Shown here piece by piece: positions 1 through 64,000 of a stretch of DNA of 64,000 nt. Made by a program: the position numbers and the translations under genes. The stretch spans positions 259,616 through 323,615 of the forward strand of contig JAJPHZ010000016.1 in the NCBI GenBank assembly GCA_021325025.1, in the 5' to 3' direction. Positions within the stretch are counted from its first letter, which is position 1. The number at the start of each line of letters is the position of its first letter. Below the pieces are notes generated by a model. The model saw only the letters and a program-made list of their open reading frames with translations. It had not been told where the DNA came from and did no database searches. The DNA comes from Pseudomonadota bacterium. GTDB taxonomy: Bacteria; Desulfobacterota; Binatia; Binatales; Binataceae.

Positions 1-1
1 C

Positions 2-685
2 AACATGGCGGCGGGCGACGCGATTGTGACCATACCGCTGGGCGTCGATGCCGCATTCAGGCCGGGTATCGCTACCGACGATTTCGTGCGCCGTTATCAA
101 CTTCCGCATCGGTTCGTCCTGACCGTCGGGGTGCTGGAACCGCGCAAGAACCATATCGTCCTGCTCCACGCGCTGCGCCATCTGCACGACCGGGGCGAAA
201 AGCTGACGCTGGTCGTGATCGGACGCGAAGGATGGCGCTGGAGCAATCCGCTGACGCAGCCGCAATTCCGCTCCCTGGCGCCGTGGGTGCGAATCATCGC
301 CGACGTTCCCGACGCCGAGCTGGCGGAGTTCTACAATCGCGCCGCGGTTTTCGCCTATCCATCGTTGTACGAAGGATTCGGCCTGCCGGTGCTGGAGGCG
401 ATGGCCTGCGGGACGCCGGTGGTTTGTTCGTCGGCCTCCGCCCTGCCTGAAGCGGGCGGCGATGCGGCTTTGTACGCCGACCCGCACGACGCCGTCGAGT
501 TGGCCGCCCAGCTCACGCGCGTGCTGACCGACGGCGCACTGCGGCAGCGGATGGTGGAGGCGGGATTGCGCCGGGCACGTCAATTCTCATGGCGGCGCAC
601 GGCCCAACAGACCATCGCGCTATATCAAAGCGTTTGCGGCGTCGTGCCCGCAGCCGTGCCGGTGACCAGCGGTGAAGGCTGCTGA
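2..685 (+). CDS. GT4 (Glycos_transf_1) glycosyltransferase, truncated at the 5' end by the window edge
   Basis: Motifs VGVLEPRKN and YPSLYEGFGLPVLEAMACG (EX7E); frame is open to the window start. Confidence 0.93.
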   Translation, partial: NMAAGDAIVTIPLGVDAAFRPGIATDDFVRRYQLPHRFVLTVGVLEPRKNHIVLLHALRHLHDRGEKLTLVVIGREGWRWSNPLTQPQFRSLAPWVRIIADVPDAELAEFYNRAAVFAYPSLYEGFGLPVLEAMACGTPVVCSSASALPEAGGDAALYADPHDAVELAAQLTRVLTDGALRQRMVEAGLRRARQFSWRRTAQQTIALYQSVCGVVPAAVPVTSGEGC

Positions 686-2147
686 ACTCTCGCCGGCGCT
701 CGAGGATTGGCTGGCCCGGCAAAGCGGCCGGCCGATGCCGTGGCTGGTCGCCTTCGCGATCCTGCTCGCAATCCAGATTAGCCCGTGGTGGTATCCGACG
801 CCTGACGCCGTCGCCTATTTGTCGATTGCCCGCAGCATCGCGCTCACCCATCGCCTGCGCAATCTGGGCGGCATCCATCTCGGTTATCCGCCCGGCTACC
901 CGCTGCTGATTAGCCCGGCCTTTCTGATCTCCAGCCGCCCATTTGTAGCCCTCTCGCTGATGCACTGGGTGATGGCGATCATTTTCATGGCCGGGGTCTA
1001 TCGATGGACCCGCTCCCTGGCGCCGACGGCGGCGGTGCTGCTGACCGGGCTGGTGATGGTCAACGTCGCGTTCTGGATCTACTTCCGGCGCACACTGAGT
1101 GAACTCGCCTTCATGACCGTGATGATCTGGAGCGTGATCACGCTCAACGCAGCGCTGGAAACAGGCTCCTTGCGCCGGAGCTTTATGCTGACCGCGAGTG
1201 GCACGGTTCTGCTGATTGCACTGGTGGCGATCCGCGAGACCGGCATTCTACTGGCGGCGGGCTTTGCAGTGGCGGCGTTGCTCATGGTTCGCGACCGGCG
1301 ACTGCGATGGACCCAGGGGCTGGCAATGATCGGGGCGGCGGCGTCGCCAGCGATCGCCGGGGTGGGCGCCTTTCTTCTCTACGACCTGGCCACGGCGCGC
1401 ACCGCTCCCAGCGCCGTGTTCGGCACGCATCTAAGCGGCTTCCTTGACGCTGCGACGCCTGTTCTTCCACGCGTTGCCGAAGGGCTGCGCCTTCGCATCA
1501 GCGAGGTCGGCCGGCTGATTGTGCCCGGAATGTTCAAGGCATACGCCGGTCACGGCCAATGGTTGCACATCGACATTCTGATCTACCTGGCCGTGTTCAT
1601 CCTCATCGTGCTCGGATGGTGGCGCCTGATGCGCCGCCAGCGCGACGTGTTAGCCGCCACGGCGCCGTTTTACTTCGTCCTGTACGCGCTGTGGGCGTTC
1701 GACGCCGATACCCGCTATCTGCTCCCGCTCCTGCCGCTACTCGTGGCCTGCCTGTGGTTCGCGATCGAGCCGCTCGCGCGCCGGCCGCTGAGCGCACTGG
1801 CAATCCTGCTGGCGGCGCATCTTGCCGTCGCGCTGGGCTATTGGACCGCCGTGGAAATTCCCCGTGGCCGGTCGTGCAACCGGCAATGGGCGTGGGCCGC
1901 GGTCCTGGCGCGCGGGCTTAACGACGCAACCGGCATAGTGGTGGCGACGCATCAAGTGCCGCAGTGCGCGCGGCTGATGCTGTCGTTTCTGATCGACCGC
2001 CCGGTGCCGGAGCGGACGAGTGCGGGCGAGTTTGCCGATGCGCGCCGGCTCTTGGACCGATGGGACGATCCCAATCCGCCGGGATTTGAAGTCCGCCGCC
2101 GCGCCGGACCCTACAAATTGTTGGTATGGAAGGGCAGCCCCGACTGA
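672..2147 (+). CDS. Multi-pass membrane protein, ArnT/GT-C-like glycosyltransferase
   Basis: Many hydrophobic helices; first-loop TPDAVAYLSIARSI and YPPGYPLL; late RYLLP motif; overlaps the GT4 stop. Confidence 0.7.
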   Translation: MKAAELSPALEDWLARQSGRPMPWLVAFAILLAIQISPWWYPTPDAVAYLSIARSIALTHRLRNLGGIHLGYPPGYPLLISPAFLISSRPFVALSLMHWVMAIIFMAGVYRWTRSLAPTAAVLLTGLVMVNVAFWIYFRRTLSELAFMTVMIWSVITLNAALETGSLRRSFMLTASGTVLLIALVAIRETGILLAAGFAVAALLMVRDRRLRWTQGLAMIGAAASPAIAGVGAFLLYDLATARTAPSAVFGTHLSGFLDAATPVLPRVAEGLRLRISEVGRLIVPGMFKAYAGHGQWLHIDILIYLAVFILIVLGWWRLMRRQRDVLAATAPFYFVLYALWAFDADTRYLLPLLPLLVACLWFAIEPLARRPLSALAILLAAHLAVALGYWTAVEIPRGRSCNRQWAWAAVLARGLNDATGIVVATHQVPQCARLMLSFLIDRPVPERTSAGEFADARRLLDRWDDPNPPGFEVRRRAGPYKLLVWKGSPD

Positions 2148-2190
2148 GACAAACTGCGGGTTCAGAGCCAGCGCGCAGAGGTTGACCTTG

Positions 2191-3147
2191 ATGAAGATAG
2201 TGATACTCGACGGCTATTCGTTGAACCCGGGCGACCTGAGCTGGGAGGGGCTGCGGGCGTTGGGCGAGTTGGAAGTTTTCGATCGGACGCCGGAGGATTT
2301 GCTCCTGGAACGCGCCGCGCCGGCCGAAATAATCCTGATCAACAAGATTCATCTGCCCGCAGAAATCCTCAAACAGCTCCCAAAGCTGCGCTACATCGGC
2401 GTTCTGGCCACCGGCTACGACGTGGTCGACACCGCCGCGGCGCGCGAACTGAACATTGCCGTCACCAATATTCCGATCTATGGGACCAACTCGGTGGCGC
2501 AATTCACCTTTGCCCTAATCCTCGAACTGTGCCATCCGCCGGCCATTCACGCCGCCGCCACCCGCGCCGGGGAGTGGTCGCGATGCCCAGATTTCAGCTT
2601 CTGGAAAACGCCGCTCAGGGAGCTGGCCGGCAAGACCATGGGGATCATCGGGCTGGGGCGGATTGGCCGGCGCGTGGGTGAAATCGCCGTGGCGATGGGT
2701 CTGCGGGTGATCGCCGCCGACGCAGTGCAAAGCCCGGTGCCCGACTGGCCGGGCTTTCGCTGGTGCGAAGTGGACGAACTGCTCGCCGCGTCCGATATCG
2801 TCAGTTTGCACTGTCCGCTACTCCCGAGCACCAAAGGAATCATCAATGCCGCATCGCTCGCCAAAATGAAGCCCGGCGCGATTCTCATCAATACCTCGCG
2901 TGGAGCGCTGGTCGTCGAGCAGGATCTGGCCGACGCGCTCAGCGCGGGCCGCCTGGCGGGCGCCGCGGTTGACGTGCTGTCCGTCGAGCCGCCCCCGCCC
3001 GACCATCCTCTGCTCCACGCCCGCAACTGTATCGTGACCCCCCACATCGCCTGGGCCACCAAAGAAGCCCGCACCCGCCTGCTCGACACGGCAATCGCCA
3101 ATCTGCGCGCCTTTCTGGAGGGCCATCCGGTCAACGTCGTCAATTAG
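2191..3147 (+). CDS. D-2-hydroxyacid dehydrogenase (glycerate dehydrogenase/hydroxypyruvate reductase-like)
   Basis: MKIVILDGYSLNPGDLSW start, GLGRIG NAD motif, INTSRG, TPHIAW; ATG 2191 preferred over the ORF-track start at 2020. Confidence 0.92.
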   Translation: MKIVILDGYSLNPGDLSWEGLRALGELEVFDRTPEDLLLERAAPAEIILINKIHLPAEILKQLPKLRYIGVLATGYDVVDTAAARELNIAVTNIPIYGTNSVAQFTFALILELCHPPAIHAAATRAGEWSRCPDFSFWKTPLRELAGKTMGIIGLGRIGRRVGEIAVAMGLRVIAADAVQSPVPDWPGFRWCEVDELLAASDIVSLHCPLLPSTKGIINAASLAKMKPGAILINTSRGALVVEQDLADALSAGRLAGAAVDVLSVEPPPPDHPLLHARNCIVTPHIAWATKEARTRLLDTAIANLRAFLEGHPVNVVN

Positions 3148-3185
3148 GGACAAGCCCGGAACCGGATCTTGCGGTGATTTGAAGC

Positions 3186-3236
3186 GTAGTAGGCAGGCGT
3201 CCTCGCCTCGCATCGATGCGCGAGCGTTTGTTGCTC
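3186..3236. repeat. REP-like element between convergent genes
   Basis: gtagtaggcaggcgtcctcgcct followed by gatgcgcgagcgtttgttgct, which closely matches 40306-40327. Confidence 0.45.
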
Positions 3237-3293
3237 ACGTCACCGATGAAAGGTCTTGCAGATAGATATGGCCTGGCCGCAGATGTGGCGACA

Positions 3294-4487
3294 TCAGCGG
3301 CCGTAGACCAGTGATTCGTATACCTCCTCGATCTGTGCCACCGAGCTGTCCACGCCGAGTTCTTCAGCGTGCGCGCGAAACCAGGTATAGGTGCGGTGCA
3401 CCAGTTCGGGACCGGTGGCGTGCGCGCGGATTATCGCTTCGGCCAGCGCGGCGGGTTGCGCCGATGGCGCGACAAAGCCGTTGATACCGTCGGCGACGAG
3501 GCTGGTTGCGGCATTGTCCGCGCCTTCGACCACGACCGACGGCGTGCCGCGGGCGGCGGCTTCGACCACCACCAGGCCGTAGCCCTCGCGCCGGGAGGGG
3601 AGCAGCAGACACAACGCCCTACCCATCGCGCAGTCGATTTCCTTCCACGACTTAAATCCCGGACATTCGATCGCATCCTCAAGCCCCAGGCGCGCGATCT
3701 CTTTCAGCACCCGCGGCCGCTCGGGACCGTCGCCGAAAATCAATCCGCGCAGACCCGGGATCTGGCGGCGGGCGATTGCGATCGCGTCAGGGATTACGCT
3801 GACCTGCTTTTCCGGGATATGCCGGCCCGCGAACACAACCAGCGGTTCGCGCTTCATCTCGGCGGGCGGCGGCAGGATCGGGCCGTCGTAGATGCCCTTG
3901 AGAACCACCGGCGTGCCGCGGTAGCCGTGCTGGCGCAAAACCTCGGCGGCCAGAGTGGACAGCGTGAATGCGGGACCGGTGAGCGAAATGCACAACTTCT
4001 GCACCGCGGCGCCGGCCGCTCCGCCGGCTCGCCCAAGGTAGTCGCGCCAATAGTCAGGCGGCCACACCTCGACCCAATCGGTCACGACCTTCGGTCCACC
4101 GGCCGCCTGCGCCATCGCGGCCGAAATCAACGGAAAGTAGGGAAAACTGCACGTATGGACGACATCGTAGCGGCGCCGATTGCGCAGCAGATGGCGCAGC
4201 ACGGCGATTCCGAAGCGCAGCGGCGGTGCGATGCGCCGCCGACCCGACGCGGTGTAAAGCTGCCGTCCCCCGTCAAGGCCGATCACTTCCACACCCGGCG
4301 GTGCGTCGGGGGTTTCGTGCACGTTCCACTGCGTGCGGGTCAGGTAGGTCACGCGATGGCGCGCCGCCAGGCGCTGCGCCACCGCGCGATACCATCGTTC
4401 GCATCCGCCGATGGTGTGCGGATACAGGCAGTCGTAGACGATCGCGACCCGCAGCGGCGCGGTGCGGGCTGTGGCGCTAGCGCTCAT
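3294..4487 (-). CDS. GT4 glycosyltransferase
   Basis: YPHTIGGCER, AGRHIPEK and PSRREGYGLVVVEAAARG motifs. Confidence 0.92.
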   Translation of the reverse strand: MSASATARTAPLRVAIVYDCLYPHTIGGCERWYRAVAQRLAARHRVTYLTRTQWNVHETPDAPPGVEVIGLDGGRQLYTASGRRRIAPPLRFGIAVLRHLLRNRRRYDVVHTCSFPYFPLISAAMAQAAGGPKVVTDWVEVWPPDYWRDYLGRAGGAAGAAVQKLCISLTGPAFTLSTLAAEVLRQHGYRGTPVVLKGIYDGPILPPPAEMKREPLVVFAGRHIPEKQVSVIPDAIAIARRQIPGLRGLIFGDGPERPRVLKEIARLGLEDAIECPGFKSWKEIDCAMGRALCLLLPSRREGYGLVVVEAAARGTPSVVVEGADNAATSLVADGINGFVAPSAQPAALAEAIIRAHATGPELVHRTYTWFRAHAEELGVDSSVAQIEEVYESLVYGR

Positions 4488-5691
4488 CGGAGGGCGGCCG
4501 CACCAGCCACAGCAGGCTCAAAAAGAAGGAGGAAAAAATCGTCTGCGCACCGATTATCATCAATGTCGAGGCCTGCGTGGCGGGCCGGATTGCGTTGAGC
4601 GCACCCATCCCGCTTTGCAGCCATCGCACCAGGATGCGCAGGTCCAACACAAAGCCGGCTGCAAACAGTAGCGCGCCCACCGCGATTCCCCGCTCCAGGT
4701 TGAAATGGCGCTGCATGCTCTCGATCAGCGGATCGGCGGCGTACAACCCCGCGCCGTGCGTATAAGCCTTGGCGAACAGGCCCGTCATCACGACCTGAAA
4801 CCCCAGGATGCTCAGCAGGCTGCCCACCAGCATATAGTGGTAGTCGAAGGTAAGCACGCCGATTCGCACCGGCCCCCAGCCCAGCGCAATCAGCGGAACC
4901 AGGCCCAGCAGCATCAGCACGGCCCCCGGAATCAGGAACAGCCAGGTCGGCGAATGCAGCAGCATGAAGCGCAGATGGCGCCAGCCGTCGCGCAGCGGCC
5001 GCAGATGCGGTCCGTGCGCAGCGCGGCCGTCGCGCCGCAGCGTGACCGGAATATCGACGATCCGCATGTTGGCCAGCGACGCCTTGATCACCATCTCGGA
5101 GGCGAATTCCATCCCGGGCGCGCTCGCCTTCATCCGCCGATAGGCCTGGCGCGTCAGGGCGCGCATCCCGCAATGGGCGTCGGAAACCCGCCCTTTGAAG
5201 AACAGATTGAGGATGCCCGACAGCAGTGGATTGCCGATGCGGCGGTTGAGCCAGGGCATCGCGCCGGCTTCGATCCGTCCCAGCACCCGCGACCCCATCA
5301 CCAGGTCGGCGCCGGCGCGTAGCTCATCGACGAATCGGCCCAGCTCCGACAGATCGTAGGAGTCGTCGGCGTCGGCCATCACGAGCAGCTCCCCGCGCGC
5401 CTCCTCGGCGCCGCGCCGCAGCGCGTTGCCGTAGCCGCGCCGCGGCTCGAGTACGACCCGCGCGCCCGCCGCTCGCGCGATTTCCGGCGAACCGTCCTCC
5501 GAGCCGTTGTCGACCACCACCACTTCGCCGCGCAGTCCAAGGCGGTGCATCGTCTCGAGCGCCGCCGTCACGCACGTCCCCACCGTTTCGGCTTCATTGA
5601 GGCAGGGGAGCACGACGGACACCTCAAGGTCGGCGTCCGCCTTGGCGGCGGTCTCGATTGCTGCTTCGCCTTTGCCCGAAGTTGCGTTCAT
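4477..5691 (-). CDS. GT2 polyprenol-phosphate glycosyltransferase (DPM1-like) with C-terminal TM helices
   Basis: VLPCLNEA, VVDNGSEDGS, GYGNAL, MADADDSY, DAHCGMR and GMEFASEM motifs, then several TM helices. Confidence 0.9.
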   Translation of the reverse strand: MNATSGKGEAAIETAAKADADLEVSVVLPCLNEAETVGTCVTAALETMHRLGLRGEVVVVDNGSEDGSPEIARAAGARVVLEPRRGYGNALRRGAEEARGELLVMADADDSYDLSELGRFVDELRAGADLVMGSRVLGRIEAGAMPWLNRRIGNPLLSGILNLFFKGRVSDAHCGMRALTRQAYRRMKASAPGMEFASEMVIKASLANMRIVDIPVTLRRDGRAAHGPHLRPLRDGWRHLRFMLLHSPTWLFLIPGAVLMLLGLVPLIALGWGPVRIGVLTFDYHYMLVGSLLSILGFQVVMTGLFAKAYTHGAGLYAADPLIESMQRHFNLERGIAVGALLFAAGFVLDLRILVRWLQSGMGALNAIRPATQASTLMIIGAQTIFSSFFLSLLWLVRPPSDER

Positions 5692-5875
5692 CGGCCGGTC
5701 ACCGTGAATCTTGTAACCTGGATTGACCGAGCAAGGAATCTAGCAAAAAGCGGCCACCTTGTGTCATATTCTGGTCGCGTTGGCGGCGGCGGATTTCGTT
5801 CGACTCGCGGGCAGAGATGTGTGTTTAGGGCTGGTCCGGGTTCGACGGCGAAACCGCTGCCAGGTCATCTTGTTT

Positions 5876-8497
5876 GTGAACAAATCCAGACGCAACGATT
5901 TCGCGGCGCTGCTGGTCTATGTCGGCATCTCGGTCGGCTTCTTCGGCCGCCACTTGCTGCGCCATTCGGCAACCGCTTACGTCGGTGAAGGTACGGACCC
6001 CTCGCAGATGATGTGGCTGTTGGTGTGGTGGCCGTACGCGCTGATTCATCGCATCAATCCATTTCTCACCAGGGCGGTATGGGCGCCATCCGGCGCCAAT
6101 CTTGCCTGGATGACCTGCATTCCGGCGCCCAGCCTGTTGGCTTTTCCTGCAACCTATGCTTTCGGGCCGGTGGTGTCCTACAATCTGCTTTCGCTGCTCG
6201 GACCGGCGCTTTCGGCATTTGCCGCCTACTGCTTGTGCCGCGCCGCAGGCGGCGCGTTCGTCGCTTCCTTGATCGGTGGTTATTTTTACGGCTTCTCCAG
6301 CTATGAGGTTGGGCAGGTGTTGGGCGGACACCTGAGCCTCAGTCTGGTTTTTCTGCCCCCGATTCTGGCGGCTTTGTTCATTCGCTTCGCTGCTGGGGTA
6401 GTTTCGCGCCGCCGCTTCGCCGCCTGGTTCACTACTCTGCTGGCGCTCCAGTTCCTCATATCCAACGAAGTACTCGCGACAGCGACGCTGTTTGGATTGC
6501 TCGCCGTCGCGCTCGCCTGGTGCCTCGGCGACTCCTCGATCCGCTGGCAACTGCGTCGCGCCGCACCCGTGCTGCTCATCTGTTATATCCTCGCCGCGAT
6601 TGCGCTGAGTCCTTACCTTTATTACATGTTCGCCTATCAAATGCCGAGCAAGCCTCTTTATCCACCTGACGCGTACTCCGCGGATCTGGCCGGATTCATA
6701 GTTCCGAATATCCTTAATTATTTCAGGTATTCATTCGGCGGTCTTGACGCCCGCCATTTCCTGATAGACCCATGGGAAAATGGCGCGTTTGTAGGTATAC
6801 CAATTCTGATTCTGATTGCGTGGTACGTCGTTGAGGACTGGGGTACGTTTGCGGCAAAGCTTCTCGCCGCCTTCCTGTTTTTCGTTTGTCTGGCCGCGCT
6901 CGGGCCCGTGCTGCACGTTGCGGGACAGCCAAGCCTCGCCCTTCCATGGAGCGCCGCGTTGCATCTGCCGCTGCTCAAGCATGCGCTGCCTGGACGCTTC
7001 ATGCTGTATTTCTTCCTCGGCGGGGCGGTGGCGATCGCCATGTGGATTTCGCGAACGCAAACCGCCGCGAAGGCCCGGTTTGCTCTTGTGATCCTTTGTG
7101 CCGTGTCGCTCTGGCCGTCGGCAACGATTACCAAAACAGCCATCCCCCCGTTCTTCACGTCGGGGACATACAGGTATTTTCTGCGCCCCGGCGAGAACGT
7201 GTTGATTGTCCCTTTCGGTCAAACCGGCGATAGCATGCTGTGGCAGGCTGAAACCCTGATGTATTTCAGGATGGCCGGCGGGTGGCTGGGGCCGATGCCT
7301 GCGGAGTATGAGCATTGGCCGATTGTCCAAGCACTCCTCTCATCGGTCCTCATGCCCGAACCGGATTTGCAACTGAAAGCCTTTCTCTTGCACTACGGAA
7401 TACACACTGTCGTGCTGGACGACGCCGTCAAAGGACCATGGAGAAGGCTCTTTTCTTCATTGGATACAGCCCCGGTCAGACTTGGGCAGGTTACCGTATA
7501 CAGGACCGCAGCGGGTCGGTTGAGCGCGACCCCACCGCTGAATCCGCTGCAGGCCGAGGGACGCGCCAACCTGGAACGCTTTGGCGAGATGCTCGCGGCG
7601 ACTACCGAATACTTGCGCCGGGGACTCGATCCCGCAAAGCTCAATTGCGCGCGCGCGCAGCAACTGGGACTCATTCCGGATCGCGGCGAATCGCGCGTCA
7701 CGTCCAACCAGCTCGGCTGGTGCTACTCGATGTGGTTCGGTGTTTTGCGGGCCGAGGATTTTGGCCTCGGTCTGATCGGCGATTACCCGGGCTTGAGACC
7801 AGTGGTGGCGCGCTACAAGGCTTTTGCGAAAGATATCTTCTATCCCTATCCGCGCAAGATGGATGGTAATCCGGAGCCGGACCAGGTGGGCGCCCTGATA
7901 ATGACGTTCGATCGCGAGCGCCTGGTACAGGCAGCGGCCGCCGCGGCTTCAGCTCAGGTTGCCGCAGGTCGTGATTGGCTGCCGCCCTGGCTGCAGCCAA
8001 ACCGCCAGCAACCCGTCAAGGGGTGGTTGTCGCCAAAAGCCGGCGCTGCGGACAGAGCATTGCCGATAATCACGGCGGTTAACGGTGTGTCGGTCTCGCC
8101 GGCTGCGGGGGCCGACGTCGATCGCGGGACCGTCGGTCCTGTCTTGGCGGCGCGGCGGGCGCGATGGGGACCTTGGTGGAAGCAGGTGCAAGCCGACAAC
8201 CTTGTAATGATCGAAGGACATAACTTCGACGATAGGTTCGGCATCGCAGTTGATATTTACTGTAGATGTCCCGGGGGCGAGGTTGGCCCCTTCTTTTTCG
8301 AGCCGCGCTATAATCCGTTCGATGAAACCCGGATTTTCCTCGGCGTCTCCCTTTATGGATCCAAAGCGCCGCTGGCCGGTGCAGGCTCGATAGTAGTGAG
8401 CAACAGAGGTAGTGATGGTCAATACTCGGCCAAGAGCAACAGAGTTCCGGTGTGGATCGGACCGCCGGCCGGGCGAGACCGGAGAGCGTCGCGATAG
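5876..8497 (+). CDS. GT-C-like multi-TM membrane protein with a C-terminal beta-rich (Ig/IPT-like) CxC module
   Basis: First-loop GTDPSQMMWLLVWWP, many TM helices, PGRF motif, soluble C-terminal region; full-length paralog of 10698-13364; GTG start at 5876 is inferred. Confidence 0.75.
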   Translation: MNKSRRNDFAALLVYVGISVGFFGRHLLRHSATAYVGEGTDPSQMMWLLVWWPYALIHRINPFLTRAVWAPSGANLAWMTCIPAPSLLAFPATYAFGPVVSYNLLSLLGPALSAFAAYCLCRAAGGAFVASLIGGYFYGFSSYEVGQVLGGHLSLSLVFLPPILAALFIRFAAGVVSRRRFAAWFTTLLALQFLISNEVLATATLFGLLAVALAWCLGDSSIRWQLRRAAPVLLICYILAAIALSPYLYYMFAYQMPSKPLYPPDAYSADLAGFIVPNILNYFRYSFGGLDARHFLIDPWENGAFVGIPILILIAWYVVEDWGTFAAKLLAAFLFFVCLAALGPVLHVAGQPSLALPWSAALHLPLLKHALPGRFMLYFFLGGAVAIAMWISRTQTAAKARFALVILCAVSLWPSATITKTAIPPFFTSGTYRYFLRPGENVLIVPFGQTGDSMLWQAETLMYFRMAGGWLGPMPAEYEHWPIVQALLSSVLMPEPDLQLKAFLLHYGIHTVVLDDAVKGPWRRLFSSLDTAPVRLGQVTVYRTAAGRLSATPPLNPLQAEGRANLERFGEMLAATTEYLRRGLDPAKLNCARAQQLGLIPDRGESRVTSNQLGWCYSMWFGVLRAEDFGLGLIGDYPGLRPVVARYKAFAKDIFYPYPRKMDGNPEPDQVGALIMTFDRERLVQAAAAAASAQVAAGRDWLPPWLQPNRQQPVKGWLSPKAGAADRALPIITAVNGVSVSPAAGADVDRGTVGPVLAARRARWGPWWKQVQADNLVMIEGHNFDDRFGIAVDIYCRCPGGEVGPFFFEPRYNPFDETRIFLGVSLYGSKAPLAGAGSIVVSNRGSDGQYSAKSNRVPVWIGPPAGRDRRASR

Positions 8498-8512
8498 ATA
8501 AGGGTTCTTGCG

Positions 8513-10663
8513 GTGTCATCAAAGAGCCCCGTACTGAAGACCCGCGTCGTTGGCATCGCGATTTTTCTTACCGCGCTTGCGGTTTTTTACGCTTCGCCCA
8601 ACCTGCAGGTGTACGATAGCAACTTCTCGATGCTGCTGAGCGAGGTCATACTCCGCGGGCATAGCGTCGATCTCAGCCGCGTTCCGCTCAAAGTCCTTAA
8701 TTTCGATTCTCGAAATCTTAGAGACGGCTATCCTTACCAAACGATCGTCGAAAAGGGCAGACGCTTGTACTATATGCCGTGGGGCGGCTCGATTCTGGCC
8801 CTGCCCGCAGTTGCCGTGTTCAATGCAGTTGGCGTATCGGCTCTGACTCCCGCCTGGCATTTCGACGCGGCGGGCGAGTGTACGATTCAGAAGATTCTTG
8901 CGGCCGTGCTGATGGCGATCTTTTGTTGGCTGGTCTTTCAAACCGCCGTGGTGGCGGAACTGCCGGTGTGGTGGGCTGGTGCGATCGCTCTGGGCACCGC
9001 GTTTGGAACCCAAGTGTGGTCTACCGCGTCGCGGGCCTTGTGGGGGCAGACCTGGCTGCTGCTGTTACTGGGCATAGCGCTCTGGCTTCTGTTGCGATGG
9101 AGAACGCAACGGGGAAGGTTTCACCCGATTGCCTTTGCCACGCTGGTATCCTGGATGTATTTCGTGCGTCCCATGGCGAGCGTGCCGATCATGGCAATCA
9201 GCGCCTACCTGCTTTTTACCTACCCGCGCCAATTCCCCGCCTACCTGCTTTGCGGCCTGCTGTGGCTGGGCGGCTTTATTGCAACTTCGATGTATTTCTT
9301 CGGGGCGCCGCTGCCGCCCTATTACCACGAAACTTGGTGGCTGAGCACGGTCGGCGCGCGCCATCGCCTGATGGCGGTGCTGTTCAGTCCGTCGCGCGGC
9401 TTGTTTATCTACGTCCCAATCCTTGGTTTTGTCCTGTTTCTCACCTTCCGCTACTGGCGGCAACTGCGCGCGGAGAAATTGGTGCTGATGTCGCTGGCGG
9501 TCATCGCCGCCGACCTCGCCATACTCTCCACCTTGACGATGTGGTGGGGAGGCTGGAGCTACGGGCCGCGTGAACTGACCGAGACCGTGCCGTTCTTTGT
9601 GCTGTTGGCGATCTTTGGCTGCAGAGCATTTTTGGCAGATGCTTCGCTCAGCCTGCATGGCTGCTCGGCCATCATCTCGTTCGGTATCGTTCTTTTAATC
9701 CTCAGTGTGCTGATAAACGCGCCAGGCGCCCTTTCATACGCCGCGGTCGGATCGTGGAATGTCCAGGAGGATCAGCAGCACCGGGAACTGCTTTGGGACT
9801 GGAGTCATGCTCCGTTTCTGGCGCCACTGAGTGCTGCGGTGACCGACGCCGCGTCGGATGATGCCGACATTCCTGCCGCGGTGGGTGCGATGGCGCGAAA
9901 GAACGATGAGCAGGCGGCGGCAAACATCGTGACTGAGGCAGGTCCCGTCGTCGAGAGCGTCAACGGCGTCAACGTGATACGCAACTACGCCGGTCCCGGG
10001 ACCGACTGGGCGCCGGTGCTGATAATGGCCAGGCGTTCCAACCCGCTGGCAGCGTGGTGGAACAGCGATCTGGACGAAACCGTGATCATTCGCGGACATG
10101 GATTTGATGCAAGGCATGGCGTGGCGGTTGGAGTGTTTTGTCCGTGTCGGGGCTCGGGTCAGATCGGCCCGTTCTTTTTCAACCCCGACAACCCGAACTT
10201 CAGTCCGACGAGAATCATTTTGCAGATTCCGCGTCCCGTTGGTCAGCCGGTTCCCGTCGGCTCGGGGTTCATTGAAGTTCGCAACCGCGGCAAGGACGGC
10301 ACCTATTCCCAGATTGCCAATCGTGTATGGATTTCCCTCGGAGCACCGCTGCGAGTGCGCCACGTCTACCAGTCGGGCGCGTCGATCCTGGTCGAGGGAT
10401 CGGGTTTCGAGTCTTCGACTCGAATCAATTTATATAATTCAAGCTCTCCTTTTTCCCAGGCGCAACTCCCGCCCAATCTGGGCGGCGTGGACGGCGCGGG
10501 GCGGCCCAGAATTCTGCTGAACATCGAGAGTCACTCCAGGTTCACCTTCAGGGTGCCGGACAATGCGGGTCCCGGCGAATGGTACGTGGAAGCGCTCAAC
10601 CCGCCTTACCTGCCGTTTTCAAGTTCTTACGGCGATCCCGGCGGCGCCTTTGTCATTCGATGA
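8513..10663 (+). CDS. GT-C-like membrane protein with two C-terminal beta-rich (Ig/IPT-like) modules
   Basis: TM-rich N-terminal ~440 aa (YDSNFS loop, FSPSRGLFIYVP, WWGGWSYGPR); C-terminal ~240 aa aligns by eye with the protein at 19771-20793. Confidence 0.75.
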   Translation: MSSKSPVLKTRVVGIAIFLTALAVFYASPNLQVYDSNFSMLLSEVILRGHSVDLSRVPLKVLNFDSRNLRDGYPYQTIVEKGRRLYYMPWGGSILALPAVAVFNAVGVSALTPAWHFDAAGECTIQKILAAVLMAIFCWLVFQTAVVAELPVWWAGAIALGTAFGTQVWSTASRALWGQTWLLLLLGIALWLLLRWRTQRGRFHPIAFATLVSWMYFVRPMASVPIMAISAYLLFTYPRQFPAYLLCGLLWLGGFIATSMYFFGAPLPPYYHETWWLSTVGARHRLMAVLFSPSRGLFIYVPILGFVLFLTFRYWRQLRAEKLVLMSLAVIAADLAILSTLTMWWGGWSYGPRELTETVPFFVLLAIFGCRAFLADASLSLHGCSAIISFGIVLLILSVLINAPGALSYAAVGSWNVQEDQQHRELLWDWSHAPFLAPLSAAVTDAASDDADIPAAVGAMARKNDEQAAANIVTEAGPVVESVNGVNVIRNYAGPGTDWAPVLIMARRSNPLAAWWNSDLDETVIIRGHGFDARHGVAVGVFCPCRGSGQIGPFFFNPDNPNFSPTRIILQIPRPVGQPVPVGSGFIEVRNRGKDGTYSQIANRVWISLGAPLRVRHVYQSGASILVEGSGFESSTRINLYNSSSPFSQAQLPPNLGGVDGAGRPRILLNIESHSRFTFRVPDNAGPGEWYVEALNPPYLPFSSSYGDPGGAFVIR

Positions 10664-10697
10664 TTCGAACCACCCACGCATATCGATCGCGGGAATT

Positions 10698-13364
10698 GTG
10701 AGCAGCGGCGCGAACATTGTCCGTGGGCGTTCAAGGCTCGAAAAGCTCGCGGTCGGGCTGCTCTACGGTGCACTGTCGGTTGCAATCTTCGGCGGTCAGG
10801 TGGTCTGCAACCCGGCTAACTATTACGTCGGCGGCGGTCACGATCCGTCGCAGATGATGTGGTTTCTGGTCTGGTGGCCTTATGCAATCCTTCACCACCT
10901 CAACCCTTTTGTGACGAAAATGGTATGGCCGCCGGCCGGGGTGAACCTGGCCTGGATGACGCCTATCCCCGCGCTCAGTCTCCTGGGCTTCCCCATAACC
11001 TACACTTTGGGCCCTGTCGTCTCGTATAATGTCCTTTCTCTGCTCGCCCCGGCGCTCTCAGCGTGGACTGCTTACCTGCTTTGCGTTCAGGTTACCGGGC
11101 GCTCGTGGCCATCCGCGGCCGGCGGATATCTCTATGGCTTTTCAAGTTATGAAATTGGCCAGGTTCTGGGCGGTCATCTCGGTCACAGCATGGCGATGCT
11201 GCCGCCTCTTGCCGTACTGTTGTTTCTTCACCTGGTTCGACGTGAGCTGACGCGCCGCCGTTTCATAGTTTATTTCACGGCATGTCTGGTTGCTCAATTT
11301 CTGATCTCGACCGCGCTTTTTGCAACCATGACTTTATTCGGCGCCGGCGCTCTGATGCTCGCATGGTGTTTATCCGATTCGGTTTTGAGGGTGGCTCTGC
11401 GTCGAACGTTGCCTTGCCTTGTGAGTGGCTACATCCTGGCCGCCGTAGCGCTGAGTCCGTATCTGTACTATGTTGTGGCCTTCGGCATGCCGCACAAACC
11501 GATCTGGCCGCTGGATTATTACTCGGCCGACCTGGTCGGATTAGTTCTTCCCAATAGGCTCTGCCGACTCAGATTCCGCATTTTCGGATTGGACGCCGGC
11601 TTCTTATTCGATCCCTGGGAGACGGGAGCTTATCTCGGTTTGCCGACGGTTGTGCTGTGCTCCTGGTATTATCTTGAGAATCGCGGAACGTTCATCTGCA
11701 AGCTACTGACTATTTCTTTGGCCGCGGTTTTATTGGCCGCGTTGGGACCGCGCCTGCACGTCGCGGGAAGGGCGAGCGTGATTTTGCCATGGGCGGCCGC
11801 GGCCCGTCTGCCGTTCATCAAGCACGAACTGCCGGGACGCTTCATGCTTTTCGCATTCCTGATCATCGCGGTTATGGTATCGATATGGCTGTCCCGGCTG
11901 AGGCCGGCTGGTCCAGCCCGAGTGGCAGTGCTGTTGCTCTCGGTTCTGTTTCTATGGCCGGCGGTCGATAACACCAGGGTCGATCTGCCGGCCTTCTTCA
12001 GCACCGGGGTCTATCGGCGCGTGCTCGGGCGAAACGAAAACGTCCTGGCCGTTCCATTCGGATGGAATGGCGACAGCATGCTCTGGCAGGCCCATTCCCT
12101 GATGTACTTCAGGATGGCGGGAGGATACCTGGGTGCGACGCCGTCCGAATTTGAACGCTGGCCAATCGTGGATGCGTTGTACTGGTCGATTCTTATACCA
12201 GACACCGAGGCTCAGCTAAGAGATTTTGTCGACCATTATCGTATCGAGAGACTAATCATCGAGGAGTCTGACAAAGAGCCCTGGCGGAAAGTATTTTCAC
12301 AGTTTGACTCTACTCCGGAGAGAATCGGCGGAGTTATCATCTACAAGGTGGGAAGGGGGCGGGCGCGCAGCCATCCAGACACGGATGTCGTGCAGGCGCA
12401 AGGCCGGGCCTATGCGGGTCGCTTCACTGAGATGATTATGGCCGCCCACGAATACCTGATGCGCGGTTTGGATCCGGCACGGCTCAGTTGCGCAGAAGTT
12501 CAGCATCTGGGCTTGCTGCCCGACCGGGGCGAATTGACCGATACGACGACCAAAGCTGGTTGGTGTCACCGTATGTGGCTCGGGCCGTTGGAAGGCGACC
12601 CGGTTGGAGTCGGCCTGATCGGTTACGAACAGGGCGTCAAATCGGTAATCGGACTATACGGCAGGTTCGCGAATAAAATATTCTATCCGTATCCTCAGAA
12701 AGCTAGTGAACAGGCGCCGGTGGATCCTAATAAGCCTGGCACATTGATTATGACGTTTAGTCTCAGTCAACTCCAACGCGCAAGCCTCACGGCAATGTCT
12801 TACCAGTCCGGAGCGCGGTCCGATGCCGGCGAAGGGCGGGCCGGGGCCGCCGCGCTCGCGGCGGCCGGCAGCGCGGCGCCCACGCCGGAGGTGAAGGAAT
12901 CCGCCTGGTCGGCAAGCGATGGGGCAAAAGATGAGGCGCCGAATCGCGCGGGCCCCGTAATCGTGGCGTTAAACGGCACACCCATACCGACCGGCAGCAC
13001 CGTGACGTCGGTCAACGACGGCGGTGTGCCGGTAATTCCGGTGCGACGGAGCATCTGGCAGCCTTGGTGGTCGAGAGCGCAAGCCAACGACGTGGTTGTG
13101 ATCGAGGGTTCGAATTTCGATACCCGGTATGGGATAGCGGTGAACATATATGGCGCCTGCCGGGGCGAGGGTACTGGAACTTTTGCGTTCGACCCTGGCG
13201 ACCATCTTTTCAGCGGCACTCGCATTTACTTGAAGGTCCCAATATGCCCTCCGCAGGCGGCGCCGGGCGGAGTTGGATCGGTCGTGGTTGCCAACAAGGG
13301 ACGCGACGGCCGGTATCTGTCGAAAAGCAACCGAGTGCCAGTCCGCTTACGCCGCTCCGATTGA
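10698..13364 (+). CDS. GT-C-like multi-TM membrane protein with a C-terminal beta-rich module (paralog of 5876-8497)
   Basis: GHDPSQMMWFLVWWP, YGFSSYEIGQVLGGHL and GDSMLWQA blocks shared with the paralog; GTG start at 10698 is inferred (track start 10563 overlaps the upstream gene). Confidence 0.75.
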   Translation: MSSGANIVRGRSRLEKLAVGLLYGALSVAIFGGQVVCNPANYYVGGGHDPSQMMWFLVWWPYAILHHLNPFVTKMVWPPAGVNLAWMTPIPALSLLGFPITYTLGPVVSYNVLSLLAPALSAWTAYLLCVQVTGRSWPSAAGGYLYGFSSYEIGQVLGGHLGHSMAMLPPLAVLLFLHLVRRELTRRRFIVYFTACLVAQFLISTALFATMTLFGAGALMLAWCLSDSVLRVALRRTLPCLVSGYILAAVALSPYLYYVVAFGMPHKPIWPLDYYSADLVGLVLPNRLCRLRFRIFGLDAGFLFDPWETGAYLGLPTVVLCSWYYLENRGTFICKLLTISLAAVLLAALGPRLHVAGRASVILPWAAAARLPFIKHELPGRFMLFAFLIIAVMVSIWLSRLRPAGPARVAVLLLSVLFLWPAVDNTRVDLPAFFSTGVYRRVLGRNENVLAVPFGWNGDSMLWQAHSLMYFRMAGGYLGATPSEFERWPIVDALYWSILIPDTEAQLRDFVDHYRIERLIIEESDKEPWRKVFSQFDSTPERIGGVIIYKVGRGRARSHPDTDVVQAQGRAYAGRFTEMIMAAHEYLMRGLDPARLSCAEVQHLGLLPDRGELTDTTTKAGWCHRMWLGPLEGDPVGVGLIGYEQGVKSVIGLYGRFANKIFYPYPQKASEQAPVDPNKPGTLIMTFSLSQLQRASLTAMSYQSGARSDAGEGRAGAAALAAAGSAAPTPEVKESAWSASDGAKDEAPNRAGPVIVALNGTPIPTGSTVTSVNDGGVPVIPVRRSIWQPWWSRAQANDVVVIEGSNFDTRYGIAVNIYGACRGEGTGTFAFDPGDHLFSGTRIYLKVPICPPQAAPGGVGSVVVANKGRDGRYLSKSNRVPVRLRRSD

Positions 13365-13539
13365 CTGACGATCAGAGCATCCGCAAAGACGGCTTGCGTG
13401 CCGCGCAGGGTCAGTGTCCCCGATCCAAAACCAGGGCCGTTTTGGGCCGGTGCGAGTCCGGCAGGCATGATAGGCTTAGATGGCTTGGGTGGTTAGCGGA
13501 CGCCTTGCAAATGCGGGGTCTCGGAGAGATACTGCGCCC

Positions 13540-15327
13540 ATGCCGTTAGCCGCATCCGGTCGCGCCTGGCTCAAACCGAGCGGAAAGGCCGCGCTGCCTG
13601 CTGGCGCGCCGGCCTCGGCCAGCGACTCAGCATCGGGCCAGCAAGGTTCGTCAGGCGAAGCGCAGCAGCTTGCCCAGCGCGAGGCGGACTTCTGTCTTGG
13701 CTACGGCCTGTATTGGCTGGAGAATGGCGAGGGGGCCAGCTTCTGCTGGTCGCGCCGTTTCTTCGGCTTTTATCTCGATCTGGATCAGATCCGGGAATTC
13801 GAACTGGAGTTCGAATCGGCCCAGGAAACCACGTTGACTTTCTATTCCGACAGGACGGAAGTGGCCGCCGTCAACTTGGGTCCGGGGCGGCAGTCGGCCA
13901 CGTTCAGGGTTCCCGCCGAAAGCCGCAAGTATCGGATCTGGCATGCGGGTTTCAGGGTTGGGGATACGTGGCAGCCGGCATCCGATCCGAGAAGACTGGG
14001 CATCAAATGGTACGGGATGCGAGTGCGCACCGGCAGCGAAATTATTCACTACAGCGCGAGTGTGTATTCGCAAAATGGCGCCAAGACGGATTGGCTTCGC
14101 CTGGACGATTATTTTCGGCTGCATGGGAACACGGCGCACGACCTGCGGCGCAATGCGCGGCTCAACGTCAAGGAACGAAGGGCGGAAACCCAGGAAGTCG
14201 TATCCACGCCGCTGCGTCTTTACATGGAGCTTGCGTGGCTATGCAATATACGATGTCCGAGCTGCTTCCAGGCGTATGTGCCGAACAATCTGCGCAAGGA
14301 GGCGACTCATTTCATGTCGCCTCATGTGTTTCGCGAAGCCGCCGAGAAGCTGTTTCCGGGAGCCGCGATGGTATGGTACAGCGGCAACGGCGAGACGCTG
14401 CTTCATCCCAACATCGATACCATTTTGCGCACCGCACTGGATTTCAAGTTCGTTCCGGCGCTGCTGACTAACGGCACGCTGTTCACCGAACATAACATGA
14501 GACTGCTGGTCGAGGGCGGGTTTTTCCTGAGCATCTCGATTGACAGCCCCTATGAAAAGGATTTCGAGCGGCTGCGCGCCGGCGCCCGGTTTAGCAAGCT
14601 CGTGGGCGCGCTTGAGTATTTCCGCACCCTGCAACGGCAAATCAAAAACAAGCGTTTTCATATTCGGATCCAGTGTGTGGCGCAGCAATCAAATCTGGAT
14701 CAGGTCGTGGATTTAGTCAAATGGGGGGCGAGCTACGGCGCACGGGAAATACAGTTCCTGCCCATTCACAATTTCGGTCATCATTCCGAGTATATAGAGC
14801 AGGCGATGCTGTATCATACGCCCGAGCGGGTAAACAGCCGGATGCTGGAGGCGGTGCGGACGGGGACGAAGCTTGGCGTAAGGGTACGGCCCGTTCCTCC
14901 CCTGAATCCGGGGCCTGCCCTGACGCGCGAATTCCAGGCGGCCGCCGATGAAAACATCTACGCCACGCGGCGCCTCGACGATCTTTACGATCTGGCGCTC
15001 AATATGCCCGAACATCCCGCTAACAATCCCGACGGGCGATGCAGCTTGGCGTGGTCGGAGTGTTTTATTTGCGCGGACGGAAAAGTCGCGCCCTGCTGCA
15101 TCGACCTGACTCAGACCACGGTCGGCAACCTTTACGACGACGATTTCTGGACCATCTGGAACGGTCCCGCCATGAAGATGTGGCGTCAGACGGTCAACCA
15201 CGGGCCGCGTGGCATCTGCAGTTTCGGAACCTGTGTGTTTCGCCGTTCCGCGCCGGTGGACAAGAGCCAGATATCCAGAAAACTAACGCATCGTATGCGG
15301 CATTGGGTTCGATCATTCAGACATTAA
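13540..15327 (+). CDS. Radical SAM/SPASM(twitch) protein with an N-terminal beta-sandwich domain
   Basis: CNIRCPSC (CX3CX2C), GNGETLLHP, LTNG; C-terminal CSLAW..GKVAPCC..GNL..IWNG..C..C; start 13540 or 13480. Confidence 0.9.
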   Translation: MPLAASGRAWLKPSGKAALPAGAPASASDSASGQQGSSGEAQQLAQREADFCLGYGLYWLENGEGASFCWSRRFFGFYLDLDQIREFELEFESAQETTLTFYSDRTEVAAVNLGPGRQSATFRVPAESRKYRIWHAGFRVGDTWQPASDPRRLGIKWYGMRVRTGSEIIHYSASVYSQNGAKTDWLRLDDYFRLHGNTAHDLRRNARLNVKERRAETQEVVSTPLRLYMELAWLCNIRCPSCFQAYVPNNLRKEATHFMSPHVFREAAEKLFPGAAMVWYSGNGETLLHPNIDTILRTALDFKFVPALLTNGTLFTEHNMRLLVEGGFFLSISIDSPYEKDFERLRAGARFSKLVGALEYFRTLQRQIKNKRFHIRIQCVAQQSNLDQVVDLVKWGASYGAREIQFLPIHNFGHHSEYIEQAMLYHTPERVNSRMLEAVRTGTKLGVRVRPVPPLNPGPALTREFQAAADENIYATRRLDDLYDLALNMPEHPANNPDGRCSLAWSECFICADGKVAPCCIDLTQTTVGNLYDDDFWTIWNGPAMKMWRQTVNHGPRGICSFGTCVFRRSAPVDKSQISRKLTHRMRHWVRSFRH

Positions 15328-15347
15328 TAGCTGTGCCGCAGTGTCCG

Positions 15348-16757
15348 TCAGGGGTCGGATTTTACCAGCGCGGCGGGAGACGTCTCGGCGGCCGGTGCGG
15401 CATCGGGCATCCGCGAGTCGGCCGATTCATCCGCGGCGTGCCGGTCAGGCGCCGAGCTGCCGGCGGCTTGCGCGCCAAGGCGACTGTAAAGGTCGCGGAC
15501 CATCTTCGCGATGGTATCCCACGTGTAGCGCGCCGAGACTTTTTGATAGCCGGCCTCCCCGAGTCTGGTGGCCAATTGGGGATTGGCCAGAAGCTGGGCG
15601 ATGCGCTCCGCGATTTCCTGGGGCGACGAGCACAGATATCCGTTGTCACCGTCATCGATCAGATCGGCGACCGGGCCGCATGAAACATTGCCGATGACCG
15701 GCTTGCGGCGCGCCCAGGCTTCGAGAAACACCATTCCGAAGCTCTCATTCTCCGATGGCAGCAGGAAAATATCGCAGGCATCGTAAGCGTCGAGCAGATC
15801 CCGCCGATCGACTTCTCCCAACCAACAGGCATGAGCGGAGGAAATCGGCTGTCCGTCGACGTCGCGGCCGATCATCACCAGCCTGACCCGCTCATCGGCG
15901 ATGAGTTCGACCGCGGCCAGCGCCATGTCGTAGCGTTTGAACAGTTCCTTTCTGCCGACGAACAGCACGATCTTGCGCCCTTCCAAACCGTACTTGCGGC
16001 GAAAGCGCGCGCCGTCGATTTCCGGCGCGGTCAGCTCTTCAAGGTCTATTCCGGCGCCCAGCTCGATGGGCGTGGAGCCGGGCGCCAGGGCCGCAAGCAC
16101 TGCCGCGCTGTAGCGGGTTTGCGCCAGCAGCGCGCCGGCGCGGGCGAAGCAGCGGTAGAATACGGCGAAGTGATGGTAAATATCCTGAGGATGGAACAGG
16201 GGGAGGACCACCACCGGCCGGCGCAACAGACGTGCAATCGCCACCACCGCAGGCATCAGCGCATAGGGCGTGAAACCGACCAGCACCGCCTCGTACCGGC
16301 GCAGGTTCAATGCCAGATGAGCCAGCAGGCGGATGGACCACGGTCCGCGGCCAGCTAGCATCATGAGATCGTAGATGCGGGGACGCTCGCGCGCCCTGCG
16401 CTCATAGTAATCAATCAGGTTGCGCGATCCAGTGAGCATTTTTCCCAGACGCCGCTCTTCCCGGTCCCATCGCCTGAGCATCAGGCGCGAGAGCAGATGA
16501 GCGAGGCGGGGACCTGGATAAAAACCAACTGAAAAACGCCGGATGCGGATTCCATCAATGGAGCTGACTTCGGGCGGATGCTCATCGGGCCAGGCACTGG
16601 TGAAGGCCGCGGTCGGATGCGCGTTTTTGGTCCGTGTCGTCAATACATCGACTTCAACGCCATGCTCCACCAGTTTCCTGGAAAGCATATATTCATAGCG
16701 TTCAGAACCACTGACCAAATCGGGAGTAAACTGAGGGAATATATGAAGGACTTTCAC
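15348..16757 (-). CDS. GT4 glycosyltransferase
   Basis: SGSERY, VGRKELFK and LPSENESFGMVFLEAW motifs. Confidence 0.92.
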   Translation of the reverse strand: MKVLHIFPQFTPDLVSGSERYEYMLSRKLVEHGVEVDVLTTRTKNAHPTAAFTSAWPDEHPPEVSSIDGIRIRRFSVGFYPGPRLAHLLSRLMLRRWDREERRLGKMLTGSRNLIDYYERRARERPRIYDLMMLAGRGPWSIRLLAHLALNLRRYEAVLVGFTPYALMPAVVAIARLLRRPVVVLPLFHPQDIYHHFAVFYRCFARAGALLAQTRYSAAVLAALAPGSTPIELGAGIDLEELTAPEIDGARFRRKYGLEGRKIVLFVGRKELFKRYDMALAAVELIADERVRLVMIGRDVDGQPISSAHACWLGEVDRRDLLDAYDACDIFLLPSENESFGMVFLEAWARRKPVIGNVSCGPVADLIDDGDNGYLCSSPQEIAERIAQLLANPQLATRLGEAGYQKVSARYTWDTIAKMVRDLYSRLGAQAAGSSAPDRHAADESADSRMPDAAPAAETSPAALVKSDP

Positions 16758-16762
16758 GCTGC

Positions 16763-18190
16763 CTATTCAAAATGAATGGAAGATACCGCGATGCCGAGCT
16801 TTCTTCCCAAAGCGTCGACGAATGGATGCTCGCAGACCAACAGTAATTCATAGTCGCCGGCCGGCAAATGGGCAGTGAAGGTGAGCCGGGTCCAGCGCGC
16901 CGGCAAGCGGAGCGTTTCCTCGACGCGGGGATCCAGGCTGCCCAGTGGCCTTATGCGCAAGCTGGCTTCGCCGTCTTTTGGTCTCGAAGCCACGATCGTA
17001 CAGGTCAGCGCGGGGTTTCGCAGCCTGAACAACGCCGAGGCATGCGACGCGGTCCACCGGAAAGTCGCGGTTCCGTCGTTTTCCGCATAGTACCAACCAA
17101 AGTTTAGATGATGTTTGTCGCTGTTCCCGTCCATCACAACTGAGTTGGCTGCGCGGGCCAGATCCGGACGGTTAATCTGGTTGTTCGGGCATGGCAATGG
17201 ATAGTGGCCCCAGCTCGGTGCCAGCAGGTGGCTGAACGGGCGGCGGCGCGCGGCAAACCTGGCTCGCAGCCCCAAAGCCGACGGCGCATGCGCCAGGTTC
17301 CATCGCCACGCCCTGGCGATGATTGAAAGCCTGTCCCGCTGAAGCTTGCGGCACAGTGAAATCTCACGAACGAACCAAACCGGCAGACGCCGGAGCGGAA
17401 AGTACTTCAAGACGGTGCGGATGCGATTTTTTTCGCAAAGGAAGGCCTTGTTCCCAAGAATCCTGTCGCTATATCCGAATTCGTGATCGATCCAGGCGTC
17501 GGGGGAGAGCGCGACCTCATATCCGGACTTCCATGCACGGATGCCAAGTTCGCTGTCGTCGTAATAGTTAAACAGCTTTTCATCCAGCGGTCCGATGCTT
17601 TCAAGCACCGCTCTTCGCACCACCATGCCGCATCCCATCGCGTACAGGACGCGGTTGGGCAAGTGGGCAAATTCATAAGGTGTGTCGAAACAGTAGTCAC
17701 CCCCGTAGCCCTGGAGATTGAGAGTTCCGCCGGCGCCGTTCAAGATAGCTCTGCGGCCGGCGAAAAATACTACTGAGGCGACCACGCCAATGGCGGGGTC
17801 AGAGTCTAGCGTCTTGACCGCTGCGGACAGCCATCCGGGATCAGCGTAGCCGTCGTTGTCGATGAACGCCATGATCGCACCGCGCGCATGGGTCACGCCC
17901 AGATTGCGTCCGCCCGCCACGCCGCGATTGGCGGCGCTGCGCACGACCGAAAGACGTCCGCAGCCCAGATAGCGCTCCAGGATCGCCAGGCTGCCGTCGG
18001 CCGAGTTGTTATCAACCACCACTATTTCAAAGTCGTCATAGGTTTGCGCCAGCAGGTGATCGAGGCATTTGGCGATGACTCGTTCGCCGTTGTGGTTGAG
18101 CACAATTACGCTGACGCGCGGCGCGGACAAAGCGGGCGGGGCGGCGCGCCGCAGGCCAGCGGTTGGCGGAACGGGGTCGGCGCTGCTCAT
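16763..18190 (-). CDS. GT2 glycosyltransferase with a C-terminal beta-sandwich domain
   Basis: VIVLNHNG, VVDNNSADGS, GRNLG, FIDND and FNYYDDSE motifs; C-terminal GWYYAE..RWT..RKLGIAV. Confidence 0.9.
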   Translation of the reverse strand: MSSADPVPPTAGLRRAAPPALSAPRVSVIVLNHNGERVIAKCLDHLLAQTYDDFEIVVVDNNSADGSLAILERYLGCGRLSVVRSAANRGVAGGRNLGVTHARGAIMAFIDNDGYADPGWLSAAVKTLDSDPAIGVVASVVFFAGRRAILNGAGGTLNLQGYGGDYCFDTPYEFAHLPNRVLYAMGCGMVVRRAVLESIGPLDEKLFNYYDDSELGIRAWKSGYEVALSPDAWIDHEFGYSDRILGNKAFLCEKNRIRTVLKYFPLRRLPVWFVREISLCRKLQRDRLSIIARAWRWNLAHAPSALGLRARFAARRRPFSHLLAPSWGHYPLPCPNNQINRPDLARAANSVVMDGNSDKHHLNFGWYYAENDGTATFRWTASHASALFRLRNPALTCTIVASRPKDGEASLRIRPLGSLDPRVEETLRLPARWTRLTFTAHLPAGDYELLLVCEHPFVDALGRKLGIAVSSIHFE

Positions 18191-19680
18191 TTGCGCGCAA
18201 CCACAAAGTATTCCTGATCGCCATAGATCAGCTTGTTGAGGTAGTCGGTCGCGCGATTGAAATCATCCAGGGCGCCGTTGACGCCGCCTTGCAGCGGCGG
18301 GATGCGCAGTACGTCGGCTGGCGGGGACGCCAGATGGCAGGAGATTTCGGCAAAGCCCTCGGACTCGAGCAGAAACTGCAGAGTTTGCGGATGCACCAGG
18401 CGCACGTGGCTCGGATCCATCCAAAACCATTTGTAGTGCACAAAGAGCGATTCGGGATTGAGCGTTTCCAAAACCGCGACTCCCCCCGGCATCAGCTTGC
18501 GCCAGCTCAGAGATATCAGCGCGCTCAGCCGCGAGGCGGGCAAATGTTCGATCACTTGCGCGGAAAAGATGCCGCCCAGCGATGCGTCGGGCTGAGCGGC
18601 CAGATATTCGAGCGCATCGCACTGTTCCACATCCAGCCCCTTGTCCCGGCACAACAGGATCATGTCGAGATCCAGGTCCAGCCCCTTGGCGGCGATTCCC
18701 GCCTCACGCATCAGTTCCAGGAACTCGCCCTTGCCGCACCCGATGTCGAGCACCGGCGCTTTGCCGGTAAAATATCTGAGGTAGCCGCGCTGCTTGTCTT
18801 TAACCATTGTGCTGTCGCGCAGCCGCTCCTCAAAACCTGCATAGTCGATTGCCGAAAAACCCGCCGGCGCGGCGGCGCTTTCAAGCGCCGGCGGCGCGGC
18901 CGCGCCGGTAGATGGTTCGCCGCCCAGCCTGCGCAGGCGCCGTTCCACCCGCCGGACGCGCTCATGAAGCGGCTTGAACTGCTCCTCCCAATACGCCGCT
19001 CGCGCCTGCGCCGCTGCGACTGCCGCGCCCAGTTCGGCGCATCGCGCTTCGAGAGACTCAAGCCGCCGTGCCTGCTCGCCGGCCGTCCGCTTCTCATCAC
19101 CCAGCTGTTCCTCGTACTCTTGCAGCCGCTCGATGCGCTGCGACAGGGCCTCCCATTGCCCGCGCAAGCGCTCAAGCGCCGCCATCCGCCGCGACAAATC
19201 GCCAAGCGCTGCCGCATGCGTTTGGATATCCGCGGCATAGGTGTCGGCGAATCGGCGCGCCAAGGTCCGTGTGTGCGCTTTGACATCCTCGGCGCTGCGG
19301 GAAATGACCTGCTCAGTGACAGCGCGCATCTCCACAACCTGCCGGCACAGCCGGTCCACATCGTTGGTAACCGCGGTCATCAGTCGTGCGTTGGCGGCGT
19401 TGTACTCGGATTGCCGGCGGACTATCGGCTTCAGCAGGGCCCTGAGCGCCTTTGCCGCGGTCAGCATCGTCCATCCCAGCACCCGACGGCGAGGGTCCAG
19501 CGACACCTCGGTAAGGTTGTAGGCCTGATGCAATTCGGCCAGATCGCGCTCTAGTTGCGGATGACCCGCGGGCAGGCCGACGGCAGCGGTGGCGCCCGAT
19601 TGGCTGTGGCGGAGGTCACGGACCTTCAGGCGGATTTGTTCCATCATGCGGTCCAAGTCGAAGTCGCGCGATTTATCCAT
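18187..19680 (-). CDS. Class I SAM methyltransferase with a long N-terminal coiled coil (glycan chain-terminator-like)
   Basis: VLDIGCGKGE, AQVIEHL, ETLNP and DPSH motifs; E/R/L/A heptad region; ATG 19680 preceded by GGAGG. Confidence 0.85.
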   Translation of the reverse strand: MDKSRDFDLDRMMEQIRLKVRDLRHSQSGATAAVGLPAGHPQLERDLAELHQAYNLTEVSLDPRRRVLGWTMLTAAKALRALLKPIVRRQSEYNAANARLMTAVTNDVDRLCRQVVEMRAVTEQVISRSAEDVKAHTRTLARRFADTYAADIQTHAAALGDLSRRMAALERLRGQWEALSQRIERLQEYEEQLGDEKRTAGEQARRLESLEARCAELGAAVAAAQARAAYWEEQFKPLHERVRRVERRLRRLGGEPSTGAAAPPALESAAAPAGFSAIDYAGFEERLRDSTMVKDKQRGYLRYFTGKAPVLDIGCGKGEFLELMREAGIAAKGLDLDLDMILLCRDKGLDVEQCDALEYLAAQPDASLGGIFSAQVIEHLPASRLSALISLSWRKLMPGGVAVLETLNPESLFVHYKWFWMDPSHVRLVHPQTLQFLLESEGFAEISCHLASPPADVLRIPPLQGGVNGALDDFNRATDYLNKLIYGDQEYFVVARK

Positions 19681-19770
19681 CAGCGCCCTCCTGATGCCGG
19701 GGCGTGATTCTAGCCTAACCGGGCGCACCTGACACGCGGCAAACGGGGACCGAATGTGGCGTGGATTGCG

Positions 19771-20793
19771 TCAATGCACGGCAAACGCGCCGCCAGGCGA
19801 GTTGCCTGAGCTGGTGAAGGGGATAAAGGGTGGGTTGAGCGCCTGAACATATGCCGGTCCGGCGACGACTCCGGCGGGAACGTTGAATTGCAAGCGGTGA
19901 TCGCTGAGCAGGTTGAGCGGGATCTTCGGACTGCCGTCGGACCGCAGACCACCCAGGTTGACCACGGTCCCGGACTGGAGGTTGAAGAGGTTGAGCACCG
20001 TGAGACCGGAGAAGCCCTGTCCTTCGACCGTGACGGTCGGGCCGCTCTGAGTGACGCTGCTGATTGCGATCTGCTCACCGATCGGCACCGAAACGGCGGC
20101 GCTGGCGAAAAAATTCCCCAAATTGGTTATGCGGAAAGCTCCCGGACCGATAGCCGGGGCGTTGGGGCCCGAGGGCAGCGTGAAGGTCACACTGTTCGGG
20201 GTCAGGTTGCTGCCGAAAATGACGAAGGGACCGATTTTCCCGCCGGCGCAGTCGCAGAACAAATCCACTCCGATGCCATTAACGGTATCAAAACCGCTGC
20301 CGGTCAGGGTTACGGTCGCGCCGGGAACCACCACCGTCTCGACGTTCGCCAGCGCGATCCCGGGGTCGGTGCTGGTGGGAGACAGACCGATTCCGTTGAT
20401 CGCTGTGAGGCTGGGCAGCCCGGATGCAGGCTCGCCCTGCAGTAATGCGAGGGCCGTGTTTGACTGGATATGAGCCTGGTCGGTGTTGACGACTACTACG
20501 CTCGCCACCCCTTCACCCTGAGTGACCGAGAGTGGAAGAAACACGGCCAGGCTGTCGGGCAGGTCGGAGTTGGGAATGAGCGGACCGAAGTTTTCCGCCC
20601 CATTGGAGGTGGCGACGAAGAAGTTCGCCACCGATCCCGGGGTGAAGCCGCTGCCGCCAATCACGAAATTGTCGCCGATATAAATGACCGGGGGCAGCGA
20701 GCTTATCGTGGGTCCGCTTTGGGCATCGGCCCAGCCGGTCCACAGTGCGATCGCCAAGAGCGGTGCGATTGCGCCGCGTGCGCGCCTGGCCAC
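19771..20793 (-). CDS. Secreted protein made of three beta-rich Ig/IPT-like modules
   Basis: Signal peptide ending ADA-Q; three G(S/Q)GF-containing units; GTG start after a G-rich RBS; homologous to the GT-C C-termini. Confidence 0.8.
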   Translation of the reverse strand: MARRARGAIAPLLAIALWTGWADAQSGPTISSLPPVIYIGDNFVIGGSGFTPGSVANFFVATSNGAENFGPLIPNSDLPDSLAVFLPLSVTQGEGVASVVVVNTDQAHIQSNTALALLQGEPASGLPSLTAINGIGLSPTSTDPGIALANVETVVVPGATVTLTGSGFDTVNGIGVDLFCDCAGGKIGPFVIFGSNLTPNSVTFTLPSGPNAPAIGPGAFRITNLGNFFASAAVSVPIGEQIAISSVTQSGPTVTVEGQGFSGLTVLNLFNLQSGTVVNLGGLRSDGSPKIPLNLLSDHRLQFNVPAGVVAGPAYVQALNPPFIPFTSSGNSPGGAFAVH

Positions 20794-20921
20794 GGCATTC
20801 CCCCCTTTTTGCGAGCCTCGGCCGGGAAAGCTCGTTCCCGGCAAAGCCGTGTCAGTGCAAACAAACTAGCAAATTGTGAGGCGAAAGACCAAATAGGGAC
20901 GGATTGGAAAGCGGCCGGCTT

Positions 20922-22163
20922 TCAGCGCTCTTCACCGGTCAGAAAAAGCGCCACCCCCAACAACGAAAACAGCAGATTGGGCAACCACGCCGCCAGCCAG
21001 GGCGGGATAATGGCGGAGCGCCCGAATGAAATCGTAAAGCCCAGCGTGATCCAATAGCCCAGTCCCAGGCCCAGCCCCAAAAGGAAGCCGCGTCCTGCGC
21101 TGGCTGCACGCGGCACCGGATCCAGGCTCAGCGCCAGCCCGCACAACACCATCACCAGGCACGACAGCGGCAACGCGTATTTCACGTCGCGATCGACCAG
21201 GTAAGAGCCGGGGTCCAGCCCGTTGCGGCGCAGTTTGGCGATATACTGGTCGAGTTCGGAAAGGCTGAACTCCTCGGGAGTGAGAATCGCAAAGGAGAAA
21301 TCGCCGGGCTTGGCGTCGAGGTGAAAATTTCCCGCCTGCGCCGCCGCCAGCGCGCCGCGATGCTCCAGGTCCAGCCGCTTCAGACCGCTAAAGGTCCATC
21401 CCTGGCCGTTCCATTGCGCATGGTCAGCGCTATAGATTGCGCGCAGCGTATATTGAGGTCCGATTTGCAGGACGCGCACCCCGTCCAGCCGCTGATGGGT
21501 CGCGTCATAGCTTTTGGCGGCGACAAAACCGCCGCGGATGCGCAGCCAGTTTTGCGCGTTGTACACGAACCGCGGCTGGTTGTGGATCACGCCGTCGAGC
21601 AGGTATTTGGAGCGCCGCGTCGCGGCGGGCACGATGGTTTCGTTCAGCCCGAAGGTTACCGCCGACAGCGCCGCTGCGAGCAGCAGCAGTGGCATCGCGA
21701 TCCCCATTCGGCTAATTCCCAGGCCCTGGAGTGCCAGCAGTTCGCCGTTGCGATTGAGCATCGCCAACCCCAACAGTACTCCTGCCAGAGCGGCGACCGG
21801 AATCAGTTGAGTGGTCATCAAGGGCAGTTTGAGCACCAGATACTCAATGCCGGCCGGGCGAAACAAGCCGTACGCCATCAGGTCGTCGAACTTGTCGATA
21901 AAGGAGGCCAGCAGGTCGATTACGATAAAGGCGATCAGCGCACCCAGGAAGGCTTCGCCGAACATCCGCACCACCATCCAGGCCGCGGTCGGCGGCAGAC
22001 GAAAGCGTTTGCGCCGGCGCACCGGCGCCCCAACGCTGGCAGCGCCCAGCCGCCATGGCGGGGCACCCAACTCGATCGCCGAGGATTCGATTGCCGGCTT
22101 CAAACTTCCACCGCTGCGCGCCGGCCCGGGGCTGCCCGGCGCAGCCGCGCATGCGCCTGCCAT
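20922..22163 (-). CDS. LptF/LptG family LPS export permease (LptG-like)
   Basis: Three TM helices, NGELLALQGLGIS, periplasmic beta region, three TM helices ending PWLAAWLPN; start uncertain. Confidence 0.88.
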   Translation of the reverse strand: MAGACAAAPGSPGPARSGGSLKPAIESSAIELGAPPWRLGAASVGAPVRRRKRFRLPPTAAWMVVRMFGEAFLGALIAFIVIDLLASFIDKFDDLMAYGLFRPAGIEYLVLKLPLMTTQLIPVAALAGVLLGLAMLNRNGELLALQGLGISRMGIAMPLLLLAAALSAVTFGLNETIVPAATRRSKYLLDGVIHNQPRFVYNAQNWLRIRGGFVAAKSYDATHQRLDGVRVLQIGPQYTLRAIYSADHAQWNGQGWTFSGLKRLDLEHRGALAAAQAGNFHLDAKPGDFSFAILTPEEFSLSELDQYIAKLRRNGLDPGSYLVDRDVKYALPLSCLVMVLCGLALSLDPVPRAASAGRGFLLGLGLGLGYWITLGFTISFGRSAIIPPWLAAWLPNLLFSLLGVALFLTGEER

Positions 22164-22308
22164 ATTACGTGTCCGCGCCGCCTGTTATCCAGAGAAGCAG
22201 AGCGTTCGACGCGATCGGCGTTTTGGACTACGATTCGCTCGACGCTGGCGATGTAATGAACCTGGCACACGAACGCCGGCGCACCGCTCCCGGGCATAGA
22301 CACTGCGG

Positions 22309-23439
22309 ATGAAGCTGCTGTTGATTTCCGGCGCGCGCATCGTGGGCGGGGCGGAACGAGTCACGCTGCAACTGGGTGCGGAACTGATGGCGCGCGGCTA
22401 TCAGGTGGAGGCGCTGTGCCCGTCGGCCGGCCAATGGCGCACCGCGCTGACCCGCGCCGGAATTGTGGCGCATCCCGCGCCCATCGGCGGAGCGCTCAAC
22501 TTTCTGACCTCATTCGTAATCGCGCAAGCGGCCGGCACCTTCCGTCCCGACCTTCTGATGGTGACGACCAGCGATGAATGGGTGTGGGCGTGTTTGACGC
22601 CGCGCCGCGCCTGCGCGCCGCGCCTGGTTCTGGTCAGGCATATGGGATTGCCGCTTGCATTGCGGGTGCGGCGGCTGGCGGGATGGCGCGCCGACGCGAT
22701 CGTGGCGGTCAGCCACAGCGTGCGCCAGAGCCTGCTGGCCGGCTCCGCGATCGCACCCGGCAAAGTGCGCGTAATCCCCAACGCGGTCCGCTTTGCGATC
22801 AATTCCAGGGTTCCCGATCCGCTCCAGCGCAGGCTTGCCAGAACGTCGCTGGGCCTGCCCGAGGGCGGCCGATGGATTGGCTTTTTGGGCGGCATCAACC
22901 TGGGCAAGGGAATCGAAGATGTGATGGTGGCGGCGGGGCGTGCCAATCGAATGCTGGGCGATGTGCATCTGCTGGTGTGCGGCAGCAAAGATCTCCGGCA
23001 AAGGACGCCGGATTGCGGCGAGTTGGCGCGCCGCTGCGGGATTGAGGAAATCGTGCACTACATGGGCCAACTCGATGACGTGATTCCGGCGATTACCGCG
23101 TGCGATGTGCTGGCCATCGCGACGCATCGCGCGCTGCGCGAGGGGTTGGCGCAAAGCGCGCTCGACGCGATGGCGTGCGGGACGCCGATTGCCGCCTACG
23201 CGCTGGAGGGCGTGATCGACGCGGTGGGCGAAACCGACGCCGCGGCGGTGCTGGCCCGCCCCGACGACGTCGCAGACCTGGGCGCCGCGATCATCGGCCT
23301 GCTGAGCAATCCCGAACTTGCGGCCTCGATCGCCCGGCGCGGCCTCGATCGCGCCCGAGCCGAGTTTGAACCCGCGCAGATGGCCGACCGTTATGAGCAA
23401 CTGTTTGGCGCGCTGACCGCGGACCGGGCCGGCGACTAG
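22309..23439 (+). CDS. GT4 glycosyltransferase
   Basis: GGAER, GINLGKG and EGLAQSALDAMACG motifs. Confidence 0.88.
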   Translation: MKLLLISGARIVGGAERVTLQLGAELMARGYQVEALCPSAGQWRTALTRAGIVAHPAPIGGALNFLTSFVIAQAAGTFRPDLLMVTTSDEWVWACLTPRRACAPRLVLVRHMGLPLALRVRRLAGWRADAIVAVSHSVRQSLLAGSAIAPGKVRVIPNAVRFAINSRVPDPLQRRLARTSLGLPEGGRWIGFLGGINLGKGIEDVMVAAGRANRMLGDVHLLVCGSKDLRQRTPDCGELARRCGIEEIVHYMGQLDDVIPAITACDVLAIATHRALREGLAQSALDAMACGTPIAAYALEGVIDAVGETDAAAVLARPDDVADLGAAIIGLLSNPELAASIARRGLDRARAEFEPAQMADRYEQLFGALTADRAGD

Positions 23440-25733
23440 GACCAGCCCGGCTTGGGTGGCGTTTCGACCGGACTAAGCTGTTCGGCAAACAATTCACGAA
23501 ACGCGGCGCAGCCGGCAAGCAACTCGGCGGCTGAACCCTCGGCGATGATCATGCCGTCATGCAGCATCGCCACACGCGCAAAGCGGCTGACGGTGGCCAG
23601 CCGGTGCGCGATCACGATTACCGTGCGCCGCTCCAGCCACGGCTTGAGATTAGCGAAGATAGTCCGTTCGGTGTCGGAATCCAGCGCGCTGGTGGCTTCG
23701 TCGAGCACCAGCAGGGCGGGGTCGCGGGCGATGGTGCGCGCCAGCGCGATACGCTGGCGTTGGCCGCCCGACAGGTTGCGTCCCGCTTCGGCCAGATAGG
23801 TGTCGAGCCCGCGCGCCATCGACGCGACGTACCCCTCCAGGCCGGCCAGCATCACTGCCTCATCGATGCGCCGCCGCGGCGCGTCCCAGGCGCCATAGCG
23901 GATGTTGTCGAGCAGCGAGCCGCTGAAGATGAAGGGGTCCTGCTCGGCCACACACACCGCGCGGCGCAAGTCGGGGATGCGCAACTCGGCCAGGTCCTGG
24001 CCGTCGAGCAGGATGCGCCCGGCCTGGGGCTCCACGAATCGCAGCAGCAGGTTGGCAACAGTGCTCTTGCCCGCCCCGCTGGCACCGACCAGCGCAATCG
24101 TCTCGCGCGGTGCGAGGCTGAGGGTGAAATCGGTCAGCACCGGCGTGTGGTCGCCGAAGCCCAACCGGACGCATTCGAAACGCAGTTCCCCGCGCACCGG
24201 CTTGGTCAGCGCGATCCACCCGTCGCGCTCGGCGGGCGGCAAATCGATAATCTCGTACACGCGCACAGCGCAGGCGATCGCGCGCTGCGACATGCTGTGC
24301 ACCTCGCTCAGCCGCCGCAGTGGCTCCACGGTCTGCACCGCATACAGGCAAAAGGCCAACAAGCCGCCGGCAGTAGCGGCTCCGGCCGACACCAGGCGGC
24401 TGCCGTACCATACCACCGTCAACAGGCCGGCGGCGGCGATGAGCCATACCGAGGAGATCAACGCCGCTGACCACAATTCGCTGCGCAGCACCTGGCGGCG
24501 CCAGGCGATATCTCCAGCAACGAAGCGCTGATTTTCCATCGGCTCGGCGCCGAAACCCTTGATGGTGGTAAGCCCGTGAAGCTGCTCGTTGAGCACGGCG
24601 CCCAATTGCCCGGCGGCCTGCTGCGCCGCAGCGCCCCATTTGCGCACCTGCCCGCCCAGACGCGCCAGCGGCAGGGCGACCGCCGGCACCACCACCCCGG
24701 TGATCAGCGCCAGGCGCCAGTTGAGCCGAAACAGCATCGCAATCGCGCCGATCACGACCAGCGTCTCACCCACGCCGCGCCGCAGGATCTCGCGCACGAA
24801 TTCCGACAGCGCGCCGGCGTCATTAAACATGCGCGACATCAGGTCGCCGGTGGCAAATCCGCGCGCGACCCTAAGGTCGGTGGCCAGCAGCCGCTCTTGG
24901 GCGCGGTCGCGCAGCGACTGCACCAGGCGCAGATCGATGCTGCGCAAAGAGTAGCGCGAGAAGAAGATTCCGCACACCATCGCCAGCGCGGTCAACGCCG
25001 CACGTATCAGCAGATGCGACATCTGCGCGCGGTCGCCGGTGACCAGCGGCCCCTCGGTCCACAGCTTGGCGATCCACGTCAGGTAAAGCTGGGCGCCCCC
25101 CAGCATCGCCAGGCTGAGGAAGACCATCGCCAGATGGGCCCGCAGGCGCATGCAATCGCGCAGCAGGCGCAAGAAAATTTGGGCCGAATCCTGCTCCGAG
25201 CGCAGCTCGACGTCGCCCAGACGCGGCACGCGCGCCGCCGCCGAGCGCGCGATGCGCTTCCAATGGCCCACCGTGTCGGCGTACAGCCGGCGCGCATCCC
25301 TGCGGCCCTGCGGCTCGCGCGCCGCACGCGCCGTCACCGCGGCGATCTGACGCATCTTGTGCCGGAACTGACGCCACTGGTCGGCGAGCAGGCGGCGCAG
25401 CGGCCACAATTCCACCGGTATGCGCTGAACACCCAAAGCCCGGCAGGCACGATAGCGCTTGTGACCGTCGGCGATTACAAAACGCGAACCCAATTTGACC
25501 ACGCAGACGGGTGGAAACCGCTCGCCGCGCGCCATCGCCTGGCGATACTCCTCGATGCGTTCGGGCGCGTGCGTGGTGGTGAAAGGATCGACGACGCGCG
25601 CCGCGGCAACGATATGGACGGGGAAGTGCGCCCGCGACGCATCGAAACATGCGGGCGTTTGTGCAACGTCGTCCGATGGTTTCAATGAGCCCGCCACTGA
25701 TATCCCGCCAGCCTCAAGGCATCCGGCGTTCAA
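23436..25733 (-). CDS. ParB/Srx-like N-terminal domain fused to an MsbA-like ABC half-transporter
   Basis: N-terminal FPPVCVV..FVIADGHKRY; TM domain; GASGAGKST, LSGGQRQR, LDEATSALD and IAHRL; one uninterrupted frame; start uncertain. Confidence 0.88.
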   Translation of the reverse strand: MNAGCLEAGGISVAGSLKPSDDVAQTPACFDASRAHFPVHIVAAARVVDPFTTTHAPERIEEYRQAMARGERFPPVCVVKLGSRFVIADGHKRYRACRALGVQRIPVELWPLRRLLADQWRQFRHKMRQIAAVTARAAREPQGRRDARRLYADTVGHWKRIARSAAARVPRLGDVELRSEQDSAQIFLRLLRDCMRLRAHLAMVFLSLAMLGGAQLYLTWIAKLWTEGPLVTGDRAQMSHLLIRAALTALAMVCGIFFSRYSLRSIDLRLVQSLRDRAQERLLATDLRVARGFATGDLMSRMFNDAGALSEFVREILRRGVGETLVVIGAIAMLFRLNWRLALITGVVVPAVALPLARLGGQVRKWGAAAQQAAGQLGAVLNEQLHGLTTIKGFGAEPMENQRFVAGDIAWRRQVLRSELWSAALISSVWLIAAAGLLTVVWYGSRLVSAGAATAGGLLAFCLYAVQTVEPLRRLSEVHSMSQRAIACAVRVYEIIDLPPAERDGWIALTKPVRGELRFECVRLGFGDHTPVLTDFTLSLAPRETIALVGASGAGKSTVANLLLRFVEPQAGRILLDGQDLAELRIPDLRRAVCVAEQDPFIFSGSLLDNIRYGAWDAPRRRIDEAVMLAGLEGYVASMARGLDTYLAEAGRNLSGGQRQRIALARTIARDPALLVLDEATSALDSDTERTIFANLKPWLERRTVIVIAHRLATVSRFARVAMLHDGMIIAEGSAAELLAGCAAFRELFAEQLSPVETPPKPGWS

Positions 25734-25825
25734 GTCTACCCGGAACCGGGCGGCAAAACACGCAACCAGCCGGCTGACGAGTGAGCCGCCTGCACGCAGA
25801 GGGCGTCAGCCCTGCTCCTCCTCCT

Positions 25826-27337
25826 TCATTTAGGCGGAGGCGGAGTGTAAATGCGGCGCGCGAAAGCGTGGGCCGCTTTGAGCACCGCGGCGTCCTCGCC
25901 CAGGCGGCCGACCAGCATCATGCCGACCGGCAATCCCGCCGAGATCGCGCAGGGCAGGCTGATTGCCGGATGGCCGGTCAGGTCGAACTGGCAGGTGTTG
26001 TCGGCCACCGCGAAAGCAGCGCGGGCGTCGGCGCCATTGCCGGGGCGCGGCAGAGGAATCGACTTCATCGGCGTGGTCGGCATCACCAGCAGATCCCACC
26101 GGGAAAGCGCGTCGTCGTAAGCGGCGCGCAAGGTGCGGGTGAGGTTGCGGGCCTTGGCGTAGTAGCGTCCGTGATACGACTGGCGCATGTACTGGCCGAT
26201 CAGCAGCGTGTACTTGATCTGGTCGGGCAGATCGTCGGCGCGGGCCAGGCGCCCGCGCGCAAAAGCGTCGATCAGGCTTACGTTGTGATGGCCGTCCATC
26301 GCGGCGCCAACACTGTTGGCCGCAACCACCGCGCTGATGCCTTCGTTGCCGATCGCGCCGAAGATTGCCGTGCCGATCCGATGCCACGGCACGCAAACCC
26401 TTCCCACTGCGCAGCCCAGCCGCTCAAAGGCCTGCCCCGCTTCCCGCACCGCCTCGTCGACGTCCGTCTCAGCGTGGCTGGTGCCGAAGCCCTCTTCCAG
26501 CAGGCCCAGCCGCAGGCCTTTGACGTCGCCGTCCAGCGCCCTGCTGTAGGGTTGTGCAACCAGTCGATTGATTGCCTGGCGGACGTCAAACCCGTCGGGC
26601 CCGGCGATTGCCTCCAGCAACAGCGCCACATCCTCGACGTTGCCTGCCATCGGCCCCAGATGGTCCAGATTGGGATCAAGCGAGACCGCGCCCGTGTAGG
26701 GAACCAGCCCATAGCTGGGCTTAAGCCCGTAAACTCCGCACCAGCTCGCCGGAATCCGGATCGATCCACCCTGGTCCCCGCCGATTGCCATGTCCACCTC
26801 GCCCGCGGCGAGCAGCGCGGCGCTGCCACCCGAGGAGCCGCCCGCATGGCGCGTCAAGTCGTAGGGATTGAGAATCGGGCCGGTGTCGGCGTTGAGATCG
26901 AAACACAGCCGCCCGCACGCGGCTTTGCCCACGATCCTCCCACCGGCGTCGAGGATGCGCGAAACCACCGTTGCGTCGGCTTCGGGGACGTAGCCCTCCA
27001 GTACGCTGCTGCCGTTCATCATCGGAACGCCGGCGACGCAAACGTTGTCCTTGATCGCGACCGTCTTGCCGGCCAGCAACCCGCCCGATGCGCCGGCAAT
27101 GTCGGTGCGCCAGTACCATGCGCCGAGCCGATTCTCCTCGGGCCGCGCGCGCCATCCGGGCGTCCGTGGATAGCGCACCGGCAGGGCTGGCTCGGGCAGT
27201 TCGTCGATCCGCCCGTACGCCTCCATCGCGTCCGCGGACATCGCGCGAAACCGCTCGAGTTGTTCTGAGGTGAGGTTGAGGTTGAAGCCCGACGCGATAC
27301 GGGCGAGCTGCTGCGTGGTCGGCGGTTTGGGCGTCAT
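25826..27337 (-). CDS. Amidase signature family enzyme
   Basis: AIKD (Lys), GGSSGGS and GDQGGSIRIPA triad motifs. Confidence 0.93.
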   Translation of the reverse strand: MTPKPPTTQQLARIASGFNLNLTSEQLERFRAMSADAMEAYGRIDELPEPALPVRYPRTPGWRARPEENRLGAWYWRTDIAGASGGLLAGKTVAIKDNVCVAGVPMMNGSSVLEGYVPEADATVVSRILDAGGRIVGKAACGRLCFDLNADTGPILNPYDLTRHAGGSSGGSAALLAAGEVDMAIGGDQGGSIRIPASWCGVYGLKPSYGLVPYTGAVSLDPNLDHLGPMAGNVEDVALLLEAIAGPDGFDVRQAINRLVAQPYSRALDGDVKGLRLGLLEEGFGTSHAETDVDEAVREAGQAFERLGCAVGRVCVPWHRIGTAIFGAIGNEGISAVVAANSVGAAMDGHHNVSLIDAFARGRLARADDLPDQIKYTLLIGQYMRQSYHGRYYAKARNLTRTLRAAYDDALSRWDLLVMPTTPMKSIPLPRPGNGADARAAFAVADNTCQFDLTGHPAISLPCAISAGLPVGMMLVGRLGEDAAVLKAAHAFARRIYTPPPPK

Positions 27338-27409
27338 ACGCTTGCTCCTGATGCAAAGCTGGTAGCACGGCGAAGTCGCGAAGTCATCCGCAAAGCGCGG
27401 GCCAGCGCG

Positions 27410-28336
27410 TCAAACCAGCGCGCCGCCGGCGATCGCCTCGAGGATGCGCAGCGGACTCATTTCGGGCGCAATCAGCGACTCGAGCGGCACGAAGAACGTC
27501 TGCTCCAGCGCGTAGCGGCCCGACAGCACCGCATGAGGGACGGCATCGGTAAACGCGATCCAGGTCGAAGCGGGCGGAAATTCATGGCGCTGCTTGGAAC
27601 AATCGCGCTGAAAGGCCTGATTGTCTTTGAGATAGTCGTGAAAGCGCAGCGTGAAGCGGTCATAGCAAGAGCGTTGAACGAGCTTGATTCCCACACCGCG
27701 CAAGGCCGCCGACGCCGCATCCCCAAGCTGCCGCGTCAATCCGCGGCGGCGCGCGGTATCAGCGCCGAGGCCCGCCTCGCGCGCCATCCGCGCGGCCAAC
27801 TCCGCGAAGGTTTGCGAAGTGATCCATACGCGCGGCTCATCGGGATGGATGTTGGTGAAAAACCGCAGGATTCGCCGGCCGCGCGCGGGGCGTGTGGGAA
27901 ATGAATCGATGTGAATCAGATCGTTGCGCGAGCGGCCGTGCAGTTGGCGGCCGCGCTCCTCGATCGGTCTGAAGCTGGTGAGATCCGTTTGCAGGCCCGG
28001 CGCGTAAGGCGCCAGCAGTTCCATCGCCGCTGCGCGTACCGCTTCCGCGTAACTGCGCAGCACACGCTCAAGCGCTCGCGCGTCGGTGCCCGAACGGGAA
28101 AAACCGCGCACTCGGCCCGAGGAAGGTTCATAAGAGATGTTTTTTACAAACGCCGAGCCGCTCTGGCGCACCTGGGTGAGAAAGCGCCGGTCCTCCTCGC
28201 TTATAACGGGAAAATGCGGCAGCACCAGGATGTCACCGCGCTCCAGCCGATCGCAACACCATCGCGCGTGCTCAGCCGCCGCGCCCGGGTCACGCCATCC
28301 GCACTCGGTAAAACCGGCGATTTCGACCGCACCCAT
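27410..28336 (-). CDS. kdoO: Kdo hydroxylase family protein (KdoO-like)
   Basis: KNISY, SFRP, HIDSFPTRP..GRRILRFFTNI, FHDYLK and FTDAVPHAVLSG..LEQTF. Confidence 0.85.
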   Translation of the reverse strand: MGAVEIAGFTECGWRDPGAAAEHARWCCDRLERGDILVLPHFPVISEEDRRFLTQVRQSGSAFVKNISYEPSSGRVRGFSRSGTDARALERVLRSYAEAVRAAAMELLAPYAPGLQTDLTSFRPIEERGRQLHGRSRNDLIHIDSFPTRPARGRRILRFFTNIHPDEPRVWITSQTFAELAARMAREAGLGADTARRRGLTRQLGDAASAALRGVGIKLVQRSCYDRFTLRFHDYLKDNQAFQRDCSKQRHEFPPASTWIAFTDAVPHAVLSGRYALEQTFFVPLESLIAPEMSPLRILEAIAGGALV

Positions 28337-28387
28337 GATTCGCGAGCCGACCTGCGTCCGCGGTTGCGTGCCGCACCACCCGATCAG

Positions 28388-29461
28388 CTATCCAATCGCG
28401 CCCAGATTTGCGAGGGCGCTGAGCGCTGCCCGGGGCTCAATCGCGCGCAGGCATTGGTAATGGCCGAAGCGGCAGGTGCGCGCCAGGCACGGGCTGCATT
28501 CGATTGCCTTGTAGAGGATCGTGGTGCGCGGGCCAAGCGGGCCGGTGCGCGCCGGATTGGTCGAACCGAAGATGGCGACAGTTGGAATGCCCAGGGCGGA
28601 GGCCAGATGCGCCGCGCCGGAGTCGTTGCCGACAAAACCGTCGCATAACGACAGCAACGCCATCAACTCGCCGACATCGGTCTGCCCGGCAGCAACAATC
28701 GCATCGCACGAAGCGCTTGTTGCTATGGCCTCGCAGCGCGCGATGTCGCCCGCGCCGCCGACCAGCACCGCTTGCACGTCGCGCTGCGCCAGCGAGGAGA
28801 TCAGCTCTACGTAATGTTCCCGGGGCCATTCCTTGGCCGGTCCGTAAGCGGCGGCCGGCGCGACTGCCAGCAACTTGGAGCGCTCGTTGCGGCGGACTGC
28901 GAGCCATCGGCGCATCCGCTCCAGATGGTGCGGCGCAACCTCGGGGGCAATCTGTTTTGGATCCGATTCGACGCCGAGCGTGGCTTTCAACATCCCAAGC
29001 CAGTAATGGACCTGATGGCGCCGCATCAGTTGAGCGTCGGGCGTGACGCGCCTGGTCAGCATCCAGCCGCGGCCGTCGCGCGCAAAACCGGCGCGCACGG
29101 GGATGCCGGCCAGCGCCACGCGCAGGGCGGAGACGAAGCTGTTGGGCAGCACCACCGCCAGGTCAAAGCGCCGCGTGCGCAGTTGAGCGGCAGCGCGGAT
29201 TAATTCGACCGCGGCCAATCGTTTACCCCCGCGCCGCAGCGCGATCACCTCGTCCACCAGCGCGCTGCCATCGAAGAAGGCGGCCAAACGATAATCGACC
29301 AGCACCGCCAGGCGCGCGGCGGGAAAGGCGCGGCGCAGCGCCGCCAGCACCGGCAGGGTCATCACCAGGTCGCCCAGCCAGTTGACCTCGTGGACGAGAA
29401 TGCGCGACGGACCTGGGGCGCGCTTCAATGCGGTTTCCACCGGCGATGCATCCAGATCCAT
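28388..29461 (-). CDS. waaF: LPS heptosyltransferase II (GT9)
   Basis: NWLGD, LPNSFVSA, AYGPAKEWP, GNDSGAAHLA and CSPC motifs; start near 29461 inferred. Confidence 0.88.
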   Translation of the reverse strand: MDLDASPVETALKRAPGPSRILVHEVNWLGDLVMTLPVLAALRRAFPAARLAVLVDYRLAAFFDGSALVDEVIALRRGGKRLAAVELIRAAAQLRTRRFDLAVVLPNSFVSALRVALAGIPVRAGFARDGRGWMLTRRVTPDAQLMRRHQVHYWLGMLKATLGVESDPKQIAPEVAPHHLERMRRWLAVRRNERSKLLAVAPAAAYGPAKEWPREHYVELISSLAQRDVQAVLVGGAGDIARCEAIATSASCDAIVAAGQTDVGELMALLSLCDGFVGNDSGAAHLASALGIPTVAIFGSTNPARTGPLGPRTTILYKAIECSPCLARTCRFGHYQCLRAIEPRAALSALANLGAIG

Positions 29462-30627
29462 TGTTCGGGATGGCGCAGGATGATGCGTTCGAGCGCAGCG
29501 TTGTAAAGCCGGGTGTTGGCCGCGACAGTCTGCTCGGCGCCGCCGCTTTCCACCGTGGGCAGCGCTTGCTCGAAACGCAGGACGTGGCAGCCGTCGCGCT
29601 CGCGCCACAGCGCTGCGGGCACTACCGGCGCGCCGGTGCGTATGGCGATCAGCGCCAGGCTGCGGAAGGTCCACGCGGGCGCGCCGAAAAAATCCACCAG
29701 CACGCCGTCGCGCCCACCCGCATGCTGATCCATTATGAATACCACCGCGTCGCGCGCGGCCAGCCGCCGCAAAATCGTTTCAAGCGAACCGCGTTTGGGT
29801 AAGACTCCCAGGCCGCTGTTGCGCATCCGGCGCACCACCAGCCGCTCCAGGTAAAGGGGCAGCGGACGGCGCAGCACGTGGAAGCGCCCGCGCCATTGGG
29901 GGAATTTCTCCATCGCTGCGGGCAGCGCGACTTCCCAATTGCCGAAATGGCCCGCCAAGACCAGAACGCCGCGGCCCAGCTTGTAGGCGTCCAGAGCCGC
30001 CGCGACATTTTCCACGCGCACCGCGGGGCGGCGCGCCCACGGCATCAGGTTGCCGACGAATTCCGCCAGGGAGCGCGCCAGATGTCCATAAAAGGCCTGC
30101 GCCAGTGCAACGATCTGGTGATCGTCAAGGGTCGCACCGAAGGCGCGCCTGAGATTGGCGAGCACCACGCGGCGGCGCACCGGCAGGCAATAGTATATGA
30201 ACTTGCCCGCGGTGGGCGCAGCCAGCCGGCGCGGCTGACCGATCGCCATCGCGGTGGCGTGGGTGCCGTCGTGGCTGAGCGAGAGCGCAATATCGGCCAT
30301 CCAATGGCGCGCCATCGCGTCGGCGGCGCGCGCGGTGCAATTGACGCGCGGGGCGCCGTAGCCCTCGGAGAGGATTTCGAAGTCGCCGGCCTCCAACTCG
30401 CCCAAGGCCGTCTCGCGCGGGAAAAGTTTAAGGCAGGCTTCCTTGGCGGCAAAACGGGCCGCCAGGCGCGCCGCGTCGCGGCCCCGTGCCGCATCGTCCA
30501 GCTCGCGCTGGGAAAAGATGCGCAGCAAGTCCTGGCGCGGCGTTTCTTCCAGCAGCCGCCGCATGCGTGCGATTTCCACCAGATCGATGGCGGGGCGGCC
30601 GGCTGCCGATGTCTCAGGCGTGCTCAT
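29425..30627 (-). CDS. Fusion of holo-ACP synthase (AcpS) and a lipid A late acyltransferase (LpxL/HtrB family)
   Basis: IDLVE..RFAAKEA..LSLSH, then GHFGNWE, MDQH and PEQWIWMHRRWK; ATG overlaps the upstream TGA. Confidence 0.9.
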   Translation of the reverse strand: MSTPETSAAGRPAIDLVEIARMRRLLEETPRQDLLRIFSQRELDDAARGRDAARLAARFAAKEACLKLFPRETALGELEAGDFEILSEGYGAPRVNCTARAADAMARHWMADIALSLSHDGTHATAMAIGQPRRLAAPTAGKFIYYCLPVRRRVVLANLRRAFGATLDDHQIVALAQAFYGHLARSLAEFVGNLMPWARRPAVRVENVAAALDAYKLGRGVLVLAGHFGNWEVALPAAMEKFPQWRGRFHVLRRPLPLYLERLVVRRMRNSGLGVLPKRGSLETILRRLAARDAVVFIMDQHAGGRDGVLVDFFGAPAWTFRSLALIAIRTGAPVVPAALWRERDGCHVLRFEQALPTVESGGAEQTVAANTRLYNAALERIILRHPEQWIWMHRRWKPH

Positions 30628-31919
30628 GGCGTTGCATCGGGCGGTGCTTTGAGCAAAAGCGCGGTATTCATGCCGCCAAAACCGCGCCCCAGTACCAGCG
30701 CGATGTCGCCGTGCAGCGCCGTTGCCGAGGCGGAAACCGCCAGCGGCAGGCATTGCGGATCGGGGTCGCGCAGCGCGCCGATACCGGGCGCGGCGCCGTT
30801 GCGCAGGCATTCGAGCACCAGCACCGCCTCCAGCGCGCCCGCCGCCGCCATGGTGTGTCCCAAGGCCCACTTGAACGAAGTGACTGGCGGCATGTCGGCG
30901 CCGAATACTCGCCGGATGGCGTTGGCCTCGGACCGGTCGGAGTTGACGGTGCCGTTGCCGTGGGCGGCGATCATTGCGACATCGCGCGGAGTGATCCCGG
31001 CCGCCTCCAGCGCCATCTCCATCGCGCGCACCGCTCCGTCGCCATCAGCGCGAATCCCCAACACTCCGAGCGCCTCGGTGGTCACACCCGCCCCGATGAT
31101 AATTCCCAGCACCGGCGCATGGCGCTCCGCCGCCGCCGCCTGCGTCTCCAGCACCATCGCCGCCGCGCCCTCGCCCAACAGGCATCCGCTGCGGCCCGCG
31201 TCAAAGGGCCGCGTCGTATCGGCGGTCAGCAACCCCAGATGGTAGAGGTTGAGGATTGCTTCGGGCTCGATTGGCGAATCGTGTCCGACCGCGACCGCCC
31301 GGTCGGCGTCGCCCGTGCGCAGCGTCTCCATCGCCTCGATAATCGCCATGGTTGCGCTGACGCTGTGGTTGGTGATGCAGGAATTGGCGCCCTTGAAGCC
31401 GTAGGCGATTCCCAGGTAGCACAGCACGTTGTTGGGCAGCGCCTGCAGCAGCCAGGTGGGATTGACGCTTTCGCCCAGCTTCTGTCCGAAGACGCGCAGG
31501 TCGCCGCCGCCCGCTGCCATCGCGTTCAGAAAATCATACTGATAGTGATAGGCCACGCCGCCGCATCCGGTGAACACCGCGGTCCGCTCGTTGAATTCCA
31601 CCGCCTGCGCGCCGGGCAGCGCGGCGCGATACTCCAACATCGCCGAAGCCGTGACCGCGCGGCTGGCGGCATACAGGCCCAGCAGGTCGGTGCGGCGCAG
31701 GCGCTGCACCGACTTGAGCAGTCTGCGGTCATCGAAAATTGCACCGGCGTCGATCCGCTCGACGCCCGCGGCAAGCGGCGCAGGCCAGCCGGCCGAGTCC
31801 CACTGCCGCAGCGGCGCAAAGGCAGTGCGGCCCGCGCGCAGCGCCCGATAGATCTGTGCGGGCTCGCTGCCGAGCGCGCATATCGCTCCGATGCCGGTGA
31901 TTGCGACGGGCGCGCTCAT
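30624..31919 (-). CDS. Beta-ketoacyl synthase homolog with Ser at the catalytic Cys position
   Basis: VAITGIG, GEGAAA, AHGNGT, KWALGHT and GFGG motifs; TNHSVS replaces TACAS. Confidence 0.88.
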   Translation of the reverse strand: MSAPVAITGIGAICALGSEPAQIYRALRAGRTAFAPLRQWDSAGWPAPLAAGVERIDAGAIFDDRRLLKSVQRLRRTDLLGLYAASRAVTASAMLEYRAALPGAQAVEFNERTAVFTGCGGVAYHYQYDFLNAMAAGGGDLRVFGQKLGESVNPTWLLQALPNNVLCYLGIAYGFKGANSCITNHSVSATMAIIEAMETLRTGDADRAVAVGHDSPIEPEAILNLYHLGLLTADTTRPFDAGRSGCLLGEGAAAMVLETQAAAAERHAPVLGIIIGAGVTTEALGVLGIRADGDGAVRAMEMALEAAGITPRDVAMIAAHGNGTVNSDRSEANAIRRVFGADMPPVTSFKWALGHTMAAAGALEAVLVLECLRNGAAPGIGALRDPDPQCLPLAVSASATALHGDIALVLGRGFGGMNTALLLKAPPDATP

Positions 31920-33214
31920 GCGGCGACATCCTGCGGATTGCGCAAAACCAGGCAGCTATTGGAGCCGCCGAATCCGAATGAATTGGAGATGGCAAGGCCA
32001 ACCCGGCTTCGGCAGGCCACTTCGCGAACGAAATTGAGGTCGCATTGGGGATCGGGGTCGTCGAGGTTGGCGCTGATCGGCAGCGTCGAATGGTGGATTA
32101 CCAGCGCGCAAATCGCCGCCTCCACGGCGCCCGCACCGGCAATCAGATGGCCCATCAAGCTTTTGGTCGAACTGACTTTCACCTGCCGTGCATGCGCGCC
32201 GAACACCGCCTTGATCGCCGCACATTCGCTGCGGTCGTTCATGACCGTCGAGGTGCCATGGGCGTTGATGTAGCCGACTTCGTGCGGCTGCGCTCCGGCA
32301 TCCTGCAGCGCGGCGCGCATCGCCTGGATTGGACCGTCGCCCGACGGATGGGAATCGGTAATGCGGTAGCTGCTGAGCGAATTGCCGTCGCCGGCCAGCT
32401 CGGCGTAGATGCGCGCGCCGCGCCGGCGCGCCGCCTGCCATTCCTCCAGCACCATGAACCCGGCGCCCTCGCCCAGCACAAAACCATTGCGCGTGCGATC
32501 GAAGGGACGGCTGGCGCGGGTGGGCCGTTCGTTATCGGTGGACAACGCGCCGAGCAGGCTGAAGGCGGCCAGCCCGACGGGATTGATCATCGAGTCGAAG
32601 CCGCCGGTCAAAACAAAGTCGACGCTGGCGCGCCGAATCAGACGCATCGCCAGTCCGATCGCCTGGCCGCCCGACGCGCAGGCAGTATGGACCGAACCCG
32701 CGTAGCCGCGGATACCGAAGCGTTGTACCAGCAGCGCCAGTCCGGCGTTGGCCTGATTGCGCGCATAAGCGATCGGATCGGGGGTCGGCGCGCTGGGCGC
32801 GAACAGCAGACGCGATGCGAGTTCGCCGCCGGGCGCGAAGCGGCGCTGAAATTGCGCCAGTTCCTCGTACGCCACGCCCATCATCCCGCTGCCCGCAACG
32901 CAGCCCCAACGCTGCGCCGTCTGCGGCTGGGGGCCGACGCCCGCGTCTTGGATGGCTTCCTGCGCCGCCGCCAATGCGAAAAGGGCGTGGCGGGTCGCGA
33001 ACTTGAGCAGTTTGCGATGGCGGTCGTGAACGGGCGCAGCGAAATCTTTTACCTCGGCGGCGATCCGGACCGGGTAGCCGCCGGCGTCAAAGGCGCCGAT
33101 CGGAGCGATGCCGCTGCGGCCCGCGAGCAGCGCGTGCCAGGTCGTGGCGGTGCTGTTGCCCAGCGGTGTCACCAGGCCCAGGCCGGTAATTGCCACGCGC
33201 CGGCGTACTGGCAT
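31916..33214 (-). CDS. fabF: Beta-ketoacyl-ACP synthase II (FabF-like)
   Basis: TACASG, NAHGTST, KSLMGH and SNSFGFGG motifs; start at ATG 33214 or GTG 33220. Confidence 0.92.
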   Translation of the reverse strand: MPVRRRVAITGLGLVTPLGNSTATTWHALLAGRSGIAPIGAFDAGGYPVRIAAEVKDFAAPVHDRHRKLLKFATRHALFALAAAQEAIQDAGVGPQPQTAQRWGCVAGSGMMGVAYEELAQFQRRFAPGGELASRLLFAPSAPTPDPIAYARNQANAGLALLVQRFGIRGYAGSVHTACASGGQAIGLAMRLIRRASVDFVLTGGFDSMINPVGLAAFSLLGALSTDNERPTRASRPFDRTRNGFVLGEGAGFMVLEEWQAARRRGARIYAELAGDGNSLSSYRITDSHPSGDGPIQAMRAALQDAGAQPHEVGYINAHGTSTVMNDRSECAAIKAVFGAHARQVKVSSTKSLMGHLIAGAGAVEAAICALVIHHSTLPISANLDDPDPQCDLNFVREVACRSRVGLAISNSFGFGGSNSCLVLRNPQDVAA

Positions 33215-33216
33215 CG

Positions 33217-33642
33217 TCACGCGCCGCCCGCGCGCATGGCGCGGATTACCATCTTGCACATCGTTTCCACCGTAAACAGGGTCGGCACATCGGCAAGATT
33301 CATGTGCGGCCGGAAGCTTTGCGCCGGCACCTCGCTCAAGTACTCGCGCAGCCGCGCCAGCCCCGCCTCGGTCAGCACGCCGGCGGTTTCGAATTGCGCC
33401 TGGGGCAGGTCGCCGCGCGCGTCCTCGACGATGCGTCCGCGCGGAATCTGAATTTTGAATTCACGCTCCAGTCTGAATACCATGTCGAGCAGGTCGATCG
33501 ACTCCGCCTCCAAATCCGCAAACAGGCGGCTACTGAGGCGGACTTCCGCGGGGTCGCGCGCCAGCGCCTCGGCGATCACTCTGGCCACCTGCGGATAGAC
33601 GGCTTGGATTTCCTCTTTGCTGATCGCAACCGGCATACTCAC
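33217..33642 (-). CDS. Acyl carrier protein, long form with an insertion
   Basis: DLEAESIDLLDMVFRLEREF phosphopantetheine motif; C-terminal FTVETM; about 140 aa. Confidence 0.88.
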   Translation of the reverse strand: MSMPVAISKEEIQAVYPQVARVIAEALARDPAEVRLSSRLFADLEAESIDLLDMVFRLEREFKIQIPRGRIVEDARGDLPQAQFETAGVLTEAGLARLREYLSEVPAQSFRPHMNLADVPTLFTVETMCKMVIRAMRAGGA

Positions 33643-34415
33643 TCCATCTTGAAGCCGCCGTCCACGTAAATGATTTGACCGGTGATGTAATCGGCAAAGC
33701 GCGAGGCCAAAAACACCACCGCGTAAGCAACCTCGATGGGCTGTCCGTAGCGGCGCAACAGGATTCGCGCCAGCGCCTGCTCGCCCGCGGCGTCGCGGAT
33801 AGGCTTTGACATCGTGGTTTCGATCAGGCCCGGCGCCACCGCGTTGACGGTGATTTTGCGCGGCGCCAACTCCACCGCCAGCGCTTTGGTAAAAGCGTTG
33901 ACCGCACCCTTGCTGGCGGCATAATTGGTCTGCCCGCGCCCCGCCATCTCGGCCGCCACCGAACTGATATTGACGATTTTTCCCGAGCGCTGCGTAATCA
34001 TGTGCGGAACCACGGCGCGCGTAATATTGAACACGCCGGTCACGTTGGTTTCCAGCACCGCGCCGACGTCAGCGGGCTCCAGCCACGGCAACAGATTGTC
34101 GCGGATGACAGCGCTGTTGTTGACCAGCACGTCGATACGGCCATGGCGCGCAACGGTGCGCTCCACTACCGCCGCGCAAGCGGCGGGGTCGCGCACGTCG
34201 GCCTGTTCGCCAAATGCGCTTTGCCCGCAGGCCTGGATTTGCGCCGCGACTTCGTCGGCTGCGGCGCGATCGGCGCGATACAGAAACGTCACCGCCGCCC
34301 CCTCGGCGGCAAAGGCCTGGACAATCGCGCGGCCGATGCCGCGGCTACCGCCGGTTACTATCACCGATTTGCCGGACAGGCCCGAATCGCCAAGCATACT
34401 GCGCCGCTCATCCAC
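33639..34415 (-). CDS. fabG: 3-oxoacyl-ACP reductase (FabG-like SDR)
   Basis: TGGSRGIG, NISS, GQTNYAASK and VAPGLIET motifs. Confidence 0.85.
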   Translation of the reverse strand: MDERRSMLGDSGLSGKSVIVTGGSRGIGRAIVQAFAAEGAAVTFLYRADRAAADEVAAQIQACGQSAFGEQADVRDPAACAAVVERTVARHGRIDVLVNNSAVIRDNLLPWLEPADVGAVLETNVTGVFNITRAVVPHMITQRSGKIVNISSVAAEMAGRGQTNYAASKGAVNAFTKALAVELAPRKITVNAVAPGLIETTMSKPIRDAAGEQALARILLRRYGQPIEVAYAVVFLASRFADYITGQIIYVDGGFKME

Positions 34416-35181
34416 TGATCGAAAATCCGCCGTCGACCACCAGGATATGGCCGGTGATCATCGCGGCTTCGGGCAGACATAGCAGAAAAACCGCATCCGC
34501 CACATGGCCGGGCAAAAGCGCCGGGCCCAGCGCGGCCCGTTCGGCGAACTCGCGCAGCATGCGCTCGCGCGCCGCAAACGCCTTGAGCGCGTCGGTGTCC
34601 ACCACCGCGGCGCTGACCGCGTTGACGCGGATGCCACGCGTGCGGCCCAACTCCATCGCCAGGCTGCGCACCAGGGCTTCCAGGGCGGCCTTGGAGGCGC
34701 CGATAAAGCCGTAATCGGGCAGCGCAAAGCGCGCGCCGAGGCTGGAGACCGCGATGATACGGCCGTCGTTGCCCATCAGCGGCGCGGCGTGCTGGGCTAG
34801 CAGGTTGAGCGCCAGAGCGTTGGTCTCCATGCACCAGCGCCAATGCTTGAGCGTCATGTCCAGGGTGGGCTTGAGCACTCCGCTGGCGGCATTGCTGACC
34901 ACGATGTCAAGACGGTTGAAGCAGGCGGAAAACTCGCCAAACAGTTCACCGACGCTTTGCGGATTGCCGACGTTGGCCGCGATTGGCACCGCGCGGCGCC
35001 CAAGCGCGGCGAGTTCGTCGCACAGCGCGCGCGCCTGGCCGTGAGCGTTGAAGTATACCGCCGCCACCTCGCAGCCGGCGGCGGCCAGCTTCAGTGTAAT
35101 CGCGCGGCCGATGCCGCGCGAAGCTCCGGTGACCAGCGCTACTTTGCCGGCCAACGGCGATGGTTCGGCGCTTTGCGGCAC
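34408..35181 (-). CDS. SDR enoyl-ACP reductase (FabL-like)
   Basis: TGASRGIG, SNAASGVLKP, YGFIGASKAALE (YX6K spacing) and VDTDAL. Confidence 0.82.
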   Translation of the reverse strand: MPQSAEPSPLAGKVALVTGASRGIGRAITLKLAAAGCEVAAVYFNAHGQARALCDELAALGRRAVPIAANVGNPQSVGELFGEFSACFNRLDIVVSNAASGVLKPTLDMTLKHWRWCMETNALALNLLAQHAAPLMGNDGRIIAVSSLGARFALPDYGFIGASKAALEALVRSLAMELGRTRGIRVNAVSAAVVDTDALKAFAARERMLREFAERAALGPALLPGHVADAVFLLCLPEAAMITGHILVVDGGFSISG

Positions 35182-35217
35182 GTCGCGCTCCCAGGTTGCA
35201 TCCGCAGCCGCGCGGCG

Positions 35218-36426
35218 CTACGACGCTGCCCAGCCGGCCGAGCGCGCCCGCGCCGGCGATTCCTCGACGTCACGCCCCAGCAGCTCCATCACCGCGCACG
35301 CCGCCCGCCGCATCACGCCGGTGGGCCCCAGCACGTCGGGCAGATGCGCCAGGCGGGCCTGGATGTGACGGCGGCGGGTTTCATTGGTGAGCAGCGACCA
35401 GACTTCGTCGGCCAGATGGAGCTCATCGACGTCCTTTTGGAAGAACTCCGGCTGCACCGCCTCATCGAGCAGGATGTTGACCATCCCGATAAATCGCACC
35501 CGCATCAGGCGGCGTCCGACCCGATAGTAAAGCGGACGGCAGCGGTAGGCGATCACCGAAGGAATGCCGAGCAGGCCCACTTCCAGCGTGGCGGTTCCCG
35601 AGCATTGCAGCACCACCCGGGCGCGGCTGAGCACCGCGTAGGAGTCGGGATTGTAGATGACGGCGTTGCGCAGGCCGCTGTGACGCAGCGCGCTTTCCAG
35701 CGGCGCGCGCAACTCCTCGCCGGCCAGCGGGATGGCGAACTGAAGGGCGGGGTTGCGAAGGGTCAGCAGGCGCGCCGCACCCAGCATCGGCCCGCACAGG
35801 TCGCGGATTTCCTGGATCCTGCTGCCCGGCATCAGCGCGACCAGCGGGCGGGCGGGGTCCAATCCCAGCCGGTGCATGGCCGCGGCGGGATCGTCAATGA
35901 CACGCACCGCGTCGCGCAGCGGATGGCCCACCCACAGGCTGTCGGCGCCCGCCTCCTTGTAGATTTCCGCTTCTTCCCGAAAAGCGGACAATACCCGGGT
36001 CGACAGCGGTACAACCAGCGGCAAGCGCCATCGCCCCCACAGCCACACCTGGGGCGGAAAGAAGAACACCACCGGGACCCCGCGCGCGCGCAGCGAGCGC
36101 GCCAACATTAAATTGAGGGTTTCGGCGTCGATTAAAATCGCCAGGTCAGGCCGCACACGGTCAAACAGCGCGCGCGCCGCACGCCATACGTGCAGCACCG
36201 AGCGGATTGCCCGCACCGAATCGGGCGGACCGATGGTCGACACCGCGGTGCTGCTAACCGCAACCTCAACCCCGCTGCGCGCCATCGCCGGTCCTCCCGC
36301 CCCGAGGAGCCGAATCGCCGGGTCCAGGTCGAGCAGGGCGCGCGCCAGGCGTCCTCCGTTTTGGTCGCCGGACACGTCGCCCGCGACCATGCAAATCGTC
36401 AGCGGTTTTCGATCGGGCTTACGCAT
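35218..36426 (-). CDS. lpxB: Lipid-A-disaccharide synthase (GT19), divergent
   Basis: AGDVSGD, PPQVWLW, VGHPL, MPGSR..E and SGTATLE motifs; ATG 36426 overlaps the waaA stop region. Confidence 0.88.
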   Translation of the reverse strand: MRKPDRKPLTICMVAGDVSGDQNGGRLARALLDLDPAIRLLGAGGPAMARSGVEVAVSSTAVSTIGPPDSVRAIRSVLHVWRAARALFDRVRPDLAILIDAETLNLMLARSLRARGVPVVFFFPPQVWLWGRWRLPLVVPLSTRVLSAFREEAEIYKEAGADSLWVGHPLRDAVRVIDDPAAAMHRLGLDPARPLVALMPGSRIQEIRDLCGPMLGAARLLTLRNPALQFAIPLAGEELRAPLESALRHSGLRNAVIYNPDSYAVLSRARVVLQCSGTATLEVGLLGIPSVIAYRCRPLYYRVGRRLMRVRFIGMVNILLDEAVQPEFFQKDVDELHLADEVWSLLTNETRRRHIQARLAHLPDVLGPTGVMRRAACAVMELLGRDVEESPARARSAGWAAS

Positions 36427-37732
36427 GATCCGCCGTGAGGAAAGGACCGAGTTCATCGAGATAACGCCGTGTAACCGCCGCGGCATCGGGAAGCGTCCGC
36501 CGCTGCAGCGCAAGCACGCTGTTGCGCAGGCCTTCATCTTGAAGCCAACTCCGCAGCCGCGCCGCCAGTTGCTCTGGGCTGGATACCACAGCTTCGGGCG
36601 TAACCGCCATCAGTCTGCGCGCCTCATGTTCAAAATGGGCAAAATGTGCGCCGAAAAGTACCGGAACGCCGCTGTGGAGCGCTTCAAACGGATTGTGCCC
36701 CCCAAATTTTCCGAACCCGCCGCCGATCACGGCCAAAGTCGCTATCGCATAAAAATTCCGCAATTCGCCCATCGTGTCCAGTACCAACACGCCGCGCCAG
36801 CCTTGACCCGGCGGCAGGCGACTGCGCAACACCGCCGCCAGACCGCGCGCGGACGCCTGGCGCAAGGCCACCGATGCGTCGCGCCTATGGCGTGGCGCCA
36901 CGACAAAACGCACCTGCTGAGTGCGCACGGCAGCGATCGCGTCGAAGACCAGCGGCAGTTCGGCATTGTGCACACTGCCAAAGACCACCAGCGGCTGAGC
37001 TGGGGCGAGGCCCAGTGCATCGCGTAGAACGGACGCGCCGTTTTGCGCAATTTCCGGCAGCGCTTTCAGGTTGCCCGCCGCCACGCAGCGCTGCGCATCC
37101 GCACCCAGAGTAATGAACCGCGCGCGCTCGGTTTCGTTCTGGGCCAGGATCCGACTCAAGCGCCGAATCGTGGGCGCGATCAGGCTGCGAATTGCGCGAT
37201 AGCGCGGCATATCGCCGGGATAAATCCGCGCGCTCAGCGCAAGTACCGGCCGCCCGCGGCGATGGGCCTCGAAAACCAGCCGGGGCCAAAGCTCGGTTTC
37301 GATCAGAAACAGCGCCGCGGGCTGCCAGAGGTCGAACGCCCGCCTTATCCATCGGGGCACGTCCCATGGAACCAGGGCAGCGAAGGTGTCGGGCGCAGCC
37401 ACGCGCAAGACGTAGTCAACGCCGGCGCGATTGGCGGCGGTCAGGACGGCCGGGAAGCGGTAGCCGTGCTGACGCAGCACCGCGATCAGGCGCAGGGCGG
37501 CTGCCATCTCCCCCGCCGACGCGCCGTGCAGCCAAATCGCGCCACGACCGGCGGCCGGCAAGCGGCCGGTGCGTGCTCGCAACTCCGCGGCCGACGCGCC
37601 GCCCGCATAAGCCACAGCCAAGGCCGGTGCGAAGGCCCCGCGCGACAGCGCCGCGTAAAGTCTTTCCCAGGCTGACAGCCCGATGAATTCTGTGTTGCGT
37701 CCGGACATGAAGAGCCGGCTTTCCGTTGCCAT
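36419..37732 (-). CDS. waaA: Kdo transferase (GT30)
   Basis: WLHGASAGE, ETELWP, GNLK, APRH, DTMGEL and GGHNPFE motifs. Confidence 0.92.
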   Translation of the reverse strand: MATESRLFMSGRNTEFIGLSAWERLYAALSRGAFAPALAVAYAGGASAAELRARTGRLPAAGRGAIWLHGASAGEMAAALRLIAVLRQHGYRFPAVLTAANRAGVDYVLRVAAPDTFAALVPWDVPRWIRRAFDLWQPAALFLIETELWPRLVFEAHRRGRPVLALSARIYPGDMPRYRAIRSLIAPTIRRLSRILAQNETERARFITLGADAQRCVAAGNLKALPEIAQNGASVLRDALGLAPAQPLVVFGSVHNAELPLVFDAIAAVRTQQVRFVVAPRHRRDASVALRQASARGLAAVLRSRLPPGQGWRGVLVLDTMGELRNFYAIATLAVIGGGFGKFGGHNPFEALHSGVPVLFGAHFAHFEHEARRLMAVTPEAVVSSPEQLAARLRSWLQDEGLRNSVLALQRRTLPDAAAVTRRYLDELGPFLTADHA

Positions 37733-37976
37733 CGCGGTACGGATCGCGATGCTCGCCTCATGAGCGAAAATCCGGTCCGTTAGGCATCATACGGGATACC
37801 GCTGGACGAGATAAAGCAAGTACATTGCCCGGATCGATCCGCAGCGTGGAGCCGGATTTGCGAGGCGCAAGAGTTTCCCAAGCGCGCGCCTAAAATGCTA
37901 TGGGAACGATACGCAAACCGGACGCAGCCCGAGCAATTGTAAAAGACACGCTACTGGGCAGGGAGAATTAGAGCCG

Positions 37977-38768
37977 ATGGCGCAGAACTCGCAGGAATGG
38001 CAGGAAGAAACGCTCCGCGTCGATCAAACCGACCTCGTCATCGTCAAGGGTGGCACCGGCAGGCCGCTGCTGGTTTTGCACGATGAACTGGGGCACGCCG
38101 GATGGCTGAAGTGGCATTCGGCGCTGGCGCGCGAGCACACGCTGATGATTCCGCTCCATCCCGGCTTCGGCCGCACTGCCGCTCCGGAGTGGATTCGCAC
38201 CATCCGCGACATGGCCGGACTGTACTCGATTATGCTTCGCCAGCAGAAACTGGCTCCGATCGACGTAATCGGGTTTTCGCTCGGTGGATGGGTCGCGGCT
38301 GAGATGGCGGCGTGCAATCCCGACCAGTTCCGCCGCATGATTCTGGTTGCGCCCAACGGCATCAAGCCCACCCAGGGCGAAATCCGCGATATTTTCCAAA
38401 TGATGGCGCCCGATCAGTTGCGAAACAGCGTGCTGGATTACGAAAACACCGAAGAGTTTGCCAGCCTGTTCGGCGGTATCGGGCCCGAGCAATTCGAACT
38501 GTGGGAGGACGCCCGAGCGCAAACCGCGCGGCTGGCCTGGCAGCCTTATCTGCACAATCCCAGCCTGCCCCATCTACTTGAAGTGGTCGATACGCCGACC
38601 CTGCTGATCTGGGGCAAACAGGACAGCTTCGTGCCGCTCAATGCGGGCGAAATCTATCAGCGCTGCATTCGCGGCTCGCGCCTGGTGGTCTTCGACCAGT
38701 GTGGGCATCGGCCCGAAATCGAGAAGCGGGCCGACTTCCTTCGCGAAACGCAAAGTTTTCTCGCCTAG
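37977..38768 (+). CDS. Alpha/beta hydrolase
   Basis: GFSLGG nucleophile elbow, WGKQD and CGH motifs. Confidence 0.88.
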   Translation: MAQNSQEWQEETLRVDQTDLVIVKGGTGRPLLVLHDELGHAGWLKWHSALAREHTLMIPLHPGFGRTAAPEWIRTIRDMAGLYSIMLRQQKLAPIDVIGFSLGGWVAAEMAACNPDQFRRMILVAPNGIKPTQGEIRDIFQMMAPDQLRNSVLDYENTEEFASLFGGIGPEQFELWEDARAQTARLAWQPYLHNPSLPHLLEVVDTPTLLIWGKQDSFVPLNAGEIYQRCIRGSRLVVFDQCGHRPEIEKRADFLRETQSFLA

Positions 38769-38793
38769 CAGGTGGCAAGTCCTTTGGGAGGCA

Positions 38794-40197
38794 ATGGTTA
38801 TGCATATCAGTTATTTTACTGAGCGCCCCTACCGTTACGTACCCAACGATCTGGTCATCCAGAACGGGTTTTTCGGCAACCCCAACAAATACTTCGACCC
38901 CGTCAAGGGCGGACAATTGCTCAACGAGTACCTTGACGAGAAGCTGCTGGCCGAAGAGCTGGGCTTCGACGGCGTGATGCTCAACGAGCACCACGACACC
39001 TCCTTTTGCATGGGCTCGGTGATGAATGTCGAGGCGGCGGTGCTGGCGCGCATCACCAAAAAGGTCAAGATCGCGCTGCTGGGCAATCCGCTGCCGATCG
39101 TGGGCAATCCACTGCGGCTGGCCGAGGAACTGGCCATGATCGACATGATTTCCGGCGGGCGGCTGGTCAGCGGATGGGTGCGCGGGGGCGGCAGCGAGCA
39201 GTTCGCCAGCAACGCCAATCCCGCCTTCAATCGCGAATACTTCAACGAGGCGCATGAAGTGGTGGTCAAGGCCTGGACCGAACCCGGCCCGTTCCGTTAC
39301 GAGGGCAAACACTTCCACTACCGCTTCATCGACCCCTGGGTGCTGCCGATTCAAAAGCCGCATCCGCCGATCTGGATTCCCGGCCTGCTCAGCCCCGAGA
39401 CCGTGGAATGGTGCGCCGAGCATCGCTACCCCTACATCGCGCTGGCCACCTTCCTGCCGCCCACGGTCGACCTGTGGGATTTCTATCGCGATGCGGCCGC
39501 CAAACAGGGCTACCAGGTCGGGACGGAGAATTTCGGCTATCTGCAAAAGGTCTATGTGGCTGAGAGCGAAGAGAAGGCGCACGAGATCGCCAAGTACGAC
39601 ATGTTCGGCGGTGCCGGCATCGGCTATAGCCTGTTCGGCCAGCCGCAATGGATGTTTCCGCCCGGTTACAACTCCAAGCAGGCCACGCGCAGGATCGCGC
39701 GGCAGTTCACGGCGCCCGACGCCACCCAGGGCAGCCCTTGGGCCAGCGCCGCCGCCGGACAGCGTTCCGCCCACGAGACGCGTCAGAATATCTCCGCCGC
39801 CCAGGTCGAGCATCGCTCCGGCATCTGGGGGCAGACGCGTGACAGCGTCGAATCGACGCGTGGTCAGATCTTCGGTTCGTTCCCGGAAGTGGAGAAACAG
39901 TTCCAGATTATCTGCGGTACGCCGCGCAGTGTCCTGCCCAAGATCCGCAAGGTGCTGGAATGCCTGCGTCCCGGGATTTTCTTCTTCTGGCAGAACGACG
40001 GCCCGATCAAGCGCGAAGACCGCATCTCTAATCTGAAGCTGCTGGGCACCGAAGTGGTGCCCGCCGTGCGCGAGATGGCCAAAGAACTGGATCTCAAGTC
40101 GCCCTTCGAGGTCCAGCCCGGGTCGCGCCCGCTGCCACCCTCGGGCAAGCCCGAATCAGTCGGCTCCCTGCAGCCGCTGGCGGGTATCTTCAACTAG
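38794..40197 (+). CDS. Luciferase-like (LLM) flavin-dependent oxidoreductase
   Basis: GFDGVMLNEHH, RLAEELAMIDMISGGRL and PIQKPHPPIW; GGAGG RBS before ATG 38794/38800. Confidence 0.92.
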   Translation: MVMHISYFTERPYRYVPNDLVIQNGFFGNPNKYFDPVKGGQLLNEYLDEKLLAEELGFDGVMLNEHHDTSFCMGSVMNVEAAVLARITKKVKIALLGNPLPIVGNPLRLAEELAMIDMISGGRLVSGWVRGGGSEQFASNANPAFNREYFNEAHEVVVKAWTEPGPFRYEGKHFHYRFIDPWVLPIQKPHPPIWIPGLLSPETVEWCAEHRYPYIALATFLPPTVDLWDFYRDAAAKQGYQVGTENFGYLQKVYVAESEEKAHEIAKYDMFGGAGIGYSLFGQPQWMFPPGYNSKQATRRIARQFTAPDATQGSPWASAAAGQRSAHETRQNISAAQVEHRSGIWGQTRDSVESTRGQIFGSFPEVEKQFQIICGTPRSVLPKIRKVLECLRPGIFFFWQNDGPIKREDRISNLKLLGTEVVPAVREMAKELDLKSPFEVQPGSRPLPPSGKPESVGSLQPLAGIFN

Positions 40198-40280
40198 CAT
40201 CGCGGCCGCTGACGTCTCCCCGCTCCCACACGTTCGGATGAGGGAGCGGGGTTCGATCTTGATCTGCCAAACGACACAGC

Positions 40281-40403
40281 GGGTCGGGTGTCCTTGTCGG
40301 CCGTTGATGCGCGAGCATTTTGTTGCTGGTGCCGCCGAACCTCTTGCGCCGGCGCGAGCAACAAAATGCTCGTGGGTCATCGGCAGGTACGGACGCCTGG
40401 CCC
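40281..40403. repeat. Long inverted repeat (REP/MITE-like hairpin, possible bidirectional terminator)
   Basis: Perfect 16-bp arms cgagcattttgttgct (40312-40327) and agcaacaaaatgctcg (40357-40372); outer arms 40281-40293 and 40391-40403 pair if G:U is allowed. Confidence 0.75.
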
Positions 40404-40419
40404 TCCAAGCCGTGCGTCG

Positions 40420-40647
40420 TTATCCGGCAGTCCGCACCCTGGAGTTGGTGCGCGGCTTGACGCCCGACATCCGCCGCTTGCACCAGTTGCGAATCTCGGC
40501 AGTCATGAACCGCCAGTCGCTGCCGACTTTGAAGGCCGGCAACTCGCCACGCTTGAGCAAGCGGTAGATAGTGGATTGATTGCAGTGCAAATACTCGCTC
40601 AAGTCTTTGACGGTCATGACCTCGCCGATCGTCTCTTTGTTCGGCAT
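40420..40647 (-). CDS. Small excisionase-like (HTH_17) DNA-binding protein
   Basis: MTVKDLSEYLHCNQSTIYRLLKRGELPAFKVGSDWRF; AGGAGG upstream of ATG 40647. Confidence 0.88.
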   Translation of the reverse strand: MPNKETIGEVMTVKDLSEYLHCNQSTIYRLLKRGELPAFKVGSDWRFMTAEIRNWCKRRMSGVKPRTNSRVRTAG

Positions 40648-40961
40648 CTTCTCAAACCTCCTGTTTCCGCCGCTGCTTCGTTCAAGGCCAGTTAAAAGAC
40701 TAATGGGGAAAAGCTGCCAACCAAGACACCGAGGTAAGTGCCTCTCTCCACCCAAAGCGAAATATTCGAAAGCTAGGAAAAAACCTCGCTACAAGTCAAT
40801 ACTAAAGAAACAACTAACATAATAAAGACCACCAAAACAAACACTTCTGCCAGTCGTTTTTCCCCAGTCCCCGCATGATTGCAAAACAAAGTTCTGAAAA
40901 AAAGCCAATCAGGATGGCCGAAAGATGTTTACTGATTGATTTTAGAAAAGATGGCCGACAT

Positions 40962-42128
40962 TTAAGAACCGGCGTTGCGCGGCGGTTTGCCGGTGTAGAA
41001 TCGGGCGATTGCGTCCACCACCGCATGCTGCTGCTGCTCGGAGAGCTCCGGGAACAGAGGCAGCGCCAGAACTTCGCGGCAGGCGCGCTCCGCCTGTGGG
41101 AACTGGCCATCGCGATAGCCGAGGCCGGCAAAGGCGGGTTGTAGATGCAGCGGCGAGGGATAATAAATCTGCGTGGGAATGCCAGCAGCGGTGAGAAAAT
41201 CGCGCAGTTCGTCGCGCCTGGGGCATCGCACCACGAACTGATTGTAGACATGCTCGCGGCCGGGTGGTTCGGCAGGCAAGCCGACGAGCGACTCCAGCCC
41301 ACAGTCCGCGAACAACGTCCGGTAGCGCTCGGCGCACAGCCGGCGCTGCGTGGTCCATCGGTCGAGGTGTTTGAGCTTGACTCGCAGGATCGCTGCCTGA
41401 ATTTCGTCCAGCCTGCTGTTAAGGCCCAGCAGTTCGTGGCGATAGGCGCTGCGGGTGCCGTGCTCCCGCAGCATCCGGAGGCGTTCGGCCAGAGCGGCAT
41501 CGGCGGCCGTGACCAGCCCGCCGTCGCCGGCGCCGCCGAGGTTCTTGGAAGGATAGAAACTGAAGCATCCCGCCGCGCCCAGCGCGCCTGTACGTCTGCC
41601 GCCGCATCGGGCACCAATGGCTTGGGCGGCATCCTCCACGACGGCGATCGAACGCGGCCCGGCCAGCGCCAGAATCGGCGCCATGTCGGCAGGCAGGCCG
41701 AACAGATGCACCGCGACAATCGCGCGGGTGGAGTCCGTGATAGCGGCGGCGATCGCGTCGGGATCGAGGTTGTAGGTGCGCGGCTCGATGTCGGCGAACA
41801 CCGCTTTGGCGCCGATGCGTGCAATGGCGGCGGCGGTGGCAAAAAACGTGAATGGGGTGGTGATCACCTCGTCGCCGGGGCCGATTCCCAGCGCCATCAG
41901 GGCGAGCAGCAGCGCATCGGAACCCGAGGCGCATCCGATCGCCGCACCGACGCTGACATAAGCCGCGACCTCCTGCTCGAAGCGCTCCACCTCCGGTCCG
42001 ATGATGAACTGCTGGCGCTCCATCACCGCCGCGATCGCAGCCATCACCTCGGCGCGGATTTCCGCAAACTGTGCGCGCAGATCGACAAACGGCATCAGCA
42101 TCGGCGGTGTGTCGTCGCGCGTCGTCAT
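40962..42128 (-). CDS. DegT/DnrJ/EryC1/StrS PLP-dependent sugar aminotransferase
   Basis: PFTFFAT, VHLFG, EDAAQA, SFYPSKNLGGAGDGG and NSRLDEIQA motifs. Confidence 0.95.
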   Translation of the reverse strand: MTTRDDTPPMLMPFVDLRAQFAEIRAEVMAAIAAVMERQQFIIGPEVERFEQEVAAYVSVGAAIGCASGSDALLLALMALGIGPGDEVITTPFTFFATAAAIARIGAKAVFADIEPRTYNLDPDAIAAAITDSTRAIVAVHLFGLPADMAPILALAGPRSIAVVEDAAQAIGARCGGRRTGALGAAGCFSFYPSKNLGGAGDGGLVTAADAALAERLRMLREHGTRSAYRHELLGLNSRLDEIQAAILRVKLKHLDRWTTQRRLCAERYRTLFADCGLESLVGLPAEPPGREHVYNQFVVRCPRRDELRDFLTAAGIPTQIYYPSPLHLQPAFAGLGYRDGQFPQAERACREVLALPLFPELSEQQQHAVVDAIARFYTGKPPRNAGS

Positions 42129-42223
42129 GGAAATTATCCGAACGTCTCCACCCTAGCCTGTGCGGCGCAGCGAGGGGAGAGATGCGATAGCGGCGCCTGG
42201 CGGGGTGCCTGCGCGTGGGATGC

Positions 42224-44443
42224 CTATTGCGGCCCTTCCAGCCACAGCACGCCGAGCGGGGGCAGGGTGAAGGCTGCGGAATAGTCCAGGCCGTGCGACC
42301 AGATGGGTTGAGCGTGAACACCGCCGCCGTTGCCGACGTTGCTGCCGCCGTACAGATGGCTGTCGGTGTTGAGGATTTCGCGATAGAAACCGGGACCGGG
42401 CAGGCCCAGGCGATGGTCGTAGCGCACCACCGGCGAGAAGTTGCAGATGCAGACAATCTTGCGCGAGGTACCCGGCGCAAAGCGGATGAAGGCGATCACG
42501 TTGTCGTCGGCGTCGTCCGCGTCGATCCATCGAAAGCCCGCCGGCTCCACGTCCGCAATCCATAGCGCCGGCTCGGCGCGGTAAATGCGGTTGAGGTCGC
42601 GCACCAGGGCCTGGAGCTGGCGATGCTCGGGCTGGTCGAGCAGATGCCAGTCCAGGCTGTGATCGTGGTTCCATTCGCGCTCCTGGCCGAACTCGCCGCC
42701 CATGAACAGCAGCTTCTTGCCCGGCCGCGCCCACATGTAGGCGTACAGCGCGCGCAAGTTGGCGAACTTCTGCCAGCGGTCGCCCGGCATCTTGGCGTAC
42801 ATCGAGCCCTTGCCGTAGACCACTTCGTCGTGCGACAGCGGCAGGATGAAGTTCTCGCTGTAGGCGTAAAGCAGGCCGAAGCTGAGGTCGCGATGGTGGA
42901 AGCGGCGATGGACGGGGTCCTTGGAAAAATATTCCAGCGTGTCATGCATCCAGCCCATGTCCCACTTAAGCCCGAAGCCCAGCCCGCCGACGTAGGTCGG
43001 GCGGCTGACCGCGGGCCAGTCGGTGGATTCCTCGGCGATCATCATGATGCCCGGTTCGCGCCCGTAGGCGCGCTGATTTAACGCGCGCAGCAGGCTTATC
43101 GCTTCGAGATTCTCCCGCCCGCCGTGCACGTTGGGAACCCATTGTCCCGCGCGCTTGCCGTAGTCCAGGTACAGCATCGAGGCGACCGCGTCCACCCGCA
43201 ATCCATCGGCATGATATTCCGACAACCAGTACAGGGCGCTGCTGATCAGGAACTCGCGCACCTCCTCGCGCCCGTAATTGAAGACATAGGTGCCCCAGTC
43301 GGGATGCTCGCCCTGGCGGGGGTCCAGATGCTCGTACAGGGCGGTACCGTCGAAGCGGCCCAACGCGAATTCGTCCTTGGGAAAATGCGCGGGTACCCAG
43401 TCCAGGATCACCCCAATGCCGCATCGATGCAGGTAATCGATCAGGTAGCGGAAGTCGTCGGGCGTGCCGTAGCGCGCAGTGGGCGCGAAGTAGCTTGTCA
43501 CCTGGTAGCCCCATGACCCGGTAAACGGATGCTCCATTACCGGCAGCAGCTCGACGTGCGTAAATCCCATCTCGGTCAGATAATCCGCCAGCATCGGCGC
43601 CAACTCGCGGTAGGTAAGCGGGCGATAACCCTGCTCGGGAACCCTGCGCCAGGAGCCCAGATGCATCTCGTAGATGGCCAGCGGCTGACGCAGCACATCG
43701 CGCGTGCGCCGCGCCTGCATCCACTGATCGTCGGAGAACTGAAAATTGGGCCGGTAAACCACCGACGCGGTCGCCGGCGGATGCTCGGTGGCCTTGGAAT
43801 AGGGGTCGGCCTTGAGATGGTAGCCGCCGGCTGCAAAGCGGATCTCGAACTTGTAGCGCTCGCCCGGTGCAAGGCCGGGGATGAACAGCTCCCAGATACC
43901 CGAGCTGCCCAACTGACGCATCATGTGCGTGCGGCCGTCCCAATGGTTGAAATCGCCCACCACGCTGACGCCGCGCGCGTTGGGTGCCCACACCGCAAAC
44001 GCCACACCCGCCACGCCGTCGATCTCGCGCACGTTGGCGCCCAGCTTCTCCCACGGGCGCTCCATCGTCTGCTCGCCCAGCAGGTAGAGGTCCATCTCGC
44101 TTAGCGTGGGCAGAAAGCAGTAGGGGTCGCGCACGCTGAGGGTCGTGCCGTTGCGCAGCGCCAGTTCGAATCGGTAGGAAAAGGGCGGCGCCGCGCCTTC
44201 GACCAGCGCCTCGAACAGGTCGGTGCCCTCCCGCCGCGTCATCGCCAGGCGCAAGCTATCGCGTACGACGAGCTCGATCGCTTCAGCGTCGGGCCGATAG
44301 GCGCGAACCGTGGTCCCAAAGGGCCCGGGATGGGCGCCGAGAATCGAGTGCGGATCGGGATGGCTCAGCGCGAACAGCCGCGCCAGGTCCGCCGCCGAGG
44401 GCGCCCCGTCAACCCGCGTATCCTGTAGCGCAGTCGCACTCAT
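42224..44443 (-). CDS. glgB: 1,4-alpha-glucan branching enzyme
   Basis: WAPNA, YEMHLGSW, SWGYQ, DWVPAHFP, DGLRVDAVASM, AEES and LSHDEVV motifs. Confidence 0.97.
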   Translation of the reverse strand: MSATALQDTRVDGAPSAADLARLFALSHPDPHSILGAHPGPFGTTVRAYRPDAEAIELVVRDSLRLAMTRREGTDLFEALVEGAAPPFSYRFELALRNGTTLSVRDPYCFLPTLSEMDLYLLGEQTMERPWEKLGANVREIDGVAGVAFAVWAPNARGVSVVGDFNHWDGRTHMMRQLGSSGIWELFIPGLAPGERYKFEIRFAAGGYHLKADPYSKATEHPPATASVVYRPNFQFSDDQWMQARRTRDVLRQPLAIYEMHLGSWRRVPEQGYRPLTYRELAPMLADYLTEMGFTHVELLPVMEHPFTGSWGYQVTSYFAPTARYGTPDDFRYLIDYLHRCGIGVILDWVPAHFPKDEFALGRFDGTALYEHLDPRQGEHPDWGTYVFNYGREEVREFLISSALYWLSEYHADGLRVDAVASMLYLDYGKRAGQWVPNVHGGRENLEAISLLRALNQRAYGREPGIMMIAEESTDWPAVSRPTYVGGLGFGLKWDMGWMHDTLEYFSKDPVHRRFHHRDLSFGLLYAYSENFILPLSHDEVVYGKGSMYAKMPGDRWQKFANLRALYAYMWARPGKKLLFMGGEFGQEREWNHDHSLDWHLLDQPEHRQLQALVRDLNRIYRAEPALWIADVEPAGFRWIDADDADDNVIAFIRFAPGTSRKIVCICNFSPVVRYDHRLGLPGPGFYREILNTDSHLYGGSNVGNGGGVHAQPIWSHGLDYSAAFTLPPLGVLWLEGPQ

Positions 44444-44583
44444 AATCCGTCAACCGTCACCCTTATCTTAACGGCCCGCCCAAAGCTGCGCGAGCAAGTC
44501 GGTTCGCATCGCCCCCGACGCTTGCGGCGGAGGCGCGCCGGATGTAGGACTGCGCTCAGCAGCATCAGGTAGGAGGGCGTTCG

Positions 44584-45522
44584 ATGGCGGGCAGTCGGCT
44601 GGAGTTCGGGTTTGGCGTTTTTCCCTACAGTTACGTATCTTTTGCCGAGATGGCGGACTTGGCGAAGCTGGGCGACGCGCTCGGCTACGATGCCTTCACC
44701 TTGCCCGAGCATCTGCTGACGCCCAACTGGCCGCAAGCGCCGATTTCCACCAAGTACTGGTACGACACCGCGGTGATCGGCTCGTATATTGCGGCCGTCA
44801 CCAGCCGCATCAAACTGCTGACCAGCGTCAGCGTCGTGCCCTACCATCCGCCCGTGCAGATGGCCAAGACGCTGGCCACGCTGGACGTCGTGTCCGACGG
44901 GCGCGTGCGCTACGGCGTGGGCAGCGGATGGATGAAGGCGGAATTCCGCCGCCTGGGAATCCCGTTTCGGGAACGCGCCGCGATTACCGAGGAATATCTG
45001 CGCGCGATGAAGGAGCTGTGGACCGCGGACGCGCCGCGTTTTGCGGGCAAGTACGTTTCCTTCGACGACGTCGCCGCGTTTCCCAAGCCGGTGCAAAAGG
45101 GCGGCATCCCGATTTATATCGGCGGCTTCGGCGAGGGACCGTTTCGGCGCGTCGCAACTTTGGGCGACGGATGGATTCCGATGAGCCTGTCGCCCAAGGA
45201 TGTCGTCAGGGGACTGGGGCAGATCCGGGCGCTGATGGAAAAACAGGGGCGCGACCCGCAAGCGCTGTTTGTCGGCGTGAGCGGCGGGTTGGACATCGGC
45301 GTCGGCGAGACGCGCAAATGGCAGCACGACGTGCTGGGCGAGCACAGCCCGGTGGAGATGCCGCCGCCGGTGGAATCGATCCGCCAGGCGGTGGATGTGG
45401 CCGGCGAGTACCAACGCGCCGGCGCCACCTACATGTCGGTGGCGTTTAGGTGGCGCACGGCCGCGGAACTGGCCGACAAGCTGGAGCAATTCGCCCGCGA
45501 AGTCATGCCCGCCTTCCGCTGA
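44584..45522 (+). CDS. LLM-class (probable F420-dependent) oxidoreductase
   Basis: PEH, AKTLATLDVVSDGR, GVGSGWMKAEF, PKPVQ and GDGW motifs. Confidence 0.88.
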   Translation: MAGSRLEFGFGVFPYSYVSFAEMADLAKLGDALGYDAFTLPEHLLTPNWPQAPISTKYWYDTAVIGSYIAAVTSRIKLLTSVSVVPYHPPVQMAKTLATLDVVSDGRVRYGVGSGWMKAEFRRLGIPFRERAAITEEYLRAMKELWTADAPRFAGKYVSFDDVAAFPKPVQKGGIPIYIGGFGEGPFRRVATLGDGWIPMSLSPKDVVRGLGQIRALMEKQGRDPQALFVGVSGGLDIGVGETRKWQHDVLGEHSPVEMPPPVESIRQAVDVAGEYQRAGATYMSVAFRWRTAAELADKLEQFAREVMPAFR

Positions 45523-45651
45523 AGTTGTGGGCGCTGGGCTGCGGATCAGGTCCGTAGCTGCGCCAACAATTTGATGGTTTTCACCAGGTGGCGCGAGCAG
45601 AATATGCACCAACGCCTGTCCCGCTGACTTTTTGCTGGTCGGCCGTCGAGC

Positions 45652-46677
45652 TCATTTGCTGCCTGATATCGTGACGGTCCACACTCCGGGCGATTCCTCC
45701 TGCAGCTCGATGCCGACCTCGACGAAACGGCGGATCACTTCGACGTTGGTCGTGGTATGCAGGGTGGGCGGGCCGGTGCGGAAGCGGCCCTGACGCGCGA
45801 GCGCAAGCGGCACCAGCAGTTGGTCAGCCAGATGCGGGCCGACCGGTACGCCCGACTCCAGGTAGGCCAGCGCCTGACGCGCGGCTGTCTCCGCGACCGT
45901 TTCGGCGCGCACGCCGCGCGCGCCGAATCCGGTGAAGACTTCGGTGTGAGAGGCGGTCTCGACCTCGACCATCACCGCGTTGCCCGGCCCTGGACCGCCG
46001 CGGATTTCTTGCGCCACCGCGTCATCGCGTGAAATCGGCAGCATCCGCCGCACCACCTTCAGTTCGCGCTCGGCAATCGACAGCGGCAGGTTGACGACGA
46101 GCGCGCGGGCACGCAGCGCGCGAATCGCGCCGCGGTCCATCAATTCAAGCCCCTTAAGCTCGGCGGCCGGGGTGATCTCGACCGCAAAACGGCCGCCGCC
46201 GGCCGGATAAAATCCCGGACGTTGCAGTTCGGCCGCAACCTTCGCGCCCATCCGATTGATCAGCGGCAGGAACGACTTGGCCAGAAAGTCAAAGGGTGGC
46301 GCAGCCGGATTGTGGGTCCCGCCTTCGAGCATCAGCCGCGACGGCGCTGGCGCAACAATCAGGGCGGGAAGCACGGTTTGCAGCACCAGCGTCGTGCTGC
46401 CCGCGGTGCCGACCGTGAATGCGAACTCGCCGGCGCGGATGGCGTTCGGCCTGAAGGTCAGCGTCGCCGATCCCAGCGCTGCGCCCTCGACGGCGGCGCC
46501 GCAAATCTCCGCCGCCGCCTTGACGGCGGCCAGATGCTGGCGCAGCAGACCCGGACGCGCGCGCGCCGCGCGAATGTGCTCGATGCGAAATGGCGTGCGC
46601 GTCACCGCCGACAGCGCCAGCGCGGTGCGCAGAATCTGGCCGCCCCCTTCCCCTATCGAGCCGTCGATGGTCAGCAT
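45652..46677 (-). CDS. rtcA: RNA 3'-terminal phosphate cyclase
   Basis: DGSIGEGGGQILRTAL, PGLLRQH, GGTHNP, GFYPAGGG, HLADQL and TLHTTTN motifs. Confidence 0.96.
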   Translation of the reverse strand: MLTIDGSIGEGGGQILRTALALSAVTRTPFRIEHIRAARARPGLLRQHLAAVKAAAEICGAAVEGAALGSATLTFRPNAIRAGEFAFTVGTAGSTTLVLQTVLPALIVAPAPSRLMLEGGTHNPAAPPFDFLAKSFLPLINRMGAKVAAELQRPGFYPAGGGRFAVEITPAAELKGLELMDRGAIRALRARALVVNLPLSIAERELKVVRRMLPISRDDAVAQEIRGGPGPGNAVMVEVETASHTEVFTGFGARGVRAETVAETAARQALAYLESGVPVGPHLADQLLVPLALARQGRFRTGPPTLHTTTNVEVIRRFVEVGIELQEESPGVWTVTISGSK

Positions 46678-46801
46678 GTTTTTGCGTCCGCGTAAGATGA
46701 GGCTGACACTTTTCGGCGACGCGTAAAAGTGCGGCGCAATGGTCGACGCGATTGGAACGTTGCGCTAGCAATAGGCAAATTCGTTCGCCAGAGGACCGCC
46801 A

Positions 46802-47893
46802 ATGAAGGCTGCGATTTTCCATCAACCGGGACAGCCCCACAGCTTCGAGGAAGTCGACATCGACCAGCCCCAGGGCCGCGAAGTGCTGGTGCGCACCGCG
46901 GCGTGCGGTGTGTGCCACAGCGACGCGTCGGTGGCCGAGGGCAAGGTGCCCGTACCGACGCCGATGATCCTCGGCCATGAGCCGGCAGGAATTGTCGAGG
47001 CAGTCGGCGCCGACGTCACCGAACTCAAACCCGGCGATCACGTAATCGCGCGCCTGGGGCTTTATTGCGGGCGCTGCCCGCATTGCCTGTCGGGCCATCC
47101 CAACCGATGCAACAATCGGGCGGCGATGCAGCGCCGGCCCGGCCAGCGGCCGCGGATGCTGTATCGGGGCAACCAGATTACCGGCGTCACCGGCGACGGG
47201 GCCGGTTTCGCGGAAAAGATGCTCACTCATGAGCACGGCTTCGTGAAGATCCCCGACGACGTGCCGCTGGAGGCTGCGGCGCTGGTCGGATGCGCGGTTG
47301 TGACGGGTGTCGGCGCGGTGCTCAACACCGCCAAGGTCGAGCCTGGTGCGACGGTCGCGGTGTTCGGTGCGGGCGGAATTGGCCTGTCCGCGATTCAAGG
47401 CGCGCGGCTTGCCGGGGCGCGGCGGATTATTGCGGTCGATGTCAACGAGAGCAAGCTGGCCGCGGCCAGGCGCTTTGGCGCCACGCATACAGTGGATGCG
47501 TCGTCGGGCGATCCGGTCGAGGCGATAAGGAAGCTCAGCGGGGGCGACGGCGTGGACTATGCCTTCGAGGCGATCGGGCTCAAGCAGACTGCCGAGCAAT
47601 GTATCGCGAGTCTGACAGTGGGCGGCGTCGCGACGATTATTGGCATGATGGGCGCAGGCCAGAAGATCGAGATCGACGCGATGAGCCTGATGGCGGAAAA
47701 GCGCGTGCAGGGATGCCTGATGGGCTCGGTGCGCTTTCCGATCGACGCGCCGCGTTACATCGAGTTTTACAGGCAGGGACGGCTGTTGCTCGACGAGATG
47801 GTGACGCGGCGCATCCGCCTGGAGCAGCTCGACGACGCGTTCGCCGCGATCAATCGCGGCGAAGTGCTGCGCAGCGTCATCATGTTCCAGTAG
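46802..47893 (+). CDS. Zn-dependent alcohol dehydrogenase (class III/MDR)
   Basis: GVCHSD, LGHE, CGRCPHC..C, GCAVVTG and GAGGIG motifs. Confidence 0.94.
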   Translation: MKAAIFHQPGQPHSFEEVDIDQPQGREVLVRTAACGVCHSDASVAEGKVPVPTPMILGHEPAGIVEAVGADVTELKPGDHVIARLGLYCGRCPHCLSGHPNRCNNRAAMQRRPGQRPRMLYRGNQITGVTGDGAGFAEKMLTHEHGFVKIPDDVPLEAAALVGCAVVTGVGAVLNTAKVEPGATVAVFGAGGIGLSAIQGARLAGARRIIAVDVNESKLAAARRFGATHTVDASSGDPVEAIRKLSGGDGVDYAFEAIGLKQTAEQCIASLTVGGVATIIGMMGAGQKIEIDAMSLMAEKRVQGCLMGSVRFPIDAPRYIEFYRQGRLLLDEMVTRRIRLEQLDDAFAAINRGEVLRSVIMFQ

Positions 47894-57581: not shown

Positions 57582-58922
57582 ATGTTTGAAACCCTGAGCG
57601 ACCGCCTGGAAGGAGTATTCAAGAAGCTTCGCGGCCAGGGGCGGATTACCGAAAAAAATATCGAAGAAGCGGTGCGCGAGGTGCGTCTGGCGCTGCTGGA
57701 AGCCGACGTCAACATCAAGGTCGTCAAGGACTTTATCGAGCACGTCAAGCGCAAGGCGATGGGCCAGGAGGTGCTGCGCTCGCTCAGTCCCGAGCAGCAC
57801 CTGATCCGGTTTGTCGCCACCGAGTTGCGCGAGGTGATGGGCGGCAGCGCGCGGGAGCTGGACCTCAAGGTCAAGCCGCCAGTCAAGATCATGGTCGTGG
57901 GTCTGCAGGGCTCGGGCAAAACCACCTCCACCGCCAAGCTGGCGCGATGGCTGAAGGTCGAACGCAAGCGCCATCCGCTGATGGTGTCGGTGGACGTCTA
58001 CCGGCCCGCCGCAATGGAGCAGTTGCGCGTGCTGGGCCGTCAGATCGACGTCCCGGTGGTGGAAAGCCACGAGGCCCAGGACCCCATCGAGATCGCCACC
58101 AACGCGCTGGGGCGTGCCGACGTCGGCGGATACGACGTGGTGCTGCTCGATACCGCCGGCCGGCTGCAGATTGACGAGGAGATGATGGAGGAGCTGGTGC
58201 GGCTGCAGACCGTGCTGCGGCCCCATCATGTGCTGCTGGTCGCCGACGCGATGACCGGCCAGGACGCCGTCAACGTCGCCCAGGGATTCCACGAGCGCCT
58301 GAAGCTGTCGGGCGTCATCCTGACCAAGCTGGATTCCGACGCGCGCGGCGGTGCGGCCCTGTCGGTGCGGGCCGTGACCGGCGCGCCGATCCTGTTCGCC
58401 GCCATGGGCGAGAAGCTCGACGCTTTCGACGTCTTCCACCCCGACCGCCTGGCCTCGCGCATCCTGGGCATGGGCGATGTGCTGACGCTGATCGAAAAGG
58501 CCCAGCAGACCTACGATCAGAAGCAGGCCAAGGAGCTGGAACGCAAGTTCAAGAAAAACGAGTTTACCCTGGAGGACTTCGCGCAGCAGATGGCGGCGCT
58601 GCAGAAGATGGGCTCGATCGGGGAACTGCTGGGGATGATTCCGGGGTTCAAGAAGATCGCCAGCCAGGTCGATTCCGAGGAAGCGCAGCAGGAGATGGTC
58701 CGCATCAAGGCGATTATCGATTCGATGACGCGCCAGGAGCGGCGCAATCACCTGATCCTCAACGGCTCGCGCCGGGCGCGGATCGCGGCCGGCAGCGGCA
58801 CCTCGGTGCAGGAAGTCAATCGCTTCGTGAAACAATTCGAACAAACGCGTAAGATGATGAAGAAGGTCGCCAAGGCCGGGGGCGGGCGCTCGATGCTGCG
58901 CGGTTTTGGGCTTGGCGGTTAG
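57582..58922 (+). CDS. ffh: Signal recognition particle protein
   Basis: ALLEADV, GLQGSGKTT, DTAGR, TKLD and IIDSMT motifs. Confidence 0.98.
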   Translation: MFETLSDRLEGVFKKLRGQGRITEKNIEEAVREVRLALLEADVNIKVVKDFIEHVKRKAMGQEVLRSLSPEQHLIRFVATELREVMGGSARELDLKVKPPVKIMVVGLQGSGKTTSTAKLARWLKVERKRHPLMVSVDVYRPAAMEQLRVLGRQIDVPVVESHEAQDPIEIATNALGRADVGGYDVVLLDTAGRLQIDEEMMEELVRLQTVLRPHHVLLVADAMTGQDAVNVAQGFHERLKLSGVILTKLDSDARGGAALSVRAVTGAPILFAAMGEKLDAFDVFHPDRLASRILGMGDVLTLIEKAQQTYDQKQAKELERKFKKNEFTLEDFAQQMAALQKMGSIGELLGMIPGFKKIASQVDSEEAQQEMVRIKAIIDSMTRQERRNHLILNGSRRARIAAGSGTSVQEVNRFVKQFEQTRKMMKKVAKAGGGRSMLRGFGLGG

Positions 58923-58946
58923 AACAGCAAGGGAGTAAAAATATAG

Positions 58947-59198
58947 ATGGCGTTAGTGATCAGGTTGCGTCGCCAGGGGGCGCGCAAGAGACCGTTCTTC
59001 CGCATCGTGGTTGCGGAGTCCACCTCGCCGCGTGACGGACGCTGCGTGGCGCAAATCGGCACCTACGACCCCGCTTGCGACCCCCCCAAAGTCAACCTGC
59101 GCACCGACCAGGTGGAGCGATGGCTTAAGGCGGGCGCGCGGCCCAGCGCCACGGTGGCCAACCTGCTGGAGCGGGCGCGCCGGACCGCCACCGCCTAG
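58947..59198 (+). CDS. rpsP: 30S ribosomal protein S16
   Basis: IRLRRQG..RPFFRIVVA..PRDG..IGTYDP; conserved synteny. Confidence 0.95.
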   Translation: MALVIRLRRQGARKRPFFRIVVAESTSPRDGRCVAQIGTYDPACDPPKVNLRTDQVERWLKAGARPSATVANLLERARRTATA

Positions 59199-59222
59199 CA
59201 AACCTTTTGCTGGAGCCGACCC

Positions 59223-59459
59223 ATGAAGGATCTAGTCCTGTTCCTGGCTAAGCACTTGGTGAACAATCCTGATGCGGTCGAGGTAAAAGAGACCCAGGGC
59301 GATACCGCCTCGGTTCTCGAGCTGCGGGTGGCGAAGGAAGATCTTGGACGCATTATCGGCAAACAGGGCCGGACGGCCAAGTCGATCAGGACGATTCTCA
59401 ATGCGGTTGCATCGCGTACCAACCGCAAGGTGGTCCTCGAAATCATCGAAGAAAAATGA
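59223..59459 (+). CDS. khpA: KH-domain RNA-binding protein
   Basis: DLGRIIGKQGRTAKSIR; lies between rpsP and rimM. Confidence 0.93.
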   Translation: MKDLVLFLAKHLVNNPDAVEVKETQGDTASVLELRVAKEDLGRIIGKQGRTAKSIRTILNAVASRTNRKVVLEIIEEK

Positions 59460-59528
59460 CACAGCGTGCGCGCGGCAGGGGCTGCAGGAGCGCCGCCCAA
59501 AGCTTCCCGCGCGGCTCAGTGAGGCGCT

Positions 59529-60062
59529 ATGAAGGCCCCGGATCGGTTCATGAGCCGGGGTCTCATCGCGTTTGGGCAGGTGGTCGGCGCCCACGGTCTG
59601 CACGGTGCGGTGCGGGTGCGGCCCGACAACCCCGACTGTGATCCCGCCGCGATCACGCGGATCTTCGTCGATCGCGACGCAATTGCGGTCGAGCATCGAG
59701 TGCGCTCGGTGGCGCGCGCCGGCCGTGGCTCGCTCAAGATTGAGCTGGAGGGCGTCGATAGCATCGAGCAGGCGCAGGCGCTGCGCGGCGTCGTGCTGTA
59801 CCTGGCGGTCGAGGATCTGCCGCCGGCGTCGGACAAGGAATTTTACTATTTCCAGGTCATGGGCTTGCGCGTGGAGACCACCGAGGGCCGCCCGCTCGGC
59901 AGGATTGAGGAGGTCTTTTTCAACGGCGCCAACGACGTGTGGGTGGTAAGCAACGGCGGGCGCGGCGAAGTATTGATTCCGGTCATCGAGGACGTCGTGC
60001 GCCGAATCGACCTGGAAGGCGGCCGCGCTATCATTGAAGCAATCCCGGGCCTGCTGGACTGA
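59529..60062 (+). CDS. rimM: Ribosome maturation factor
   Basis: GAHGLHG, EFYY, GANDV and VLIP motifs; synteny. Confidence 0.93.
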
Positions 60063-60121
60063 TTTCTGTCCCCTCTCCCATGATCAGTTGTGGCCAGGGT
60101 GAGGGGCCCCGCGTCGAGCAC

Positions 60122-60811
60122 ATGGAATTTCACTGCATCACGCTTTTCCCCGAGATGTTCGCCTCGCCCTTTGCGGGCGGGATCATGGCCCGTGCCGTGC
60201 GCGCCGGCCTGGTGAGAATCGAAACGCACAACCTGCGCGAACACGGGCTGGGCCGCTACCGCCAGGTTGACGACGAACCCTACGGCGGGGGCAGCGGCAT
60301 GGTGATGCGCCCGGAGCCGATCGCGGCTGCAATCGACGCTGTTATGGCACAGCGCCCGGGGTTGTGGCGTGTTCTGCTCACCCCGCAGGGGGAACTGTTT
60401 CGGCAGTCAATGGCCGCCGACCTGGCGCGCCGCGAACCCGGCCTGCTGCTGATTGCAGGACGCTACGAGGGCGTTGACGAGCGGGTGCGCGGCCTGGTCG
60501 ATCAGGAGATCTCGATCGGCGACTATGTGCTGAGCGGCGGGGAGCTGCCCGCGATGGTCGTGGTCGAGGCGGTGACGCGCCTGCTGCCCGGCGTGCTGGG
60601 CAATCAGGCGTCGCTGGAGGAGGAATCTTTCGGTGCGGGACTGCTGGAGTATCCGCAGTACACGCGGCCGGAGGTCTTCCGCGGCCAGCAGGTGCCGTCG
60701 ATACTGCTTAGCGGCGACCATGAGAAGATTCGGCGATGGCGCCGCGAGCAGGCGCTGGAGCGCACCCGCCGGCGCCGCCCCGACCTGCTGGTGAAAACCC
60801 CGCGTGGCTGA
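60122..60811 (+). CDS. trmD: tRNA (guanine37-N1)-methyltransferase
   Basis: [35 protein letters not shown] and YPQYTRP motifs. Confidence 0.97.
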
Positions 60812-61358
60812 CCTCTTTATCGCGCTCATTCATCATCCGGTGCTCGACCGCCGCGGTAAGATCGTGACCTCTGCGATCACGAGCCTCGACATCCATGACC
60901 TGGCGCGCTCGGCGCGCACCTACGAGGTCCGCGCCATGTTCGTCGCCCACCCGGTAAAGGAGTTGCGGGAGTTTGCCGCCAGCGTGCGTGATCGATGGCT
61001 GGAAGGATACGGCCGCCAGTTCGACGCGCTGCGCCGCGAGGCGCTGGAGCGGGTGGTGGTGGTCAGCGACCTGGAGGAGGCGATCGCTTCGATCAAAGCC
61101 GTCTGCGGCGTGCCGCCGTTGCTGGTTCATACGTCGGCGCGCACACAGGGCGGTGTCAGCTATGCGGCCCTGCGCAAGGAGCTGGAAAGCGACGGTCCGC
61201 CGTTTCTGCTCCTGTTTGGTACCGGTTTCGGCCTGGCGCCAGAACTCGCCGAGCGCGCCGACCGCGTCCTGGCGCCGATTCTGGGCCCTGGCGGCTACAA
61301 CCATCTTTCGGTGCGCGCCGCCGCCTCGATCATACTGGATCGTCTGCGCGGCCGCTGA
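60804..61358 (+). CDS. SPOUT-class RNA methyltransferase (TrmD-associated, DUF2168-like)
   Basis: [19 protein letters not shown] and [17 protein letters not shown] motifs. Confidence 0.85.
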
Positions 61359-61459
61359 AGCGGGTTTCCTTACCACTCGCGCTCCAGACGCGGATGAACG
61401 TGTTGAGTCGTGGGCGCCATTGGGCTAGATTTCTGGTTTCCCACGCATAGGTGGCTCCC

Positions 61460-61846
61460 ATGAACAGCGTCATCAAGAAACTCGAAGAGCAAAATCTCAA
61501 GTCCGATCTTCCCGCCTTTCGCGTGGGAGATACGGTTCGGGTGCAGGTCAAGGTCGTCGAAGGCGAAAAGGAGCGCATCCAGGCGTTTGAGGGCGTGGTA
61601 ATCAAGCTGTCCCGCGCGGGTGCCCGCACCACCTTTACGGTGCGCAAGGTTTCCTACGGCGTGGGCGTCGAGCGCATCTTTCCGCTGCATTCCAGCCGCA
61701 TCGAAAAGATCCAGGTGCTGACGCGCGGTCGCGTGCGCCGCGCCCGGCTGTATTACCTGCGCGGTCTTTCGGGCAAAGCCGCGCGCATCGGCACCAAGGG
61801 TCAGAAGGCCGCCAGCCGTCCCGCCCCATCTGCGACGCCGTCATAA
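61460..61846 (+). CDS. rplS: 50S ribosomal protein L19
   Basis: [23 protein letters not shown] and [10 protein letters not shown] motifs. Confidence 0.97.
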
Positions 61847-62021
61847 GCAGCACCTCGCGCCCGCGCACCTATTGGGATAGCGTCGACATCGAGCTCTCAG
61901 GCGATGCCGCGCCGCTTGATCGGCGGCCGTTTGACTGGGTCAGGACTGATGGCGCGGGCGCAATAGAACCGGCACGGAGGCTTGCGCTACAAGAAGAACG
62001 ATCGAAGCGCGCAACTTGAAG

Positions 62022-62429
62022 TCACGGCGCTTGCCTGGTCACCAGCGGATCGGCATGGCGATGCACCAGGCGCCATTGGCCGTTCTCGCGCCGGTAGATT
62101 TGGGTGACGCGCAAATCCAGTTGGGTTTCCCCGCTTTTGCCCTTTTCGCGCACCCGATTGCTTTCGATACTCACCGTATAGGCAAGGTCGGTCCCCTCCA
62201 CCATGCTGATCGTCGTGCGCTCGTAGCGGCCGCTGAGGAACTGGGAAGCGGCCCACTCCAGGCGCGGCCCGACTTCGGCCCAACCCCGTTCGTATCCGCC
62301 GAAGCCGCCCAGCACGGTGATGTCCTCGCCATGGGAATAGAGCTGCTGAAGCGGCTTGGGGTTGCCCTGCAACAGGTCGATATTCGCGGCGTCGCTGTCG
62401 GCGAGCACTTCTGAAAACGGCTTTGCCAT
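62022..62429 (-). CDS. NTF2-like/SnoaL-like (DUF4440) protein
   Basis: LRVTQIYRRENGQWRLVHRHADP C-terminus; GGAAAGGA RBS. Confidence 0.85.
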   Translation of the reverse strand: MAKPFSEVLADSDAANIDLLQGNPKPLQQLYSHGEDITVLGGFGGYERGWAEVGPRLEWAASQFLSGRYERTTISMVEGTDLAYTVSIESNRVREKGKSGETQLDLRVTQIYRRENGQWRLVHRHADPLVTRQAP

Positions 62430-62459
62430 CGCGGTTTCCTTTCCCTTTCGACCGTGGCT

Positions 62460-63083
62460 TCAGCTTCGAGCCAGGCGCGCCGCGACCTCCGTTACATGAC
62501 GGCCCTGAAAATGCGCGATCGCCAGTTCGTTGCCACTGGGATTTCGGCTGCGGCCGTCAGGGCCGGCCAGCGTGGTCGCCCCGTAGGGTCCGCCGCCGCT
62601 AATCTCCTCCATACTGGTCAGCCTCTTCTCGGAGTATGGCACGCCGACGATCACCATCCCCAGATGCAGCAGCGTGGTGTGAAAGCTGGTGATGGTCGTC
62701 TCCTGTCCGCCGTGCTGGGTGCCGGTGCTGGCAAATACGCTGCCGACCTTGCCGACCAGTTGGTTGCGCGCCCACAGCCCGCCGGTCTGATCCAGGAAAT
62801 TGCGCATCTGCGCGCACATGTTGCCGAAGCGCGTGGGAGTGCCGAAGATAATCGCGTCGGCCTCGGGCAGGCGCTCCACCGACGCAATCGGCACGTGGGC
62901 GAATTGCGCGCGCGCCTCTATCGCGCCGCTGCGGCGGAGCACATCGTCGGGCATCAATTCGGGAACCTGATAAAGCGCAACCTCGGCGCCCGACACCTCG
63001 CGCGCACCGGCCGCGACCGCTTCGGCGAGCCGATATACGTGTCCGTACATACTGTAGAAGATGATTTGTACTTTGACCGGCAC
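62460..63083 (-). CDS. wrbA: NAD(P)H:quinone oxidoreductase type IV
   Basis: [24 protein letters not shown] and GGGPYGA motifs; GTG start after AGGAGG. Confidence 0.96.
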
Positions 63084-63306
63084 GCTATACCTCCTGATAA
63101 AGTTTCGTGAGCATGCTGGTTGCCGCGTCTTTCACATCGCCTCATTTCCAACGAAGTGAACAACCCCAACGGAGAGAGTTCCCGGAAACGGATTCGACAG
63201 ACAATCCGCTGCAAGCCGAGCCGGCGCGCAGCGCGCCGAGGTTGCTCGCCTTCGTCCGCAATGGCAGGGCAGAGGCGGCCCGCGCCCGCGCCGCGGGCGC
63301 TGCGTG

Positions 63307-63999
63307 CTAATCGAACATAAGGACGCTGCGGGCGACCTCGCCGGCTTTCATCGCGCGGAAGGCCTCGTTGATATCTTCGATCTTTCCGCGCCGGCTGATC
63401 ATGTCGTCAAGGTTGAGACGCCCGTCGAGGTAAAAGTTGATGTACTTGGGCATGTCGATGCGAAAGCGGTTGGAACCCATCAACGTGCCCTGGATTTTAC
63501 GCTCGGACAGAAACGCCGCGCCGTCCAACTCGACCTTTTGGCCGAAGGGGATCATGCCGATTATCGTCGCCGTGCCGCCCGGCCTGATGCATTCGAAGCA
63601 CTGCTCGGCCAGCTTCTTGAGGCCGACCGCTTCGAAGGAGTAGTCGGCGCCGCGCCCGCCGGTCTGCGCCTTGATCTCCTTGACCGGATCGGTCTGCGAG
63701 GCGTCGATGGTATGGGTGGCGCCGAACTTGCGCGCCATCGCCAGCTTGTTCTCGAACTGATCGACGGCGAAGATGCGCCCGGCGCCGGCGATGCGCGCGC
63801 CCTGGATCGCCGAAATCCCCACGCCGCCGCATCCGAATACCACCACGTCCGAGCCCGGCTCGATCTTCGCGGTGTTGAGCACCGCGCCGACTCCGGTGGT
63901 GACGCCGCATCCGATCAGCGCCGCGCGGTCCAGTCCGATCTTGTCGGTGATCTTCACCAGTGCGTTTTCATGCACCAGCATCTTTTCGGCGAAAGTGCC
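63307..63999 (-). CDS. Zn-dependent alcohol dehydrogenase, truncated at the 5' end by the window edge (paralog of 46802-47893)
   Basis: GCGVTTGVGAVLNTAK, GCGGVG and GEVARSV motifs. Confidence 0.92.
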   Translation of the reverse strand, partial: GTFAEKMLVHENALVKITDKIGLDRAALIGCGVTTGVGAVLNTAKIEPGSDVVVFGCGGVGISAIQGARIAGAGRIFAVDQFENKLAMARKFGATHTIDASQTDPVKEIKAQTGGRGADYSFEAVGLKKLAEQCFECIRPGGTATIIGMIPFGQKVELDGAAFLSERKIQGTLMGSNRFRIDMPKYINFYLDGRLNLDDMISRRGKIEDINEAFRAMKAGEVARSVLMFD

Positions 64000-64000
64000 C

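Follow-up and report, generated by a model that had tools for sequence, protein, structure and literature searches.

Rhizobia place a fatty acid with a very long chain on lipid A by means of a dedicated cluster, which is listed as acpXL-fabZXL-fabF2XL-fabF1XL-adhA2XL-lpxXL (PMC11901934). Paralogous lipid A genes as such are also already known: lpxB1/lpxB2 and lpxD1/lpxD2 are named for Leptospira (PMC4758666), and paralogous lipid A genes have been reported for Legionella (Albers et al. 2007). We analyzed a 64,000-nucleotide stretch of DNA (the window) from the MAG of an uncultured soil bacterium of the Binataceae, in which ORF prediction followed by Pfam and NCBIfam profile searches identified a cluster of 14 genes (Table 1). 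An earlier note on this DNA had named these genes, and their order, strands, coordinates and families all held up in the ORFs, Pfam and NCBIfam, as did the two gene fusions, acpS::lpxL and parB::msbA. We favor, at a probability of roughly 60%, the interpretation that the cluster adds an accessory branch to the lipopolysaccharide pathway and does not form a stand-alone one. Most likely, in a way analogous to rhizobial AcpXL/LpxXL though probably with non-orthologous proteins, a dedicated secondary acyl chain is made and attached to lipid A, and the bacterium probably produces an additional outer-membrane lipid whose fatty chain is custom-made.

Table 1. Genes of the cluster, with positions in the window and profile evidence.
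Gene product	Coordinates	Strand	Evidence
LptG-type permease (LptG2)	20922-22163	-	TIGR04408 240.1 bits (cut-off 240)
GT4 glycosyltransferase, convergent with msbA2	22309-23439	+	PF13439 + PF00534
ParB-like::MsbA-like ABC exporter (MsbA2)	23436-25697 (ORF to 25733)	-	PF00664 + PF00005
Amidase-signature enzyme	25826-27337	-	NF005565 654 bits
KdoO, Kdo 3-hydroxylase	27410-28336	-	PF11004, E 6e-84
GT9 heptosyltransferase, WaaF-like	28388-29461	-	TIGR02195 201 bits (cut-off 135)
AcpS::LpxL-family acyltransferase fusion	29425-30627	-	PF01648 + PF03279
KS2, FabF-like partner without catalytic Cys	30624-31919	-	PF00109 + PF02801
FabF, condensing ketosynthase	31916-33214 (ORF to 33259)	-	NF005589 420 bits (cut-off 387)
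Dedicated ACP with 45-residue insert	33217-33642	-	PF00550, residues 18-71 only
FabG, ketoacyl-ACP reductase	33639-34415	-	NF009466 238 bits (cut-off 222); Y-x3-K present
FabL-like SDR-type enoyl-ACP reductase (ENR)	34408-35181	-	NF005975 (FabL) 303 bits (cut-off 328)
LpxB2, lipid A disaccharide synthase paralogue	35218-36426 (/36537)	-	PF02684, E 5e-69; TIGR00215 243 bits (cut-off 190)
WaaA2, Kdo transferase paralogue	36419-37732	-	PF04413, E 1e-42

Junction analysis revealed overlaps of 4 or 8 nt at waaA/lpxB, ENR/fabG, fabG/ACP, fabF/KS2 and KS2/fusion, and gaps of 2-128 nt at the other junctions of the gene run. The fusion was assigned a start at 30627, in an ATGA overlap with the KS2 stop, and the first start codon of its ORF was rejected; fabF was assigned the ATG at 33214, 2 nt past the ACP stop. 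This gene order recurs in relatives, indicating that the arrangement did not arise by chance.

The center of the cluster is a six-gene cassette encoding the ENR, FabG, the ACP, FabF, KS2 and the AcpS::LpxL fusion. The analogy to acpXL-lpxXL drawn in the earlier note is apt, judging by the published rhizobial gene list (PMC11901934): in each set, co-directional and overlapping genes encode an ACP of its own, a pair of FabF-like ketosynthases, a dehydrogenase and, at the operon end, an LpxL-family acyltransferase. A dehydratase is likewise common to both in most cassette lineages, but not in the Binataceae window. The cassette differs from the rhizobial cluster, however, in that its ACP contains the 45-residue insert, two SDRs (KR and ENR) replace the Zn-type dehydrogenase (adhA2XL), and the acyltransferase carries an AcpS of its own as a fused domain; the lack of the catalytic Cys in one ketosynthase (KS2) is a putative further difference. 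In addition, the Binataceae cassette has no FabZ-type dehydratase and is set among paralogues of lpxB, waaA, waaF and kdoO. Likeness to the rhizobial proteins was judged by NCBIfam cut-offs. Generic FabF and FabG subfamily models were the sole equivalog cut-offs reached by cassette proteins, and none was reached by the ACP, KS2 or the acyltransferase.

The Binataceae MAG also contains a complete, ordinary lipid A pathway. A fabZ-lpxA-lpxI-lpxB-msbA-waaA-lpxK run is located on the same contig (C43), approximately 50 kb from the cluster, with canonical lpxB, msbA, waaA and lpxK at 227.5-232.8 kb adjoining lpxI, lpxA and fabZ. A canonical lptF/lptG pair is on contig C22, and lpxC, lpxD and kdsA lie outside both the cluster and the fabZ-lpxK run. 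The cluster copies of lpxB, waaA, msbA and lptG are therefore not the sole ones, so the refutation envisaged in the earlier note does not apply, and lpxA, lpxC, lpxD, lpxI, lpxK and kdsA, noted earlier as missing from the cluster, were indeed found only elsewhere in the genome. Given this full canonical pathway, the window cluster is an extra, accessory copy of late steps only. The earlier description of the locus as self-contained thus had to be abandoned, since the early genes, lpxK and kdsA are outside it, it has no dedicated dehydratase, and Pfam detected neither FabD nor FabH among the 14 genes. Likewise, the proposed second, parallel pathway is borne out with respect to extra lpxB, waaA and msbA copies, but not as a complete stand-alone route.

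LpxB2 is 36% identical to the canonical LpxB of this genome, and WaaA2 is 33% identical to the canonical WaaA (C43:228630-229859). LpxB2 exceeds the TIGR00215 equivalog cut-off, yet keeps only 32 of 46 near-invariant LpxB columns; the other 14 are near-invariant in 32 other LpxB sequences. In a gene tree, a check that the earlier note had suggested, LpxB2 sequences formed their own clade (SH-aLRT 100, stem 1.17). These fixed changes at otherwise invariant positions suggest that LpxB2 chemistry may differ. Canonical LpxB was present in all 31 relatives and LpxB2, scored at 52% identity or more, in 10; the co-occurrence of LpxB2 with the fusion was exact (both in 10, neither in 21). In all seven relatives for which the cluster neighborhood was fetched, waaA2 adjoins lpxB2, although it is fragmented in one of them (G004), where cluster genes are in pieces, suggesting that the system is dispensable. 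As in Leptospira and Legionella, so far as the sources cited above describe them, a second lpxB occurs in only some members of the lineage, beside a complete canonical pathway. In contrast to those cases, at the level of gene content, a single operon unites the cluster paralogues with a private FAS, KdoO, a flippase and a core transferase.

Leptospira (PMC4758666) and Legionella, whose lipid A paralogues differ in presence or expression, also provide a precedent for a rival explanation, namely that the cluster encodes condition-specific isozymes (for example, for stress or a growth phase), with LpxB2, WaaA2 and MsbA2 doing the work of their canonical counterparts under different regulation, that yield ordinary LPS with one acyl chain swapped, and no separate lipid or export route. 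That LpxB2 passes the LpxB cut-off, and that the genes for LpxK and the early enzymes occur once or lie outside the cluster, would be compatible with this explanation. We nevertheless consider it unlikely, given the long stem and altered columns of LpxB2 and the strict co-occurrence of the paralogues with the acyl cassette. Furthermore, the flippase specific to the cluster, with its added domain, and the additional Lpt permeases suggest that the substrate is altered.

This flippase, MsbA2, is a type-B ABC exporter for which MsbA is the best-scoring family, but its score (TIGR02203, 381 bits) is below the cut-off of 602, and the MsbA assignment rests on context. WaaA2 and KdoO are also below their NCBIfam equivalog cut-offs. 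The ParB-like N-terminal domain of MsbA2, which the earlier note had recognized, is below the Pfam threshold (PF02195, E 0.006), although it is backed by PDB sequence matches (SbnI, 1.4e-4; ParB, 2.5e-4) and by its fold. A Foldseek fold search returned 44 PDB matches at E <= 0.001, and those listed were all ParB, Noc, KorB, PadC, sulfiredoxin, SbnI, serine-kinase or an uncharacterized Pyrococcus protein; Noc matched at E 1.5e-6, with ParB-CTP, Srx and SbnI among the next matches. Approximately 80 residues could be matched to ParB, Noc, sulfiredoxin, SbnI and the free serine kinase at an rmsd of about 2-3 Å. A DGHKR motif, invariant in 22 of 22 sequences, occupies the position of the GERR box of ParB. 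The domain therefore has a ParB/Srx superfamily fold with a conserved basic motif after the second beta hairpin. Unlike ParB, Noc, sulfiredoxin, SbnI and the kinase, it is joined to an ABC lipid exporter, at the cytoplasmic N-terminus, and two long helices leading to the membrane domain follow it instead of a DNA-binding helix-turn-helix. The ParB/Srx::MsbA fusion was present in 32 protein clusters, and at one related locus (L024) the ParB/Srx domain is encoded as a separate gene.

Fused AcpS::LpxL homologues were identified in at least 119 protein clusters. In the AcpS half, D15, K62 and E63 are among the invariant columns, as are H227...E232 (HX4E) in the acyltransferase half. The best solved relatives were PatA (1.5e-16), AcpS (8.7e-13) and LpxM (1.3e-11), placing the acyltransferase half slightly nearer to mycobacterial PatA than to LpxM. 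PatA acylates a sugar hydroxyl of a glycolipid. Full-text literature searches found no published description of the cassette or of the AcpS::LpxL fusion.

The acyl cassette is a portable module and not special to this locus. No fewer than 80 genomes, from Binatia, Methylomirabilota and Burkholderiales, contain it, and in an even sample of the class, 5 of 201 genomes had a fusion-like match at E <= 1e-60. The ENR, FabG, ACP, FabF, KS2 and fusion share approximately 47-84% identity at related loci, and this conservation holds for every one of 80 related loci whose contig extends far enough upstream. Cassette loci elsewhere usually include their own dehydratase and no lpxB or waaA; waaF and kdoO are also mostly missing, and most loci have no nearby lipid A gene. 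A FabA-like dehydratase is added in 71 of the 80 loci, making the elongation cycle complete there. By comparison, there is no dehydratase in the window or in related loci L006-L009, and the window's clade has lost the cassette's own enzyme. The earlier note did not remark on this absence. An LpxO/OlsC-type hydroxylase gene is directly downstream of the cassette in 19 loci; LpxO-type hydroxylases are also active on ornithine lipids.

Together, the relatedness to PatA and the scarcity of lipid A neighbors at cassette loci indicate that the acceptor need not be lipid A. The acyltransferase of the Vi antigen anchor is itself an LpxL-type homologue. The product could thus be a novel envelope glycolipid, with LpxB2 (GT19) and WaaA2 (GT30) having drifted to new acceptors, the LpxL-family domain acylating a sugar hydroxyl in the manner of PatA, or another lipid, and MsbA2 performing export. 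This possibility, which we consider improbable, would fit the sub-cut-off scores of several cluster proteins and the Burkholderiales cassette neighborhoods, in which an ICMT-like methyltransferase, a WS/DGAT-like acyltransferase and hydrolase-like genes stand instead of lipid A genes, and a dedicated acyltransferase is reported for the Vi antigen glycolipid anchor (PMC9597891). However, KdoO, WaaA, the GT9 heptosyltransferase, the LptF/G-type permeases and a PAP2 phosphatase point to Kdo-lipid A chemistry. Moreover, in three of five cassette genomes checked, G031 (NC10), G033 (Kaistiaceae) and G222, the fusion is the sole LpxL-family (PF03279) gene, and the two of these that were checked for LpxB (G031 and G033) have one each.

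The enzymes of the cassette are informative about the likely chain. The FabL-like ENR exhibits Y-x6-K spacing, a mark of enoyl reductases, and is retained in 72 of 80 related loci, implying saturated chains. The ACP retains its Ser, and all 13 of the 13 orthologues aligned share its insert. An AF2 model (pLDDT 84) predicts three extra helices at residues 69-101 that are covered by no solved ACP structure (TMq at most 0.53); the specialized ACP of R. palustris (2kw2) matches it no better than ordinary ACPs do. In FabF the Cys, both His and the Lys are conserved, Cys being present in 60 of 61 sequences. KS2, called KS(Ser) in the earlier note, has Ser in the nucleophile column, both in the window copy and in 39 of the 51 orthologues (the remainder being Gly 4, Val 2, Cys 2, Thr 2 and Ala 2), and His/His/Lys is kept in 50-51 of the 51. 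A condensing KS encoded beside a homologous partner that lacks the nucleophile Cys, with coupling by a 4-nt overlap, resembles the KS-CLF pairs of type II PKS, and we infer that FabF and KS2 form a heterodimer. In contrast to KS-CLF, KS2 has Ser or G, V, T, A or C while keeping His/His/Lys, Gln (the chain-length-factor mark) does not occur in this column among the 51 orthologues, and the use of KR, DH and ER implies that the chain is fully reduced. That the cassette is a pigment system of the type II polyketide or aryl-polyene-like kind, its product anchored to a lipid by an LpxL-like acyltransferase as in APE clusters, is very improbable, for although those clusters resemble the cassette in content (KS, non-condensing partner, dedicated ACP, KR, DH in most lineages and LpxL-family acyltransferase), the saturated chains implied by the ENR, the partner KS residues, and the absence from the conserved neighbors of a second ACP, an ammonia-lyase or adenylation enzyme, a Lol-like carrier and an RND exporter all argue against it.

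The analysis documents what the genes encode, their paralogy, their conservation and co-occurrence, and the integrity of their catalytic motifs. The acceptor, chain type and order of steps of the accessory branch, and the parts played by KS2, the ParB/Srx domain and LptG2, are proposals. LpxA, LpxC, LpxD, LpxI, LpxK and Kdo would be supplied from elsewhere in the genome, with LpxB2 and WaaA2 serving as the cluster's own disaccharide synthase and Kdo transferase. The ACP with its three-helix insert would be activated by the AcpS half of the fusion and serve a private fatty-acid elongation unit, in which FabF and its non-condensing partner would extend the chain, KS2 probably setting its length, and FabG and the SDR enoyl reductase would perform reduction. 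Dehydration in the window's clade would be left to housekeeping FabZ. The LpxL-family half would then move the finished chain from the ACP to an intermediate, either lipid A or Kdo-lipid A, where it would probably form a secondary acyl chain. KdoO may turn a Kdo into Ko and the GT9 enzyme may begin the core, after which MsbA2, with a putatively nucleotide-binding ParB/Srx domain at its cytoplasmic end, would flip the product, to which the additional LptG may fit the Lpt machinery.

The conservation check proposed earlier succeeded for the waaA2-lpxB2-cassette order, which is retained in six relatives (G001, G003, G005, G006, G012 and G018), but not for the amidase and LptG2, whose linkage to the cluster is poor. 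Among the seven fetched neighborhoods, synteny of the amidase is limited to one (G003), and the enzyme has two paralogues (45% identity) elsewhere on C43, so its membership of the system is doubtful. LptG2 shares 46% identity with the canonical LptG of contig C22 and has no adjoining LptF partner gene, the genome having three PF03739 genes in total. Its orthologues (65-78% identity) occur in all six other genus members, on contigs other than that of the cluster or, in G004, in pieces. The WaaF-like GT9 gene follows the fusion in G003, G004, G005, G006 and G012. By tblastn, KdoO (PF11004, 282 bits against 25; NF053719, 216 against 300) has its sole genomic copy inside the cluster, and Kdo on lipid A is the substrate given for this enzyme (PMC8533242). 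The cluster in G018 has an additional LptF/LptG pair and that in L024 an additional PAP2 phosphatase, and these same two loci repeat the convergent pairing of GT4 and msbA2 (38% and 45% identity, respectively).

The 5.36-Mb Binataceae genome that contains the window (G000) is assembled in 43 contigs; the window occupies C43:259616-323615, on the contig that also carries the canonical lpxB, msbA and waaA. Long open reading frames with high GC3 encode every gene that an earlier note had named in the lipid A-like cluster, and the Pfam and NCBIfam assignments match that list exactly. The junctions are of the operon type, with overlaps of 4 or 8 nt at five of them, an ATGA where the second FabF-like ketosynthase gene (KS2) meets the AcpS::LpxL-family fusion gene, and remaining gaps of 2-128 nt. 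We found no clear signal of a genomic island in base composition (GC 65-68% in the cluster vs about 64-65% in three stretches elsewhere in G000). Among the sequencing runs searched for the locus, nine DNA runs and no RNA run contain it.

Locations of the cluster, the canonical lipid A genes and associated features
Feature	Location	Strand	Remark
waaA, lpxB, FabL-like SDR, fabG, ACP, fabF, second FabF-like gene, AcpS::LpxL-family fusion, GT9 heptosyltransferase, kdoO, amidase, ABC exporter (in this order)	window 20922-37732	minus	exporter: best family MsbA, additional N-terminal domain
GT4	same cluster, after the ABC exporter	plus	convergent
LptG-type permease (lptG2)	same cluster, after GT4	minus	
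357-aa gene after lptG2	window 19771-20844	as lptG2	
genes downstream of lptG2	window 15348-20844	as lptG2	includes the 357-aa gene
radical SAM/SPASM gene	window 13480-15327	opposite to the lptG2-downstream genes	
compositionally distinct stretch	window 6001-12000		
DegT-type aminotransferase	window 40962-42128		3 kb from waaA2
fabZ, lpxA, lpxI, oxidoreductase, lpxB, msbA, waaA, lpxK	G000:C43, 227.5-236 kb	minus	behind bamA and skp
GFO/IDH/MocA oxidoreductase	G000:C43:232900-233900 (L142:8948-9892)		between canonical lpxI and lpxB
lpxC	G000:C3		
lpxD and second lpxA	G000:C14		second lpxA at 7673-8557 (L141)
lptF/lptG pair	G000:C22		
kdsA	G000:C15		
fragmented cluster	G004:C26:545000-580000 (L097, L098)		genus member
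region of the stand-alone ParB/Srx-like gene	L024:16157-17280		another Binatia MAG

We searched for canonical copies with tblastn of 14 cluster proteins against the genome, together with family searches. A complete ordinary lipid A pathway is present outside the cluster, as are two ordinary lpxL-family genes. The cluster's LpxB, WaaA and MsbA (here LpxB2, WaaA2 and MsbA2) share 36%, 33% and 32% identity, respectively, with the canonical copies (tblastn); these copies eliminate the possibility that the cluster holds the only lpxB, waaA and msbA of the genome. No second copy of kdoO or of the cluster ACP was detected in G000 by tblastn. The cluster is thus a second copy of the late lipid A steps only, and its earlier description as self-contained was wrong, because the early enzymes, LpxK and Kdo supply are encoded outside it and it has no FabD or FabH. 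The second lpxA (TIGR01852, 290 bits) stands alone, with a phage-type integrase, a thiolase-like gene and a ChsH2-like OB-fold gene as neighbors. The oxidoreductase between canonical lpxI and lpxB, and the DegT-type aminotransferase near waaA2, which is syntenic in relatives, are together reminiscent of GnnA and GnnB, which supply certain types of lipid A with a 2,3-diamino sugar backbone.

The cluster system is accessory and patchy in the class. A canonical-type LpxB (32-41% identity) occurs in all 31 genomes sampled from the window's own genome, genus, family and class, in pieces in G004 and G007, and LpxB2 (at least 52% identity) in ten: all seven genus genomes and three further relatives, G012, G018 and G027. 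The fusion protein is found in exactly the same ten genomes. Fusion-like matches at E <= 1e-60 came from only 5 of 201 genomes in an even sample of the class, the window's own among them. In a tree built from 42 LpxB sequences, every LpxB2 falls in a single clade (SH-aLRT 100, stem 1.17), and G005 is sister to the remaining genus members in the LpxB2 and canonical clades alike; this quick tree does not fix the branching of LpxB2 relative to the canonical Binatia clades, and so does not decide between duplication and transfer. Of 46 columns that hardly vary across 32 other LpxB proteins, LpxB2 retains 32, and its fixed changes at such columns include E17D, R131G, P150R and F151E.

We next consider gene order, using the term cassette for the genes encoding the enoyl reductase (the FabL-like SDR), FabG, ACP, FabF, KS2 and the fusion. 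The waaA2-lpxB2-cassette order is retained in G001, G003, G005, G006, G012 and G018. It is followed by waaF in G003, G005, G006 and G012, and by kdoO in G003, G005 and G018, as well as in G006 beyond an 8-kb gap. An msbA2 with the N-terminal domain is found in G006, G004 and G018, and the G018 cluster contains an LptF/LptG pair. Orthologs of LptG2 (71-78% identity) are present in G001, G002, G003, G005 and G006, never on the cluster's contig; the G004 copy (65-76%) is split in two pieces. Among the seven relatives whose cluster neighborhood was compared, the amidase is syntenic in G003 only, and it was rejected as a core member. Another Binatia MAG, at locus L024, has the order cassette-msbA2-GT4...waaF, then a separate ParB-like gene and a PAP2 phosphatase. 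In G004, waaA2, lpxB2, the enoyl reductase, ACP, fabF, fusion, waaF and kdoO each appear in 2-4 tblastn pieces, while five flanking genes and msbA2 are whole on the same 790-kb contig, and about 14 kb separate waaA2-lpxB2 from the block running from the enoyl reductase to msbA2, which is on the opposite strand. Such fragmentation fits a cluster in decay, although indels in the assembly may also explain it.

The cassette is a portable module. At least 120 fused homolog protein clusters, the window's own included, were found in metagenomes. Among 185,579 species, each represented by a single genome, a scan gave 385 candidate loci, and the best 80, which we inspected, belong to Binatia, Methylomirabilota (NC10) and, mostly, Burkholderiales/Casimicrobiaceae MAGs, with one Kaistiaceae MAG; one locus, L013, is from a genome flagged as unpublished. 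By tblastn, FabF, KS2 and the fusion occur across all 80 loci, and the enoyl reductase, FabG and ACP in 72-73, the misses being loci that end at a contig end. The same searches found waaA in five of the 80, lpxB2-type genes in six, waaF (at least 51% identity) in six and kdoO in four, all of them in Binatia-like loci (L006-L009, L016, L021, L024). L016 carries waaA2, lpxB2, a cassette with a dehydratase, waaF and kdoO; its record is titled Candidatus Margulisiibacteriota, yet both LpxB copies of its genome (G035) group with Binatia, and the taxon label looks doubtful. A FabA-like dehydratase of 270-300 aa is encoded between ACP and FabF in 71 of the 80 loci; the other nine are L006-L009, which are complete regions from the window's own clade, and five truncated loci. 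Two such dehydratases, used as tblastn queries against G000, matched only the housekeeping fabZ region (C43:235.5 kb), and the idea that the window conceals a dehydratase of the cassette's own was thereby rejected.

Counts of cassette neighbors are approximate, as the clustering used GC3-based ORF picks. Nineteen loci have an LpxO/OlsC-type hydroxylase immediately downstream and eight have a dienelactone hydrolase; an ICMT-like methyltransferase, a WS/DGAT-like protein and hydrolase-like 399-aa proteins are encoded upstream in about 29-30. In L022, L025, L047 and about 30 other Burkholderiales loci, the ICMT-like membrane methyltransferase is 0-4.5 kb upstream, in a stretch that also encodes one or two of the 399-aa proteins (GHSQGG serine-hydrolase-like motif, no family match) and a 437-aa WS/DGAT- or condensation-like protein; the hydroxylase and dienelactone hydrolase come after the cassette. 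Such neighbors suggest that the lipid product in Burkholderiales is more elaborate.

Y-x6-K spacing marks enoyl reductases among SDRs; the first SDR of the cassette has this spacing and scores just short of the FabL equivalog, and the second has Y-x3-K and passes the FabG model. The FabF nucleophile is Cys in 60 of 61 sequences. At the corresponding KS2 column, 39 of 51 sequences have Ser and the others have G, V, C, T or A; the His/His/Lys residues are retained in 50-51 of 51. Because so varied a column is not a required nucleophile, we read KS2 as a non-condensing partner of FabF in a putative heterodimer, like chain-length factors. A conserved insert separates helix II of the ACP from its last helices; it is modeled as three extra helices (pLDDT 84), and solved ACPs align to the canonical part of the protein only. 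In the fusion, D15, K62 and E63 of the AcpS part and HX4E of the acyltransferase part are invariant; its solved relatives are PatA (1.5e-16), AcpS (8.7e-13) and LpxM (1.3e-11).

All five cassette genomes searched outside the window's family encode LpxB, four of them in single copy. In three of five (G031, NC10; G033, Kaistiaceae; G222, unpublished) the fusion is the sole PF03279 gene, a count that covers this family only, genome completeness not being given, and any LpxL-type secondary chain in these genomes would therefore be its work. On account of this, and of a Binatia context that includes waaA, lpxB, kdoO, GT9, LptF/G and PAP2 genes, lipid A would most likely be the acceptor of the cassette-made chain. 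The likeness of the fusion to PatA and the cassette neighbors in Burkholderiales speak instead for a glycolipid other than lipid A, which we keep as a live alternative. In PMC8533242, KdoO is described as acting between Kdo transfer and heptosylation. Our main reading, to which we assign a probability of roughly 0.6, is that the cluster would be an accessory LPS branch installing a privately made acyl chain. The parallel pathway proposed earlier is supported in part: canonical copies do exist elsewhere, but the branch depends on early enzymes, LpxK and a Kdo supply encoded outside it.

The N-terminal domain of MsbA2 is fused in 32 protein clusters, with DGHKR invariant in 22 of 22. Its sequence matches SbnI and ParB, and structure comparison of its model (core pLDDT 83-91) gave matches to Noc, ParB-CTP, sulfiredoxin, SbnI and free serine kinase, all nucleotide-binding proteins. 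At L024 the ParB/Srx-like domain is a stand-alone 162-aa gene between waaF and the PAP2 phosphatase, and the 584-aa MsbA2 there is without it. A more ambitious and rather doubtful extension is that cluster-bearing Binataceae make two distinct lipid A-based glycolipids in parallel. The second would be built by substrate-specialized LpxB2 and WaaA2, with an acyl chain made on the insert-bearing ACP by the KS/pseudo-KS pair, and would have its own route to the outer membrane through MsbA2 and extra LptF/G permeases. The ParB/Srx domain could then serve as a gate controlled by nucleotide, or as a phosphotransferase, and tie export to lipid completion. The AcpS::LpxL cassette could represent a second, widespread way of acylating lipid A from a private ACP, used in Burkholderiales, Methylomirabilota and Binatia.

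Acylation of lipid A governs outer-membrane stiffness, permeability and innate immune recognition. The rhizobial/Legionella very-long-chain system is, to our knowledge, the only one studied in depth in which a private ACP and FAS supply lipid A, and the cassette points to a second, differently constructed one. Second lpxB genes are reportedly known in Legionella, and are described for Leptospira in a passage of PMC4758666. The rhizobial cluster is given in part of PMC11901934 as acpXL-fabZXL-fabF2XL-fabF1XL-adhA2XL-lpxXL; the window cassette shares its logic, but the parts are different. Full-text literature searches returned no description of the fusion, the cassette, an lpxB2/waaA2/msbA2 cluster or Binatia lipid A; the cassette is widespread and, in the literature searched, we found no description of it. 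Its carriers, with at least 80 fused loci, belong to lineages that are abundant in soil and groundwater and for the most part uncultured. An ACP with an additional three-helix module, a synthase partner without Cys and an acyltransferase bearing its own carrier-activating enzyme are directly testable features, and the Binataceae arrangement offers a natural experiment in how much late lipid A enzymes, flippase and Lpt permease change with the lipid.

The 357-aa gene after lptG2 was considered as a divergent LptF and rejected on the lack of a Pfam or NCBIfam match; its product looks like a secreted, repeat-rich beta protein. It is accompanied downstream of lptG2 by genes for a 513-aa protein (coiled-coil N-part and class I methyltransferase domain), a GT2 and a GT4, together probably a surface-glycan operon, and a radical SAM/SPASM gene lies on the opposite strand. 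The compositionally distinct stretch differs from the remaining window in its GC content of 58-60% and a strongly negative AT skew (-0.18 to -0.26).

Follow-up and report, generated by a model that had tools for sequence, protein, structure and literature searches.

Why would a gene in a lipopolysaccharide (LPS) cluster join an MsbA-like ABC exporter to a domain resembling the ParB/Srx fold, and what would such a domain do there? Work on MsbA-type ABC flippases treats them as machines complete in themselves, and proteins of the ParB/Srx fold are known to act in DNA segregation and redox repair or, in a few cases, as small-molecule kinases. The gene lies in a stretch of 64,000 nucleotides from a member of the Binataceae, which was analysed as a whole and is called the window below. 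An earlier note on this DNA had proposed that the domain, fused to an MsbA-like flippase, is a possible non-orthologous stand-in for LpxK, the lipid A 4'-kinase. We instead read the domain as a putative accessory subunit that acts in a nucleotide-dependent way on an exporter dedicated to glycolipids.

The fusion gene and its reading frame

The ORF list holds one ORF at 23436..25733 on the minus strand, which is 765 aa long when begun at the TTG at 25733, and the earlier description of a single ORF carrying both parts was thereby confirmed. The most likely frame is slightly shorter (23436..25697, minus strand; 753 aa) and starts with the GTG at 25697. This is the likely start since homologues begin at the aligned position and the database copy of the window's protein is likewise 753 aa long. 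The N-terminal part is common to 32 database proteins, 30 of which are 724-795 aa in length, and the fused form is kept in all six genomes of the same genus as well as at 4 of 29 genome loci, so that the same architecture is indeed found in other genomes. The fusion is thus real and conserved, and joins a ParB/Srx-like module of approximately 150 aa to a complete ABC exporter with both its transmembrane domain (TMD) and its nucleotide-binding domain (NBD).

The fusion would be only apparent if the exporter were made from an internal start, with a non-coding stretch upstream, or if the two parts had been mis-assembled. Such an artefact would agree with the situation in one Binataceae lineage (L023/L027), where module and exporter are separate ORFs in different frames. 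The split form is, however, nested within the fused clade (tree support 99/96), and the upstream part is conserved as protein down to 45% identity, with invariant residues. In-frame start codons do occur near the beginning of the exporter, but their use would truncate its first helix. Coverage of the junction, which the earlier note had named as a point to check, was provided by a contig from an independent study, which spans 24900-25622 without a gap and differs at 2 letters. An artefact is on this evidence extremely improbable, and the architecture-level claims as a whole can be made with high confidence. Two apparent joints were disregarded, as they came from other contigs that had 21-22 matching letters on one side.

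The exporter part and its relationship to MsbA

The ABC TMD-NBD had been described as intact, and this was borne out. The transmembrane domain, of the type IV or ABCB-like kind, occupies 24321..25130 (minus strand; PF00664, residues 202-471, E 1.2e-33) and has six hydrophobic segments, as in the six-helix type. The nucleotide-binding domain follows at 23688..24137 (minus strand; PF00005, residues 533-682, E 5.7e-29), with Walker A, signature, Walker B and H-loop intact and the motif columns invariant in 25 homologues. MsbA, the lipid A-core flippase, was the closest bacterial solved relative (275 bits). It is a homodimer-type half-transporter of the same kind, with one TMD and one NBD, and likewise an LPS-cluster gene (TIGR02203; structures e.g. 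8gk7 and 7met). In contrast to MsbA, the window's predicted exporter carries or pairs with a ParB/Srx module.

Against the MsbA equivalog model TIGR02203, the fused ABC reached 381.2 bits, which is below the 602-bit cut-off and ranks it 7th among the ABCB-type genes of the genome; the best of these scored 583 bits and lies beside kdtA-lpxK. Phylogenetic analysis united the exporters, 26 of them fused and 13 adjacent or nearby, in one clade (100/100), and a probable MsbA clade (99/93) was sister to this module-partner exporter clade (88/86). One ABC stood out at 49-51% identity in four of five acidobacterial genomes, the next best reaching no more than 35%. To judge from the scores and the tree, the fused ABC is a paralogue and not the genome's best MsbA candidate, and its identification as the cell's MsbA is not supported.

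Neighbouring genes and the position of lpxK

The surroundings of the fusion, as assigned with Pfam and NCBIfam, contain on the upstream side a heptosyltransferase II-like gene (28388-29674), the Kdo hydroxylase gene kdoO (27410-28336) and an amidase gene (25826-27337), all on the minus strand. Downstream lie a convergent GT4 glycosyltransferase gene (22309-23439, plus strand) and lptG (20922-22163, minus strand). No lpxK was present among the ORFs scanned between 10.5 and 39.8 kb of the window. The earlier statement that lpxK is missing from this cluster is therefore right for the region scanned. The genome does have an lpxK, located some 55 kb off on the same contig (C43:227557-228534), in an msbA-kdtA-lpxK row, with a score of 286.7 bits against a cut-off of 27 bits.

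The proposal that the ParB/Srx domain replaces LpxK drew on the lack of lpxK in the window's own LPS cluster, and on the fact that the fold includes small-molecule kinases, as indicated by PDB entry names and by one article (PMC5120207). Besides the lpxK of the source genome, the gene was found in five of five other fusion-bearing Binataceae genomes and in four of four module-bearing acidobacterial genomes, that is, in all nine other module-bearing genomes tested. In the source genome and in the four acidobacterial ones, lpxK and a better MsbA candidate coexist with the module-exporter pair. The fusion protein itself gave no match to LpxK, a P-loop tetraacyldisaccharide 4'-kinase family (PF02606). 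Together with the paralogous nature of the fused ABC, these observations argue strongly against a stand-in for LpxK, which we consider very unlikely.

Fold and conserved residues of the module

An AlphaFold2 model of the module (pLDDT 93.6, pTM 0.79) displayed a core of strands and helices, followed by two long helices. The core elements in the model were E15-19, H33-44, E52-57, E60-65, H67-75 and E80-85, and the model together with weak, consistent sequence matches places a putative ParB/Srx-like core at residues 15-85 (25407..25619, minus strand). The N-terminal peptide quoted in the earlier note was located at 25431-25562, inside the interval of about 25400-25570 given for it. By sequence, the N-terminal part is weakly ParB/Srx-like, and every link to ParB/Srx proteins scored below the family cut-offs. 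ParB_N (PF02195) matched with 17.1 bits (E 0.0059), below the gathering cut-off of 26.3 bits, and a single-sequence search against PDB sequences returned SbnI (6nr6, E 1.4e-4) and ParB (7bnr, E 2.5e-4). With a profile of 37 family sequences, the best solved relatives were SbnI (E 9.8e-5), sulfiredoxin (about 0.1) and SerK (0.6). Alignment of the module by hhalign with the genome's own canonical ParB, encoded elsewhere, gave an E-value of 0.0012 and a probability of 19%, and ended at module residue 89. Standalone family members produced no Pfam match at E<=0.001, and the module is without a Pfam or NCBIfam family.

The core contains a DGHKR motif (25455..25469, minus strand), read from the sequence, which in the model falls at a strand-to-helix junction, where strand 60-65 passes into helix 67-75. 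The hhalign alignment sets DGHKRYRA of the module against AGERRLRA of the genome's own ParB (the GERRxRA phosphate motif), and the family profile aligns DGHKR with GGxHRY of sulfiredoxin (the GCHR motif). The D, G and R of the motif and the A that follows are invariant in the 37 family members, and the columns of the invariant G66, R69 and A72 correspond to GxxRxxA of ParB. The polar residues D25, Y39, Q98, H133 and R136 are also conserved in these sequences. A D-Q-x-x-Q of the module was considered as a ParB hydrolysis box and dropped, because the hhalign alignment ends before that point.

After the core, model helices 88-113 and 117-144 form a conserved helical hairpin (25230..25400, minus strand) with invariant Q98, H133 and R136. 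What had been described as a basic helical linker is thus helical, but is a part of the module and not a linker. The last hairpin helix is amphipathic, with a mean hydrophobic moment of 0.50 and a mean hydrophobicity of 0.01 over the 37 sequences. The variable stretch ahead of the exporter's first helix amounts to about 15-20 residues only (25179..25229, minus strand), where the alignment columns are gappy and unconserved and the TIGR02203 alignment starts from residue 187. The fusion was said to lack a helix-turn-helix (HTH), in agreement with the Pfam search, which found no HTH family and no C-terminal dimerisation domain; the module ends with the two-helix hairpin, after which comes the ABC TMD. 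Standalone modules finish with an amphipathic helix and a basic tail, and no transmembrane segment was predicted in them.

The free serine kinases SbnI and SerK (PDB 6nr6, 5ujd and 5x0e) resemble the module in the position of a shared D-G-x-H/K-R motif and in a layout that places a helical part after the core, and a weak match runs collinearly into the last helix. On the other hand, the module scored just 21.4 bits (cut-off 350) and 15.8 bits (cut-off 380) on the corresponding NCBIfam models, and is about 150 aa long where these kinases are about 250; its genes lie in a setting of envelope lipids and not in one of amino-acid or siderophore metabolism. Sulfiredoxin has a single ParB/Srx domain, is about 110 aa long and uses ATP for phosphotransfer. 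The family profile aligns with it over the whole core (module residues 19-89), though the module has a His in place of the catalytic Cys and possesses the additional helical hairpin. The ParB-type CTPase clamps (ParB/Spo0J, Noc and KorB) share the GxxRxxA positions with the module, which differs from them in the lack of an HTH, of a C-terminal dimerisation domain and of a DNA context. For Noc, CTP binding is coupled to membrane binding, according to a 2025 survey of ParB-fold fusions (PMC12704722).

Distribution and partners of the module

As an independent unit, the module is found standalone, adjacent to the exporter in either order, or fused. In most of the lineages that have it, it is a small protein of its own, encoded next to this exporter. 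Across Acidobacteriota and Binatia the usual form is a standalone protein with a length of about 150 aa: among the strong matches (E<=1e-10), 65 of 81 are proteins of at most 212 aa, and ORFs of at most 175 aa that end in stop codons are present at 16 of the 29 genome loci. These loci are a biased sample, because they were drawn with a single motif pattern, [VLI]ADGHKR[LY]xA, taken from an alignment of 12 sequences. Their exporter neighbours were sought by tblastn with the window's ABC part, in combination with GC3-guided ORFs on the GC-rich contigs. At 17 of the 29 loci the module is fused to an exporter that shares at least 39% identity with the window's ABC part, or has such an exporter next to it on the same strand, with either gene order, and two further loci have a 33%-identical exporter, which brings those fused or directly beside to 19; at the other 10, tblastn with this query detected no ABC gene beside the module. 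Apparent C-terminal placements of the module (L026, L040, L046, L049 and others) were rejected as over-extended ORFs, the extensions having no Pfam match; that of L026 was treated in this way since, by frame arithmetic, it overlaps the ABC gene in another frame.

Fusions to other proteins are rare, and involve PMT (ArnT-like), Lip_A_acyltrans (LpxL-like), Kdo/WaaP-like kinase, GT2 and GT1/GT4 enzymes. The module is attached at either end of these enzymes, whose chemistry is unrelated and which have envelope-glycolipid substrates in common. Lipid A/core families were present within 14 of the 29 loci and PMT/PMT_2 GT-C enzymes in 8, as raw counts from the biased sample. Each genome examined had one copy of the module. 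When 301 genomes sampled evenly across the phylum were searched, a full-length match to the module was obtained solely in the window's own genome, and the 21 other matches spanned the generic core only.

Possible role of the module

The proposed two-part machine would consist of an MsbA-like half-transporter of a distinct clade with a cytoplasmic ParB/Srx-fold module at its N-terminus. The module would sit at the cytoplasmic face of the membrane, beside the exporter's N-terminal helix, and would bind nucleotide at its GxxRxxA-type motif. It may then carry out a nucleotide-dependent step on lipid-linked cargo just ahead of export, where the cargo could be a variant of the LPS precursor or else a polyprenyl-phosphate-linked sugar that the neighbouring GT-C enzymes would use as donor. 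That the module would modify the cargo before flipping, or would gate transport, is supported indirectly by the pairing with one exporter clade and by the kept phosphate motif. As to mechanism, our tentative preference is for phosphotransfer of the kind seen in SbnI, SerK and sulfiredoxin. The kinase branch is not clearly favoured, because single-sequence searches match ParB clamps about as well as SbnI, and a regulatory subunit would account for the close association with a single exporter clade no less well than an enzyme.

ABCB half-transporters work as homodimers, and the two modules of such a dimer might instead close upon NTP binding, like ParB N-domains with CTP, so as to lock or release the transporter cycle and let export follow a second nucleotide signal. 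The invariant ParB-type GxxRxxA positions and the comparable matches to ParB clamps would suit a gate of this kind, as would its co-evolution with a single exporter clade, in the manner of a subunit, and its presence as one copy in each genome examined. Set against this are the lack of both the HTH and the C-terminal dimerisation domain, and the ParB hydrolysis box after the core, which stays outside the hhalign alignment. Moreover, the fusions to acyltransferase, GT-C, GT2/GT4 and kinase enzymes are harder to explain by a gate that acts on an ABC dimer. We regard the gate as possible, if doubtful.

These same fusions, at either end of chemically unrelated enzymes that share envelope-glycolipid substrates, could also point to cargo recognition without catalysis, and so could the placement of the module next to the membrane. 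The phosphate pocket would in that case bind the lipid-linked substrate by its phosphorylated head group or by a nucleotide-like cap, and pass it on to the attached enzyme or exporter, similarly to carbohydrate-binding modules. However, most copies of the module are standalone, and the conservation of D25, Y39, Q98, H133 and R136 exceeds what a simple binding module usually needs. To our knowledge, the characterised members of the ParB/Srx fold are all nucleotide binders, which also counts against this reading, and we consider recognition alone improbable.

We put forward, as a speculative possibility, that the module and the exporter clade form a two-component export system that has so far gone unrecognised in Acidobacteriota and Binatia. 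The module, as a nucleotide-dependent enzyme or switch, would act as a second nucleotide checkpoint on an ABC flippase. It would phosphorylate or license the cargo as this is flipped, the cargo being a variant of lipid A/core or a sugar donor on polyprenyl phosphate. If this is true, it would be the first ParB-fold protein in membrane lipid transport. No description of the module-exporter pair was found in full-text searches of the literature, and the pair is absent from the accessible part of the 2025 survey (PMC12704722). The pairing, conserved in two soil phyla that are abundant and for the most part uncultured, indicates that the building of the outer membrane includes an unannotated step, and genes labelled just 'ABC transporter' or 'hypothetical protein' would belong to one system. 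The module, as a small soluble protein, is a concrete candidate for work on NTP binding, kinase activity or gating.

The genome already encodes three Kdo/WaaP-family kinases, so that the module is not suggested by the absence of a kinase step; their presence does not discriminate between the mechanisms. Finally, other ABCB-type exporters also have N-terminal cytoplasmic domains that recognise or process cargo just before export: a C39 peptidase in PCATs and a C39-like domain in HlyB. Their fold is unrelated to that of the module, and their cargo is protein and not a lipid-linked glycan.

One reading frame for module and exporter

The minus-strand stretch 23436-25733 is a single open reading frame of 765 aa when counted from a TTG codon. 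Since homologues begin at an aligned site (MAGSLKPS...) and the database entry for this protein has 753 aa, the GTG at 25697 is most likely the real start. Pfam placed an ABC exporter transmembrane domain (E 1.2e-33) at residues 202-471 and an ABC ATPase domain (E 5.7e-29) at residues 533-682. In an alignment of 25 homologues, the columns of the Walker A, signature, Walker B and H-loop motifs did not vary. The peptide cited in the earlier note maps to 25431-25562, and its description of one frame joining an N-terminal domain to an intact TMD-NBD, free of HTH, holds: the Pfam scan of the frame returned no HTH family. The 3' ends of the fusion gene and of a convergent GT4 ORF (22309-23439, plus strand) share four bases, 23436-23439.

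The N-terminal part is common to 32 database proteins at 45-100% identity, 30 of them 724-795 aa long. When the architecture was sought in independent genomes, as had been suggested, the fusion was present in all six other genomes of the same genus, with open frames of 754-795 aa, as well as, at 764 aa, in a further genus of this family. The junction, for which a coverage check had likewise been advised, was assessed by placing public contigs on positions 24900-25750. A contig from a study outside the two possible source runs spans 24900-25622 free of gaps and with two differing letters, and 25014-25299 is spanned by a contig of another run. Given the conserved full-length homologues and the contig coverage, it is very unlikely that the fusion arose in assembly or that its N-terminal part is an untranslated leader.

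LpxK and the better MsbA candidate

The earlier note had proposed that the N-terminal domain replaces LpxK non-orthologously. This is contradicted by the genome's own lpxK (PF02606; C43:227557-228534, on the contig of which the window is C43:259616-323615), which scored 286.7 bits against a cut-off of 27, and by lpxK genes over the cut-off in all five other fusion-bearing genomes and all four acidobacterial genomes with the module. Directly upstream of lpxK, in the same orientation, come a Kdo transferase gene and then the genome's best MsbA candidate (583 bits to TIGR02203), forming a classical msbA-kdtA-lpxK row approximately 55 kb from the fusion gene. The proposed MsbA-like flippase stands only in part: TIGR02203 was the top NCBIfam model for the fusion, but the score of 381 bits falls below the cut-off of 602, and this model puts the fusion in seventh place among the ABCB-type genes of the genome. 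The exporter half would work like MsbA, but it is a paralogue and stays under the model's cut-off. An amidase fragment adjoins the lpxK row, and one acidobacterial genome (G335) carries, besides a full lpxK, a second lpxK-like stretch (C1:2249-2996) in two pieces, one with an in-frame TGA.

A conserved module with ParB/Srx likeness

The sequence tie of the N-terminal part to the ParB/Srx fold is weak but consistent. Pfam ParB_N matched with E 0.0059 and 17.1 bits, under its 26.3-bit cut-off, and the NCBIfam matches (ParB, SbnI, Noc and SerK) were each far under their own cut-offs. A search of PDB sequences returned SbnI (E 1.4e-4) and ParB (2.5e-4), while a profile of 37 family members matched SbnI at 9.8e-5, SerK at 0.6 and sulfiredoxin at approximately 0.1, the last alignment spanning the entire core. 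When module residues 15-89 were compared with residues 30-113 of the genome's own canonical ParB by hhalign (E 0.0012, probability 19%), DGHKRYRA was paired with AGERRLRA, a motif in which G, the second R and A are invariant across the family. The ParB/Srx assignment made previously survives as a likeness, with consistent SbnI and ParB matches and the aligned motif, but every family cut-off was missed. The module differs from sulfiredoxin in having His at the position of the catalytic Cys, and from ParB in missing its clamp domains.

An AlphaFold2 model of the module, built from the 37-sequence alignment, was confident (pLDDT 93.6, pTM 0.79), with strands 15-19, 52-57, 60-65 and 80-85, helices 33-44 and 67-75, and then two long helices (88-113 and 117-144). 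The motif lies where strand 60-65 meets helix 67-75. What had been described as a basic helical linker is indeed helical, but it is a conserved two-helix hairpin of the module and not a mere linker: it carries Q98, H133 and R136 (module numbering), among the most conserved residues of the entire N-terminal part, and close homologues share D-T-x-G-H-W-x-R in it. Variable sequence is limited to approximately 15-20 residues between the hairpin and the first helix of the exporter.

The module folds as a unit of its own. When the 178-residue N-terminal part was searched against 1.84 billion representative proteins, 165 matched at E<=0.001, of which 81 reached E<=1e-10; 65 of these 81 are <=212 aa, some being fragments, and 16 are >=242 aa. 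A typical match is a protein of 145-190 aa aligned to the query from about residue 15 to 157, and 11 of those inspected stop soon after the last helix, in a basic tail. No transmembrane segments were predicted in the standalone modules and no Pfam family matched them at E<=0.001, nor did any NCBIfam family at E<=0.01 for five of the six tested; one is named 'hypothetical protein' in one source. By Pfam, the longer matches that were scanned fell into three groups: window-like ABC fusions (P0037, P0059, P0060 and P0062, plus the truncated P0035 and P0041), fusions with different envelope enzymes, and proteins whose extra part had no Pfam match. The envelope partners are an ArnT-kind PMT/PMT_2 GT-C transferase (P0045), a lipid A late-acyltransferase family domain (P0078), GT2 (P0069), GT1/GT4 (P0068) and a Kdo/WaaP-family kinase with the module C-terminal (P0084).

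Pairing with one exporter clade

Scanning one genome per species with a sequence pattern yielded 29 module loci that were confirmed, 21 of which are labelled Acidobacteriota (Holophagales, Thermoanaerobaculia, Solibacteraceae, Terriglobia and unclassified); the others comprise three Binatia, two Chromatiaceae and three labelled Proteobacteria or Deltaproteobacteria. Exporters were located by tblastn with the window's ABC part, the loci lying on GC-rich contigs. At 17 loci an exporter of 39-81% identity is fused or adjacent on the same strand, within approximately 100 bases except in L039, where an O-antigen-ligase-like gene intervenes. Four are fused (L024, L025, L028 and L031), three have the exporter before the module (L026, L029 and L030), and ten the module before the exporter, including L032, which is cut at a contig end. 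In both Chromatiaceae loci the module is followed immediately by an exporter of 33% identity. No ABC gene was found beside the module at the remaining ten loci, among them L044, whose contig stops right after it; in one such genome the matching exporter is encoded on the module's contig, at a distance of 22 kb. Four of five whole acidobacterial genomes hold one ABC gene at 49-51% identity (521-536 bits), the next best being <=35%. This gene is not the best MsbA candidate there, as it scored 339-362 bits to TIGR02203 against 547-567 for another gene.

In a maximum-likelihood tree of 52 exporters (IQ-TREE, LG+G4), whose rows were hand-selected and whose outgroups are only paralogues from five genomes, 26 fused and 13 adjacent or nearby exporters formed one clade (100/100), with the two Chromatiaceae exporters as sister (93/89). 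A separate clade (99/93), sister to the partnered clade (88/86), united the probable MsbA genes from the window's genome and the four acidobacterial genomes, and the other six paralogues of the window's genome fell outside these clades. The results show that in two phyla the module is fused or adjacent to members of a single exporter clade, and that this clade exists alongside a better MsbA candidate and LpxK. In one Binataceae lineage, module (175 aa, own stop) and exporter (586 aa, own ATG) occupy different frames as two ORFs with 120 bases between them (1384-1911 and 2031-3395 in L023; 1703-2230 and 2350-4110 in L027). As the tree places this exporter (L027, the same split form as L023) within the fused ones (99/96), the split could be a secondary fission or frameshift.

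Possible function of the module

We regard the protein as an MsbA-like exporter equipped with a conserved accessory module that is new. In full-text literature searches, no account turned up of a ParB-like domain attached to an ABC exporter or taking part in LPS assembly. To our knowledge, every characterised ParB/Srx-fold member binds nucleotide, and the module would work like such domains even though it fails every family cut-off. Conservation of the GxxRxxA positions suggests that it may bind the phosphates of a nucleotide. The available text of a 2025 survey of ParB-fold fusions (PMC12704722) is consistent with fold-wide nucleotide binding; its section 9 heading states that which nucleotide is bound is not predicted by sequence or AlphaFold3. 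The partners named in that text include HTH, HNH, methyltransferase and CBS domains and others, with no ABC or LPS partner, and PF00664 and PF00005 are absent from the six supplement files examined, though further supplements could differ (PMC12704722).

Exporters of this ABC type have their N-terminus in the cytoplasm, so the module would be cytoplasmic, and the short connector would hold it at the membrane face beside the first helix of the exporter. The last helix of the module is amphipathic (mean hydrophobic moment 0.50) with a basic tail. The step that we tentatively favour after binding is phosphotransfer onto a lipid-linked cargo ahead of export, since the profile's nearest solved relatives (SbnI, sulfiredoxin and SerK) are phosphotransferases, the module has no clamp domains, and occasional fusions of this sort usually involve pathway enzymes. 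Nearly as likely, though still doubtful, is a ParB-like nucleotide gate across both dimer halves: close pairing with one exporter clade would suit a subunit, and single-sequence searches match ParB about as well. A non-catalytic head-group reader ranks third and seems improbable.

Gene neighbourhood and candidate cargo

In the window, the fusion gene is the last in a same-strand run of Kdo-transferase-like, lpxB, two short-chain dehydrogenase, two ketoacyl synthase, lipid A acyltransferase-family, heptosyltransferase II-like, kdoO and amidase genes; the convergent GT4 gene and then lptG follow. Lipid A and core genes, like GT-C genes, are expected to be rare beside a random gene. As raw counts without a random-locus background, 14 of the 29 loci contain lipid A/core-specific families (LpxA, LpxB, Lip_A_acyltrans, KdtA, GT9, Kdo/WaaP kinase, KdoO, LptF/G or O-antigen-ligase-like), eight contain PMT/PMT_2 GT-C transferases, and 23 have at least one link among these or ABC pairing. 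In L040, L041 and L049 a GT-C gene immediately precedes the module-exporter pair. The setting of the pair is envelope glycolipid assembly. The cargo could be a lipid A/core variant, or a polyprenyl-phosphate sugar donor flipped for periplasmic decoration, which is considered because GT2 and ArnT-like GT-C neighbours recur.

The order PMT_2 GT-C, module, exporter recurs in Thermoanaerobaculia and Holophagales, with FG-GAP repeat genes and lpxB downstream (L040 2642-8219, L041 3585-8231 and L049 3860-8234). The window's minus-strand stretch 29425-37732, apart from the msbA-kdtA-lpxK row, holds a second Kdo-transferase-like gene with lpxB, the dehydrogenases, the ketoacyl synthases and the lipid A acyltransferase-family gene; such fatty-acid-synthesis genes by an LpxL-like gene are reminiscent of the rhizobial cluster for very-long-chain lipid A acylation. 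The amidase gene (25826-27337, minus strand; 653.8 bits to NCBIfam NF005565) lies between kdoO and the fusion, and in L025 kdoO is followed directly by the fusion, without an amidase. At the edge of the glycosyltransferase block lies a radical SAM/SPASM-domain gene (13480-15327, plus strand).
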